Assembly (NCBI GenBank): GCA_040954595.2
Contig: CM082578.2
Span: forward strand, 1,160,831 to 1,224,830
DNA: 64,000 bases
Direction of reading: 5' to 3'
From: Balanoglossus misakiensis
Taxonomy: Eukaryota > Animalia > Hemichordata
The translations under genes were made by a program, and so were the position numbers. Within the stretch, counting starts at the first letter, position 1. The number at the start of each line of letters is the position of its first letter. A model generated the notes under the pieces. It did no database searches, was not told where the DNA came from, and saw only the letters and a list, made by a program, of their open reading frames with translations. Of this stretch, positions 1 through 64,000 are shown piece by piece.

Positions 1-163
1 TCACTATATATCCACATGTACCGGGTGAATAACATAAACAGTGTCTTGTATCAAACATAATTAATGGAAAAAGGGCAGCAAGAGAGATACTAAATCAACA
101 GTAGTGTCTACGTTTTAGCTGTACATATTTCTGTTGACATGTCAGTTGTAGATAGTTACATAC

Positions 164-286
164 CTGTACAAGTTATTCCATCACCAGTGAAACCAGTTTT
201 GCAAGTGCATTCATATCCTGGTACAAGATTCCTGCAAGTGGCATTTGGGTGACAGTCATCCAGACCAAGACGACATTCATGTGCAT
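164..286 (-). CDS. Exon: calcium-binding EGF-like domain
   Basis: ttctag|...|gtatgt; reads (D)AHECRLGLDDCHPNATCRNLVPGYECTCKTGFTGDGITCT; phase 1-1; absent from the ORF track. Confidence 0.9.
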
Positions 287-3200
287 CTAGAAAACAAAAA
301 TTCTTGCAATGTCTTTAACTGACCACCAAATAAAACTATGGGATCTTCATACATATCACCAGTTAAAGGTATACGGTCACCTATGGAAAATTAGCTATAG
401 TTACCATGGCAAAAGGAGATCTAGCCAATCACGGATTTTCAGTGGGTGGCACATGCAAAAAAGAGCGCCACCATATGTTCTTTAGAACTCTCATATACTC
501 CATTTCTGCCATATATGGGCGTTTGTAAATTGGAGGTGACTGTATACCTTTAAGTTAGATGACTACCCAGATGCAGTGCATGGTTATCACATTCCATAGC
601 CTAAGATGTAGAATTCTGAGAAAACAGTATTACAATATTGTTATTTCCGTGAAATTTTCAGAAAAGGTGTTAAAAGAGGAGCATTATTAAATTATATAAA
701 AATATTGGATCACACAACATATCAAATGATACTCTAAATAAAGAAGAAAATTTCTTATAATGAAGTGTTTGTGTCAGATTGAACAGTTAAGGTTGATCTC
801 CACAAGCACTTCATGCATGTTATCAGTTCTATGATTATGAAATATTTATTCCTACCATCACATTCTGTTTCATATAAGGCACCCTCTCTGCCTGTAGTGT
901 AGCCAGTTGGGCATGGTTGACAAGCATCCTGGTTGAATTCAAAGTTATATGTTCCAACAGGGCATTTCTCACATCTATAGGACTCCTGATTCAAGTACCA
1001 ACCAACATTGCAGTAAGCTGTTGATGGAATGGAAAAGAGCATATAATAAAATTGGAGGACTATCATTATTCTGAACAACTGAGGCACAATAATACAACCT
1101 TCAGTTCAGTACAGTTGAGATACAACATGAAAAGTTGTATACATAATACTTACAAACATTACAATCTTCACTTAAGGTTGAACCGACTGTTCTTGTGGTG
1201 AAGCCAAATGGGCACGGCATACAAGATGGCTGAAGTTCAGCATTTGATCGATAGGTTCCCATGGGACACGACTCACAAGACCCATTGACACTAAGTTGGA
1301 CTCCCACTGATTTACATACCTCTGTAATTGAGAAGATTAATTTTTTGATATTCACGATTATCTGCTTTTCACTCACGTGAATTTGTTAAACTGTTGAATA
1401 TGTTACATATCTGGCGGTTCTAAAGTAAAAACCTACTCGGAAAAAAGTTTACTGGATGCCGAAATATTGCTTGCCTGTCACTTACAAATGATAACGCCAT
1501 GGGTACGTCACATGGCCAGATCATGTGATTGATAGTCAAGAATAGCAAATAACACAAGTACCTACCCTGACATTGTGACTCATCAGTAGCTCCTTCAACT
1601 AATGTAAGCATTCCCTTTGGGCAAGTATTACACACAAACTTTCCTTCTTCTGATTGCCAGAATCCAATGGGGCAGCTTTGGCACTGAGAAGTCCCGTTGT
1701 CAAAGTAGTGACCAACATCGCACCTCTCTGCAATAGACATCATTGTTGAAAACTTATTTTTTCAACCAAAGAGATGAACATTCCAATTGTCATTCTTTCC
1801 ATATTGGATCACACCACAATAATTTGATATATACGTCACAATTCCCGGCAAGGGGTATGGGGTTTTATCGGGCCAGTGGCATGAGTGAGGCTAGACGCTA
1901 GTTTTGGAAGCAAAGCGGACAAAATACGGCTAGATACTAGGCTATGGCTGTGGACGAGGAGGAGATATTGCCTTCTGTTATACATACCAAAACACTGCAA
2001 GATGGATAATGATCTCTTTCCCCTGGTGACTCCATTATTTGGACAGGCATTGCATGCTGTTTGTCCTTCAAGGGGTTGATAATATCCAATTGCACAAGGA
2101 TGGCACTGACTCAGCTCAGTGTCATGGTACGACCCTTCAGGACACAATACTGTGGAAATACAAAATGTTGAAGGCAGATGTATACATTGTTCATGTACTG
2201 ATCATTATGCATTAATGGTTTAAAACACAACTACAATTGTAACACACAGCATTCATTTTGGCCAGTTTTTCACTTTTGTGTCTACAAGTGGGATTGCAGT
2301 TGTGTGTGGTTGAATGTTGATTCACTATATATCCACATGTAGAATAACATTAACTGTGTCTTCTATCAAACATAATTAATGGAAAAAGGGCAGCGAGAAA
2401 GAGACTTTGTCCCTCCTTGGTATGAGCATATCAAATCAATTATTTCCTTATATCACCTCTTGGTTGGGTTGTATTTACCACTCACACTTGTCTTTAATTT
2501 GTACACTGCGACTCACAACCACACTCGCAGCAATACGGCCCACCTAACAGGTCATATCAGGCGATATAAACATATTAACATCTACACCTTTTTATAATAT
2601 TAATTTTGGACAAAGTTTTAATCCTTTCACCACCATGGTTCAGTCCAAACCAATTGTTTTCTATGGTAAGGTTTGACCTCTATAGAGGAAACTGGGAGTG
2701 AAAGGGTTAAAGTACATAACAACTGAGGAGTATAGGCACTCACCACATTCTTCTCCAACAAGAACACTACCATTGGAACAGAATATTGTACTTTCAACTT
2801 GTAATGTCTCAGCGTCGACCGAATATTCAGCTGTATCAAAAGGACCATTCTTGACTGCATCTTCAATAACTACAGCTGCAGCATCAGCAGAGCTAATGGA
2901 TAAAACAACAGGCAAAAAATTCTTACATATGCCACATTACAATACCAACCAGAAGTGTGTACTGTAAACTGAGTTGTTTTCACGACAGGAAATTTTCGCG
3001 ATATTAAAAGAGGTGACTGTTACGTGAGGACGAATTTTCGAGTTCTCGTATTTCACTAACTGCATCATTATCTCCAAAAACATTTTACACAACTTTTTAT
3101 TTTAACGTTTTTTTGACCAGCACATGTTTTGCAGAAATTTACTGCTCGCGAAAATAACACGTTTTGCAGTATATTTCGAATGCATGAATCTTTAGAATAC

Positions 3201-6200
3201 AGGATGCCGCAACATGAAGGAAGGTGGGCAGAAATGATGGGGTTGCCAAAAACTGAAAATGTTTGAGTGTTAAGACACAAAATAATTTGTTTTCACTTGC
3301 ATGAATGGAATATTTTGCAATAATGCAAACACCAGCTGTATAGGGAATACAGAGCTGGTCCTCACACAGCCTGGGATCAGTACCCTAGACATGTCACCAA
3401 AGTCATTTCAATAGAACAGAAGGGGAATGAAATACTCGAAAAATAACAATTACTACTCACGCATTGGTTGTGAAACTGAACTGAACCACAAGCTGAGTAT
3501 CAGCCTGTCTCTTTCTTCGGTTTGAGGCGCCGCAGGTTATTTCAAGGTCATCAAAGTTGCATTCACCGCCACAAATACCAAACAAATCATTCAGATAGTT
3601 GATAGTGTTCATAAAACTGATCCTCAATTGCTGGATGACACCATTGTTACATGTACCAGCCTGTGAATTGTATGACACGCCACAATTCACTCCACGTTGA
3701 GTCTTCCCAGGAGCTGCAGTAGAACAATACAAACAAACAAATTTTGTTAAAGATGCAATTTTCAATCTAGCGAACGATGTATTGACTTAGACTGCGAAAC
3801 CGCTTAGCCAATCAGGAAAGTTACAGCTGCTTACCCAGAACAAAATATTAAGAAAATAGCTCAAATGTACTGGAGCTTTATATTGGGGTAAGCAGATATG
3901 ATGTTAACAAATTATCTACCTGTAATCACAACCTTGACATACTGTAAAGCAAGAATTTGCATTACTCATATTTCTCTTTTCATTTATAACTAAAAGAAAA
4001 TTGTCTCAATGCTGGAATACCCCCTCTCACAACTCTCTCTCTTTGGAGAATTTTCTGAATGTGCATGTGCAACCTGATTATATTTCTTTACTGATACCAA
4101 ATCATTTTTTTCGCACCTGAACATCCAGGGAAGGTGAATTCCTCGTCTGGATTCTCAGGATTAAAAGATCCTTCACTATGGCAGAGATAGTAAGGTGCTG
4201 GCAGGCTTGCAAACTTGTATCCTGGTAAACAATCCACCTGACAGAACACACCCGACTCAAACTCATTACAGATGGAAATACCTTTAACTGGTGGTGCTGG
4301 CTTTTCACAATCAAATGATGTAAAAGAAAGGAGAACACAGTTTATTTGTCTATATATATATTTTTAATTTTATTTCATCTATCATCCAACAGGCAAATAC
4401 TACCCAAATGTCTGTGTCTCATATATCATCCAACAGGCAAATACTACCCAAATGTCCAGGTCTAGGTAACGAACCCACAACCCTAGCAACTAGGGCGCAA
4501 TGCCTCTTTTACCAGGTTCACACAGGGTAAAATTTGAGACACTATTTGCCAGTGCTAACCACAGAGCATTAATCCTTTGAGTCATGTTGTGTCCACACAC
4601 ACAAAGTTTATGTATGGGCGCTGAGGCTCGGCCACATAGACAATGGGTTGCAGAGAGGTGTTAATCCTTACACCGGCTCAGGTCTGGCTGGCAGAGCCGT
4701 CTAAAATCTGAGACGTTTCAGGACCACTTACACCGTCCACACATGTTTTTTTAAGACAGTATCAATTCTGAGATGCTTCAGAACTGTCTTAATGGTGTAT
4801 GTGTGACACCCATATTTATTACACAGTCAAATCTTTTAAACAGAACACCAACACATTAACATGTTTCTATGTAAAAGGGACTAAGAAAAGCTGTTGGTTG
4901 AAGAGAGGTTTCCCGATTAGACAGGGTTTGTTTTAGACGGGTTTGAGTGTCCTTGTATGTTCTGAATGATGTTGTTATAATTTTTGATAGTTACATAGGG
5001 ACAAAAGTGATAATGATGCAATCATATTACTGTAAAACGGCAAATTTTCCCAAACTTCGGCAAAAAAGAAGAAGAAAATAAAGTCGCATAAAATGTTTTT
5101 CAGAGATAACAGAGTAGTTAGTAAAATACTAGAATGCGGAAATTTAATTCTTGTGTCACAGTTGCCTCTTTTGATATATTGCAAAATATTTTCTGTCACG
5201 AAGATGTCCCGTTTTACAGTATGTGACAAGACATAACAAGGGGTAGAGATTTGTCAAGATATTAATTAATTTGTAAAGTTTATGTATGAATGATAAAAAA
5301 ATTCACTCACGCAGTACATAGAGTAAAAAGTTGCACTGTGCATTGTTGCCAGCTGTATCTGAAGCAACATAGCTGATCTGGTAGGTTCCCCAGGAAAAGG
5401 TGTCACCTGTAAGAACAAAATTATGCACATCATTACAGGCATGGGTGCTAAAGCCAAAATAGCTTCCGTTTCTTGAATGTTTTTCATGATTTTCTTTTCA
5501 AACTTAGAATGGTCCATTTAAGTGAGCTATCTGGTGGGTATACACAGGCATATTATCAACTCCTGATTGTGACTGTACATATAAACATGAACAAGATATG
5601 TATACTAAACAGATATGGTGCCGCACACGTTTATTCAACTGCCCATTGTAAGAGAACACAACATTTGTGGTATGGGTATCCCCAGTAGTAGTGGAGAATA
5701 TTAAGTACTTTACTGATTAAAGGCCTTGCTCAACAGTTGGTCAAATCTTTTGTTTCCAATAAACAATTACGTGCAAACACAAATGCTTTCGAGTTTTAAC
5801 TTCATTGTACTGCCCTGGGATCGAGGAAAGGGCCTATAAACATATGGTAATAGTATCAGCAATTGAGGCTTTAATACTTGGAAGCAAGATCATCTGTCGC
5901 ACATAGGATGTGCTAGCCATATATGAGTAACGGCCACAAGAATACACTGTACCAGTATGCTTCATACTGACCATAATCTTAGGAAAGTTGTCTCAGCTTG
6001 TTGGTTTCTGTTTAGATCAACTCCCCACCCCACCCCGATAAAAAAAACTTAGTTAGTGTGAATGTTATATATTATCTATAATCAGAAATGATATTTTATA
6101 GGAAACTTACCCATTGTGTAGGTTTGTGTCACATTGGCAATGGCGACATCATCTGTAAATATAGGCTCCTGCCATACTCCTGTTGTCAAGCTATTAGGAC

Positions 6201-7878
6201 TAATTATACGGGTCGTATTGGGACAGTAAATGACTTCAGGAGCGTGTTTATCTGAAGAAAAAAAAAATGAAAGAATAACAAATGTTTGTAAATTAAACAA
6301 CTGGTCCACACCCCCTATGCATACACTGGTACATTTAGGTAAATGCACTACTAGATGTTAATATCTGTCACATATTCATGAGAAATCCAGATATTGTTAA
6401 GTGCTTGTTTTCTGATACATGTGAATAGACTAGATCACTGTCAAGAAACACTACAAGATAGGACAGGAGTCATGAGATGGTATCCATAGGCATAATAACT
6501 GATATGCTCAATTACACTCATGATAAGCCTAGTTCTTGGAACAGCAGAAACTGATGATGATGATGGTGATGATGATGACGATGATGATGATGATGGTGGT
6601 GGTGGTGGTGGTGATGATGATTATGATGATGATGATGGTGATGGTGGTTGTGAATAGTATCATTACATTCAGTGTTAAATACATGTACGGTAGAAACAAA
6701 AAGAGTGAGCGATACAGGCATGGGCAGATGATGATTCCCTATACTTCCTAAAGTAGGGAGATTGCAGGCTGTGTGATTGGAGTACAACACACAGCAGCTA
6801 GGGGCTGGTGAATGTACACAGGAAAAACTACTCAAAATTTCACACAGTTTTCCCTGGACAGACACAACATTACAAGGAGAGCTGTGTTAAAGTAAGGATT
6901 TAGGATTAATCAACTCTGTGAATATGACCCAATTTCTCCTCGTCAGATTATGCATAAAATTGTTTGATAGTAATGAATAAGGCTATTTACCAACAGGTGT
7001 GCATGGTGAACCAGAGTAACCAATTGGGCACCTGGTACTTCCACAAGCTGATGGCTGGATTTTGACCACACTACCCAATAACTCTTGATCCATTTCAACC
7101 CACATGACATGATTGCCAAGTGGACTTTGTGAACAGTTCAAAGCCAGACTGTGGATTTCAACAGGAGTCAATACATAATCGTATACATTCATCTGTGTAA
7201 CATCACCATGGAAGCTAAAATAGTTGTCAAGGAGTCCATTTTCGTCATAGCTTTGACCAAGAATTACCATACAGCTGTTGAAAAACAAGAGAATAATGAA
7301 TTCATTAAAAGTGCTGGTAAGAAGTTGTCAAAAATAAACTGTGAAAATCAGTATCGTTCCGCATAAGTTTGAATTTGAAAGTGCCACGAAGATAGCTTTG
7401 CTGATGTCCATAGTTTGCTCCCTTGATTTTTTTGGCCAGTTTTGTTGTAAGTCGCAACATGTTATGATGATATTGTATTGTCATGTAGGAGTAAGACAAG
7501 CTACCTAGCAGATAAGTTATAAACAAGATAACTGCTTCACAAATAAATGGTTCACTTCTCTTGAGGCTTGGGAAAACTTGACAGTATAGGAAAATATAGA
7601 ATTTTAACATGTGATGATGACAATTTTCTATGGCTTTGTAGGAGTTAAAAATGTTCGGAGTTCCACTAGCAACTTACTTTTCTGAGTCAGCGATACCTGT
7701 CCAGGATGGAAGGGGTGATGTTACTGCAACACCATTCAAGTAAACTGCCACAATGCCTTCTTCAATTACCATGACAACATTATGCCACGAGTTGTCATCA
7801 ACTGATACGGTTACACCATTTGTACTGACAGATAGACTTCTGTCCAGGACAAGAAGGGTACTATCAACTTGGGTTAAG
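164..7878 (-). CDS. Multi-exon extracellular protein gene, Uninflatable/SVEP1-like (pentraxin-EGF-HYR-Sushi-Ephrin_rec_like x4-EGF_CA); partial, continues below base 1, upstream exons not seen
   Basis: 12 exons with phase-compatible splice junctions: 7678-7878, 6991-7274, 6111-6251, 5311-5406, 4117-4317, 3461-3713, 2744-2892, 1988-2149, 1566-1727, 1154-1321, 856-1017, 164-286. They join into one open frame with recognisable domains. Confidence 0.85.
367..549. mobile_element. MITE, Kolobok-like (AGG...CCT, TTAA TSD)
   Basis: TIR aggtatacggtcacct / aggtgactgtatacct, flanked by TTAA at 363-366 and 550-553. Confidence 0.8.
856..1017 (-). CDS. Exon: Ephrin-receptor-like (GCC2/GCC3) Cys repeat
   Basis: YCNVGWYLNQESYRCEKCPVGTYNFEFNQDACQPCPTGYTTGREGALYETECD; AG/GT ends; 162 bp. 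Confidence 0.9.
1154..1321 (-). CDS. Exon: Ephrin-receptor-like Cys repeat
   Basis: CESCPMGTYRSNAELQPSCMPCPFGFTTRTVGSTLSEDC; tacag|...|gtaagt. Confidence 0.9.
1566..1727 (-). CDS. Exon: Ephrin-receptor-like Cys repeat
   Basis: RCDVGHYFDNGTSQCQSCPIGFWQSEEGKFVCNTCPKGMLTLVEGATDESQC; 162 bp; AG/GT ends. Confidence 0.9.
1988..2149 (-). CDS. Exon: Ephrin-receptor-like Cys repeat
   Basis: LCPEGSYHDTELSQCHPCAIGYYQPLEGQTACNACPNNGVTRGKRSLSILQC; 162 bp; AG/GT ends. Confidence 0.9.
2273..2414. repeat. Right arm of the foldback MITE family also at 1-90 and 15216-15517
   Basis: Shared string ttcactatatatccacatgta...atcaaacataattaatggaaaa..ggg at all three sites. Confidence 0.7.
2622..2706. mobile_element. 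85-bp piggyBac-type mini-element
   Basis: ttaa|tcctttcac...gtgaaaggg|ttaa. Confidence 0.65.
2744..2892 (-). CDS. Exon: linker leading into the Cys repeats
   Basis: SADAAAVVIEDAVKNGPFDTAEYSVDAETLQVESTIFCSNGSVLVGEEC; phase 2-1 fits both neighbours. Confidence 0.85.
2962..3169. mobile_element. TA-flanked MITE (Tc1/mariner/pogo-type)
   Basis: ta|ctgtaaac...gttttgcag|ta with internal tttcgcg/cgcgaaa motifs; resembles 5030-5219. Confidence 0.55.
3461..3713 (-). CDS. Exon: region with RRKR furin-type site
   Basis: APGKTQRGVNC...ITCGASNRRKRQADTQLVVQFSFTTN; tgcag|...|gtgagt; phase 1-2. Confidence 0.85.
4117..4317 (-). CDS. Exon: Sushi/CCP domain (acceptor is non-canonical AT)
   Basis: Frame not shown in the ORF track: (P)FDCEKPAPPVKGISICNEFESGVFCQVDCLPGYKFASLPAPYYLCHSEGSFNPENPDEEFTFPGCS. 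Donor gtgcg; acceptor ttttacat. Confidence 0.8.
4560..4808. repeat. Interspersed repeat (PIF/Harbinger-like MITE fragment); inverted copy at ~17488-18110
   Basis: gagaggtgttaatccttacaccggctcaggtctg here is the reverse complement of cagacctgagccggtgtaaggattaacacctctc at ~17612-17645; flanking segments also match. Confidence 0.65.
5030..5219. mobile_element. TA-flanked MITE (Tc1/mariner/pogo-type)
   Basis: ta|ctgtaaaacgg...ccgttttacag|ta. Confidence 0.6.
5311..5406 (-). CDS. Exon: HYR domain, C-terminal half
   Basis: GDTFSWGTYQISYVASDTAGNNAQCNFLLYVL; ttacag|...|gtgagt. Confidence 0.88.
6111..6251 (-). CDS. Exon: HYR domain, N-terminal half
   Basis: DKHAPEVIYCPNTTRIISPNSLTTGVWQEPIFTDDVAIANVTQTYTM; ttcag|...|gtaagt. 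Confidence 0.88.
6552..6648. repeat. (TGA/TGG)n trinucleotide microsatellite, intronic
   Basis: Directly visible; produces the spurious poly-His and poly-Met/Val ORFs. Confidence 0.95.
6991..7274 (-). CDS. Exon: pentraxin/LamG C-terminal part plus EGF-like motif
   Basis: VILGQSYDENG...SFHGDVTQMNVYDYVLTPVEI...CPIGYSGSPC matches the pentraxin LGQ..SF.G.....N.YD..L pattern. Confidence 0.88.
7678..7878 (-). CDS. Exon: pentraxin/LamG core
   Basis: VDDNSWHNVVMVIEEGIVAVYLNG (D..WH.V...G...VY.NG motif); ggcag|...|gtaagt; phase 2-2. Confidence 0.85.
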
Positions 7879-8115
7879 CTGCCAAGAAATTCAAAACAGA
7901 GATTAGACATAAATCGGTGCATCAGCTGGTACTTTTGGGAAATTATCACACTTTTTTCAAACTGCACCACCTTTAGCCCATACAGAAGTATGTACTGAAC
8001 TATGTACAAGTATTATGAACCCTAAGTATGAGTGCATATGCAAGTTTAAACCAGACAAATAATAAATCTTCGCCGCAAAGGAATATGGTCGCCACCGTGA
8101 GAAAATGCAAAATAC

Positions 8116-11100
8116 AATTAAAGTTGCAAGCAGCGTTGGCGGGGCACAAGCGGTTCCCATGGTAACAAGCAAATGACAAGGCTGCATCTGCTGTGGATAC
8201 CAAGATATTGGAAAGTAGGTCAAAGGTCACCTGAGGTCACCCCAAATTTGGGCAAAAAAATCGGACCCCATACTAGTCTAGGTCCAACAAAAACCAAACA
8301 CCTAGCTCTATTGGTTCGCCTAGAATTAGGTATGCGCATAATTAATGAGGTCTTGTGTAAGACTCCATATCTGCTCCATCGGCCCTCCAAAAGCCAGGAC
8401 TCTAACTGCTGTGGATGCTGAGATATGGGAAATTAGATCAAAGGTCATCCAAGGTCACCCAAAATTTGGGCATAAAATTTTGACCCCAGAGTGGGCCATG
8501 TCCAACTAAAACCAGACCTATTGGTTAGCCTGGAATTAGATATGCAGAAAAATGATGTTTCAGAAATAGGTCAAGGGTCATTGCCAAAATTACCAAAATA
8601 GTTGTGTCATGTCCTGGCAGCATTGGTACCCATGTCCACAAAATTCATGACTGTGGTGCTTTTACAAGAGGAGGTATGGGGATATGCATATATAATTAGT
8701 TGTTTTAAAACTGGGTCAAAGGTCATGTCAAAATTGCCCCGAAAAATTGTAACAACTTCCGGTCATATGATGACTCATATCCAAAAAAAGAATTTACGTG
8801 CTGTCAACATTTTGGCTACAAAACAGAATTTTCATTTTTCAATGGTTTTCCGAAAATCCAACATGGCCGCCATAATGATCGACCAATCACAGTGCGCTTC
8901 GCAAACTTGAAAAACATAGGTTAGGTGACCACATACCCCGAATCCTGTGACTCGGCAATCGCTGGTTCTGGAGAAGAAGATTTTTAAAGTTTTAAGTAGT
9001 TTTTCAGAAAAACAATTGTAGCAAAAAAACTTTATGTGTGACGTCATGATTTCAATGGGGTAAAATGATGGACAGAAGGTAGGCTACCTGCACACCAAAT
9101 TTGAACTCGATCGGCCCAGTAGTTTTTGAGAAGGACTCGTTTAACGATTGTCAGGAAATGCAATATGGCCGCCAGGTCACGTGACTAATTAAATATTCAT
9201 GGGCCACTGCACGTCTACTCATTGGCCCCTATCACCCTACCAAGTTTCAGCCCCCAAGGTGCAGCGGTTTTCCAGATCTACCTGGCCGAATTTCTCGGAA
9301 GAAGAAGAAGAAGAAGAAGAATTAAAGCTGCAAGCAGCATTGTCCGGGCCCAAGCTCTATTATCTGATCTGATAGTAGATATGCACATAATTAATGAGTA
9401 GAAACATAATGCTCTGTTTTATCCCATGAAATATCAAGGTTATATCTATGTTTGGTGTTGATATAGTGTAAAGTTGGTCAAAGGTCTCCCAGGGGTCACC
9501 CACAATTTGGGCAGAAAATTTTGACCCATAATGGTCCATGTCCAACAAAAACCAGACCTCTAGCCCTTTTGGTTAGCCTGGAATTAGGTATGCACATAAA
9601 TAATGAGTTAAGCAGGTGTCACAGGTGACCCAAAACTTTGGCTTTTCATTATGGCCCCATACCTCCAAACGCCATGGCTGTATCTGCTGTGGATGTCGAG
9701 ATATGCAAAAGTAGGTCAAAGGTCACCCAAGGTCACCCAACATTTGGGCAAAATATTTTGACCCCATACTGGTTCATGTATAACAAAAACAAAACCTCAA
9801 GGTCTATTGGTTCATCATTAATTAGGTATGTGCATATTTAATGAGGTCAGCAGAGGTCAAAGGGGTCATGAGAAGTAGCAAACTTTTTTGATCACATACA
9901 AATCCACATACATCAAAAACCAAACTTATAGCCCTATTGGTTAGCCTGGAATTAGATATGCAGAAAAATGATGCGTCAAAAGTAGGTCAAAGGTCATTGC
10001 CAAAATTACCAAAATATTTATAGCTTATTCTTGTCATATGATGATTCATATCCATAAAAAGAATTTCTGTGCTATCAATTATTAGGCTAGAAAGGGAATT
10101 TTTACTTTTTAATCGTTTTTCACAAAATCCAATATGGCCGCCATAATCTTCGACCAATCACATTCATCTTCGCAAACTTGATAGACATCTGTTTAATGAC
10201 CACACACACCAAATCTTGTGACTCGGTTATCGCCGGTTCTTGAGTAGAAGATTTTTCAAATTTTACTAGGGTTTTTCGAAAATCCAATATGGCCGCCATA
10301 ATCTTGGACCAATCACTATGATCTTCGCAAACTTGATAGACATCAGTTAGGTGACCACATACCCCAAACCCGGGGTTATCACCGGTTCTGGAGAAGAAGA
10401 TTTTTTAAATTTAGGCCAGATTTCAGAAAAAAAATTGTAGCAAAAAAACGGCAACTTTGTCAGCATAAATTCCAATTACAAAAATGATGGACAGAAGGTA
10501 GTCTACCAGCATGCCAAATTTGAAGTCGATCTGACTTGTAGTTTCTGAGATTTGAGATTTGCATTTTTTCAGAAAATCCAAGATGGCCGCCATGTCACGT
10601 GACTAATTAAGTATTCACAAGTCACTGCACATCTACTCATTGACCTTGACCTCTGTAGCAAGTTTGAGAACTGTACCTGCAGCGGTGTTTGAGATCTAGA
10701 GCGATAAAGAATGGAACCAAGAATAAAGAAAGAAAGAAAGAAAGAAAGACAGAAAAACCCCAGCGAAACCAATACGGGCCCAAGCCTGGCTTGGCTTGGG
10801 CCCGTAATTAAAGCTGCGAGCAGCATTGTTGGGCCCAAGCGCTGATCTTGAATTATATATGCACAGTATGAATGAGAAGAAACAGAATTTTCTATCGGAT
10901 GTATTATCTCATGACATAACAAGGATGTGTGTATTTTTGCTGCTGAAATAGGGTGAAGTAGGTCAAAGGTCACCTGAGGTCACCCAACATTTGGGCAATT
11001 TTTTTTTACCCATACTGGTCCATGTCCAACAAAAACCAAAACTCTAGCTCTATTGGTTCGCCTGTAATTAGGTATGTGCATAATTAATGAGGTCAGCAGA

Positions 11101-11521
11101 GGTCAAAGGGGTCATGAAAAGTAGCAAAATATTTTGATCACACACTAATCCACATTCATCAAAAACCAAACCTCTAGCCCTATAGGTTAGCCTGGAATTA
11201 GATATGCAGAAATAATAACGCGTGATAATTAGGTCAAAGGTCATGTGAAAAATCGCCAAAAAATTGTTATATATTTTAGTCACATGACGATTGATATCCA
11301 TAAAAAGAATTTGTATGCTATCAATTTTTGGACTAGAAAAAGGAATTTCAATTTTTCTCTGTTTTTTACAAAATCCAATATGGCCGCCATAATCTTCGAC
11401 CAATCACAATGCTCTTTGCAAACTTGATAGACATCAGTGTAGTGACCATACTCCCCGAATCTTGCGACTCAGTCATCGCTCGTTCTGGAGAAGAAGATTT
11501 TTGGAGTTTAACTATGGTTTT
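8116..11521 (-). mobile_element. Cluster of three non-autonomous Helentron-like (HINE) elements: old variant 8116-9319 (headless, ends in (GAA)n), type A 9320-10805 (complete), type B 10806-11521 (truncated)
   Basis: Minus-strand layout: T-run, hairpin head containing the subTIR gggcccaagc, (TCTT)n microsatellite, internal tandem repeats, reverse subTIR, gctgc-tt-gcagc stem-loop, tttaatt. This is the DINE-1/HINE layout. Confidence 0.8.
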
Positions 11522-11865
11522 ACAAAAAAACAATAAACCCGCTGTACCTCCGCATGTCTCCACAAGAGCTAGGAGCTCAAAATCGGTCGGACGCAGACCA
11601 GCGGTCTGTCAGGTGTAGTAACCGTAACACCAATAAAGGTAGGTTTTCATTGATTCTAATAGGTCTCCGTTCATCAACATTTCAAATATTCTCCATAATC
11701 CAGTAGTTGCCACTGTACTTGAATGAAATATTTCCTTTCAAACTTCCAAATGGTAACCGAATCTCAAATCGCAAATCTTTCCATTTTAATAACGAAGTCG
11801 GATGCCGAAATTACCAACTCACTTTTTCTATCGGACTCCATCATTCTAATACTTTACTTCAATGT

Positions 11866-12246
11866 TCAAAAATTGTGTAAAACAATATCCACTCTCAATC
11901 TATATTTCAGGTTTAACGGCGTAATGGCATCCCCGGCCTTTGCTCTATCATAGAGGCAAATGGTATTATCTCTTCCAGTGGAAAAGTTGCGGAGCTGTAC
12001 GTATTCTCCCTTCTGTAATCTGTTCAGCCACTTCGGATTTTCTTTCCAGAATTTAAGTTCCAGAACGTTGCCATCGTGCTGCATACAAGGCACGCTAAAC
12101 AGTTTCCCGTTGGCGGAATTCCGGATCTCGACATCCTCCATGACGCGCAATTTCACAGCCATGCCTTGGCTGGTTGCAGATGATGGAGCTAAGGTACGTA
12201 ACAATCGCACCCCGAAACGCCTGGGCCCTTTTTTGTGTGTAGTCAT
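11866..12246 (-). pseudogene. Candidate OB-fold (RPA/SSB-like) coding remnant
   Basis: AVKLRVMEDVEIRNSANGKLFSVPCMQHDGNVLELKFWKENPKWLNRLQKGEYVQLRNFS has an OB-fold-like strand pattern; coding-like sequence continues past a stop; by-eye call only. Confidence 0.35.
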
Positions 12247-14587
12247 TGTGGGTATGTTAACCTCTCATGTCCTACATTTTTAGAAATTTAGTATACAAAA
12301 CTGGATGACCGATTATGTTTTAGAGACCTTTCCCGAATCCACCTGAAGCCCAGTCGGAATGTCTTGGGATGTAACCTAAATTCAATATGGCCGCCTCCAT
12401 GCGTTCACTTGCATTTGAAAATACGTTGATTTTATCGTCGATTAGCGGTGTTTATTCTCAGTATCAATTTAAACGCGGCACTCGCTCACAAGTCATATTC
12501 TAGAAAGAAAGAAAAAATGATAGTTTCGAGTACAGATTACATGTATTTTAAAACGAGGTTTGGTAACAATGGTATCACTACTAAAAGACTTACAATCGAT
12601 GTTTTTAATTGTCTTTGCACCACAGTATGAATCCGGTGATGGTAAATCGCATTCAACTTAGAAGGCATGGAGAAAGCGCAACTGATGGTAACTGGGATGC
12701 CAAACTGAAACTTTTGGGAGAGAAAACCTTGCCATGTATGGACGTGGGTGTCACAGTTAAACTTGGGTTAAATACTACAGCGACAACCGAAGTCCCGTTG
12801 AGATATGATATGTGGTAGTGCATGTCCACATGAGTGCCGTGTACTAGCCTCTCTCTCTGTAAATCCATCCAGGCTACTGCTTTCTGTACATTGGAGAGAA
12901 ATGAGAACAAGATGGTTAAATCATATTTTGTATAAGTTGGTGTTGACGAAAATAAGATGCATGTGAATTGTAGGACTGAAATGTTTCTGTAATGAATACT
13001 AAATTAAAAGTTCACAACTTGCATGCAGATAGTAAGTGCTGGGGAAGTTGCACGGTGGAGATTGCTTTGGTTTAGTTAACTTACTCAATCTTTGTGACTG
13101 TTGCATTTCTTGATTGATAGAGTAGTGTACATGCATTGGCAGGTTTTCTAATATGGCCTCCTCTGTACCCAAGGTCTGGCATAAGGTGGGACACTGTAAG
13201 TATTTGCCGTCTGACACAGAAGATGCCACTTCTAGAAAAAAATAAAAAGGACAGAATGTGATTGGTAAGACACAGAGACGTGAACATGTACACAAAATGA
13301 TAGGAAATTGGTGGAAGCAAGTACTGCAGTTAATACTTACTCATCTATGTCTATTCCCTCAAATATCCCTTCTACCATATCATCACCATTTGGTTCTTTT
13401 AACACCTTAGGGAAAAATTGAGAGTTACATTAGAAGCACCGACAATAGGAGGGGGGTAAGGTTTGCAGAGAACAGGTTTTTTTATGAACATTTGTGAAAA
13501 TCAGAAATTAGTGACATGTAGGATTTCAATTTTATGATGTAACATTGTTTTCTTTTCAACATCAGTTCTCTGAGTAAAAAGATGGCCATGTAAATTTTCT
13601 CTAAGTTTGTTAGAGAAATAAAGTACATGTACAACTTTAGTGTTTCACTAATTGAGTTTCAGTGTTCTTGTATTGTCTCCTTTGCCCCATGTCAACCTCA
13701 AAGTAAATATCAAATTTGCCATTTTTGACTTATTTGTCCTTGTAGTGGGCCACATAGCATTTTAGTGCAACTTATGAAAATCTGAAGAACCAAATGCCTA
13801 CTTTACCCGCTCTGCACAGATTTATTTCAATGGTACTGACTTGATGATCGGTATAGCGCCCTCTGTGGTAGGGGGTGGGGGGTTAACCTAGCCTTTATAT
13901 GTTTATCCCTGTCCGGTTCCATTCCAATTGTATCTATGGTAACCTTATTATCAGCAGTAAATGCCACAATTGTAAAACAGCAATAATTTTAGTATCAAGC
14001 ACTCTGTGGAATTAAATATACCCTGTGTATTCTTTGTTTCCCATTAGTAATCATGCAACTTTGCCATTTTGGGCCTTCTGATTTGCTGTATGTGCTCACT
14101 AGTCCTTCCCAACGTCTCTGAATTAGAAGGCCATTGTCATTTGTATAGTGTAGACACATTTCATTTTAGTACAACTGATGAAAGTCTCGTGAAAAACCAA
14201 ATGCTTAATTTACCCACTGTGCAAAGATTATCTGAATGATATTGTGTTGATCGTCATATAGTATAGCGCCCTCTGCGATAGTATTTGGATGATTGTGCCA
14301 GGGAGAAGGGGGTACTGAGGGAGCAGATGCAGATGACAGCAAGGCATATCCACTGAACAATGAGACGGTACGTGTTGTCAGCATTCAGGGAGAGTAAAAA
14401 GGGGAGCGCAAGAGACCAGGATGAAGAGACGAGCAGTATGGCATCATCTGTGGAAAAAAATGCCAAGAGAAGGTAAGTGTGGAAGACAAGCACTTAGGGG
14501 TTATAAACAAATGTTTTTTTGTGGACAGTTTTAGTATCAAGCATTGTGGAATTAAATATACACAGTGTGTGTTGTGTGTTAGATAGG

Positions 14588-14896
14588 TACATACATACAT
14601 ACATACATACATACATACATACATACATACATACATACATACATACATACATACATACATACATACATACATACATACATACATACATACATGCATGCAT
14701 ACATAGATACATACATACATACATACATACATACATACATACATACATACATACATACATACATACATACATACATACATACATACATACATACATACAT
14801 ACATACATACATACATACATACATACATGCATGCATGCATGCATACATACATACATACATACATACATACATACATACATACATACATACATACAT
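14588..14896. repeat. (TACA)n microsatellite
   Basis: Directly visible, with occasional TGCA variants. Confidence 0.97.
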
Positions 14897-14930
14897 GGAA
14901 AACACACAGCAAATGGACTCCTTTTTTATC

Positions 14931-15003
14931 ATCCTCACCAGGAATCGAACCAGGATCCCTTATCACAAAGTGACAAGTGTGTTAACCATTACACCATGAG
15001 GAT
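14931..15003 (-). pseudogene. tRNA-Gln-like pseudogene or SINE-type head
   Basis: Reverse complement tcctcatggtgtaatggttaacac...actttg...gatcctggttcgattcctggtgagga: acceptor stem tcctca/tgagga, A box, B box, 5' half resembles eukaryotic tRNA-Gln; anticodon arm irregular. Confidence 0.55.
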
Positions 15004-15215
15004 TGTTTTATCTCCACTAACTGCCAACACACTGTCCAATTGCACATTCACTCACTGACATATTCAACACACCAGTTTTTTTATTTCAATAAAAATTCAC
15101 AAATGCATGTGAGAAATAACAGAGAGTCAGAAATTGGCATCCACAGGAGTTACTGCATTGCTATATGGTATTATAGAGCAGCCAATGCATTCTAACACTT
15201 TTATTAGCTTATTAA

Positions 15216-15517
15216 AGGCAGAAAGTCTCTTTGCTGCCCTTTTTTAATAATTATGTGTGATACAAGAGACTGTTAATGTGGATATATAGTGAATCAACGT
15301 TCGACCACACACAGCTTCCATCCCGTTTGTAGGATATGACAGTAAAAACTCGCCCAAAATGAATAAATGGTAAATACCAATTATTCATTTTGGCAAGATT
15401 TTTCACCTCGTGTCTACAAGCAGTGTGTGTTGTTGAATGTTGATTCACTATATATCCACATGTACATTAACATAAATGGTGTCTTGCATCAAACATAATT
15501 AATGGAAAAGGGTCCCT
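15216..15517. mobile_element. Foldback MITE, Kolobok-like (AGG...CCT, TTAA TSD)
   Basis: ttaa|aggc...ccct|ttaa; long imperfect arms (gtggatatatagtgaatcaac / gttgattcactatatatccac). Confidence 0.7.
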
Positions 15518-16769
15518 TTAATTTATATACTTATCAAATTGTAAGCTAACCAATATGGTTAGAAGTCCGATTTGCTTGGACGTGAACCAATATGATCTAT
15601 CAAAATTTTCTGGTAAAAGTTTGAGTAACTATAACGTGTGCTTTCACCTTTTTTCATCATGTTGCTTGGGCCCTGACAATGCTGCTTTATAGCTACTACA
15701 GGATTAGATTACTTCCATTTGGCAGTAGCATATAAGTGTAATGGTGTAGAAAGTTTATCCTGTTTACTGAAAGAGGAATTGCAAGAGAAACCATGTGTTA
15801 TAAAAAAAAACTAGAAGATATTAAATAGCCTTAGTAAACATTTCCCAGAAACATTTCAATGAACAGTTACCATAATGTACTTTACATTAGAGTCAGAGGT
15901 GACTAAAAGGCTAATATTGTCATTTGTGAAATGTACACAATTGTATTTATATTGTCGGTGAACTGTTTAGCTGTGTTGTCAGTTATGTTGAGCTTATTAG
16001 ATTGGGTGATTGTCTTATTGGGTGAGTGGTGTCACTGTCTGTCACTTTTCTTTACTGAAACCACGGGGCCAATTACTTTGAAATTTAGTATGCAGGTTCC
16101 TAGGGTGAAGTTGGTAGAGTTTATGTAAATTGTGGTGAAATGTGTAATTTTTGATCAATTTTAGTTGTGTTTAGTTAAATTCTTTGTACAATTACTTTGA
16201 AATTTAGTGTGTAGGTCCTTGGGGTTGATTTTACTGGAATTTGCTCAATTTGTGACAGAATGTGGAATATGTTATTTCGGAAGCAATTGCTTGTTTGGTC
16301 TTTTTTATTTCATAAACCAGATACTGTGATTGTTTTTTCTGTTCTTTTTTGTATGTGTGTCTATTTTCACAATTGAAATAAATTAATATAAGGCTATATA
16401 AAATAAATTGGAGTTTTATGCTTTTTGTGTAAGTATGAATGTATGTATGTGTGTAAGAAGATTGATATTGTTTGTATGGTTGATATCAGATATCATATGT
16501 CTTATAGTGAGAAAGAAACCACTACACAATCCCTAGTAGTATTTGTGGTAATATATCTGTTTTGAGAATATAGCCCATTAGTATATTGTAGTCTTTGTAC
16601 AACTTTTCTTCAAAATGTGTTATATGAACAAATAAAATATGGCAAGAAGATGAATTGTTTCGAAGAATGAATCATAATAAACAGTAGAATTTGGTCAATT
16701 TTTGTTCAGGCATAAAGAAATAGCTTGTACATGAGCTTGCACGACGGTATTTGGTCAATACAGGGCGCA

Positions 16770-16925
16770 TGCATGTATGTATGTATGTATGTATGTATGT
16801 ATGTATGTATGTATGTATGTATGTATGTATGTATGTATGTATGTATGTATGTATGCATGCATGCATGCATGCATGCATGTATGTATGTATGTATGTATGT
16901 ATGTATGTATGTATGTATGTATGTA
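16770..16925. repeat. (TATG)n microsatellite
   Basis: Directly visible. Confidence 0.97.
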
Positions 16926-17487
16926 GTCATTTTCTATGTATATATAAAATCTATGTTAAATATAAAAAGTATTTTAGAACAATTTACATTGCTGCTTGGT
17001 ATGATATAAAAACAATTTAACAATTTATTGCTACACCATGGGGTATTCACTTCTGTGTGTACATTTGTTTGTGTGATCATATGGTATGCAATATTGAGTA
17101 AATGTACATAATTCACCTGCTTTTAATACTGTGTGGTATAGCGTATATATTGGATTTTGTAAAAAGAAACATGAAATAGTGTATTTTGAACAACTTATTG
17201 TACTGGATGATTTTTTATTACAGTAAAGATATTTGCCTGCATTATGAGAGTAATAGAAATAATTTAAATTGTACTTTTTATTCTGAAATAAGTTTCTTGA
17301 TGTTTGGTATTCCATGTAAATAGCCAATTTTGAGTCAAGATAGTTATTTAATAACATGATTTGAAATTGTCATTTGTATTATCAAGCATGGTTTCAATCA
17401 AATAATTACGTATTTTCATTTTGTGTTGACTTAATATTCAAAACTGGACCTGTTGTTTGACTTATTGAAACACGGTGAACTGTATAG

Positions 17488-18110
17488 GGCCACATACACA
17501 CCATTAAGACGGTTCTGAAGCGTCTCAGATCAGAATCCATCTTAAAAAATCAGGTGTGGACAGTGTTTAGTGGTTCTGAAATTGCTTAGATTTGAGACAG
17601 CATTTGCCGGTCAGACCTGAGCCGGTGTAAGGATTAACACCTCTCCGTAACCCATTGTCCATGGGACTAAGCCTCAGCGCCCTTACTTATGGTGGGTTCA
17701 CATCTGGGCCCATGGCCGGGCAAAATGTGTCACTGATGATTGTGACAAGACAAGCTAATCTTTAGTCCCTGTTCACATTGTGTTTGGCACAGTCCTGGCC
17801 AGTGGTGTCTCACCAACCTTTCACCTTATAAAGCAGAACCAAGTTGGTCCCCGTATGGTTGTTCATACGATTTTCAACATTGTCAAACGATAGACTACAC
17901 TATTATGTCAATCTGGGACCAGATTCGGACAAAACGTGTCCACACACACCGTAGTGGGACCAGAGTCAGACCAGAGTAGGATACAAACCAACTCATTCAA
18001 CTGGGACAAAAATTGTCCGGACAAAGGTCGGCCAGACCCGTTCTGAGTATTGTGAACAGCCTAATAAACTGTGTGTGTGTGCAGCGACTTAAAGGATTAA
18101 TGCTCTGTGT
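17488..18110. repeat. Harbinger-like MITE fragment with a second MITE (~17691-18061) inside
   Basis: Inverted copy of 4560-4808, interrupted by a segment bounded by ggtgggttcaca / tgtgaacagcc. Confidence 0.5.
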
Positions 18111-21100
18111 TTACCAGTACAGTACTGTACTGGTGAACTATGCTTGTATATCAACATACAAGATTGAACATTCACATAAATAATTTATGATGTCCACCCA
18201 GTTTTCCACTGTGTGCTAAACTTTTATCCATGTATTTGAATAGATAGCCAGTGTTGCAAACTATTTAGACTACATGGATCTTGGCATGAGATCTCAGAGT
18301 GTAGTAATCTTTCATGTATAACTGCCATGTACAATGCCATGGCAATGTTATTTGTCAAAAGGAAACATACTTTGGTACAGGTATTTATTTCGTATCACAC
18401 ACAAAATCACAACTTTACTTACAGCAAAGGGGTATTTACTGACCCCTTTTTAGGTTATGTACTGACAGCATATTGCACAGTCAGTGACTTAATGCAGGTA
18501 CTCTCTGTATTCTTGAATGATATCAAAAAGGGCAAACAAAAGCTACTTTGTACCTTTAACAAATGATCTGCAATTAAGGCTTGTACACAATCAAGTTGTC
18601 AGATTACGTTTAATGACTATTTCTGTCAATGCTATGTCCCGATTGATTTTCTAAAATTGTGCACAACAAGAAATGTCTTAAAGGATATGCTGAACTGTAT
18701 TTTAAAATTCAAGTAGACTTTTGTCAAGGTCAGATTTGTTTTGTTGTATACTAGATATGTCCTCATAATACATATATGTTCTTAAGTATTTGTCATGTTA
18801 AATATGCACTGTATCGAATGGATGTTCAAACAATTTAGAAAGATGCTAACTTAATTTCACTAATCCTCTTTTTCAGAAATTAAATGGTGTCTGAACTTAT
18901 TATTTAGTTATTATTATTAGTTATTATTATACTTGGCCATTGTCAACTGGATATAATTGCTTAAAACTGTGAACAATTGTAATCTGTGTTTGTTTAGTTT
19001 CTTGCAATAACAAAAACAAACCTCAACTGATGTCAACCATTTGTTTGTTGTGCTTCAGATAAACCTGTAAGTTGAATCATTGCTTTTTAACATAAGCCTT
19101 TTACTGTAGTCATCTCTTTATTTTAGCCTACATTATAGGTCGCTGACCACTTAAAACAAAATGTCCACGTCTGACTTTCGTGTCTCTCTGTACTCTGTAC
19201 AATCTATCTGGTTTGGTAGATTTTCCGGATACCAAGATAAAGAAAACTTGAAGGTCTAATACACAAATATTTCTCAAATAATGGTGTCACATACTAGTAA
19301 ACACGTAAGCCCTCTTATTTTTAAGGATACTATTTGTTGTAGGCAAAATAAGGAGGTGAAGTATAAGAACGCATTAAGTGTTTCAACATATCACAATAAT
19401 GAAAACTAAAAGGTCATCCCAAGGTTACCCAAAAATTTGTCAAAAATTTGGTCCCATACTGGTCCCAGCTTTCCTTCTGCCACTATTGGTCAGCGTAAAA
19501 TTTAAGGTGTCCGACAACATGAGTTGTTTCATCCCTACAAATGCTAAAGCCGTATCTGCCCTGGATGCCGAGATTTGTAAAATTAGGTCAAAGTTCACAA
19601 AAAAATTGCTCCAAAATATTTTGATGCCATACTGGTCCATGCCCAACTGAAATGGAACTGCTAGCTGTGTTGGTTAGCCTGGAATTAGGTATGTGCATAA
19701 TTAATGAGGTTAAGAAGGTGTCACAGATTACCCCAAAATTTAGCTTTTCATTTTTGTCCCATCCCTCAAAAAACAAAGGGTGTAACTCCTGTAAAGGTCA
19801 GGTCAGGTCACCCTAAATTTGGGCAAAAGATTGTGACCCCATATTGGTCCATGTTCAATAAAAACCAGACCTCTATTCCATTTGGTAGGCCTGGAATCAG
19901 GTATGCACGTAATTAATGAGTCAAGCAGGTGTCATAGGTGACCCCAAAATTTGCCTTTTAATTTTGATCCCATCCCTCGAAAGGACAAGGCTGTAGCCAC
20001 TGTTTGTGCCGAGATATGGTAAAGTAGGTTAAAAGTCACCTCAGTTCATCCAAAATTTGGGCAAAAACTTTTGACTTCAACAAAAACACACCTCTAGCCC
20101 TATTGGTTCGCTTGGAATTATATATTAGCATAATTAATGGGGTAAAGTGAGAGATTCGGTGAGGTGTTCCATCCCTCCAAATGCTAAGCCTGTGCCTGCA
20201 GTGGATGCCAAGATATGAGAAAGTAGGTAAAAGGTCACCTGGGGTCACACAAAATTCTTGCAAAAAAGTTTGACCCCATACTGGTCCATGTCCAACAAAA
20301 ACAAAAACTCTAGATCTATTAGTTCGTCTGTAATTAGGTATGCGCATACTTAATGAGTTAAGCAGGTGTCACAGGTGACCCAAAATTTTGGCTTTTCATT
20401 ATGGCCCATACCTCTGAACGCCAAGGCTGTATCTGCTCTGGATGCTGAGATATGCGAAAGTAGGTCAAAGGTCGCCAAAGGTCACCCAACATTTGGGCAA
20501 AAAAATTTGATCCCATACTGGTCCATGTCCAACAAAAACCAAACTTCTAGCACTATTAGTTCGCCTGTAATTAGCTATGCACATAATTAATGAGGTCAGC
20601 AGAGGTCAAAGGGGTCATGAAAAGTAGCAAAATATTTTGATCCAACACTCATCCACATGCATCAAAAACCAAACGTCTAGCCCTATATGTTAGCCTGGAA
20701 CTAGATATGCAGATATAATAACGTGTGAAAAGTAGGTCAAAGGTCATGTGAAAAATCACCAAAAATTTGTAACATATTTTAGTCATATGACGATAGATAT
20801 CCATAAAAATAATTTGTATGCTATCAGTTTTTTGACTAGGAAAAGGAATTTCAATTTTTCATTGCTTTTTACAAAATCCAATATGGCCGCCATAATCTTC
20901 GACCAATCACAATGCTCTTTGCAAACTTGATAGACATCAGTTTAGTGACCATACTCCCCGAATCTTGCGACTCAGTTATCGCTCGTTCTGGAGAAGAAGA
21001 TTTTTGGAGTTTTACTATGGTTTTTCGAAAATCCAATATGGCCGCCATAATCTTCGACTAATCACAATGATCTTCGCAAACTTGATAGACATCAGTAAGG

Positions 21101-21503
21101 TGACCACATACCCCAATCCGCGTGACTCGGTCATCGCTGGTTCTGGAGAAGAAGATTTTTGAAATTTTGACCAGATTTCAGAAAAACAACTGTAGCAAAA
21201 AAACTGCAACATTGATAGCAAAATATCCAATTACAAAAATGATGGGCAGAAGGTACACTACCAGCACGCCAAATCTGAAGTCAATCTGACTTGTAGTTTC
21301 TGAGATCTGAGATTTGCATTTTTTCAGAAAATCCAATATGGCCGCCATGTAACGTGACTAATTAAGTATTCACAAGTCACTGCACATCTACTCATTGACC
21401 TTGACCACTGTAGCAAGTTTGAGAACTGTACCTGCAGCGGTGTCTGAGATCTAGAGCGATAAAGAATGGAACCAAGAATAAAGAAAGAAAGAAAGAAAGA
21501 CAG

Positions 21504-21794
21504 AAAAACCCCAGCGAAACCAATACGGGCCCAAGCCTGGCTTGGTTTGGGCCCGTAAAAAACCCCAACGAAACCAATACGGGCCCAAGCCTGGCTTGGC
21601 TTGGGCCCGTAAAAACCCCAACGAAACCAATAGGGCCCAAGCGCTGCTATGCGCTTGGGCCCTAAAGAAAGAAAGACAGCAAGAAAGAAAAATTCCAATG
21701 AAACCAATAGGGCCCAAGCGCTTGCTTGCGCTTGGGCCCTAAAAAACCCCAACGAAACCAATAGGGCCCAAGCGCTGGTATGCGCTTGGGCCCT
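21504..21794 (-). repeat. Stack of 5 HINE 5' hairpin heads (~53 bp each)
   Basis: aaaaa(cc/tt)ccaacgaaaccaata(c)gggcccaagc-loop-gcttgggccc(g)t x5, with a microsatellite remnant between heads 3 and 4. Confidence 0.9.
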
Positions 21795-24700
21795 AATTAA
21801 AGCTGCAAGCAGCATTGTCCGGGCCCAAGCTCTATTATCTGATCTGATTATAAGATATGCACATAATTAATGAGTAGAAACATAATGCTGTGTTTTATCC
21901 CATGAAATATCAAGGTTATATCTGTTTGGTGCTGATATAGTGTTAAGTAGGTCAAAGGTCACCCAGGGGTCACCCAAAATTTTGGCAGAACATTTTAACC
22001 CATAGTGGTCCATGTCCAACAAAAGCCAGACCTCTAGCCCTTTTGGTTAGCCCGGAATTAGGTATGCACATAAATAATGAGTAAAGCAGGTGTCACAGGT
22101 GACCCAAAACTTTGGCTTTTAATTATGGCCCTATGCCTCCAAACGCCAAGGCTGTATCTGCTGTGGATGTCGAGATATGCAAAAGTAGGTCAAAGGTCAC
22201 CCGAGGTCACCCAACATTCGGGCAAAATATTTTGACCCCATACTTGTCCATGTCCAACAAAAACCAAACCTCTAGCTCTATTGGTTCGCCCGTAATTAGC
22301 TATGCACATAATTAATGAGGTCAGCTGAGGTCAAAGGGGTCATGGAAAGTAGCAAAATATTTTGATCACACACTAATCCACATGCATCAAAAACCAAATG
22401 TCTAGCCCTATTGGTTAGCCTGTAATTAGATATGCAGAAAAATGATGCATCAAAAGTAGGTCAAAGGTCATTGCCAAAATTACCAAAATATTTAAAGCTA
22501 ATTCTTGTCATATGATGATTCATATCCATAAAAAGAATTTCTGTGCTATCAATTTTTAGGCTAGAAAGGGAATTTTTACTTTTTAATCGTTTTTCACAAA
22601 ATCCAATATGGCCGCCATAATCTTCGACCAATCACATTCCTCTTCGCAAACTTGATAGACATATGTTTAATGACCACACACACCAAATCTTGTGACTCAG
22701 TTATCGCCGGTTCTTGAGAAGAAGATTTTTGAAATTTTACTAGGGTTTTTCGAAAATCCAATATGGCCGCCTTAATCTTCGACAAATCACAATGATCTTC
22801 GCAAACTTGATAGACCTCAGTTTGGTGACCACATACCCCAAACCGCGTGACTCGGTTATCGCCGGTTCTGGAGAAGAAGATTTTTGAAATTTTGACCAGA
22901 TTTCAGAAAAACAACTGTAGCAAAAAATCTGCAACATTGATAGCAAAATATCCAATTACAAAAATGATGGGCAGAAGGTACACTACCAGCACACCAAATC
23001 TGAAGTAAATCTGACTTGTAGTTTCTGAGATCTGAGATTTGCATTTTTTCAGAAAATCCAATATGGCCGCCATGTCACGTGACTAATTAAAAATTCAAGA
23101 GTTCAATGCACGACTACCCATTGACCTTGACCACTGTAGCAAGTTTGAGAAGTGTACCTGCAGCGGTGTCTGAGATCTAGAGCGACAAAGAAATGACACA
23201 AGAATAAAGAAAGAAAGAAAGAAAGATTAAAGCTGCAAGCAGCATTGTCCGGGCCCAAGCTCTATTATCTGATCTGATTATTAGATATGCACATAATTAA
23301 TGAGTAGAAACATAATGCTGTGTTTTATCCCATGAAATATCAAGTTTATATCTATGTTTGGTGTTGATATAGTGTTAAGTAGGTCAAATGTCACCCAGAG
23401 GTAACCCACAATTTGGGCAGAAAATTTTGACCCATAGTGGTCCAAGTCCAACAAAAACCAGATCTCTAGCCCTTTTGGTTAGCCCGGAATTAGGTATGCA
23501 CATAAATAATGAGTTAAGCAGGTGTCACAGGTGACCAAAAACTTTGGCTTTTCATTATGGCCCCATACCTCCAAACGCCAAGGCTGTATCTGCTGTGGAT
23601 GTCAAGATATGCAAAAGTAGGTCAAAGGTCACCCGAGGTCACCCAACATTTGGGCAAAATATTTTGACCCCATATTGGTCCATGTATAACAAAAACAAAA
23701 TCTCTATGTCTATTGGTTCATCTGTAATTAGGTATGTGCATATTTAATGAGGTCAGCAGAGGTCAAAGGGGTCATGAAAAGTATCAAATTTTTTTGATCA
23801 CATACAAATCCACATACATCAAAAACCAAACTTATAGCCCTATTGGTTAGCCTGGAATTAGATATGCAGAAAAATGATGCGTCAAAAGTAGGTCAAAGGT
23901 CATTGTCAAAATTACCAAAATATTTACAGCTTATTCTTGTCATATGATGATTCATATCCTTGAAAAGAATTTCTGTGCTATCAATTTTTAGGCAAGAAAG
24001 GGAATTTTTACTTTTTAATCGTTTTTCACAACATCCAATATGGCCGCCATAATCTTCGACCAATCACATTCCTCTTCGCAAACTTGATAGACATCTGTTT
24101 AATGACCACACACACCAAATCTTGTGACTCAGTTATTGCCGGTTCTTGAGAAGAAGATTTTTGAAATTTTACTAGGGTTTTTCGAAAATCCAATATGGCC
24201 GCCAAAATCTTCGACCAATCACAATGATCTTCGCAAACTTGATAGACATCAGGTAGGTGACCACATACACCAAACCCTGTGTCTCGGTTATTGCCGGTTC
24301 TGGAGAAGAAGATTTTTGAAATTTAAGCCAGATTTCAGAAAAAAAATTGTAGCAAAAAACTGCAACTTTGTCAGCATAATTTCCAATTACAAAAATGATG
24401 GGCAGAAGGTAGTCTACCAGCATGCCAAATTTGAAGTCGATCTGACTTGTAGTTTCTGAGATCTGAGATTTGCATTTTTTTAGAAAATCCAAGATGGCTG
24501 CCAGGTCACGTGACTTATTAAAAATTCAAGGGTTCAATGCACGACTACTCATTGACCTTGACCACTGTAGCAAGTTTCAGAAGTGTACCTGCAGCGGTGT
24601 CTGAGATCTCGTGGGTCAAAGAATTGACACAAGAATAAAGAAAGAAAGAAAGAAAGAAAGTAAAATTCCAACGAAACCAATACGGGCCCAAGCCTGGCTT

Positions 24701-27163
24701 GGCTTGGGCCCGTAATTAAAGCTGCAAGCAGCATTGTCGGGCCCAAGCGCTGATCCGGTATTATATATGCACAGTATGAATGAGAAGAAACAGAATGCTC
24801 TATCAGGTGTTTTATATCATGACATAACAAGGACGTATGTATTTTTCCTGCTGAAATAGTGTAAAGTAGGTCAAACGTCACCTGAGGTCACCCAACATTT
24901 GGGCAAAATTTATTGACCCATACTGTTCCATGTCCGACAAGAACTAAAACTCTAGTTCTATTGGTTCGTCTGTAATTAGGTATGTGCATATTTAATGAGG
25001 TCAGCAGGTGTCACAGGTGACCCAAAAATGTGGCTTTACATTTTGGTCCCATCCTGCCAAATGCCATGGCAGTATCTGCTCTGGATGCTGAGATATGCGA
25101 AAGTAGGTCAAAGGTCAACAAAGGTCACCCAACATTTGGGCAAAAAATTTTGATCCCATACAGGTCCATGTCCAACAAAAACCAAACCTCTAGCTCTATT
25201 GGTTCGCCTGTAATTAGCTATGCACATAATTAATGAGGTCAGCAGAGGTCAAAGGGGTCATGAAAAGTAGCAAAATATTTTGATCACACACTAATCCACA
25301 TTCATCAAAAACCAAACGTCTTGCCTTATAGATTAGCCTGGAATTAGATATGCAGAAATAATGACGCGTGATAAGTAGGTCAAAGGTCATGTGAAAAATC
25401 GCCAAAAAATTGTAACATATTTTAGTCACATGACGATTGATATCCATAAAAAGAATTTGTATGCTATGAATTTTTAGACTAGAAAAAGGAATTTCAATTT
25501 GTCACTGCTTTTTACAAAATCCAATATGGCCGCCATAATCTTCGACCAATCACAATGCTCTTTGCAAACTTGATAGACATCAGTGTAGTGACCATACTCC
25601 CCAAATCTTGCAACTCAGTCATCGCCCGTTCTGGAGAAGAAGATTTTTGGAGTTTAACTATGGTTTTTCAAAAATCCAATATGGCCGCCATAATCTCCGA
25701 CCAATCACAATGATCTTCGCAAACTTGATAGACATCAGTTAGGTGACCACATACCCCAAACCCCGTGTCTCGGTTATCGCCGGTTCTGGAGAAGAAGATT
25801 TTTGAAATTTAAGCCAGATTTCAGAAAAAAAATTGTAGCAAAAAAACTGCAACATTGACAGCAAAATTTCCAATTACAAAAATGATGGGTAGAAGGTAGT
25901 CTACCTGCATGCCAAATTTGAAGTCGATCTGACTTGTAGTTTCTGAGATCTGAGATTTGCATTTTTTCAGAAAATCCAATATGGCCGCCAGGTCACGTGA
26001 CTAATTAAGTATTCACAAGTCACTGCACATCTACTCATTGACCTTGACCACTGTAGCAAGTTTGAGAAGTGTACCTGCAGCGGTGTCTGAGATCTCGTTG
26101 CCCAAAGAATTGACACAAGAATAAAGAAAGACGGAAAGAAAGAATTAAAGCTGCAAGCAGCATTGTCGGGCCCAAGCGCTGATCTTGAATTATATATGCA
26201 CAGTATGAATGAGAAGAAACAGAATTTTCTATCGCATGTATTATCTCATGACATAACAAGGACTTATGTATTTTTGCTGCTGAAATAGAGTAAAGTAGGT
26301 CAAAGGTCACCTGAGGTCACCCAACATTTGGGCAAAAAAATTTGACCCTTGCTGGGCCATGTCCAACAAAAACCAAAACTCTAGCTCTATTGGTTCGCGT
26401 GTAATTAGGTATGTGCATATTTAATGAGGTCAGCAGGTGTCACAGGTGACCCAAAAATTTGGCTTTACATTTAGGTCCCATCCTGCCAAATGCCAAGGCT
26501 GTATCTGCTCTGGATGTTGAGATATGTGAAAGTAGGTCAAAAGTCACCAGAGGTCACCCAACATTTGGGCAAAAAATTTTGAACCCATACTGGTCCATGT
26601 TCAACAAAAACCAAAGCTCTAGCTCTATTGGTTCGCCTGTAATTAGCTATGCACATAATTAATGAGGTAAGCAGAGGTCAAAGGTGTCATGGAAAGTAGC
26701 AAAATATTTTGATCAAACACTAATCCACAAGCATCAAAAACCAAACGTCTAGCCCTATAGGTTAGCCTGGAATTAGATATGCAGAAATAATAACGCGTGA
26801 TAAGTAGGTCAAAGGTCATGTGAAAAATCGCCAAAAAATTGTAACATATCTTAGTCACCTGACGATTGATATCCATAAAAAGAATTTGTATGCTATCAAT
26901 TTTAGACTAGAAAAAGGAATTTCAATTTTTCGATGCTTTTTACAAATTCCAATATGGCCGCCATAATCTTCGACCAATCACAATGCTCTTTGCAAACTTG
27001 ATAGACATCAGTGTAGTGACCATACTCCCCGAATCTTGTGACTCGATTATCGCCCGTTCTGGAGAAGAAGATTTTTGGAGTTTAACTATAGTTTTTCGAA
27101 AATCCAATATGGCCGCCATAATCTTCGACCAATCACAATGATCTTCGCAAACTTGATAGACCT

Positions 27164-27623
27164 TAGTCTCGGTTACCCAGACGCCTTTGCTTCTTCCGAT
27201 GCTCTCCAGAAAAAGGGTCTGGGGAAATGCTATTGAAAGCTATGTAAAACAAAATGGCCGATGTCAGGATTTTGATCATCGCCTGATTGGCTGAGCTGTC
27301 AGTATGACCCGGGTCACTGACTCTCGACAATGTGTGATTATTTGTCGTATCTTCATATCAAGAGACCGGTACTTGTTGGTTGATGCGAAAGGCAAAAGGC
27401 GTCCTCTGTTAGCATTGTTAGAGAAATTATATGAAATATCTTTGGTAGACGATTGTCGAAACTATTGCAGTGACCCGGGTCATACTGACAGCTCAGCCAA
27501 TCAGGCGATGATCAAAATCCTGACATCGGCCATTTTGTTTTACAAAGCTTTCAATAGCATTTCCCCAGACCCTTTTTCTGGAGAGCATCGGAAGAAGCAA
27601 AGGCGTCTGGGTAACCGAGACTA
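27164..27623. mobile_element. 460-bp foldback MITE, TAG...CTA ends, 9-bp TSD (AcademH- or MuDR-like non-autonomous)
   Basis: 156-bp TIRs (27164-27319 / 27468-27623, one mismatch seen); TSD gatagacct at 27155-27163 and 27624-27632; sister HINE copies show the empty site. Confidence 0.9.
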
Positions 27624-30600
27624 GATAGACCTCAGTTAGGTGACCACATACCCCAAACCGCGTGACTCGGTTATCGCCGGTTCTGGAGAAGAAGATTTTT
27701 GACATCTTGACCAGATTTCAGAAAAACAACTGTAGCAAAAAAACTGCAACATTGACAGCAAAATATCCAATTACAAAAATGATGGGCAGAAGGTACACTA
27801 CCAGCACACCAAATCTGAAGTAAATCTGACTTGTAGTTTCTGAGATCTGAGATTTGCATTTTTTCAGAAAATCCAATATGGCCGCCAGGTCACGTGACTA
27901 ATTAAGTATTCACAAGTCACTGCACATCTACTCATTGACCTTGGCCACTGTAGCAAGTTTGAGCAGTGTACCTGCAGTAGTTTCAGAGATTTAGTTGGCC
28001 GAAGAATTGACACAAGAATAAAGAATGAAAAATTCCAACGAAACCAATAGGGCCCAAGCGCTTGCGCGCGCTTGGGCCCTAAAAATTCCAACGAAACCAA
28101 TAGGGCCCAAGCGCTTGCGTGCGCTTGGGCCCTAATTAAAGCTGCAAGCAGCATTGTCCGGGCCCAAGCTCTATTATCTGATCAGATTATTAGATATGCA
28201 CATAATTAATGAGTAGAAACATAATGCTGTGTTTTATCCCATGAAATATCAAGGTTATATCTATGTTTGGTGCTGATATAGTGTTAAGTAGGTCAAAGGT
28301 CATCTGAGGTCACCCAAAATTTGGGCAGAAAATTTTGACCCATAGTGGTCCATGTCCAACAAAAACCAGGCCTCTAGCCCTTTTGGTTCATCTGTAATTA
28401 GGTATGCACATATTTAATGAGGTCAGCAGAGGTCAAAGGGGTCATGAAAAGTAGCGAAATTTTTTGATCACATACAAATCCACATACATCAAAAACCAAA
28501 ATGATAGCCCTATAGGTTAGCCTGGAATTAGATATGCAGAAAAAACGATGTGTCAAAAGTAGGTCAAAGGTCATTGCCAAAATTACCAAAATATTTGGGG
28601 TAGGTCCTGGCAGGGGTGATACCAATGTGCACAAAAATCAGAACTCTGGTACATTTAGAACATGTAGTATGAGCTATATATGCATACATGCATGTTCTTA
28701 AAAAAGTAGGTCAAAGGTCATGTGAAAATTGCCAAAAAATTTGCAACATATTCTAGTCATATGACGACTCATATCCACAAAAAGAATTTGTATGCTATCT
28801 ATTTTTAGACTAGAAAAATGATTTCTTAATTTTCACTGGTTTTTACAAAATCCAATATGGCTGCCATAATCTTCGACCAATCACAACGCTCTTCGCAAAC
28901 TTGATAGACATCAGTTAGGTGATGTCATACCCTAAATCCCATGACTCGGTTATTGCCGGTTCTGGAGAAGAAGATTTTTGAAGATTTTACTGTACTTTTT
29001 GGAAAATCCAATATGGCGGCCAAAGTCATGTGACCGCTCAGGATTTTATTGTCAAACTTTGAAGGGCAGAGGACATGTGTACCATACACCAAATTTGAAC
29101 TTGATTGGCCCTGTGGTTTTTGAGAAGAAGCCATTTAAAGATTTTCAGAAAATCCAATATGGCCGCCAGGTCACGTGACTAATAAAATATTCACAAGCCA
29201 CTGCACATCTACTCATTGACCTTGACCACTGTAGCAAGTTTGAGAAGTGTACCTGTAGCCGTTTCAGAGATCTAGGAGAGCAAAGATTGACATAAGAATA
29301 AAGAAAGATTAAAGCTGCAAGCAGCATTGTCCGGGCCCAAGCTTTATTATCTGATCTGATATTAGATATGCACATAATTAATGAGAAGAAACATAATGCT
29401 GTGTTTATCCCATGAAATATCAAGGTTATATCTATGTTTGGTGCTGATATAGTGTTAAGTAGGTCAAAGGTCACCCAGAGGTCACCCACAATTTGGGCAG
29501 AAAATTTTGACCCATAGTGGTCCATGTCCATCAAAAACCAGACCTTTAGGCCTTTTGGTTAGCACGGAATTAGGTATGCACATAAATAATGAGTTGAGCA
29601 GGGGTCACAGGTGACCCAAAACTTTGGCTTTTCATTATGGCCCCATACCTCCAAATGCCAAGGCTGTATCTGCTGTGGATTTCGAGATATGCAAAAGTAG
29701 GTCAAAGGTCACAAGAGGTCACCCAACATTTGGGCAAAATATTTTTACCCCATACTGGTCCATGTATAACAAAAACAAAACTCTAGGTCTATTGGTTAAT
29801 CTGTAATTAGGTATGTGCATATTTAATGAGGTCAGCAGAGGTCAAAGGGGTCATGAAAAGTAGCAAAAAAAATTTATCACATACAAATCCACATACATCA
29901 AAAACCAAACTTATAGCCCTATTGGGTAGCCTGGAATTAGATATGCAGAAAAATGATGCGTCAAAAGTAGGTCAAAGGTCATTGCCAAAATTACCAAAAT
30001 ATTTATAGCTTATTCTTGTCATATGATGATTCATATCCATAAAAAGAATTTTTGTGCTATCAATTTTTAGGCTAGAAAAGGAATTTTTACTTTTTAATCG
30101 TTTTTCAAAAAATCCAATATGGCCGCCATAATCTTCGACCAATCACATTCCCCTTCGCAAACTTGATAGACATCTGTTTAATGACCACACACACCAAATC
30201 CTGTGACTCGGTTATCACCGGTTCTTGAGAAGAAGATTTTTGAAATTTTACAAGGGTTTTTCGAAAATCCAATATGGCCGCCAAAATCTTCGACCAATCA
30301 CAATGATCTTCGCGAACTTGATAGACATCAGTTAGGTGACCCCATACCCCAAACCGCGTGACTCGGTTATCACCGGTTCTGGAGAAGAAGATTTTTGAAA
30401 TTTAAACCAGATTTCAGAAAAAAAATTGTAGCAAAAAAACTGCAACATTGACAGCAAAATATCCAATTACAAAAATGATGGGTAGAAGGTAGACTACCTG
30501 CACACCAAATTTGAAGTCGATCTGACTTGTAGTTTCTGAGATCTGAGATTTGCATTTTTTCAGAAAATCCAATATGGCCGCCAGGTCACGTGACTAATTA

Positions 30601-33600
30601 AAAATTCACAGGTTCAATGCACATCTACTAATTGACCTTGACCACTGTAGCAAGTTTGAGAAGTGTACCTGCAGCGGTGTCTGAGATCTAGAGCGACAAA
30701 GAAATGACACAAGAATAAAGAAAGAAAGAAAGAAAGACTGAAAAATTCCAACGAAACCAATAGGGCCCAAGCCTGGCTTGGCTTGGGCCCTAAAAAACTC
30801 CAACGAAACCAATACGGGCCCAAGCCTGGCTTGGCTTGGGCCCGTAAAAAACCCCAACGAAACCAATAGGGCCCAAGCGCTGGTATGCGCTTGGGCCCTA
30901 AAGATTAAAGCTGCGAGCAGCATTGTCGGGCCCAAGCGCTGATCTTGAATTATATATGCACAGTATGAATGAGAAGAAACAGAATTTTCTATCGGTTGTA
31001 TTATCTCATGACATAACAAGGATGTGTGTATTTTTGCTGCTGAAATAGGGTGAAGTAGGTCAAAGGTCACCTGAGGTCACCCAACATTTGGGCAATTTTT
31101 TTTACCCATACTGGTCCATGTCCAACAAAAACCAAAACTCTAGCTCTATTGGTTCGGATGTAATTAGGTATGTGCATATTTAATGAGGTCAGCAGGTGTT
31201 ACAGGTGACCCAAAAATGTGGCTTTACATTTTGGTCCCATCCTACCAAATGCCATGGCTGTATCTGCTCTAGATGCTGAGATATGCGAAAGTAGGTCAAA
31301 GGTCACCAGAGGTCACCCAACATTTGGGCAAAAAATGGTGATCCCATACTGGTCCATGTCCAACAAAAACCAAAGCTCTAGCTCTATCGGTGTGCCTGAA
31401 ATTAGCTATGCACATAATTAATGAGGTCAGCAGAGGTCAAAGGGGTCATGAAAAGTAGCAAAATATTTTGATCACACACTAATTCACATTCATCAAAAAC
31501 CAAACGTCTAGCCATATAGGTTAGCCTGGAATTAGATATGCAGAAATAATAACGCGTGATAGGTAGGTCAAAGGTCATGTGAAAAATCGCCAAAAAATTG
31601 TAACATATTTTAGTCACATGACGATTGATATCCATTAAAAGAATTTGTATGCTATCAATTTTTAGACTAGAAAAAGGATTTTCAATTTTTCGCTGCTTTT
31701 TACAAAATCCAATATGGCCGCCATAATCTTTGACCAATCAAAATGCTCTTTGCAAACGTGATAGACATCAGTGTAGTGACCATACTCCCCGAATCTTGCG
31801 ACTCAGTCATCGCCCGTTCTGGAGAAGAAGATTTTTGGAGTTTAACTATGGTTTTTCGAAAATCCAATATGGCCGCCATAATCTTCGACCAATCACAATG
31901 ATCTTCGCAAACTTGATAGACATCAGTTAGGTGACCAAACACCCTAAACCGCGTGTCTCGGTTATCACCGGTTCTGGAGAAGAAGATTTTTGAAATTTAA
32001 GCCAGATTTCAGAAAAAAAATTGTAGCAAAAAACTGCAACATTGACAGCAAAATTTCCAATTACAAAAATGATGGGTAAAAGGTAGTCTACCTGCATGCC
32101 AAATTTGAAGTCGATCTGACTTGTAGTTTCTGAGATCTGAGATTTGCATTTTTTCAGAAAATCCAATATGGCCGCCAAGTCACGTGACTAATTAAGTATT
32201 CACAAATCACTGCACATCTACTCATTGACCTTGACCACTGTAGCAAGTTTGAGCAGTGTACCTGCAGTAGTTTCTGAGATTTAGTTGGCCGAAGAATTGA
32301 CAGGAGAATAAAGAAAGAAAGAAAGAAAGATTAAAGCTGCAAGCAGCATTGTCCGGGCCCAAGCTCTATTATCTGATCTGATTATTAGTTATGCACATTA
32401 TTAATGAGTAGAAACATAATGCTGTGTTTTATCCCATGAAATATCAAGGTTATATCTAGGTTTGGTGTTGACATAGTGTTAAGTAGGTCAAAGGTCACCC
32501 AGAGGTCACCCAAAATTTGGGCAGAATATTTTGACCCATAGTGGTCCATGTCCAACAAAAACCAGATCTCTAGCCCTTTTGGTTAGCCCGGAATATGGTA
32601 TGCACATAAATAATGAGTTAAGCAGGTGTCACAGGTGACCCAAAACTTTGGCTTTTCATTATGGCCCTATACCTCCAAACGCCAAGGCTGTATCTGCTGT
32701 GGATGTCAAGATATGCCAAAGTAGGTCAAAGGTCATCCGAGGTCATCCAACATTTGGGCAAAATATTTTGACCCCATACTGGTCCATGTATAACCAAAAC
32801 AAAATCTCTATGTCTATTGGTTCATCTGTAATTAGGTATGTGCATATTTAATGAGGTCAGCAGAGGTCAAAGGGGTCATGAAAAGTATCAAATTTTTTTG
32901 ATCACATACAAATCCACATACATCAAAAACCAAACTTATAGCCCTATTGATTAGCCTGGAATTAGATATGCAGAAAAATGATGCGTCAAAAGTAGGTCAA
33001 AGGTCACTGCCAAAATTACCAAAATATTTATAGCTTATTCTTGTTATATGATGATTCATATCCATGAAAAGAATTTCTGCGCTATCAATTTTTAGGCTAG
33101 AAAGGGAATCTTTACTTTTTAATCGTTTTTCACAAAATCCAATATGGCCGCCATAATCTCCGACCAATCACAATGATCTTCGCAAACTTGATAGACATCA
33201 GTTAGGTGACCACATACCCCAAACCCCGTGTCTCGATTATCACCGGTTCTGGAGAAGAAGATTTTTGAAATTTAAGCCAGATTTCAGAAAAAAAATTGTA
33301 GCAAAAAAACTGCAACATTGACAGCATAATTTCCAATTACAAAAATGATTGCCAGAAGGTAGTCTACCTGCACGCCAAATTTGAAGTCGATCTGACTTGT
33401 AGTTTCTGAGATCTGAGATTTGCATTTTTTCAGAAAATCCAAGATGGCCGCCAGGTCATGTGACTAATTAAAAATTCATGGGTTCAATGCACGACTACTC
33501 ATTGACCTTGACCACTGTAGCAAGTTTCAGAAGTGTACCTGCAGTGGTGTCTGAGATCTAGAGCGACAAAGAATTGACACAAGAATAAAGAAAGAAGAAA

Positions 33601-36600
33601 GAATTAAAGCTGCAAGCAGCATTGTCGGGCCCAAGCGCTGATCTTGAATTATATATGCACAGTGTGAATGAGAAGAAACAGAATTTTCTATCGGATGTAT
33701 TATCTCATGACATAACAAGGATGTGTGTATTTTTGCTGCTGAAATAGGGTGAAGTAGGTCAAAGGTCACCTGAGGTCACCCAACATTTGGGTATTTTTTT
33801 TTTACCCATACTGGTCCATGTCCAACAAAAACCAAAACTCTAGCTCTATTGGTTCGCGTGTAATTAGGTATGTGCATATTTAATGAGGTCAGCAGGTGTC
33901 ACAGGTGACCCAAAAATGTGGCTTTACATTTTGGTCCCATCCTACCAAATGCCTTGGCTGTATCTGCTCTGGATGCTGAGATATGCGAAAGTAGGTCAAA
34001 GGTCACCAGAGGTCACGCAACATTTGGGCAAAAAATTTTGATCCCATTCTGGTCCATGTCCAACAAAAACCAAACCTCTAGCTCTATTGGTTCGCCTGTA
34101 ATTAGCTATGCACATAATTAATGAGGTCAGCAGAGGTCAAAGGGGTCATGAAAAGTAGCAAAATATTTTGATCACACACTAATCCACATTCATCAAAAAC
34201 CAAACGTCTAGCCCTACAGGTTAGCCTGGAATTAGATATGCAGAAATAATAACGCGTGATAAGTAGGTCAAAGGTCATGTGAAAAATCGCCAAAAATTGT
34301 AACACATTTTAGTCACATGACGATTGATATCCATAAAAAGAATTTGTATGCTATCAATTTTTAGACTAGAAAAAGGAATTTCAATTTTTCACTGCTTTTT
34401 ACAAAATCCAATATGGCCGCCATAATCTTCGACCAATCACAATGCTCTTTGCAAACTTGATAGACATCAGTGTAGTGACCATACTCCTCGAATCTTGCGA
34501 CTCAGTCATCGCCCGTTCTGGAGAAGAAGATTTTTGCAGTTTAACTATGGTTTTTCGAAAATCCAATATGGCCGCCATAATCTTCGACCAATCACAATGA
34601 TCTTCGCAAACTTGATAGACATCAGTTAGGTGACCACATACTCCAAACCCCGTGTCTCAGTTATCACCGGTTCTGGAGAAGAAGATTTTTTAAATTTAAG
34701 CCAGATTTCAGAAAAAAAATTGTAGCAAAAAAACTGCAACATTGACAGCAAAATATCCAATTACAAAAATGATGGGTAGAAGGTAGTCTACCTGCATGTC
34801 AAATTTGAAGTCGATCTGACTTGTAGTTTCTGAGATCTGAGATTTGCATTTTTTCAGAAAATCCAATATGGCCGCCAGGTCACGTGACTAATTAAGTATT
34901 CACAAGTCACTGCACATCTACTCATAGACCTTGACCACTGTAGCAAGTTTGAGCAGTGTACCTGCAGTAGTTTCAGAGATTTAGTTGGCCGAAGAATTGA
35001 CACAAGAAGAAAGAAAGAAAGAAAGAAAGAAAGATTAAAGCTGCAAGCAGCATTGTCCGGGCCCAAGCTCTATTATCTGATCAGATTATTAGATATGCAC
35101 ATAATTAATGAGTAGAAACATAATGCTGTGTTTTATCCCATGAAATATCAAGGTTATATCTATGTTTGGGGTTGATATAGTGTTAAGTAGGTCAAAGGTC
35201 ACCCAGAGGTCACCCACAATTTGGGCAGAAAATTTTGACCCATAGTGGTCCATGTCCAACAAAAACCAGACCTCTAGCCCTTTTGGTTAGCCCGGAATTA
35301 GGTATGCACATAAATAATGAGTTAAGCAGGTGTCAAAGGTGACCCAAAACTTTAGCTTTTCATTATGGCCCCATACCTCCAAACGCCAAGGTTGTATCTG
35401 CTGTGGATGTCGAGATATGCAAAAGTAGGTCAAAGGTCACCCGAGGTCACCCAACATTTGGGCAAAATATTTTGACCCCATATTGGTCCATGTATAACAA
35501 AAACAAAACCTCTAGGTATATTGGTTCGCCTGTAATTAGGTATGCGCATATTTAATGAGGTCACCAGAGGTCAAAGGTGTCATGAAAAGTAGCCAAATTT
35601 TTTGATCACATACAAATCCACATACATCAAAAACCAAACTTATAGCCCTATTGGTAAGCCTGGAATTAGATATGCAGAAAAATGATGCGTCAAAAGTAGG
35701 TCAAAGGTCATTGCCAAAATTACCAAAATATTTATAGCTTATTCTTGTCATATGATGATTCATATCCATAAAAAGAATTTCTGTGCTATCAATTTTTAGG
35801 CTAGAAAAGGAATTTTTACTTTTTAATCATTTTTCACAAAATCCAATATGGCCGCCATAATCTTCGACCAATCACATTCCCCTTCGCAAACTTGATAGAC
35901 ATCTGTTTAATGACCACACACACCAAATCTTGTGACTCGGTTATCGCCCGTTCTTGAGAAGAAGATTTTTGAAGTTTTACTACGGTTTTTCGAAAATCCA
36001 ATATGGCCGCCATAATCTTCGACCAATCACAATGATCTTCGCAAACTTGATAGACATCAGTTAGGTGACCACATACCCCAAACTGCGTGACTCAGTTATC
36101 ATCGGTTCTTGAGAAGAAGATTTTTGAAATTTAAGCCAGATTTCAGAAAAAAAATTGTAGCAAAAAAACTGCAACATTTACAGCAAAATATCCGATTACA
36201 AAAATGATGGGTAGAAGGTAGACTACCTGCACACCAAATTTGAAGTCGATCTGACTTGTAGTTTCTGAGATCTGAGATTTGCATTTTTTCAGAAAATCCA
36301 ATATGGCCGCCAGGTCACGTGACTAATTAAAAATTCAAGGGTTCAATGCACGACTACTCATTGACCTTGACCACTGTAGCAAGTTTCAGAAGTGTACCTG
36401 CAGCGGTGTCTGAGATCTAGAGCGACAAAGAAATGACACAAGAAAAAAGAAAGAAAGACAGAAAAACCCCAACGAAACCAATAGGGCCCAAGCGCTGGTA
36501 TGCGCTTGGGCCCTAATTCGCGGGTTCCGAGTTACCGAAACAGGCCACCTTGGCCGCGTGAGGGCGTATCAATGACGTCATTATAAGTACAAAGTGCATG

Positions 36601-36710
36601 GTCCGATGGGACCAAAATTCAAAATGGCGGCAGTGCATGTGTGATCGATCGTGATCACTTCTGCTTGCAACTCCGTACTGGCATTATTTTGACAAAAAGA
36701 CTTCCTGAAA

Positions 36711-36884
36711 ATGGTTAATTGGTTTTGTGCGGCTCCGGAGTGTACTATCAGCTTGCGCAATAAAAGAAACGCCGCAAAATACCCAGGATTGGCAGACGTG
36801 ACATTTCATGCATTCCCAACTGAGAAACATCGCTGACTTCGCCAGCAGTGGATTTCCGTGTTACGTCGAAAGGATGCCCACTAG
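36711..36884 (+). pseudogene. THAP zinc-finger N-terminus of the transposase, truncated
   Basis: MVNWFCAAPECTISLRNKRNAAKYPGLADVTFHAFPTEKHR*LRQQWISVLRR: C-x4-C, FHxFP and W motifs; internal stop; no DDE domain follows. Confidence 0.75.
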
Positions 36885-37276
36885 TCACTTGGTGATTTTT
36901 GGAATATCAATACTTTGTGTGTGTTTGCGGTGATTTTTTGTTTGTCTTTATTCATAATCTCAATATTGTGTGCGTGCTTGCCTTGAGCGTGTTTCTGGTA
37001 GTGAGGCGAGTTTCGAATTTGAGACTGATCTCATGGTTTCTGGTAGCGTCGCTACGTGTTCCCTACACATACGCGCTCACACTCGCTGACGTTTACTCCA
37101 CACACAAAAAAGCAAAGCATTTATAATAGTTACATTTTTAGACATGTCATGAATTTTATTCAGCCAATAAAAATGTAACTGTGGCTGTACATGTGGTGTC
37201 TTTTTGATTCATATCTTAATGCTTTCACAAGAGTTTCACACATCACTCTACTAGTTTTAGAAGTACCATGAGTGAT

Positions 37277-37532
37277 GACTCTCACTTTTTGTTTCACTTT
37301 TGACATTAAAGAGGGTGTGACTGCAGAGAAGTGTGAAATACAAAATATGTTGTAAGGGAATATTGTATGTTAGTTGGTCAGTTGGTTAGTGAACTGGGGA
37401 ACTTGGTTTCGGTTAGTAGGTTAGTTGGTTAATGCAAACATTCCTTGATTCCCTTACAACATATTTTGTATTTGATCTCTCTACAGTCACAACCTCTTTG
37501 ACGTCATAAGTGAAACAAAAAGTGAGAGTCAC
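37277..37532. repeat. Foldback MITE inside the ISL2EU-like element
   Basis: gactctcactttttgtttcactt...aaatatgttgtaagggaat versus attcccttacaacatattt...aagtgaaacaaaaagtgagagtc, with a ttggttag-rich centre. Confidence 0.65.
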
Positions 37533-37603
37533 TTGTCTTGTAAAATAAAAGTAAACAATACTAAGCTATACCCTGGTTATCCTTTTCACTATCAACAACA
37601 GTT

Positions 37604-40450
37604 CTATGTACAACTGACAACAATGTTAGTTACAATAAAATCCTCATAAAATGTAGAAAGTTTAGCTTCAGTTGTTTTCCCAAACAATTCATCGAAATAT
37701 ATCCTCTCTATTGAAATGGCTTTTCTTGTGAATAACACAAAATCACACCATTGCAGTTTACAAGTAGCAAGTTGCATTTGTATTTGGGTATACCATTTTG
37801 ATGTCCTCCTCAAACACACTTTGCCATCTACATCCAAAAATACATGGTATTTGGGAACTCTAGGCTTGATATATCACATGGGAATATATTGCGGTGTTTG
37901 CTGGAACATTTGATTTCACACATTTAAAGCTGGCAATGATAGTGATTTTACTAGCTATATTGGAGAATCTGTATCAGAAGCTGATATTGATTTTATGTCA
38001 TCACTGACAGCTGATCAAAGAGATTATGAGGATTGGTATTTGTATAGACAAGGGAGTGTTACTGCCAGTATTGCACATGATATCCTTCACATGAAAGAAA
38101 CTCGGGATTTGAATGACTACATAGTCCAAAAAATTATGTCTGGCAGTCACAGGACAATACCTTCAACCCACATTGATTGTGGTATTAAACATGAACCTGT
38201 TGCTAAACATTTATATCATGAGCAATACAAAAAGTTGCACCGGAAAGTGAAATTTCAAGATGTTGGCTTAGTCATCAGTTCTGACAAGCCATATCTTAGT
38301 TCAAGTCCTGATGGGAGGGTATCATGGGAGGACATCAAATGGCACCTGGATAATAGTTGGACACAGTTGGTCTTGGTGTGTCAGGTTGAGACTTATCCTT
38401 TCTAATGTCAAGCTCATCTATTTCCATAGGAGTGGACTCTTTGCGGGGTTTATCCCACTTACAGGGAACATCAGTACTAACTTGAATATTTCTGTCTTTG
38501 TGGCGTCTATCGAAGTCGTTGATGCTAAACAACAATGCAACACAATGTTTGCATGTTCCATGCTCACTGTAAAAAAAATTCAGATACATGGTAAATGTTA
38601 ACGCATGATTGCAGCTTTTTTGTTTATGCCTCTCTGCAGTGACTGTCAAATGAAAACTGAGGTATTCAAACCTAAAACGTCAATGCATCAAATGGAGAAT
38701 GAAATCATATTAACTATTTTCAAATATTATCTAATTTTGCAAATCCTGATTTACAGTCCTCAACATCACTTTAAATTAGTCAACAGATACTGTTGGAAAA
38801 ACATAGACAATTCTGTCAGACTCTACTGACAGTTTTCTCATCCAAACACACAAATAAAGCAAACCGAACTAAAAAACAAATGTCAAAATACATGTATAAC
38901 CATGGTTATTTCAACCCACCATTTCTATGTACCTAGTCACACTGGTAGAACTAAAAGCCACGGTGGATTAAAATGATAAAATTTATATAAAAATTAAAGC
39001 TGCAAGCAGCATTGTCCGGGCCCAAGCTCTATTATCTGATCTGATGCTGATATAGTGTTAAGTAGGTCAAAGGTCACCCGAGGTCACCCAACATTTGGGC
39101 AAAATATTTTGACCCCATACTGGTCCATGTATAACAAAAACAAAACCTCTAGGTCTATTGGTTCATCATTAATTAGGTATGTACATATTTAATGAGGTCA
39201 GCAGAGGTCAAAGGGGTCATGAAAAGTAGCAAAATTTTTTGATCACATACAAATCCACACACATCAAAAACCAAACTTATAGCCCTATTGGTTAGCCTGG
39301 AATTAGATATGCAGAAAAATGATGCATCAAAAGTAGGTCAAAGGTCATTGCCAAAATTACCAAAATATTAATAGCTTATTCTTGTCATATGATGATTCAT
39401 ATCCATAAAAAGAATTTCTGTGCTATCAATTTTTAGGCTAGAAAGGGAATTTTTACTTTTTAATCAGTTTTTCACAAAATCCAATATGGCCGCCATAATC
39501 TTCGACCAATCACATTCCCCTTTACAAACTTGATAGACATCTGTTTAATGACCACACACACCAAATCTTGTGACTCGGTTATCGCCGGTTCTTGAGAAGA
39601 AGATTTTTGAAATTTTACTAGGGTTTTTCGAAAATCCAATATGGCCGCCATAATCTTGGACCAATCACAATGATCTTCGCAAACTTGATAGACATCAGTT
39701 AAGTGACCACATACCCCAAACCCCATGTCTCGGTTGTTACCGGTTCTGGAGAAGAAGATTTTTGAAAATTAAGCCAGATTTCAGAAAAAAAAGTGTAGCA
39801 AAAAAACTGCAACATTGACAGCATAATTTCCAATTACAAAAATGATGGGTAGAAGGTAGACTACCTGCACACCAAATTTGAAGTCGATCTGACTTGTAGT
39901 TTCTGAGATCTGAGATTTGCATTTTTTCAGAAAATCCAATATGGCCGCCAGGTCACGTGACTAATTAAAAATTCAAGGGTTCAATGCACGACTACTCATT
40001 GACCTTGACCACTGTAGCAAGTTTCAGAAGTGTACCTGCAGCGGTGTCTGAGATCTAGAGCGACAAAGAATTGACAGAAGAATAAAGAAAGAAAGAAAGA
40101 AAGAAAGAAAAACCCCAACGAAACCAATAGGGCCCAAGCGCTGGTATGCGCTTGGGCCCTAAAAATACTTACGCAACACAATTACAGCCTCAGAAGAGAA
40201 TGGAGGTCGCTGACCCACTCGGTGATCGTCGCCGGATCAGGCAAAGTGATGTAGAATTGCTTTTGGCTGGGTCGCGATTGTCTGCTACCGTCCGCCTTTT
40301 TTTGCTCGAAATTTCCTGGTCACCAGGCTCTAGTGGCCGAACGTCCAGTTCTATAGCTAACTCCACTACCTGAATTAGTCTATCTTTCCAGGTATTACAA
40401 CAAGTTATACCTCTTTCCGACAAAACTTTCTCAGGTCAGGCACTTATGTA
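37604..40450 (-). pseudogene. SWIM + YqaJ (lambda-exonuclease) gene remnant, spliced, internally inverted and interrupted
   Basis: N-terminal piece at 40190-40423 (-); CKHCVALL...STDVPCKW at 38335-38575 (-); TADQ..W...R.GSVTAS..GIKHEP..GLVIS..PYLSSSPDG at 37995-38325 (+); EIKC and WYTQIQMQLATCKLQWCDFV at 37604-37920 (-). Confidence 0.8.
38992..40160 (-). mobile_element. Single HINE copy with both ends (internally deleted), inserted in an intron of the YqaJ remnant
   Basis: Tail aattaaagctgc at 38992, head ending gggccct at 40160, unrelated A-rich flanks on both sides, next to a minus-strand gtaagt donor. Confidence 0.85.
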
Positions 40451-43400
40451 AACATGACCTCATTCAGGACCGGAAGTGCAGTGATCCCAACTCGCACGCC
40501 CTCAGGCGACAAGAGTCTATGAACTTTCTACTTTATTGAGAACTCGGAACCCGCGAATTAAAGCTGCGAGCAGCATTGTCAGGCCCAAGCGCTGATCTTG
40601 AATTATATATGCACAGTATGAATGAGAAGAAACAGAATTTTTTATCGGATGTATTATCTCATGACATAACAAGGATGTGTGTATTTTTGCTGCTGAAATA
40701 AGGTGAAGTAGGTCAAAGGTCACCTGAGGTCACCCACAATTTGGGCAATTTTTTTTACCCATACTGGTCCATGTCCAACAAAAACCAAAACTCTAGCTCT
40801 ATTGGTTCGCCTGTAATTAGGTATGTGCATATTTAATGAGGTCAGCAGATGTTACAGGTGACCCAAAAATGTGGCTTTACATTTTGGTCCCATCCTACCA
40901 AATGCCATGGCTGTATCTGCTCTGGATGCTTAGATATGCGAAAGTAGGTCAAAGGTCACCAGAGGTCACCCAACATTTGGGCAAAAAATTTTGATCCCAT
41001 ACTGGTCCATGTCCAACAAAAACCAAACCTCTAGCTCTATTGGTTCGCCTGTAATTAGCTATGCACATAATTAATGAGGTCAGCTGAGGTCAAAGGGGTC
41101 ATGAAAAGTAGCAAAATATTTTGATCACACACTAATCCACATTCATCAAAAACCAAACGTCTAGCCCTATAGGTTAGCCTGGAATTAGATATGCAGAAAT
41201 AATAATGCGTGATAAGTAGGTCAAAGGTCATGTGAAAAATCGCCAAAAAATTGTATAATATTTTAGTCACATGACGATTGATATCCATAAAAAGAATTTG
41301 TATGCTATCAATTTTTAGACTAGAAAAAGGAATTTCAATTTTTCACTGCTTTTTACAAAATCCAATATGGCCGCCATAATCTTCGACCAATCACAATGCT
41401 CTTTGCAAACTTGATAGACATCAGTGTTGTGACCATACTCCCCGAATCTTGCGACTCAGTTATCGCCCGTTCTGGAGAAGAAGATTTTTGCAGTTTTACT
41501 ATGGTTTTTCGAAAATCCAATATGGCCGCCATAATCTTCGACCAATCACAATGCTTCTTATCAAACTTGATAGACATCAGTTAGGTGACCACATACCCCA
41601 AACCGCGTGACTCGGTTATCACCGGTTCTGGAGAAGAAGATTTTTGAAATTTAAGCCAGATTTCAGAAATAAAATTGTAGCAAAAAAACTGCAACACTGT
41701 AGCAAAATTTCCAATTACAAAAATGATGGGTAGAAGGTAGTCTACCTGCATGCCAAATTTGAAGACGATCTGACTTGTAGTTTCTGAGATCTGAGATTTG
41801 AATTTTTTCAGAAAATCCAATATGGCTGCCAGGTCACGTGACTAATTAAGTATTCACAAGTCACTGCACATCTACTCATAGACCTTGACCACTGTACCAA
41901 GTTTGAGCAGTGTACCTGCTGTAGTTTCAGAGATTTAGTTGGCCGAAGAATTGACACAAGAATAAAGAAAGAATTAAAGCTGCGAGCAGCATTGTCGGGC
42001 CCAAGCGCTGATCTTGAATTATATATGCACAGTGTGAATGAGAAGAAACAGAATTTTCTATCGGATGTATTATCTCATGACATAACAAGGATGTGTGTAT
42101 TTTTGCTGCTGAAATAGGGTGAAGTAGGTCAAAGGTCACCTGAGGTCACCTAACATTTGGGCAAATTTTTTTGACCCATACTGGTCCATGTCCAACAAAA
42201 ACCAAAACTCTAGCTCTATTGGTTCGTCTGTAATTAGGTATGTGCATATTTAATGAGGTCAGCAGATGTCACAGGTGACCCAAAAATGTGGCTTTACATT
42301 TTGGTCCCATCCTACCAAATGCCATGGCTGTATCTGCTCTGGATGCTGAGATATGCGAAAGTAGGTCAAAGGTCACCAGAGGTCACCCAACATTTGGACA
42401 AAAATTTTTGATCCCATACTGGTCCATGTCCAACAAAAACCAAACCTCTAGCTCTATTGGTTCGCCTGTAATTAGCTATGCACATAATTAATGAGGTCAG
42501 CAGAGGTCAAAGGGGTCATGAAAAGTAGCAAAATATTTTGATCACACACTAATCCACATGCATCAAAAACCAAAAGTCTAGCCCTATAGGTTAGCCTGGA
42601 ATTAGATATGCAGAAATAATAACGCGTGATAAGTAGGTCAAAGGTCATGTGAAAAATCGCCAAAAATTTGTAACATATTTTAGTCATATGATGATTGATA
42701 TCCATGAAAAGAATTTGTATACTGTCAATTTTTAGACTAGGAAAAGGAATTTCAATTTTTCACTGCTTTTTACAAAATCCAATATGGCCGCCATAATCTT
42801 CGACCAATCACAATGTTCTTTGCAATCTTGCTAGACATCAGTATTGTGACCATACTCCCTGAATCTTGCGACTCAGTTATCGCCTATTCTGGAGAAGAAG
42901 ATTTTTGCAGTTTTACTATGGTTTTTCGAAAATCCAATATGGCCGCCATAATCTTCGACCAATCACAATGCTTCTTATCAAACTTGATAGACATCAGTTA
43001 GGTGACCACATACCCCAAACCGCGTCACTCGGTTATCACCGGTTCTGGAGAAGAAGATTTTTGAAATTTAAGCCAGATTTCAGAAAAAAAATTGTAGCAA
43101 AAAAACTGCAACATTTACAGCAAAATATCCAATTACAAAAATGATGGGTAGAAGGTAGACTACCTGCACACCAAATTTGAAGTCGATCTGACTTGTAGTT
43201 TCTGAGATCTGAGATTTGCATTTTTTCAGAAAATCCAATATGGCCGCCATGTCACGTGACTAATTAAAAATTCAAGAGTTCAATGCACGACGACCCATTG
43301 ACCTTGACCTCTGTAGCAAGTTTGAGAAGTGTACCTGCAGCGGTGTCTGAGATCTAGAGTGACAAAGAAATGACACAAGAATAAAGAAAGAAAGAAAGAC

Positions 43401-46400
43401 AGAAAAACCCCAACGAAACCAATAGGGCCCAAGCGCTGGTATGCGCTTGGGCCCTAATTAAAGCTGCAAGCAGCATTGTCGGGCCCAAGCGCTGATCCAG
43501 TATTATATATGCACAGTATGAATGAGAAGAAACAGAATGCTCTATCAGGTGTTTTATCTCATGACATAACAAGGACGTATGTATTTTTCCTGCTGAAATA
43601 GAGTAAAGTAGGTCAAAGGTCACCTGAGGTCACCAAACATTTGGGCAAAATTTATTGACCCATACTGTTCCATGTCCAACAATAACTAAAACTCTAGTTC
43701 TATTGGTTCGCCTGTAATTAGGTATGTGCATATTTAATGAGGTCAGCAGGTGTCACAGGTGACTCAAAAATTTGGCTTTACATTTTGGTCCCATCCTGTC
43801 AAATGCCAAGGCTGTATCTGCCCTGGATGCTGAGATATGCGAAAGTAGGTCAAAGGTCACCAAAGGTCACCCAATATTTGGGCAACAAATTTTGACCCCA
43901 TATTGGTCCATGTCCAACAAAAACCAAACCTCTAGCTCTATTGCTTCGCCTGTAATTAGCTATGCACATAATTAATGAGGTCAGCAGAGGTCAAAGGGGT
44001 CATGAAAAGTAGCAAAATATTTTGATCACACACTAATCCACATGCATCAAAAACCAAAAGTCTAGCCCTATAGGTTAGCCTGGAATTAGATATGCTGAAA
44101 TAATAACGCGTGATAAGTAGGTCAAAGGTCATGTGAAAAATCGTCAAAAAATTGTAACATATTTTAGTCACATGATGATTGATATCCATAAAAAGAATTG
44201 CTATGCTATCAATTTTTAGACTAGAAAAAGGAATTTCAATTTTTCACTGCGTTTTACAAAATCTAATATGGCCGCCATAATCTTCGACCAATCACAATGC
44301 TCTTTGCAAACTTGATAGACATCAGTGTAGTGACCGTACTACCCAAATCTTGCCACTCAGTCATCGCCCGTTCTGGAGAATAAGATTTTTGGAGTTTAAC
44401 TGTGTTTTTTTGAAAATCCAATATGGCCGCCATAATCTTCGACCAATCACAATGATCTTCGCAAACTTGATAGACATCAGTTCGGTGACCGCATACCCAA
44501 AACCCCGTGTCTCAGTTATCACCGGTTCTGGAGAAGAAGATTTTTGAAATTTAAGCCAGATTTCAGAAAAACAATTGTAGCAAAAAAACTGCAACATTGA
44601 CAGCAAAATATCCAATTACAAAAATGATGGGTAGAAGGTAGTCTACCTGCATGCCAAATTTGAAGTCGATCTGACTTGTAGTTTCTGAGATCTGAGATTT
44701 GCATTTTTTCAGAAAATCCAATATGGCCGCCAGGTCACGTGACTAATTAAGTATTCACAAGTCACTGCACATCTACTCATTGACCTTGACCACTGTAGCA
44801 AGTTTGAGCAGTGTACCTGCAGTAGTTTCAGAGATTTAGTTGGCCGAAGAATTGACACAAGAATAAAGAATGAAAAATTCCAACGAAACCAATAGGGCCC
44901 AAGCGCTAAAGAAAGAAAGATTAAAGCTGCGAGCAGCATTGTCGGGCCCAAGCGCTGATCTTGAATTATATATGCACAGTATGAATGAGAAGAAACAGAA
45001 TTTTCTATCGGATGTATTATCTCATGACATAACAAGGATGTGTGTATTTTTGCTGCTGAAATAGGGTGAAGTAGGTCAAAGGTCACCTAAGGTCACCCAA
45101 CATTTGGGCAATTTTTTTTTACCCATACTGGTCCATGTCCAACAAAAACCAAAACTCCAGCTCTTTTGGTTCGGATGTAATTAGGTATGTGCATATTTAA
45201 TGAGGTCAGCAGGTGTCACAGGTGACCCAAACATGTGGCTTTACATTCTGGTCCCATCCTACAAATTGCCATGGCTGTATCTGCTCTGGATGCTGAGATA
45301 TGCGAAAGTAGGTCAAAGGTCACCAGAGGTCACCAAACATTTGGGCAAAAAAATTTGATCCCATACTGGTCCATGTCCAACAAAAACCAAACCTCTAGCT
45401 CTATTGGTTCGCCTGTAATTAGATATGCACATAATTAATGAGGTCAGCAGAGGTCAAAGGGGTCATGAAAAGTAGCAAAATGTTTTGATCACACACTAAT
45501 CCACATGCATCAAAAACCAAAAGTCTAGCCCTATAGGTTAGCCTGGAATTAGATATGCAGAAATAATAACGCGTGATAAGTAGGTCAAAGGTCATGTGAA
45601 AAATCGCCAAATATTTGTAACATATTTTAGTCATATGATGATTGATATCCATGAAAAGAATTTGTATGCTGTCAATTTTTAGACTAGGAAAAGGAATTTC
45701 AATTTTTCACTGCTTTTTACAAAATCCAATATGGCCGCCATAATCTTCGACCAATCACAATGCTCTTTGCAAACTTGATAGACATCAGTGTTGTGACCAT
45801 AATCCCCGAATCTTGCGACTCAGTTATCGCTCCTTCTGGAGAAGAAGATTTTTGCAGTTTTACTATGGTTTTTCGAAAATCCAATATGGCCGCCATAATC
45901 TTCGACCAATCACAATGCTTCTTATCAATCTTGATAGACATCAGTTAGGTGACCACATACCCCAAACCGCATCACTCGGTTATCACCGGTTCTGGAGAAG
46001 AAGATTTTTGAAATTTAAGCCAGATTTCAGAAAAAAAATTGTAGCAAAAAAGCTGCAACATTGACAGCAAAATATCCAATTACAAAAATGATGGGTAGAA
46101 GGTAGACTACCTGCACACCAAATTTGAAGTCGATCTGACTTGTAGTTTCTGAGATCTGAGATTTGCATTTTTTCAGAAAATCCAATATGGCCGCCATGTC
46201 ACGTGACTAATTAAAAATTCAAGAGTTCAATGCACGACTACCCATTGACCTTGACCACTGTATCAAGTTTGAGAAGTGTACCTGCAGCGGTGTCTGAGAT
46301 CTAGAGCGACAAAGAAATGACACAAGAATAAAGAAAGAAAGAAAGACAGAATTAAAGCTGCAAGCAGCATTGTCCGGGCCCAAGCTCTATTATCTGATCA

Positions 46401-49205
46401 GATTATTAGATATGCACATAAGTAATGAGTAGAAACATAATGCTGTTTTATCCCATGAATTATCAAGGTTATATCTATGTTTGGTGCTGATATAGTGTTA
46501 AGTAGGTCAGAGGTCACCCAGAGGTCACCCACAGTTTGGGCAGAAAATTTTGACCCATAGTGGTCCATGTCCAACAAAAACCAGACCTCTAGCCCTTTTG
46601 GTTAGCCCGGAATTAGGTATGCACATAAATAATGAGTTAAGCAGGTGTCACAGGTGACCCAAAACTTTGGCTTTTCATTATGGCCCCATACCTCCAAACG
46701 CCAAGGCTGTATCTGCTGTGGATGTCGAGATATGCAAAAGTAGGTCAAAGGTCACCCGAGGTCACCCAACATTTGGGAAATTTTTTTGACCCAATACTGG
46801 TCAATGTCCAACAGAAACCAAGCCTCTAGGTCTATTGGTTCATATGTAATTAGGTATGCACATATTTAATGAGGTCAGCAGAGGTCAAAGGGGTCATGAA
46901 AAGTACCAAAATTTTTTGATCACATACAAATCCACATACATCAAAAACCAAACTTATAGCCCTATTGGTTAGCCTGGAATTAGATATGCAGAAAATTGAT
47001 GCGTCAAAAGTAGGTCAAAGGTCATTGCCAAAATTACCAAAATATTTATAGCTTATTCTTGTTATATGATGATTCATATCCATAAAAAGAATTTCTGTGC
47101 TATCAATTTTTAGGCTAGAAAGGGAATTTTTACTTTTTAATCGTTTTTCACAAAATCCAATATGGCCGCCATAATCTTCGACCAATCACATTCCTCTTCG
47201 CAAACTTGATAGACATCTGTGGAATGACCACACACACAAAATCTTGTGACTCGGTTATCGCCGGTTCTCGAAAAGAAGATTTTTGAAATTTTACTAGGGT
47301 TTTTCGAAAATCCAATATGGCCGCCATAATCTTCGACCAATCACAATAATCTTCGCAAACTTGATAGACATCAGTTAGGTGACCAAATACCCCAAACCCC
47401 ATGTCTCGGTTATCACCGGTTCTGGAGAAGAAGATTTTTGAAATTTAAGCCAGATTTCAGAAAAAAAATTGTAGCAAAAAAACTGCAACATTGACAGCAT
47501 AATTTCCAATTACAAAAATATTTGACAGAAGGTAGTCTACCTGCACGCCAAATTTGAAGTCGATCTGACTTGTAGTTTCTGAGATCTGAGATTTGCATTT
47601 TTTCAGAAAATCCAAGATGGCCGCCAGGTCATGTGACTAATTAAAAATTCATGGGTTCAATGCACGACTACTCATTGACCTCGACCACTGTAGCAAGTTT
47701 GAGAACTGTACCTGCAGTGGTGTCTGAGATCTAGAGCGACAAAGAAATGACAGAAGAATAAAGAAAGAAAGAAAGATTAAAGCTGCAAGCAGCATTGTCC
47801 GGGCCCAAGCTCTATTATCTGATCTGATTATTAGATATGCACATAATTAATGAGTAGAAACATAATGCTGTGTTTTATCCCATGAAATATCAAGGTTATA
47901 TCTATATTTGGTGTTGATATAGTTTTAAGTAGGTCAAGGTCACCCAGAGGTCACCCACAATTTGGGCAGAAAATTTTGACCCATAGTGGTCCATGTCCAA
48001 CAAAAACCAGACCTCTAGCCCTTTTGGTTAGCCCGGAATTAGGTATGCACATAAATAATGAGTTAAGCAGGTGTCACAGGTGACCCAAAACTTTGGCTTT
48101 TCATTATGGCCCCATACCTCCAAACGCCAAGGCTGTATCTGCTATGGATGTCGAGATATGCAAAAGTAGGTCAAAGGTCACCCGAGGTCACCCAACATTT
48201 GGGCAAAATATTTTGACCCCATACTGGTCCATGTATAACAAAAACAAAACCTCTAGGTCTATTGGTTCATCGTTAATTAGGTATGTGCATATTTAATGAG
48301 GTCAGCAGAGGTCAAAGGGGTCATGAAAAGTAGCAACATTTTTTGATCACATACAAATCCACATACATCAAAAACCAAACTTATAGCCCCATTGGTTAGC
48401 CTGGAACTAGATATGCAGAAAAATGATGCGTCAAAAGTAGGTCAAAGGTCATTGCCAAAATTACCAAAATATTTATAGCTTATTCTTGGCATATGATGAT
48501 TCATATCCATAAAAAGAATTTCTGTGCTATTAATTTTTAGGCAAGAAAGGGAATTTTTACTTTTTAATCGTTTTTCACAAAATCCAATATGGCCGCCATA
48601 ATCTTCGACCAATCACATTCCTCTTCGCAAACTTGATAGACATCTGTTTACTGACCACACACACCAAATCTTGTGACTCAGTTATCGCCGGTTCTTGAGA
48701 AGAAGATTTTTGAAATTTTACTAGGGTTTTTCGAAGATCCAATATGGCCGCCATAATCTTCGACCAATCACAATGATCTTCGCAAACTTGATAGACCTCA
48801 GTTTGGTGACCACATATCCCAAACCGCGTGACTCGGTTATCGTCGGTTCTGGAGAAGAAGATTTTTGAAATTTTGACCAGATTTCAGAAAAACAACTGTA
48901 GCAAAAAAACTGCAACATTGACAGCAAAATATCCAATTACAAAAATGATGGGCAGAAGGTACACTACCCGCACACCAAATCTGAAGTAAATCTGACATGT
49001 AGTTTCTGAGATCTGAGATTTGCATTTTTTCAGAAAATCCAATATGGCCGCCATGTCACGTGACTAATTTAAAATTCAAGAGTTCAATGCACGACTACCC
49101 ATTGCCCTTGACCACTGTAGCAAGTTTGAGAAGTGTACCTGCAGCGGTGTCTGAGATCTAGAGCGACAAAGAAATGACAGAAGAATAAAGAAAGAAGAAA
49201 GACAG

Positions 49206-49686
49206 AAAAACCCCAACGAAACCAATAGGGCCCAAGCGCTGGTATGCGCTTGGGCCCTAAAAAACCCCAACGAAACCAATAGGGCCCAAGCGCTGGTATG
49301 CGCTTGGGCCCTAAAAACCCCAACGAAACCAATAGGGCCCAAGCGCTGGTATGCGCTTGGGCCCTAAAAAATTCCAACGAAACCAATAGGGCCCAAGCGC
49401 AAGCAAGCGCTTGGGCCCTAAAAAATTCCAACGAAACCAATAGGGCCCAAGCGCTTGCTTGCGCTTGGGCCCTAAAAAACCCCAACGAAACCAATAGGGC
49501 CCAAGCGCTGGCTTGCGCTTGGGCCCTAAAAAACCCCAACGAAACCAATAGGGCCCAAGCGCTTGCTTGCGCTTGGGCCCTAAAAACCCCAGTAATACCA
49601 ATAGGGCACAAGCCTGCTTGGCTTGTGCCCTAAAAAAACACAGTAAAACCAATAGGGCACAAGCGCCTGAGGGCGCTTGGTCCCCT
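49206..49686 (-). repeat. Stack of 9 HINE 5' hairpin heads (7 modern gggcccaagc, 2 older gggcacaagc)
   Basis: Units end at 49258, 49312, 49365, 49419, 49473, 49527, 49581, 49631, 49686. Confidence 0.92.
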
Positions 49687-49724
49687 AATCAAAAGCGGTT
49701 AATAACGGTCAGTCAACTCACGTC

Positions 49725-52700
49725 TACTAACTCTTCTTATGTGAAAGGATGCGTAAGACTACAATAAAACTCAAAGGGCCTCTCTTCAATGTTAGTCATC
49801 ATACCCTTCCACCCTGTGATTTTGATGAACACTTTTCCCCCCAGCTTTATAATTCATTTTGTGTTTCCCATCTAAATGTCAGATCATTAAACAGAAACGT
49901 TGATGCCTTAAAATTACTATATGAAGATATTATCAAGTCCAAATTCGCTATCATTGGAATTTCTGAAGTATGGGACCCAAATAACTTAAGTATTTGTAAT
50001 ATGCAAGATTACACATTAGAAGTGAAGTCTCGTGAAGTAGGAAGGGGTGGTGGGGTTGGGGCTTACATACATTCATCAGTAATCTACAAGCTGCTTCGAG
50101 CAAGTGTCAGTCACTCAGAATCACTCTGGATGGAGGTACAGGTTAAAAATACGAAGATAATTATGGGAATAATCTACAGAAAACCTAATACTGATATAAC
50201 AGAATTTCAAATTAGTCTCGTGCAAGTATTAAATGAGTTCAGATGTGACAAAAATAATTGTATTTTAATGGGCGATTTTAATATTGATACTAACATAAGA
50301 CTGACCAACCCCAATATAGATTCATATCTATCCTCCTTGGAATGTATAGGCTTAAGACAGCTGATATCTACCCCAACCAGAGTGACTAGTTCATCTGAAA
50401 CTTTAATTGACCACATCTACACAAAAAATAATCAACGTCCTATTCATGCTGGCACTATAATCACAGATATTTCAGACCATTTCCCTGTGTATACTCTTTT
50501 AGAAAATATTCCTCTAAAATTGCCACAAAAAGAGAAAATTATTTTCAGAAATTTCAAAAACTATAGTCCCTCCCAATTTTACGACGATCTTGAAATCACA
50601 AAATGGGATTCTGTGTACCATTCCTCTGATGCTAATGAGGCTTACAACAATTTTTATTCAGTCTTTAATGAAATTTGTGATAAACATGCACCTATTTCTA
50701 CAAAATCCTATAGTACCAAAAAAAAAAAAAAACCTTGGATCACCAAATCACTTAGAAAATCTATTAACACTAAACATAGGCTATATAACAAATTATATAA
50801 ATCAAAATTTAATAATGCTGTTGCTGTTGATAATTATAAAAAATATCGAAATATTTTATCGGCTTTACTCAGGAAAGCCAAACAGATGTACTATAGCAAT
50901 ATTTTTATACAAAATGAAAATAACACTACTGCAATATGGAAAACAATTAGAGAGATACTTGGAAGCCAAGGTAATGCCAGTCAATCTCTGCCAGATAATC
51001 TGTGTGTTAAGTCTAATGGTAAGGTACGAACCGTAAATAAGAAAACTGACATTGTCAATGAGCTAAATAACTACTTTGTTGGTATTGGTCCAGACCTTGC
51101 TAGTAAAATAAAGTCTAACAATTGCAACTTCAATAATTACCTCAAGGCACCCATCTCAAACTCAATCTTTCTTGCCCCAACAACTCAGTTTGAAATACAA
51201 TAAATTATTTGTAGCCTAGATCCTTATAAAGCTTGTGGCCAAGATCAAATTCCTGCTGGACTTCTTATAGATGGAGCTGCTGTAATATCTAAACCATTAG
51301 AATACATATTCAACCTCTCCTTTCAATAAGGAATATTTCTGAAAGCCCTAAAATCAGCAAAAGTTATACCAAGTTTCAAGAAAGGAACCACTGATGATCC
51401 AGGAAATTACAGACCAATATCAATTTTACCTCTTATAAGCAAAGTCTTAGAAAAAATAGTCAACTGCCATCTTACCAACTTTGTAGAACAATTTAATATT
51501 CTATATGAACATCCGTATGCCTTTCGACAAAAATATAGTACCAAACTCTCTCTGATCAATCTTGTCAATTATCTCATTAAGCAACTTGATGCTGGCAGAA
51601 TTACACTTGGCATTTTCCTTGACTTTTCAAAAGCCTTTGATACCATTGATCATACAATATTACTATCTAAACTCTCTCACTATGGTATACGTGGACGTCC
51701 TCTACAATGGTTTACAGATAATTTAAAAGATAGATGTCAACATGTTTGTGCTGATGGCCATATCTCATCTAGCCATAATATTACATGTGGAGTTCCACAG
51801 GGTTCTGTCCTTGGACCTACTCTATTTTTTATTATTTATTAATGATATAGCCCTTTCAACATCCTTCTTCAACTTTCGGCTGTTTGCTGATGATACAAAT
51901 CTGTCCCATACCTTCCCTGCAAACAAAAGTGATATCAATCTGAACCATGTTGACAGCCAGTTACAGCTAGTACTAGATTGGTGCAATGCCAACAAACTCA
52001 CTATAAATCACCTAAAAATAAATTACATTATTTTCAGAAACCAAAGACGAAAGGTTTCCCATGTTGGTTTTCTCCACATAAATAATATGGTCATAAATGA
52101 GGTAGAAGCTGCATCATTTGTTGGCATTCTCATTGACAGGCATCTTACCTTGTCAAAACATATCCAGATGCTAAACACAATCATCAGAAAGAAAGTTGGC
52201 ATTCTCTTTAAACTCAGACATTTTGTACCTACCCCTATACTTACCTTACTCTACAAATCACTTATCCAACCACATATAACATACAGCCTCGAAGTATGGG
52301 GGTCAACATATCCTTCATATCTCAACCGTATTAGGTTATTACAAAAAATGGCAGTAAGAGCAATAACCTTCAGTGTTTTCACAGCTCATTCAACTCCTTT
52401 ATTCCATAAATTGAAAATCCCTGATATTTTCAAATTACATAAGCTCCGGGTATGCTCCTTCATGTATGATCTTGTAAACAATAATCTTCCACAAAGGCTG
52501 ACAACCTAATGTCAATTACCTCTCCATGATTACAGTACACGCCACAAAAACCAAGGTAATCTCCATATTCCAAGTGTATATACAACAATGGGCTAATTTG
52601 CAATATCTTATAATGGCCCTCTCTTATGGAATTCATTACCAGAACAAATAAAAAACAAAAAATCCCAAAAAACTTTCCGGTACTCGCTCAAACAGATGTA

Positions 52701-53050
52701 TTTAGAAAATTAACTATAAATATATATATATTTATATATAGTAGTTCAATTTATACATTCAATGTATTTATTTCATTCAATTTTAGCTACTGTCTATGTA
52801 CATAATTGCCTTTACAGTGTACATGCCTAATATTGCTTCTCTCTAAGAAATACATTGCCCTCAAAATGAAATGTAACTAATTTTTATACCGCAATGTACA
52901 GAGGAATGGGAACAGACTTGACTAGCACCTGCTATTTTCTGTTCCCAATTACCTTAAGTTTTCATTCAACCCGTCTCACTCGTGAGTTATGTAAATACTT
53001 TTCAACTTTTCAACAAGGGTAATAAATTGAAATGAAATTGAATTTAATTG
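49725..53050 (+). mobile_element. 5'-truncated non-LTR retrotransposon, CR1/L2 group (Crack/Daphne-like); ORF2 APE endonuclease + reverse transcriptase, disrupted
   Basis: HLNVRSL, GISEVW, RGGGVG, MGDFN, LIDHIY, SDHFPV; NYRPISILP, FLDFSKAFD, GVPQGSVLGP, LFADD; stops at 51201 and ~51327 and a frameshift near 51830; (ATTGA)-like tail; TSD aactcacgtc at 49715-49724 and 53051-53060. Confidence 0.93.
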
Positions 53051-54326
53051 AACTCACGTCATCAGAATAGACAAAGAAAATACGATCACGTAATATTTCA
53101 ATGATCAAATCTCTCAAACTATAGATTAAAAAGGCTGATTATTCAGTTCAATGTCATTCTATCACAGTTCTTTTGCGATAGCAGACGATTCAAGAGTCTT
53201 CCCTTCTTCATTCCACGAGACCTCTTTTCTTCGTCGCCAGAACTGCTTCAACTACATGCTTCTGGATTCGACGCCCCTCTGATCAAACAACAGATCCATC
53301 GTTGAAAACCCGTCCACGCATTCCACGCAGTCAACAGTCAGCACCAACCTTTTTTCTGTTCTTGTTTCCTTCTGAAGCAGACCATTGGATCGTCCGTTTC
53401 GCCAGCTTTTTTTCTTCTTACTTCTTTCTCGGTTCAGGAATCAGTGGCAACATCTCTGCCTACCCGGATTCTAACACCATCTTGTTACGGCCGGTCGTCC
53501 TCCGGACGTTTACCGCATCGGCTTCTGTGGGGAATCAGCCACGTCCGAAGGCTGACGGCGTACATTCTCTCCATCTCCTTCTCCGCCCAACATATTCACA
53601 GAGTCCGAGAGAGGTACCCGGCAGATCGTAAACCTTTCGTAGACAGAGACTTACAACAAGTTTTCCGAGTAACACAAAGTTCTGGTTTATTACTGGTCAC
53701 ACGTAAGAATTACACGACTCGATCAATGCTCGTTGACTCCCATCACGGATCTCCGGTGATAAACGTGTGATCTCAAATTTCACCACACCTTATTAATACG
53801 TTTGTCAAGTATTAAGTCATAAAAGGAACACGTCATCTTAATATTTCTTAAACATGAACTTAGCGTGTGATATCTCTATCTCGTTCTGACATGTATCAAT
53901 TACACAATCTTGTTTACTCTGGGTCAAGTACCTATGTCAATACTGGACTAAAACCATATAAGTGAATGACTTTTTACGTAATCATAAACAAGATCTATGA
54001 TCGTTAAACTCAATCGTGACACTTGTATTACCGCTGGTTTCTCATGATTGTTCATGCATCGGGGAATCTGTAGCGATGAGGTAACGGGCTCTGACGAGAA
54101 CCGTGATCCACGGAGACACGTATCTGATTTACGTTCATTTATTGTCCGGAATTATTATAGTACATCAAATACGCCCAGTAAAGTACACGAGGAAGGGAAC
54201 GAGCTCAGTAGCCTGAGGTACTCCCATCTCCCGTAAGATTATTCTCCCCTAACTTTGGAAACAAAGTTCTCTTATAATTACTTTTCTCAAAGCGTGGTTA
54301 ACCATGTAAAATATCACAAATACATG

Positions 54327-57300
54327 TAGTGGCCAGTGTCGTGCCCATTAATTTTGAGTGTTTGGTGGGGTCAACCTTTGCGTCAACATTGATTAACCAG
54401 GCCATGCAGAGCTAGTGGCCAGTGTCGTGCCCATTAATTTTGAGTGTTTGGTGGGGTCAACCTTTGCGTCAACATTGATTAGCCAGGCCATGCAGAGCTA
54501 GTGGCCAGTGTCGTGCCCATTAATTTTGAGTGTTTGGTGGGGTCAACCTTTGCGTCAACATTGATTAGCCAGGCCATGCAGAGCTAGTGGCCAGTGTCGT
54601 GCCCATTAATTTTGAGTGTTTGGTGGGGTCAACCTTTGCGTCAACATTGATTAGCCAGGCCAGAGCTTAGTGGCCAGTGTCGTGCCCATCAATTTTGAGT
54701 GTTTGGTGGGGTCAACCTTTGCGTCAACATTGATTAACCAGGCCATGCAGAGCTAGTGGCCAGTGTCGTGCCCATCAATTTTGAGTGTTTGGTGGGGTCA
54801 ACCTTTGCGTCAACATTGATTAACCAGGCCATGCAGAGCTAGTGGCCAGTGTCGTGCCCATCAATTTTGAGTGTTTGGTGGGGTCAACCCTTGCGTCAAC
54901 ATTGATTAGCCAGGCCAGAGCTAGTGGCCAGTGTCGTGCCCATCAATTTTGAGTGTTTGGTGGGGTCAACCCTTGCGTCAACATTGATTAGCCAGGCCAG
55001 AGCTAGTGGCCAGTGTCGTGCCCATCAATTTTGAGTGTTTGGTGGGGTCAACCCTTGCGTCAACATTGATTAGCCAGGCCAGAGCTTAGTGGCCAGTGTC
55101 GTGCCCATCAATTTTGAGTGTTTGGTGGGGTCAACCCTTGCGTCAACCTTGATTAGCCAGGCCATGCAGAGCTAGTGGCCAGTGTCGTGCCCATCAATTT
55201 TGAGTGTTTGGTGGGGTCAACCCTTGCGTCAACCTTGATTAGCCAGGCCATGCAGAGCTAGTGGCCAGTGTCGTGCCCATCAATTTTGAGTGTTTGGTGG
55301 GGTCAACCCTTGCGTCAACCTTGATTAGCCAGGCCATGCAGAGCTAGTGGCCAGTGTCGTGCCCATCAATTTTGAGTGTTTGGTGGGGTCAACCCTTGCG
55401 TCAACCTTGATTAGCCAGGCCATGCAGAGCTAGTGGCCAGTGTCGTGCCCATCAATTTTGAGTGTTTGGTGGGGTCAACCTTTGCGTCAACCTTGATTAG
55501 CCAGGCCATGCAGAGCTAGTGGCCAATGTCGTGCCCATCAATTTTGAGTGTTTGGTGGGGTCAACCTTTGCGTCAACCTTGATTAGCCAGGCCATGCAGA
55601 GCTAGTGGCCAGTGTCGTGCCCATCAATTTTGAGTGTTTGGTGGGGTCAACCTTTGCGTCAACCTTGATTAGCCAGGCCATGCAGAGCTAGTGGCCCGTG
55701 TCGTGCCCATCAATTTTGAGTGTTTGGTGGGGTCAACCTTTGCGTCAACCTTGATTAGCCAGGCAATGCAGAGCTAGTGGCCCGTGTCGTGCCCATCAAT
55801 TTCGAGTGTTTGGTGGGGTCAACCTTTGCGTCAACCTTGATTAGCCAGGCCATGCAGAGCTAGTGGCCAGTGTCGTGCCCATCAATTTCGAGTGTTTGGT
55901 GGGGTCAACCTTTGCGTCAACCTTGATTAGCCAGGCCATGCAGAGCTAGTGGCCAGTGTCGTGCCCATCAATTTTCAGTGTTTGGTGGGGTCAACCTTTG
56001 CGTCAACCTTGATTAGCCAGGCCATGCAGAGCTAGTGGCCAGTGTCGTGCCCATCAATTTTCAGTGTTTGGTGGGGTCAACCTTTGCGTCAACCTTGATT
56101 AGCCAGGCCATGCAGAGCTAGTGGCCAGTGTCGTGCCCATCAATTTTCAGTGTTTGGTGGGGTCAACCTTTGCGTCAACCTTGATTAGCCAGGCCATGCA
56201 GAGCTAGTGGCCAGTGTCGAGCCCATCAATTTTCAGTGTTTGGTGGGGTCAACCTTTGCGTCAACATTGATTAACCAGGCCATGCAGAGCTAGTGGCCAG
56301 TGTCGTGCCCATCAATTTTGAGTGTTTGGTGGGGTCAACCTTTGCGTCAATATTGATTAACCAGGCCATGCAGAGCTAGTGGCCAGTGTCGTGCCCATCA
56401 ATTTTGAGTGTTTGGTGGGGTCAACCTTTGCGTCAACATTGATTAATCTGGCCATGCAGAGCTAGTGGCCAGTGTCGTGCCCATCAATTTTGAGTGTTTG
56501 GTGGGGTCAACCTTTGCGTCAACATTGATTAACTAGGCCATGCAGAGCTAGTGGCCAGTGTCGTGCCCATCAATTTTGAGTGTTTGGTGGGGTCAACCTT
56601 TGCGTCAACATTGATTAGCCAGGCCAGGCAGAGCTAGTGGCCAGTGTCGTGCCCATTAATTTTGAGTGTTTGGTGGGGTCAACCTTTGCGTCAACATTGA
56701 TTCAGCCCGAACGCAACCACCCAACGATGAGGGCGTTTATTGGAAAAAGTCACGTGACTATTTTCAAAATGGTAGCTTATTTATGTTGTTGCGCTAACCT
56801 TCAGAAAACACGGGCGATTTTGTCCGATTGGAGAGTCTTTACCATGAAATGACAACAGTATCGATAAAACTAGAATCGTACGGATATGTTGGCAGATTAT
56901 CGCGCCTTAAGCATGGTGGGATTTGGTTGTAGACGTTTTTTCCCACGATCGACCGTGAATGAAAAACGGAGGTATTGCGATGTTTTTCAAGTTTACCGAC
57001 CCGTATCTCAAGAAATATTGGAGGTTGCACAATAGTCTTCACACCGCAAGTTAGGTAATTTATCAGTCTAAAGCTGTGTTAAATTTGAAGTGTTTCGGAC
57101 GTTTTATATAAAAGTGCTGCACTTTCTCGTGAACCCTTCATTTTCCGGTGAACGCGAGTTATTGTGACATTTCTCAAGTTCACCTATCCGTCTTTTAAGA
57201 AATATTTAAGGTTGCCCGACAATTTTTACATCGCGAGTTAGGTTATTTATCAATCTAACGCTAGGCAAAATTTGAAGTGTTTCAGACGTTTTATAAAAAA

Positions 57301-60300
57301 GTGCGGCGCTTTCTTGTGAACCTTGCACTTTACGTGACACGGCTCGACTTCCGCGTTTCGTGCAGGCACAGCCAGTGTACACGATGTGAAGTGAACTGCG
57401 CGATTTGTTTTGTCTAGTGACCATGGAACGAGCCACACTTTCTTGGATATAATAAAACATTAAATTACTGTAAAACTGTATATGACTCTGTTCCTACAGA
57501 TATATTCCTACGATTTGCAATGGCAATTTTCAGTGCATTATTGCCGATGCTATGGCCGGGTGCTACGGGCACTGTTAGCTCTGCTTGGCTGGGCTGCGTG
57601 TCTTATCACCGCAGACGTACACACAAAGCCCCGGCTGCCACGCAGAGCTACGGGCACTGTGTACATGCACGTATGTCCACGGTTCATCTTGATTGCCACA
57701 GTGATTCATAGTTTGAAGACTTGAGCACAGTGTCAAAAGAAAAGAAATGACTGAAGTTATGTTTATTGAGAACAAGCTTTTGTAATTTGTCTATTCTGAT
57801 ACATAGACTGACCGCGTCCACGATATAGGCACTACGAGCTGTACGACTACGAATGAAATCCTCAACTACCCCCTGTGACTTTGGCCTTCCACTCTCCACA
57901 AACTGTTCAGAACGGGGAGAGAGCAAGGGGAGGCAGTACAAGATTTATACGCTGAAATACAGCGATCATGCTAGCCAATTTCTACACAACGAAAATTTGA
58001 TGATTGCAGACTCTGCTGAGCAACAGTTCGGCGATACAACTCGGCCAAGTACGTGCAATTCTATGAGCTACTCTGAGGCTGTTGCGTCACAATACGGGCT
58101 GAGTTTAAGGAGCTCTTGAGCGAATACCTCTGGGGGTTGCATCATGATTTTTTTAATTTTATTACAAGATATATCGAATTCACTGAAAATGATGTTTAAA
58201 TTTAAAAATTCATTTTTATATAAAAGTGCGGCAGTTCGTAAAAACCCCGAAGTGCGGCGTGTTTTGATTTTAGTTGTTCTTGGGTCACTCCGTAATTCGC
58301 TCATTTTTGCAAAGAAAACATGTTTTTTACCAACAAAAAACATACAGATATGTAGTTTAGATATAATTTTGGCCATGTAATCAGTTTTAGTCATTCAACT
58401 GCCGTCCCTGCTTGTTAATTTGGCATTAAAAAAAGCGCGGGACTTTCGCATGCCATTTCTGGCTGTGTGTACGACAGAACGTTGAGTGCGTCACCAGAAC
58501 TAAAAAACTGGGCAATTAACGGTCAAATGGCTGACCTGCGTTCGGGCTGGATTAGCCAGGCCAGGCAGAGCTAGTGGCCAGTGTCGTGCCCATTAATTTT
58601 GAGTGTTTGGTGGGGTCAACCTTTGCGTCAACATTGATCAACCGGGCCATGCAGAGCTAGTGGCCAGTGTCGTGCCCATCAATTTTGAGTGTTTGGTGGG
58701 GTCAACCCTTGCGTCAACATTGATTAGCCAGTCCAGAGCTAGTGGCCAGTGTCGTGCCCATCAATTTTGAGTGTTTGGTGGAGTCAACCCTTGCGTCAAC
58801 ATTGATTAGCCAGGCCAGAGCTAGTGGCCAGTGTCGTGCCCATCAATTTTGAGTGTTTGGTGGGGTCAACCCTTGCGTCAACATTGATTAGCCAGGCCAG
58901 AGCTAGTGGCCAGTGTCGTGCCCATCAATTTTGAGTGTTTGGTGGGGTCAACCCTTGCGTCAACATTGATTAGCCAGGCCAGAGCTAGTGGCCAGTGTCG
59001 TGCCCATCAATTTTGAGTGTTTGGTGGGGTCAACCCTTGCGTCAACATTGATTAGCCAGGCCAGAGCTAGTGGCCAGTGTCGTGCCCATCAATTTTGATT
59101 GTTTATTGGGGTCAACCCTTGCGTCAACATTGATTAGCCAGGCCAGAGCTAGTGGCCAGTGTCGTGCCCATCAAATTTGATTGTTTATTGGGGTCAACCC
59201 TTGCGTCAACATTGACTAGCCAGGCCAGAGCTAGTGGCCAGTGTCGTGCCCATCAATTTTGAGTGTTTGGTGGGGTCAACCTTTGCGTCAACATTGATTA
59301 GCCAGGCCAGAGCTAGTGGCCAGTGTCGTGCCCATCAATTTTGAGTGTTTGGTGGGGTCAACCCTTGCGTCAACATTGATTAGCCAGGCCAGAGCTTAGT
59401 GGCCAGAGTCGTGCCCATCATATATGAGTGTTTGGTGGGGTCAACCCTTGCGTCAACCTTGATTAGCCAGGCCAGAGCTAGTGGCCAGTGTCGTGCCAAT
59501 CAATTATGAGTGTTTGGTGGGGTCAACCCTTGGGTCAACCTTGATTAGCCAGGCCATGCAGAGCTAGTGGCCAGTGTCGTGCCCATCAAGTTTGAGTGTT
59601 TGGTGGGGTCAACCTTTGCGTCAACCTTGATTAGCCAGGCCATGCAGAGCTAGTGGCCAGTGTCGTGCCCATCAATTTTGAGTGTTTGGTGGGTCAAATT
59701 AGCCAGGCCATGCAGAGCTAGTGGCCAGTGTCGTGCCCATCAATTTTGAGTGTTTGGTGGGGTCAACCCTTGCGTCAACATTGATTAGCCAGGCCAGAGC
59801 TAGTGGCCAGTGTCGTGCCCATCAATTTTGAGTGTTTGGTGGGGTCAACCCTTGCGTCAACATTGATTAGCCAGGCCAGAGCTAGTGGCCAGTGTCGTGC
59901 CCATCAATTTTGAGTGTTTGGTGGGGTCAACCTTTGCGTCAACATTGATTAGCCAGGCCAGAGCTAGTGGCCAGTGTCGTGCCCATCAATTTTGAGTGTT
60001 TGGTGGGGTCAACCCTTGCGTCAACATTGATTAGCCAGGCCATGCAGAGCTAGTGGCCAGTGTCGTGCCCATCAATTTTGAGTGTTTGGTGGGGTCAACC
60101 TTTGCGTCAACATTGATTAGCCAGGCCAGAGCTTAGTGGCCAGTGTCGTGCCCATCATATATGAGTGTTTGGTGGGGTCAACCCTTGCGTCAACCTTGAT
60201 TAGCCAGGCCAGAGCTAGTGGCCAGTGTCGTGCCAATCAATTATGAGTGTTTGGTGGGGTCATCCCTTGCGTCAACCTTGATTAGCCAGGCCATGCAGAG

Positions 60301-62600
60301 CTAGTGGCCAGTGTCGTGCCCATCAATTTTCAGTGTTTGGTGGGGTCAACCTTTGCGTCAACCTTGATTAGCCAGGCCATGCAGAGCTAGTGGCCAGTGT
60401 CGTTCCCATCAATTTTGAGTGTTTGGTGGGGTCAACCTTTGCGTCAACCTTGATTAGCCAGGCCATGCAGAGCTAGTGGCCAGTGTCGTGCCCATCAATT
60501 TTGAGTGTTTGGTGGGGTCAACCTTTGCGTCAACCTTGATTAGCCAGGCCATGCAGAGCTAGTGGCCAGTGTCGTGCCCATCAATTTTGAGTGTTTGGTG
60601 GGGTCAACCTTTGCGTCAACATAGATTAGCCAGGCCAGAGCTAGTGGCCAGTGTCGTGCCCATCAATTTTGAGTGTTTGGTGGGGTCAACCCTTGCGTCA
60701 ACATTGATTAGCCAGGCCAGAGCTTAGTGGCCAGTGTCGTGCCCATCAAGTATGAGTGTTTGGTGGGGTCAACCCTTGCGTCAACCTTGATTAGCCAGGC
60801 CAGAGCTAGTGGCCAGTGTCGTGCCCATCAATTATGAGTGTTTGGTGGGGTCAACCTTTGCGTCAACCTTGATTAGCCAGGCCATGCAGAGCTAGTGGCC
60901 AGTGTCGTGCCCATCAATTTTGAGTGTTTGGTGGGGTCAACCTTTGCGTCAACCTTGATTAGCCAGGCCATGCAGAGCTAGTGGCCAGTGTCGTGCCCAT
61001 CAATTTTGAGTGTTTGGTGGGGTCAACCTTTGCGTCAACCTTGATTAACCAGGCCATGCAGAGCTAGTGGCCAGTGTCGTGCCCATCAATTTTGAGTGTT
61101 TGGTGGGGTCAACCTTTGCGTCAACCTTGATTAACCAGGCCATGCAGAGCTAGTGGCCAGTGTCGTGCCCATCAATTTTGAGTGTTTGGTGGGGTCAACC
61201 TTTGCGTCAACCTTGATTAACCAGGCCATGCAGAGCTAGTGGCCAGTGTCGTGCCCATCAATTTTGAGTGTTTGGTGGGGTCAACCTTTGCGTCAACCTT
61301 GATTAACCAGGCCATGCAGAGCTAGTGGCCAGTGTCGTGCCCATCAATTTTGAGTGTTTGGTGGGGTCAACCTTTGCGTCAACATTGATTAGCAAGGCCA
61401 GAGCTAGTGGCCAGTGTCGTGCCCATCAATTTTGAGTGTTTGGTGGGGTCAACCCTTGCGTCAACATTGATTAGCCAGGCCAGAGCTTAGTGGCCAGTGT
61501 CGTGCCCATCAAGTATGAGTGTTTGGTGGGGTCAACCCTTGCGTCAACCTTGATTAGCCAGGCCAGAGCTAGTGGCCAGTGTCGTGCCCATCAATTATGA
61601 GTGTTTGGTGGGGTCAACCTTTGCGTCAACCTTGATTAGCCAGGCCATGCAGAGCTAGTGGCCAGTGTCGTGCCCATCAATTATGAGTGTTTGGTGGGGT
61701 CAACCTTTGCGTCAACCTTGATTAGCCAGGCCATGCAGAGCTAGTGGCCAGTGTCGTGCCCATCAATTTTGAGTGTTTGGTGGGGTCAACCTTTGCGTCA
61801 ACCTTGATTAGCCAGGCCATGCAGAGCTAGTGGCCAGTGTCGTGCCCATCAATTTTGAGTGTTTGATGGGGTCAACCTTTGCGTCAACCTTGATTAGCCA
61901 GGCCATGCAGAGCTAGTGGCCAGTGTCGTGCCCATCAATTTTGAGTGTTTGGTGGGGTCAACCTTTGCGTCAACCTTGATTAGCCAGGCCATGCAGAGCT
62001 AGTGGCCAGTGTCGTGCCCATCAATTTTGAGTGTTTGGTGGGGTCAACCTTTGCGTAAACCTTGATTAACCAGGCCATGCAGAGCTAGTGGCCAGTGTCG
62101 TGCCCATCAATTTTGAGTGTTTGGTGGGGTCAACCTTTGCGTCAACCTTGATTAACCAGGCCATGCAGAGCTAGTGGCCAGTGTCGTGCCCATCAATTTT
62201 GAGTGTTTGGTGGGGTCAACCTTTGCGTCAACCTTGATTAACCAGGCCATGCAGAGCTAGTGGCCAGTGTCGTGCCCATCAATTTTGAGTGTTTGGTGGG
62301 GTAACCTTTGCGTCAACCTTGATTAACCAGGCCATGCAGAGCTAGTGGCCAGTGTCGTGCCCATCAATTTTGAGTGTTTGGGGGGGTCAACCTTTGCGTC
62401 AACATTGATTAACCAGGCCATGCAGAGCTAGTGGCCAGTGTCGTGCCCATCAATTTTGAGTGTTTGGTGGGGTCAACCTTTGCGTCAACATTGATTAACC
62501 AGGCCATGCAGAGCTAGTGGCCAGTGTCGTGCCCATCAATTTTGAGTGTTTGGTGGGGTCAACCTTTGCGTCAACATTGATTAACCAGGCCATGCAGAGC
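54327..62600 (+). repeat. 86-bp satellite (82/83-bp variants), roughly 75 copies, in two blocks 54327-56702 and 58550-62600
   Basis: Monomer tagtggccagtgtcgtgcccatcaattttgagtgtttggtggggtcaacctttgcgtcaacattgattagccaggccatgcagagc; copy number estimated from length. Confidence 0.97.
56703..58549. mobile_element. 1847-bp non-autonomous TIR element with 4-bp TSD, superfamily unassigned
   Basis: TIR cagcccgaacgca / tgcgttcgggctg; TSD gatt; the empty site cattgattagcc is seen in satellite monomers; internal direct repeats near 57050 and 57237; no convincing ORF. Confidence 0.88.
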
Positions 62601-62849
62601 TACATGTATGTTGCCTGTAAGGCACACATCTCCAATTGGTACATTGGGCCTATCATACTGTACATGTACAACTAGGAAAATGTACTTCATCATATTTCCA
62701 TAGTCAGCAGCTTCAAGAACATGTTGCCTTCTCTATATGAATGTTTAGACTAAAAAGAAGTATAAGAAGAATAAAGTTGTCCAATTATTGTTGGCAGGGG
62801 GTGGGGATGTGTGCTCCCATACAAATGTATATGGGTATGTACTCTTTAA

Positions 62850-63396
62850 AGGTCACATGTCATGCTTTGGAAAGTTTTCATTTTTCCACGTCAAAAGCTC
62901 ACCTAGAGTACCTGTCTATGCATTGCCTATTGTGTCGGTTCTGAAAAATGTGCACGAATGCCGGAATTTGCCATCTTTTTTCATGCCTGTGATCAGGGAG
63001 CCACTTCGCACTCGAGCCAGGCGAAGGTATTTGCATATGGACAAACAAGTACACTATGTCCTAGTGTACCATTCTGCTAACAGTAAAGTGTAATTAGCAG
63101 TCCATGAGTATTTAAGTCCACAGACAAAGACAAGCTATATAAACAGTGTTCAAAGCAAATGAAGCCCTTGCCTCACATTACAGGCAGAGGATTTACGAAG
63201 GTGTGAAAGACTATTTGTCCACATCAAGATAAGTCTTCGACTGAGTTGGGTTAGGGGTACACGCCCACCCGCCACTTTTACTTGCTTGTTATCTAAGCAC
63301 AAGGGGCAAAACGCATTGCAAGATAGTAACATATGTTAACTTCAAGACCCAAATAGTGATTTTACGCGTGGTTGTATAGGGCATGGCACGTGACCT
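62850..63396. mobile_element. MITE, Kolobok-like (AGG...CCT, TTAA TSD)
   Basis: ttaa|aggtcacatgtcatgc ... gcatggcacgtgacct|ttaa. Confidence 0.75.
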
Positions 63397-63762
63397 TTAA
63401 GAAAAACCTTCATATGCAAGAGAAAAATGGTAAATGACAAAGAAAATTTGACTGGTATTACAATAGGTCGGGTTTTTGGCATTTACACATATTGATGTTA
63501 TCAACCGGGAAGCACACTACGTGCTGAAAATAATTGGAGACCTCTCGCCCGGGGTGTCGGCCAGTGGCCACATACATTTCCAGTCCTAAACCTTGCATCA
63601 GTTCTGTGGTGCGGATTAAGAAATAAGATTGGCGCTACAATATGCCCACTTAGTTTGAAATGGATTCTGCATATATACATGTAAACACATTGAAAATGAG
63701 ATATTACACATATAATCATGGGACAAGAAGGGCAAAAATTAAATTATCCAGCAGGTGTTCGA

Positions 63763-64000
63763 ATTATGCAAATTAGAACAGTTGTCTAATATTGCCATGT
63801 CAACCACGTTGAAATTGTTTTAGGTACCCATATTAATTAAAACCGTGAAAATGCGACATTACACACCATATAAGACAAACCAGGGAAATGTACATGTTAG
63901 AGAAGTTTGTCGGCCATTTTGGATTATGCAAATTAGAACAGTTGTCTAATATTGCCATGTCAACCACGCTGAAATTGTTTTAGTTACCCATATTGATGAA
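63763..64000. repeat. Start of a ~160-bp tandem repeat running off the window
   Basis: attatgcaaattagaacagttgtctaatattgccatgtcaaccacg at 63763 and 63923. Confidence 0.75.

Follow-up and report, generated by a model that had tools for sequence, protein, structure and literature searches.

The apparent 28-kb tandem repeat of the 64,000-nt window, which is the whole stretch of DNA that was analysed and to which all positions refer, consists of 17 distinct copies of one small, non-coding transposon, nested up to seven deep. Heads (5' ends) that lie far from their bodies match those assigned to them by a last-in-first-out parse. The nest was most likely built, with a probability of about 80%, by repeated independent insertions at a T-run 19-20 nt past the 5' hairpin of earlier copies.

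Structure of the element

The repeated unit appears, from its termini, to be a non-coding HINE/Helitron2-like element of about 1.48 kb with Helentron/Helitron2-type ends. It is likely a transposon of the rolling-circle type. The 5' copy of its 10-bp subTIR motif starts 3 nt in. In each of the 20 tails (3' ends) the 3' copy is 23-24 nt from the end, and every tail has an A on its outer side. Each of the four heads folded has a 5' hairpin that includes the 5' subTIR (stems of 12-14 bp, z -5.5 to -7.3), and none of 200 shuffles was as good. A 3' stem-loop with a 4-bp stem and a 4-nt loop is present in the MFE structure of two of the three tails folded and is no better than in shuffles; its motif is conserved in a related family, partly owing to the search pattern. 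A (CTTT)n microsatellite adjoins the head, and there are internal sub-repeats of 155 bp and 130 bp. Disruption of (GAAA)n by a lepidopteran Helitron is reportedly the subject of one published study. No Pfam match at E<=0.001 was found in 48 ORFs of at least 55 aa from the non-array parts of the window, and no autonomous Rep/helicase partner was identified. The exact head pattern had no matches in metagenome contigs, nor the tail pattern in viral contigs. The pentraxin exon gave no homologue in a protein search.

Organization of the nest

The preliminary description counted 17 tails and 17 heads, and a scripted parse found them at 21797-49583, one of the heads (ending at 44907) being partial. 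Counted from 21795, the running depth never falls below zero, is 0 at 30899, reaches 7 at 47776 and returns to 0 at 49581, as had been described. The single orientation also held: all 20 tails and all 25 heads of the window, and every copy given below, are on the minus strand.

The first part of the block is a host copy (21797-30901; body 21797-23226, head 30848-30901; 1484 bp reassembled) that holds five copies. At depth 2 the parse gives an intact copy (23227-24715), a split copy (24716-28135; body 24716-26144, head 28083-28135; 1482 bp) and a split copy of a third, diverged type (28136-30847; 1227 bp, about 76% identical to subfamilies A and B). At depth 3 it gives two intact copies (26145-28082 and 29309-30793). 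The former carries a 460-bp MITE (27164-27623, no strand assigned) with long inverted arms (155 of 170 positions matching) and a 9-bp target duplication.

The second part begins with a split copy at depth 1 of the block (30905-49583; body 30905-32330, head 49530-49583; 1480 bp). Inside it are split copies at depth 2 (32331-49529; body 32331-33603, head 49476-49529; 1327 bp, with an internal deletion) and depth 3 (33604-49475; body 33604-35034, head 49422-49475). At depth 4 there is an intact copy (35035-36516) whose 5' hairpin has -18.9 kcal/mol and z -7.3. A TIR DNA transposon with a YqaJ-nuclease fragment (36518-40556, no strand assigned) is inserted exactly at a head-tail junction; its target duplication can be read as AT or AATT, and both readings fit. 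An A/T-run of this transposon holds a stand-alone, internally deleted copy (38994-40162). A twice-split copy at depth 4 (40558-49421; pieces 40558-41973, 44910-44920 and 49368-49421; 1481 bp) has in its microsatellite an intact copy at depth 5 (41974-43457). The parse places next, also at depth 5, a copy with half its 5' hairpin deleted (43458-44909). Split copies at depth 5 (44921-49367; body 44921-46351, head 49315-49367; 1484 bp) and depth 6 (46352-49314; body 46352-47776, head 49261-49314; 1479 bp) enclose the innermost intact copy at depth 7 (47777-49260).

Iterative excision restores intact elements, as had been predicted. Twelve of the 17 copies reassemble to 1479-1489 bp, a little above the unit of about 1.45 kb given earlier; these include the copy at 33604, which gives 1485 bp from its two pieces when the TIR transposon is set aside. 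The five altered copies are those at 26145 (MITE), 43458 (half head), 32331 and 38994 (internal deletions) and 28136 (the shorter, diverged type). Each of the nine head-less bodies breaks off within either the (AAAG)n tract or the A-run preceding the head, and both leftover microsatellite pieces reported after inner heads are present.

Boundaries and the older nest

The exact balance stands for the sub-block 21797-49583. It does not extend to the whole structure, which spans 8118-49689 and has 20 tails and 25 heads, with a depth of -3 at 21794 and -5 at the end. Likewise, the zero at 30899 is correct as a count and is not an outer boundary: a microsatellite remnant comes next, so 30899 is still within an outer host. 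Random orders of 17 tails and 17 heads are balanced in 1 of 18 cases. Balance by itself is thus weak evidence, and the case rests on the pairing tests.

The outermost host (8118-9321) belongs to an older related family, about 70-73% identical to the modern copies, with a 3' tail that bears a GGGCACAAG-type subTIR and a body that ends in a (GAA)n tract. Within its microsatellite is an intact modern copy of subfamily A (9322-10807). A subfamily B copy (10808-11535) follows the preceding head with no spacer and is broken at about 11535. The nest is then interrupted by about 8 kb of unrelated repeat-rich DNA (11536-19400, no strand assigned). No Pfam match at E<=0.001 was found there in the ORFs screened, and no terminal inverted repeat for the 11.5-19.4 kb block was found among the 25 longest of 367 pairs. 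A tail-less body (about 19400-21500), with diverged sub-repeats and then a modern body from about 20221, has its own head and ends with it at 21558. This is the first of five heads at 21504-21796; the four others are stacked (21559-21796), with a microsatellite remnant (21666-21690) among them, and their tails are absent from the window, 10808 being a possible exception. On the right, two older-type 5' hairpin heads with GGGCACAAG (49584-49689) match the subTIR of the 8118 tail and form the outer brackets.

The block sits in a larger, older nest whose left part appears to have lost tails. The five missing tails were probably lost in the 11536-19400 region. It is also conceivable, though rather unlikely, that the nesting is real and partly block-wise, with composite units (several heads and a single body, or entire sub-nests produced by read-through at a 3' end) moving whole, as has been modelled for Fusarium and maize Helitrons. 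The five surplus heads on the left and the two old heads for one old tail would fit this, as would the description of multi-5' elements transposed as units (PMC5148889, in the part of that paper available). Public contigs also hold head-microsatellite-head joins (49476 to 49197) that are absent from this stretch of the window. However, all heads in 21797-49583 have a matching body. On the left, the extra heads occur together with a broken copy, a body that has no tail and 8 kb of unrelated DNA, a combination suggestive of deletion. Among the matches listed for 5500-9345, where reads are cut at the microsatellite, there was no contig with an empty allele of the whole nest and none that links the old body to its head. 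Nor was any nested block found to be polymorphic for presence or absence.

Pairing of heads and bodies

Head loop type agrees with the type of the body end in 7 of 7 scorable split hosts (two of the nine being without a rule), and the pyrimidine tetramer agrees in six of seven. The halves of the split A-run sum to 5 in eight of the nine hosts and to 6 in the remaining one. Joint permutation of these features, which were picked after the data had been viewed, gave P=2e-4 over all nine hosts and 0.033 within the last stack of six; the head rule is broken by one of five intact AGAG-type copies. In a feature-free distance test, r was 0.35-0.53 under the last-in-first-out pairing versus 0.51-0.56 among intact copies (P=0.0006-0.023 over nine hosts and 2/720 orders for the final stack).

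Similarity of neighbouring copies

Adjacent copies do not resemble each other more than shuffled ones do (distance 0.1185 versus a null of 0.1173, P=0.54), there is no lag minimum or higher-order period, and the most alike pair is 97.2% identical. This argues against unequal crossing-over and concatemers, as the preliminary description had proposed. An ordinary macrosatellite grown by unequal crossing-over, in which bodies lost their heads and local amplification multiplied a head unit of 54 bp, is very improbable. Tandem Repeats Finder does call the head stacks 53-54 bp arrays, and the bodies are mosaic between subfamilies. Yet the order of differing heads within a stack is that predicted by the distant bodies, and neighbour similarity and a higher-order period are both absent.

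One or more rolling-circle concatemers that arrived in a single insertion event are, if anything, more improbable still. The spacer-free head-tail junctions resemble the end-to-end junction of a circle, and tandem Helitron arrays have been so explained (PMC5876387, PMC12628747, as far as the available text of each goes). However, partners across the four zero-spacer junctions tested are 77-92% identical and mostly of different subfamilies, and a concatemer does not produce stacks of different heads. Integration of circles by homologous recombination was also considered for the head-tail joins and rejected, as it cannot give head stacks and the mosaic map, judged by eye, held no clear case of reciprocal chimeras.

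One expectation of serial insertion failed. Inner copies had been expected to be younger, and by private substitutions the host is more diverged than its guest in 5 of 12 host-guest pairs (Spearman 0.01). The age test is weak because the source lineages differ; it is still a failed prediction. Serial self-insertion itself is supported by unit-length reassembly, head/body concordance, the A-run arithmetic, the absence of neighbour similarity and an empty site without TSD.

Insertion site and possible mechanism

Thirteen of the 16 insertions fall at a single T-run, 19-20 nt beyond the hairpin of the host; this bears out and narrows the earlier suggestion of a T-rich tract just inside the 5' end of earlier copies. 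Insertion without a TSD, given there as established for Helentrons, is borne out by copy 38994 and by the A-run arithmetic. Public contigs (two in X1 and one in X2, from one sample) join 38990 to 40161 and thus hold its empty site, with three extra A's versus two in the nest. The public runs X4 and X5 are of low depth and contribute nothing further.

In the related family found in public contigs, whose junctions are of the same kinds, 6 of 57 3' ends meet a 5' head without a spacer, three run into a microsatellite and a head-less body, and a stack of heads occurs at one locus. About 47 of the 57 are not shown within another copy. It is unlikely, though worth weighing, that resident copies are not recognised at all and that the enzyme favours TTTT|T/C, as Helitron-1N1_CRe does, the element carrying one such site in an open or tolerant locus. 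The site fits this preference, a rule taken from the available part of PMC3627910, when the element is read T...T, copy 38994 had entered a plain T-run of foreign DNA, and those 47 or so ends would agree with it. However, the four copies counted have 18-23 runs of at least five A/T on both strands, yet 13 of the 16 insertions chose one run, and none is inverted or located within a body. The nominal P for these 13 is about 1e-13 even if any of 20 sites is allowed, although the events are ascertained.

Under repeated self-insertion, a new copy would enter the T-run that lies 19-20 nt past the hairpin at the 5' end of a copy already present, and each insertion is predicted to push the host body away from the host head. 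A trans-acting Rep/helicase presumably mobilises the copies. Of the 23 5' starts within the nest, 20 are found 20-24 nt behind a subTIR motif. The true 3' end has this same spacing, and the hairpin arm may therefore serve as a decoy for it. Against this, at a locus of the related family (L002), the head-to-head spacing is 26 nt versus 24 at the 3' end. Tentatively, and with somewhat less than even odds, the elements of this Helitron2/Helentron lineage would actively target themselves: at a resident 5' hairpin the transposase could take the 3' arm for a 3' subTIR and join ends there or at the true 3' end of a resident. It would locate the site by binding the subTIR motif, which is also the 3' arm of this hairpin; the incoming 5' end would be joined 20-24 nt downstream, as at a true 3' end. 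Both the stacks of heads and the head-tail joins without spacer would then follow from one geometric rule, subTIR plus 20-24 nt. Each arrival supplies a new landing site, and thus the nest would feed itself. Anatomy, last-in-first-out pairing, the fixed site, the duplication-free empty site and neighbours that are unrelated copies are regarded as established.

Beyond a dinucleotide or T-run, little is known of how Helitron-type transposases choose their targets. A nest with a readable order and 13 of 16 insertions at one position offers a concrete, testable targeting rule. It indicates that what is annotated as a satellite array can have recorded successive transpositions, and it accounts for the origin of multi-headed elements. 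Safe-haven self-targeting is familiar mainly from retrotransposons so far; here it would be such a strategy for a DNA transposon. If true, stack growth would be a third route to macrosatellite-sized arrays across animals, and the integration rule of a eukaryotic HUH transposase would be motif-anchored.

Comparison with known systems

No deep balanced Helitron nest and no terminal motifs of this family were found described in the literature searched, which lay outside subscription journals, Repbase entries and supplements. The element resembles HINE, the DINE-1-like non-autonomous Helentrons (Thomas, Vadnagara, Pritham 2014, PMC4067079), in being non-coding, in its subTIRs and 5' inverted repeat enclosing one, in its putative small 3' palindrome, its 5' microsatellite and central repeats, and in a T-rich target with no TSD and a variable number of T's. 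It differs in that the 3' subTIR is 23-24 nt from the end versus 38-60 bp, and the available HINE description has no deep self-nests. Like Helitron2 (Bao and Jurka 2013, PMC3627910), it has ATIRs of about 10 bp, the 5' one 0-2 nt from the end inside a hairpin and the 3' one 20-30 nt from the end, with a 5' T and a target compatible with TTTT|T/C; self-targeting, in contrast, does not appear in the available part of that description.

Tandems by double insertion (McGurk and Barbash 2018, PMC5932611) likewise arise from insertion-site preference and not from concatemers. There, in the text available, the target is host DNA kept by the TSD and gives head-to-tail dimers, whereas here the target is borne by the element and gives a telescoped nest without TSD. 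Self-insertion into 5' ends has already been proposed, according to the accessible parts of both sources, for Fusarium FoHeli and for maize. Nesting was suggested as the origin of multiple 5' and 3' termini of maize Helitrons (2011, PMC3288121), which have Helitron1-type ends; a fixed self-target site or balanced array is not shown in the part available. FoHeli with multiple 5' termini (Chellapan et al. 2016, PMC5148889) is of Helitron2 type, and the proposal there is of insertion into the 5' ends of other copies. Parallels include a triple case in Metarhizium and short 5' duplications of 31-85 nt. The evidence there is multi-headed single elements and two to three copies, with the mechanism left open in the text available, whereas here there are 17 copies, a depth of 7, a pairing that was put to test and a constant insertion distance of 19-20 nt. 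It is the fixed position and the depth of self-insertion that are new relative to the shallow fungal and maize cases.

Structure and class of the element

The element reads on the minus strand, in the order 5' TT, hairpin, 15 nt, a T5 run, a (CTTT)n tract and a body of ~1.4 kb with 155- and 130-bp sub-repeats. These are followed by the 10-bp subTIR, a motif present near both ends, a weak 4-bp stem and TTTAA. The 5' hairpin has a stem of 12-14 bp in all four heads (5' ends) that were folded (z -5.5 to -7.3), and the 3' stem folds no better than shuffled sequences. This anatomy fits the available portions of the published descriptions of HINEs, which are non-autonomous Helentron/Helitron2-like elements (PMC4067079), and of Helitron2 (PMC3627910). 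The element is like a HINE/Helitron2 in its working and its ends and is a candidate member of that group. Subfamilies A and B have identities of 92-97% within and about 85% between them, while a third type (the copy starting at 28136) is at about 76% and an old family at about 71%. The 5' ~400 bp of the copies assorts independently of the remainder.

Extent and balance of the nest

A scripted scan of both strands identified 20 tails (3' ends) and 25 heads across 8118-49689, all on a single strand. Within the block at 21797-49583, the 17 tails and 17 heads of the preliminary description were each recovered where it had placed them, and its depth profile was reproduced. The left boundary that it set at 21795 has to be moved. 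The nest begins with an older-type tail (8118), an intact copy (9322-10807) and a broken copy (break at ~11535), followed by ~8 kb of unrelated DNA, a body without a tail (~19400-21500) and five heads (21504-21796). Two more heads, of the older type, are found to the right of the block (49584-49689). The proposed overall balance holds within the block (17/17) and fails over the whole nest, where five tails are lacking. The old tail and the old heads have the same variant subTIR, and thus the oldest family forms the outer brackets. Since 17 tails and 17 heads in random order would balance with P = 1/18, and the boundaries were chosen, balance alone is little proof.

Reassembly of the copies

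The mechanism first proposed, serial self-insertion, is supported by excision lengths, head/body pairing and the lack of any special likeness between neighbours, and is given a probability of roughly 0.8. Bodies split from their heads by later nested copies would pair in last-in-first-out (LIFO) order. Excision of inner copies was expected to restore an intact unit, and did so at 1479-1489 bp in 12 of the 17 copies: 11 as printed, and copy 33604, which is 1485 bp from two pieces when a TIR transposon is omitted. The other five are 1938 (with a MITE), 1452 (with half a head), 1327, 1227 and 1169 bp.

Pairing rules were derived from eight intact copies and then applied to nine split copies. Head loop type was consistent with the body end in all seven scorable split copies (two body ends have no rule), the tetramer was consistent in 6/7, and left and right A's total five in 8/9. 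Taken jointly, these features gave a permutation P of 2e-4 when all 9! pairings were considered and of 0.033 when the six hosts of the last stack were permuted among themselves; the reversed order scored 4, 5, 5 vs 6, 5, 5 for LIFO. Because the loop, tetramer and A-run features were chosen by eye, a feature-free distance correlation was added, with the half-headed copy omitted. Under LIFO, body-end and head distances correlated at r=0.53, 0.50 and 0.35 over 60, 150 and 300 columns (P=0.003, 0.0006 and 0.023), and the same correlation in intact copies was 0.56, 0.54 and 0.51. In the last stack, LIFO tied for the best of 720 orders. Growth as a macrosatellite by unequal crossing-over, or as a rolling-circle concatemer, is argued against by several observations: neighbouring bodies are no closer than shuffled ones (P=0.54), no higher-order period was seen among the copies, maximum pair identity is 97.2%, and partners at zero-spacer junctions are 77-92% identical.

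Empty site, later insertions and age

In two contigs of sequencing run X1 and one of X2, a single sample that may be from the source individual, position 38990 is joined to 40161. This is the empty form of the copy 38994 site. These contigs have the same depth as those of the host transposon itself. The site has no duplication except A's, three extra in the empty form and two in the nest. The host, a TIR transposon (36518-40556) that we take to be ISL2EU-like, contains a YqaJ fragment (E 9.6e-8), and a putative THAP-like start was noted by eye near 36710. It split a head-tail junction and later received an element copy; therefore, nest growth spanned more than one episode. A 460-bp fold-back MITE (27164-27623) with a 9-bp target duplication, presumably Mutator-like by the length of its TSD, lies inside copy 26145.

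Inner copies had been expected to be younger, which was not borne out. Private substitutions had no depth gradient, and five of 12 pairs had a host more diverged than its guest, in a comparison that omitted three diverged or partial copies. The absent gradient is compatible with a brief burst fed by several source lineages, though it does not count as support.

Target site

Under the LIFO parse, the distance between a nested insertion and the host hairpin stem is 19 or 20 nt in 13 of 16 cases, 22 nt in one and 31 nt in two. None of the 16 is in a body or in reverse orientation; the four copies counted have 18-23 A/T runs of at least 5 each. Read on the minus strand, 5' starts fall 20-22 nt behind the subTIR motif forming the 3' arm of the 5' hairpin in 14 cases, and another six fall 23-24 nt behind the genuine 3' subTIR and coincide exactly with a 3' end; the distances move by 1 with the terminal T chosen. 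One of these six was subsequently split by the TIR transposon. Three more starts are in microsatellite, and the motif-spaced total is 20/23.

Purified Helraiser joins 3' end to 5' end precisely (PMC5876387). Such joining at a resident 3' end would give the head-tail junction, and at a look-alike hairpin arm it would give the other junction type. This motif-anchored decoy targeting is offered tentatively, at somewhat below even odds. The head-tail joins could equally arise if the T-run regenerated in the host, or the 5' TT of a resident, were used again, and by sequence the three would look the same.

Neighbouring features

Exons of a large extracellular-protein gene, with ephrin-receptor-like repeats and a pentraxin/LamG domain, are present on the minus strand at 1-7900. 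EGF-, HYR- and sushi-like pieces were also noted by eye, and the gene is presumably SVEP1-like. The rest of the window yielded no exons upstream of these. X1 contig depth is about 2400-3300 over 5.5-8 kb vs about 400-550 for the TIR transposon, which hints that the gene region, too, is present in multiple copies. The sequence that flanks the outermost copy on its left (8008-8117) is likewise a repeat, of very high depth. The region at 11536-19400 is repeat-rich, with inverted (TACA)n/(ATGT)n tracts (14588-14896 and 16769-16925); a palindromic element (15237-15512) has further copies at 1-87 and 2251-2414. A broken LINE ORF2 (49731-53040; endonuclease and reverse transcriptase Pfam matches) adjoins the outermost head on the right. 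An 86/82-bp satellite (54327-62602) is broken at ~56702-58545 by a 1.85-kb element with 187-bp internal repeats, both ends of which are CAGCCCGAACGCA (terminal inverted repeat).

Related junctions and published systems

Among public sequences, the tail pattern matched 57 3' ends at 56 loci. These are stretches of animal-like DNA within metagenome assemblies, and they are like the window element in only about 30 terminal bases. Their element presumably resembles a teleost repeat. Six of the 57 join a 5' head with zero spacer (L002, L012, L025, L042, L048 and L055, of which L042 and L048 look like a single locus), and L034 does so with a 3-nt spacer. Three of the 57 enter microsatellite and a head-less body (L029, L052 and L055), five further ends enter (TTA)n, and the remainder look dispersed. 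In L002, two heads are stacked at a distance of 59 nt. The only inverted case seen is L016:963-1330, where a tail and a head are in opposite orientations ~50 nt apart. The contig that carries another tail (L056:10001-10031) bears a bacterial MAG label, a sign that host DNA may have contaminated the assembly. Contigs of B. misakiensis contain joins of the head-microsatellite-head type that do not occur in the stretch to which they were aligned.

Searches of the open-access literature listed neither a deep nest whose order had been tested nor a fixed site of self-insertion, and the available portions of PMC12001565, PMC13085455, PMC12628747 and PMC10288648 hold nothing closer to the nest. Four other reports offer comparisons. 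Multiple 5' termini of Fusarium Helitron2 were proposed to arise from self-insertion, with one triple case noted (Chellapan et al., PMC5148889), and nesting was proposed for maize (Dong et al., PMC3288121). HELIANO describes a Xenopus HLE2 with two alternative left ends (PMC11417382), and McGurk and Barbash describe tandems that arise from site preference (PMC5932611).

Follow-up and report, generated by a model that had tools for sequence, protein, structure and literature searches.

The array of palindromic units at positions 49206-49687 of the 64,000-nucleotide stretch of Balanoglossus misakiensis DNA analysed here (GCA_040954595.2, CM082578.2:1160831-1224830; hereafter the window) is best read as a stack of the 5' hairpin ends of HINEs (non-autonomous Helentrons), most likely formed by successive same-orientation insertions, each into the T-run of the previous copy. 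We put the probability of this reading at roughly 85%. According to this model, a new copy would insert, in the same orientation, into the short T-run that lies behind the 5' hairpin of a prior copy and ahead of its microsatellite, and every such insertion would separate the 5' end (the 'head') of the host copy from its body. Once seven copies were nested in this way, seven heads would therefore lie side by side, with the youngest head adjoining its own body and the oldest lying farthest out. Integration would be carried out by the rolling-circle machinery of an autonomous Helentron located outside the window, at T^T and without target duplication, and the T-run adjacent to the head would be favoured for insertion over the many other oligo-T sites.

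A tandem-repeat finder detected a period of 54 bp with 8.6 copies at 49206-49666, and the core of the unit, CCAATAGGGCCCAAGC, occurs 20 times in the window with two or fewer mismatches, compared with 0.03 occurrences expected by chance. The complete array (49206-49687) is composed of seven near-identical 54-bp units and two diverged ones (Table 1). On the plus strand, each unit consists of an A4-5 run, (C/T)(C/T)CCAACGAAACCAATA, a hairpin with a 14-bp stem and a 6-nt loop, and a CCCTA end; in the modern units, the stem is perfect over its 14 bp and the spacer between the A-run and the hairpin is a constant 15 nt. Folded as single-stranded DNA, the modern units reach -18.6 to -18.9 kcal/mol (z -5.8 to -6.5), and 0 of 200 shuffled sequences folded as well; the older heads at 49583-49632 and 49633-49687 reach -16.3 and -13.9 kcal/mol, respectively. 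H1-H3 are identical to one another, and H4-H7 are mutually different. The hairpin stem has been preserved by paired changes in three lineages, i.e. GGGCCCAAGCGC, CGGGCCCAAGCC, and GGGCACAAGCC, in each of which the opposite arms match, and the repeat in the tail co-varies with that in the head in the same three lineages. Because the stem has been kept through paired changes and the tail repeat changes alongside it, these comparisons argue that the hairpin and the subterminal repeat pair are probably functional. An Rfam search over 46000-50000 yielded no match at gathering scores. The right neighbour of the array is a LINE with endonuclease (PF03372, 1.5e-10) and reverse transcriptase (PF00078, 8.4e-21) domains.

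The first-pass annotation had described the stack as CRISPR-looking. A CRISPR array contains unique spacers of similar length between its repeats and lies in a prokaryotic or phage context. The sole feature in common is the regular array of a palindromic repeat. The likeness is superficial: the units abut without spacers, the repeated unit makes up 49 of the 54 bases with an A-run as the remainder, the context is a eukaryotic repeat region with an adjacent LINE, and the same unit terminates every dispersed copy of a 1.45-kb transposon. A CRISPR array was therefore rejected.

The array units are the 5' ends of non-coding minus-strand elements of ~1.45 kb, which open on the plus strand with ATTAAAGCTGC(A/G)AGCAGCATTGTC(C)GGGCCCAAGC. 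In total, 19 modern element starts and one old start were identified in the window, and BLAST with three reference copies indicated that the elements tile 8120-11535 and 19530-49260 in a single orientation throughout. Read on the minus strand, the element begins with the subterminal repeat GGGCCCAAGCGC, 2 nt from the end, and an inverted copy 6 nt away, which together form the hairpin, followed by the 15-nt spacer, T5, (CTTT)n, and two internal tandem-repeat blocks. The 3' part contains the 3' subterminal repeat, the short palindrome GCTGC-TT-GCAGC, and TTTAAT. An internal block of two 155-bp repeats is present in every copy, together with a second repeated block, and the copies are mosaic along their length in the body alignment.

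This organization was compared with the layout described for HINE/DINE-1 elements, in which a 5' subterminal inverted repeat (subTIR) has an inverted repeat close by, the left flank contains a microsatellite, tandem repeats occupy the centre, and a palindrome accompanies the 3' subTIR; HINEs are further described as preferring TT or oligo-T targets and as generating no target duplication (PMC7492417, PMC4067079). Since the layout found here is the published HINE layout, the heads can be regarded as the true 5' ends and the tails as the 3' ends. The subTIR of HINEs is given as ~11-15 bp in length and located 2-4 nt from the 5' terminus (PMC4067079); in the present elements, the 5' end is TA followed by GGGCCCAAGCGC, and GCGCTTGGGCCC lies near the 3' end. 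The two members of the pair match at 12/12 positions in B-type copies, at 11/11 between A-type tails and CGGGCCCAAGC heads, and at 11/11 in the old copy. The complementary repeat adjacent to the 5' subTIR gives the 14-bp stem with its 6-nt loop (-18.7 kcal/mol, z ~-6), and (CTTT)n adjoins the head as the left-flank microsatellite. The 3' palindrome is found 6 nt from the terminus in 19/19 starts, with a weak predicted fold (-2.5 to -3 kcal/mol) that is no better than those of shuffled sequences. Insertion at TT or oligo-T without target duplication is seen at the copy E11, which lies in an A8 run, and at 8 of the 9 nested sites, which rejoin to A5. On every structural criterion tested, the elements are thus classified from their sequence as HINEs.

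Canonical Helitrons begin with 5' TC, end with 3' CTRR preceded by a hairpin 10-12 nt upstream, and insert between A and T. This assignment was rejected for the present elements, which begin with ATTAAAG on the plus strand, end with CTAA immediately after the hairpin, and have A on both flanks, the minus-strand target being T^T. No open reading frame (ORF) of an autonomous Helentron (Rep-helicase-endonuclease) was present in the window among the ORFs of at least 150 aa listed, 7 of 11 of which were scanned against Pfam.

The elements resemble Cg_HINE of the Pacific oyster, DINE-1 of Drosophila, and HINE-Mo of a mite, as these are described, in the 5' subterminal repeat with its adjacent inverted copy, the left-flank microsatellite, the central satellite-like tandem repeats of about 155 bp, the 3' subterminal repeat followed by a short palindrome, the absence of coding capacity, the very high copy number, and insertion at T-rich or TT sites without target duplication. 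They differ in the long 5' stem (14 bp), and in that ordered, site-specific nesting behind the 5' hairpin is not described for those families in the available portions of PMC7492417 and PMC4067079. In the supplementary files of PMC7492417, GGGCCCAAGC was not found as a flank motif, the one match lying inside an array sequence; the present family is therefore apparently not among the eleven reported there. Searches of the literature for the repeat motifs as printed strings returned unrelated primer matches only, and the head motif had 0 matches in a metagenome collection. A 19-mer from the internal repeat matched 122 metagenome loci, which have only ~30-42 bases in common with the element (11 weak BLAST rows) and are not copies of it. 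Word depths of the family reach 10^4-10^6 in two public runs, indicating that it is extremely abundant.

Table 1. Positions of the head stacks, nested elements, and associated features in the window, from left to right. 'Fits' refers to the agreement between the head variant and the end type of the assigned body.
Feature	Position	Strand	Assigned partner	Body-end type	Remarks
Old outermost element	8120-9320	-			72-77% identity with modern copies; interrupted at 9320, in its (GAA)n microsatellite
Left-hand stack	21504-21795	-			Five heads; microsatellite remnant between third and fourth
Closed nest with E1 outermost (second closed nest)	21796-30900	-			E1 at 21796-23225, its head at ~30847-30900
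E7 body	30904-32329	-	H7	TTAGTTGGCCG	Head 17.2 kb away (loop TTGCTT, CCCC)
E8 body	32330-33602	-	H6	CTAGAGCGAC	Head with CCCC, loop TGGCTT
E9 body	33603-35033	-	H5	TTAGTTGGCCG	Head with TTCC, loop TTGCTT
E10	35034-36516	-		CTAGAGCGAC	Complete solo copy inside E9; CCCC/TGGTAT head
Unrelated transposon	36517-40556	.			Terminal inverted repeats CGCGGGTTCCGAG; AATT on both flanks
E12 body	40557-41972	-	H4	TTAGTTGGCCG	Head with TTCC, loop AAGCAA
E13 (complete) and E14	41973-43456, 43457-44907	-			Inside E12
E15 body	44920-46350	-	H3	CTAGAGCGAC	Cut at ...ACAGA
E16 body	46351-47775	-	H2	CTAGAGCGAC	Cut at ...AAAG by E17
E17	47776-49259	-	H1	CTAGAGCGAC	Innermost, uninterrupted, owns H1; 1-1483 aligned to reference copy at 95.5%
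Stack of seven modern 5' ends (heads)	49206-49582	-			H1-H7; from sequence and fold
H1	49206-49259		E17
H2	49260-49313		E16	CTAGAGCGAC	CCCC, TGGTAT loop; fits
H3	49314-49366		E15	CTAGAGCGAC	CCCC, TGGTAT loop; fits
H4	49367-49420		E12	TTAGTTGGCCG	TTCC, AAGCAA loop; fits
H5	49421-49474		E9	TTAGTTGGCCG	TTCC, TTGCTT loop; fits
H6	49475-49528		E8	CTAGAGCGAC	CCCC, TGGCTT loop; fits
H7	49529-49582		E7	TTAGTTGGCCG	TTGCTT loop fits; CCCC does not (TTCC predicted)
Two older diverged heads	49583-49632 and 49633-49687	-			GGGCACAAGC stems

The arrangement of the nest over 21796-49582 was analysed as a string of brackets, opened by element starts and closed by heads. This region contains 17 starts and 17 heads, which form a valid balanced string with no prefix in deficit; for random orders of 17 starts and 17 heads, the chance of a valid nesting is 1 in 18. 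The parse assigns H1-H7 to the starts at 47776, 46351, 44920, 40557, 33603, 32330, and 30904, in that order, and thereby reproduces exactly the head-to-tail assignment that had been proposed from the sequence at first inspection. Two closed nests result. In the first, which closes at ~30900, E1 holds E2, E3 (with E4 inside), and E5 (with E6 inside), and small head stacks are present at 28028-28134 and 30741-30900. In the other, E7 contains E8 and E8 contains E9, which holds the solo copy E10 and E12; E13, E14, and E15 lie inside E12, and E15 contains E16, which in turn contains E17. E15 is 97.3% identical to the solo copy E13, and the head of E13 is identical as well. E13 and E14 are arranged head-to-tail, the head of E14 is truncated in mid-hairpin, and a 12-nt remnant of the E12 microsatellite remains at 44908-44919.

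The unrelated transposon, which carries a YqaJ-like ORF at 37914-38405 (Pfam PF09588, 9.6e-08), divides a former normal E10|E12 junction, CCCTAATTAAAGC, as expected of a later event in a pre-existing nest. A further solo copy, E11 (38993-40165), is inserted inside this transposon; because it lies in an A8 run of the foreign element and shows no duplication, its site fits the generic T^T target. A strict time order can be read from the stack only for the chain E7>E8>E9>E12>E15>E16>E17; siblings, e.g. E10 and E12, have no order relative to each other.

The junctions were examined by removing each insert between the limits ATTAAAGC...CCC(G)TA and rejoining the interrupted copy. Eight of the nine interrupted copies rejoin to an exact G/A + A5 + (C/T)(C/T)CC, as in solo copies, with no target duplication or loss; the ninth, E8, rejoins to A6, and none of the nine shows a duplication. 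With As on either side, the cut can be expressed as A^A, or T^T on the element strand, in agreement with the published target of HINEs. Within the window, the HINEs contain 231 A runs and 171 T runs of at least 5 nt, and a single copy has ~20 runs of this kind, A7 and A8 among them. Each of the 18 insertions of the family into HINE sequence is located at the edge of the run or microsatellite just before a head, or against a copy lodged there, and all 18 share one orientation. A general preference for oligo-T would be far less specific than this choice of site. Together, the 17:17 balance, the mirrored order, and the clean rejoining bear out the earlier proposal that the stack records nesting order across up to 17 kb.

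Neighbouring bodies belong to different subfamilies, with ~85% identity between them. Alignments that extend across two or more elements all stay within 93% identity, the best block reaching 92.9% over 2963 bp, and segmental (higher-order) duplication was rejected on this basis. The nearest single-element neighbours are 94.5-97.2% identical in 17 of the 19 copies, with lower values for E5 (0.783) and Ex (0.919). These comparisons support the view that the nest probably arose by independent insertions rather than by copying of blocks. The number of private substitutions, used as a proxy for age, is neither for nor against the expectation that inner copies are younger, its correlation with nesting depth being rho -0.18 (p=0.70) in the seven-copy chain and rho -0.23 (p=0.40) in 16 copies.

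The variants of the heads provide a separate line of evidence. In the alignment, the bodies end in a CTAGAGCGAC type, a TTAGTTGGCCG type, or one of a few others. The bodies of the CTAGAGCGAC type (starts 47776, 46351, 44920, and 32330) receive CCCC heads with TGG-type loops, and those of the TTAGTTGGCCG type (starts 40557, 33603, and 30904) receive TTGCTT or AAGCAA loops, as had been claimed. The loop type agrees with the assigned body in all six distant heads, which is one of 20 possible arrangements. The CCCC/TTCC diagnostic fits six of the seven heads, and re-reading of heads and bodies confirmed 30904 as the exception. The same pairing had been pointed out in solo copies and is found there as stated: the solos at 35034 and 38993 combine a CTAGAGCGAC end with CCCC/TGGTAT, and that at 26144 combines a TTAGTTGGCCG end with TTCC/TTGCGC. 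The solo copies form a thin training set of 10 in the window, in which E4, at 26144, is the sole TTAGTTGGCCG copy with an intact loop. For E16, E15, and E1, the solo copy nearest by body has an identical head (distance 0).

The pairing was also quantified by correlating pairwise head edit distances with pairwise body distances over all 19 copies, the statistic and the body segments being ones picked after inspection of the data. With the last 150 body columns, the last-in-first-out order gives r=0.435, compared with a permutation mean of 0.12 and a value of 0.13 for the first-in-first-out order. The observed correlation is reached by 4 of the 720 within-stack permutations with the last 150 columns, by 6 with the last 60, and by 2 with the last 400; since H2 and H3 are identical, 2/720 is the floor of this test. 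The first-pass annotation had proposed comparing the last-in-first-out assignment with permuted ones, and at the body ends only these 2-6 of 720 match or beat it. With whole bodies, 66 of the 720 permutations reach the observed value. When all 9 distant heads are permuted without restriction, p varies with the body segment from ~0.0008 to 0.025, and reaches 0.10 in the first 400 columns; the signal fades with distance from the head. The data support the view that head variants follow the variant of the distant body to which each head would belong.

Local amplification of the 5' end, either by rolling-circle replication that is partial or abortive and yields more 5' than 3' ends, or by slippage or unequal exchange of the 54-bp unit as a minisatellite, would produce a similar array whose heads are not owned by the distant bodies. 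The identity of H1-H3 and the regular 54-bp tandem arrangement are what such a process would leave, heads without bodies do occur in the left-hand stack, and in plant centromeric Helitrons an over-amplification of 5' ends is attributed, in a cited account, to partial rolling-circle replication (PMC7348941). We nevertheless consider it improbable, because H4-H7 differ from one another in an order that mirrors the subfamilies of the bodies (1/20 by loop type and 2-6/720 by distance), because the number of heads equals the number of head-less bodies (17:17) in a valid nesting order, and because 8 of the 9 cut copies rejoin exactly.

The outer and left-hand parts of the region fit the successive-insertion model less well. 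The subterminal repeat GGGCACAAGCG of the old start at 8120 matches that of the outermost head (49633-49687), with 11 bases in common, and because GGGCACAAGCG is common to both ends, the whole 8120-49687 span may represent one nest. No partner body for the older head at 49583-49632 was detectable in the window. The left-hand stack has only about two candidate starts (10807 and a tail-less copy at ~19530-21554), leaving ~three heads without bodies, and ~8 kb of unrelated DNA interrupts the candidate host at 10807 short of its head-proximal end, at 11535. Because the left-hand stack has an excess of heads and the unit at 49583-49632 has no partner, head stacks are not always complete ledgers. 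For both the left-hand stack and this old unit, the model would need deletions or multi-headed composites.

Composites of this kind, i.e. two heads with one body or body-tail-body dimers, could also have been imported ready-made from an earlier nest into the main stack, which would then not be a purely local record. The transposase would in this case begin from an outer head or fail to stop at an inner tail, as in the model published for FoHeli copies with multiple 5' termini (PMC5148889, Fig. 7 legend), and the head-to-tail arrangement of E13 and the truncated E14, as well as the orphan heads in the left-hand stack and at 49583-49632, are compatible with such an origin. Composite import may explain the orphan heads. 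As an account of the main stack it has little probability, given that every head there has a body of matching variant at the mirror position and that the best two-element block is 92.9% identical over 2963 bp, compared with 94.5-97.2% for single-element neighbours (17/19). An assembly artefact of a very high-copy repeat is very unlikely: the family is extremely abundant, as its word depths show (10^4-10^6 in two runs), and four public runs over 48900-50100 gave short unitigs only, none of which spans the stack, but mis-joins would not yield balanced brackets, mirrored variants, and exact rejoining of nine cut copies.

The closest parallel to the successive insertion proposed here is found in Fusarium oxysporum, where multiple 5' termini of FoHeli, up to five, are attributed to self-insertion (PMC5148889, PMC13342296). 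In both cases, tandem short 5' segments precede one body, through insertion close behind the 5' end of another copy. In Fusarium, as far as described in these sources, it is mostly mobile composite copies that bear the stacked termini, with self-insertion as an inferred step, whereas here all the interrupted bodies still occupy the locus, the chain runs seven copies deep inside older layers, and the heads can be matched to bodies; the present family is, moreover, a non-autonomous animal Helentron derivative with microsatellite and satellite repeats. Nested self-insertion is expected to leave tandem 5' segments, one per copy, and this is the pattern found here, with the 17:17 balance and the mirrored order, the orphans of the left-hand stack aside. 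Tandem arrays of truncated Helitrons in plant centromeres likewise contain head-to-tail runs with one end over-represented, but are described as concatemers from one donor (PMC7348941, PMC7492417), whereas the neighbours here are subfamilies that are ~85% identical and the end counts are balanced. Truncated or tandemised Helitron parts inserted in other elements are mentioned for oyster in a review (PMC12628747). Word searches of the open-access literature, as far as its text was accessible, did not turn up any account of a HINE nest that is ordered and site-specific and in which heads are matched to bodies, although one may exist elsewhere.

The locus is an unusually deep, clean, and intact example of a known self-insertion process. 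It gives direct support to the self-insertion route, with the bodies still in place where elsewhere the route is only inferred. It also provides a warning for annotation: a regular palindromic array in a eukaryotic assembly need not be a CRISPR-like or satellite feature and may instead consist of transposon ends. Should the same pattern be general across the genome, head stacks could serve to order subfamily bursts without a molecular clock and could help explain how these elements pile up into large arrays of the same orientation.

It is possible, although we advance this only tentatively, that the T-run lying 15 nt behind the 5' hairpin serves as a recognised landing pad, with Helentron machinery bound to the resident 5' end setting both the site and the orientation of the incoming copy. 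If so, HINE loci would grow like tree rings, head stacks would form an ordered record of which subfamily was active when, and self-homing would offer this genome a general means of producing Helitron-rich arrays and hairpin minisatellites.

Within the stack of 54-bp hairpins that form the 5' ends of the nested, HINE-like elements, the heads assigned to elements E12 and E9 (H4 and H5, respectively) have identical stems, and their loops are exact reverse complements of each other: AAGCAA in H4 (plus strand), TTGCTT in H5. The loop difference is a hairpin-loop flip of the kind that occurs at palindromes. The head stack is followed on its right by a non-LTR retrotransposon, which encodes endonuclease/exonuclease/phosphatase and reverse-transcriptase domains in broken frames, and by a satellite array, for which higher-order periods of 172 and 258 bp were also called by the tandem-repeat finder. 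A transposon distinct from the elements was identified to the left of the stack.

Positions of the features described in the text
Feature	Position	Strand	Remarks
Tail-less copy, extra repeat copies	19530-20220		
E4, inverted arms	27164-27331, 27452-27623		rearranged region 27164-27623
E5	28135-29307		
Transposon, ~4 kb	36517-40556		terminal inverted repeats CGCGGGTTCCGAG; AATT flanking both sides
ORF in transposon	37914-38405		YqaJ-like recombinase/exonuclease domain
E14, head break	44887-44919		
Head H4	49367-49420		
Head H5	49421-49474		
Non-LTR retrotransposon	49731-52509	+	immediately right of outermost head
Satellite array, 8.3 kb	54327-62602		86-bp unit; tandem-repeat finder

The 19-mer AAATCCAATATGGCCGCCA, derived from the internal 155-bp repeats, occurs at three sites per element (e.g. 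47143-47446) and was also found in more than 122 metagenome contigs (loci L001-L122), in which likeness to the element is confined to ~30-42 bases. These matches may represent a short conserved motif common to other animal genomes, or chance together with host contamination.

The element starting at 10807 is split by ~8 kb of element-unrelated DNA (11536-19529), to the right of which lies a copy that lacks a tail and in which the first internal repeat block is present in four to five additional, diverged copies. E4 is internally rearranged, containing inverted arms of ~170 bp with 96% identity that make it ~470 bp longer. E14, a copy located inside E12, has a head that ends partway through the hairpin (...GGGCCCAAGCGCT); next come AAAGAAAGAAAG and the start of the following element. 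E14 is a 5'-truncated copy abutting a remnant of the microsatellite of its host element. E5 stands out from its neighbours by its strong divergence (private substitutions 14%, versus ~1%) and is nevertheless located within E1. Membership of another subfamily probably accounts for this divergence, not a greater age of the insertion.
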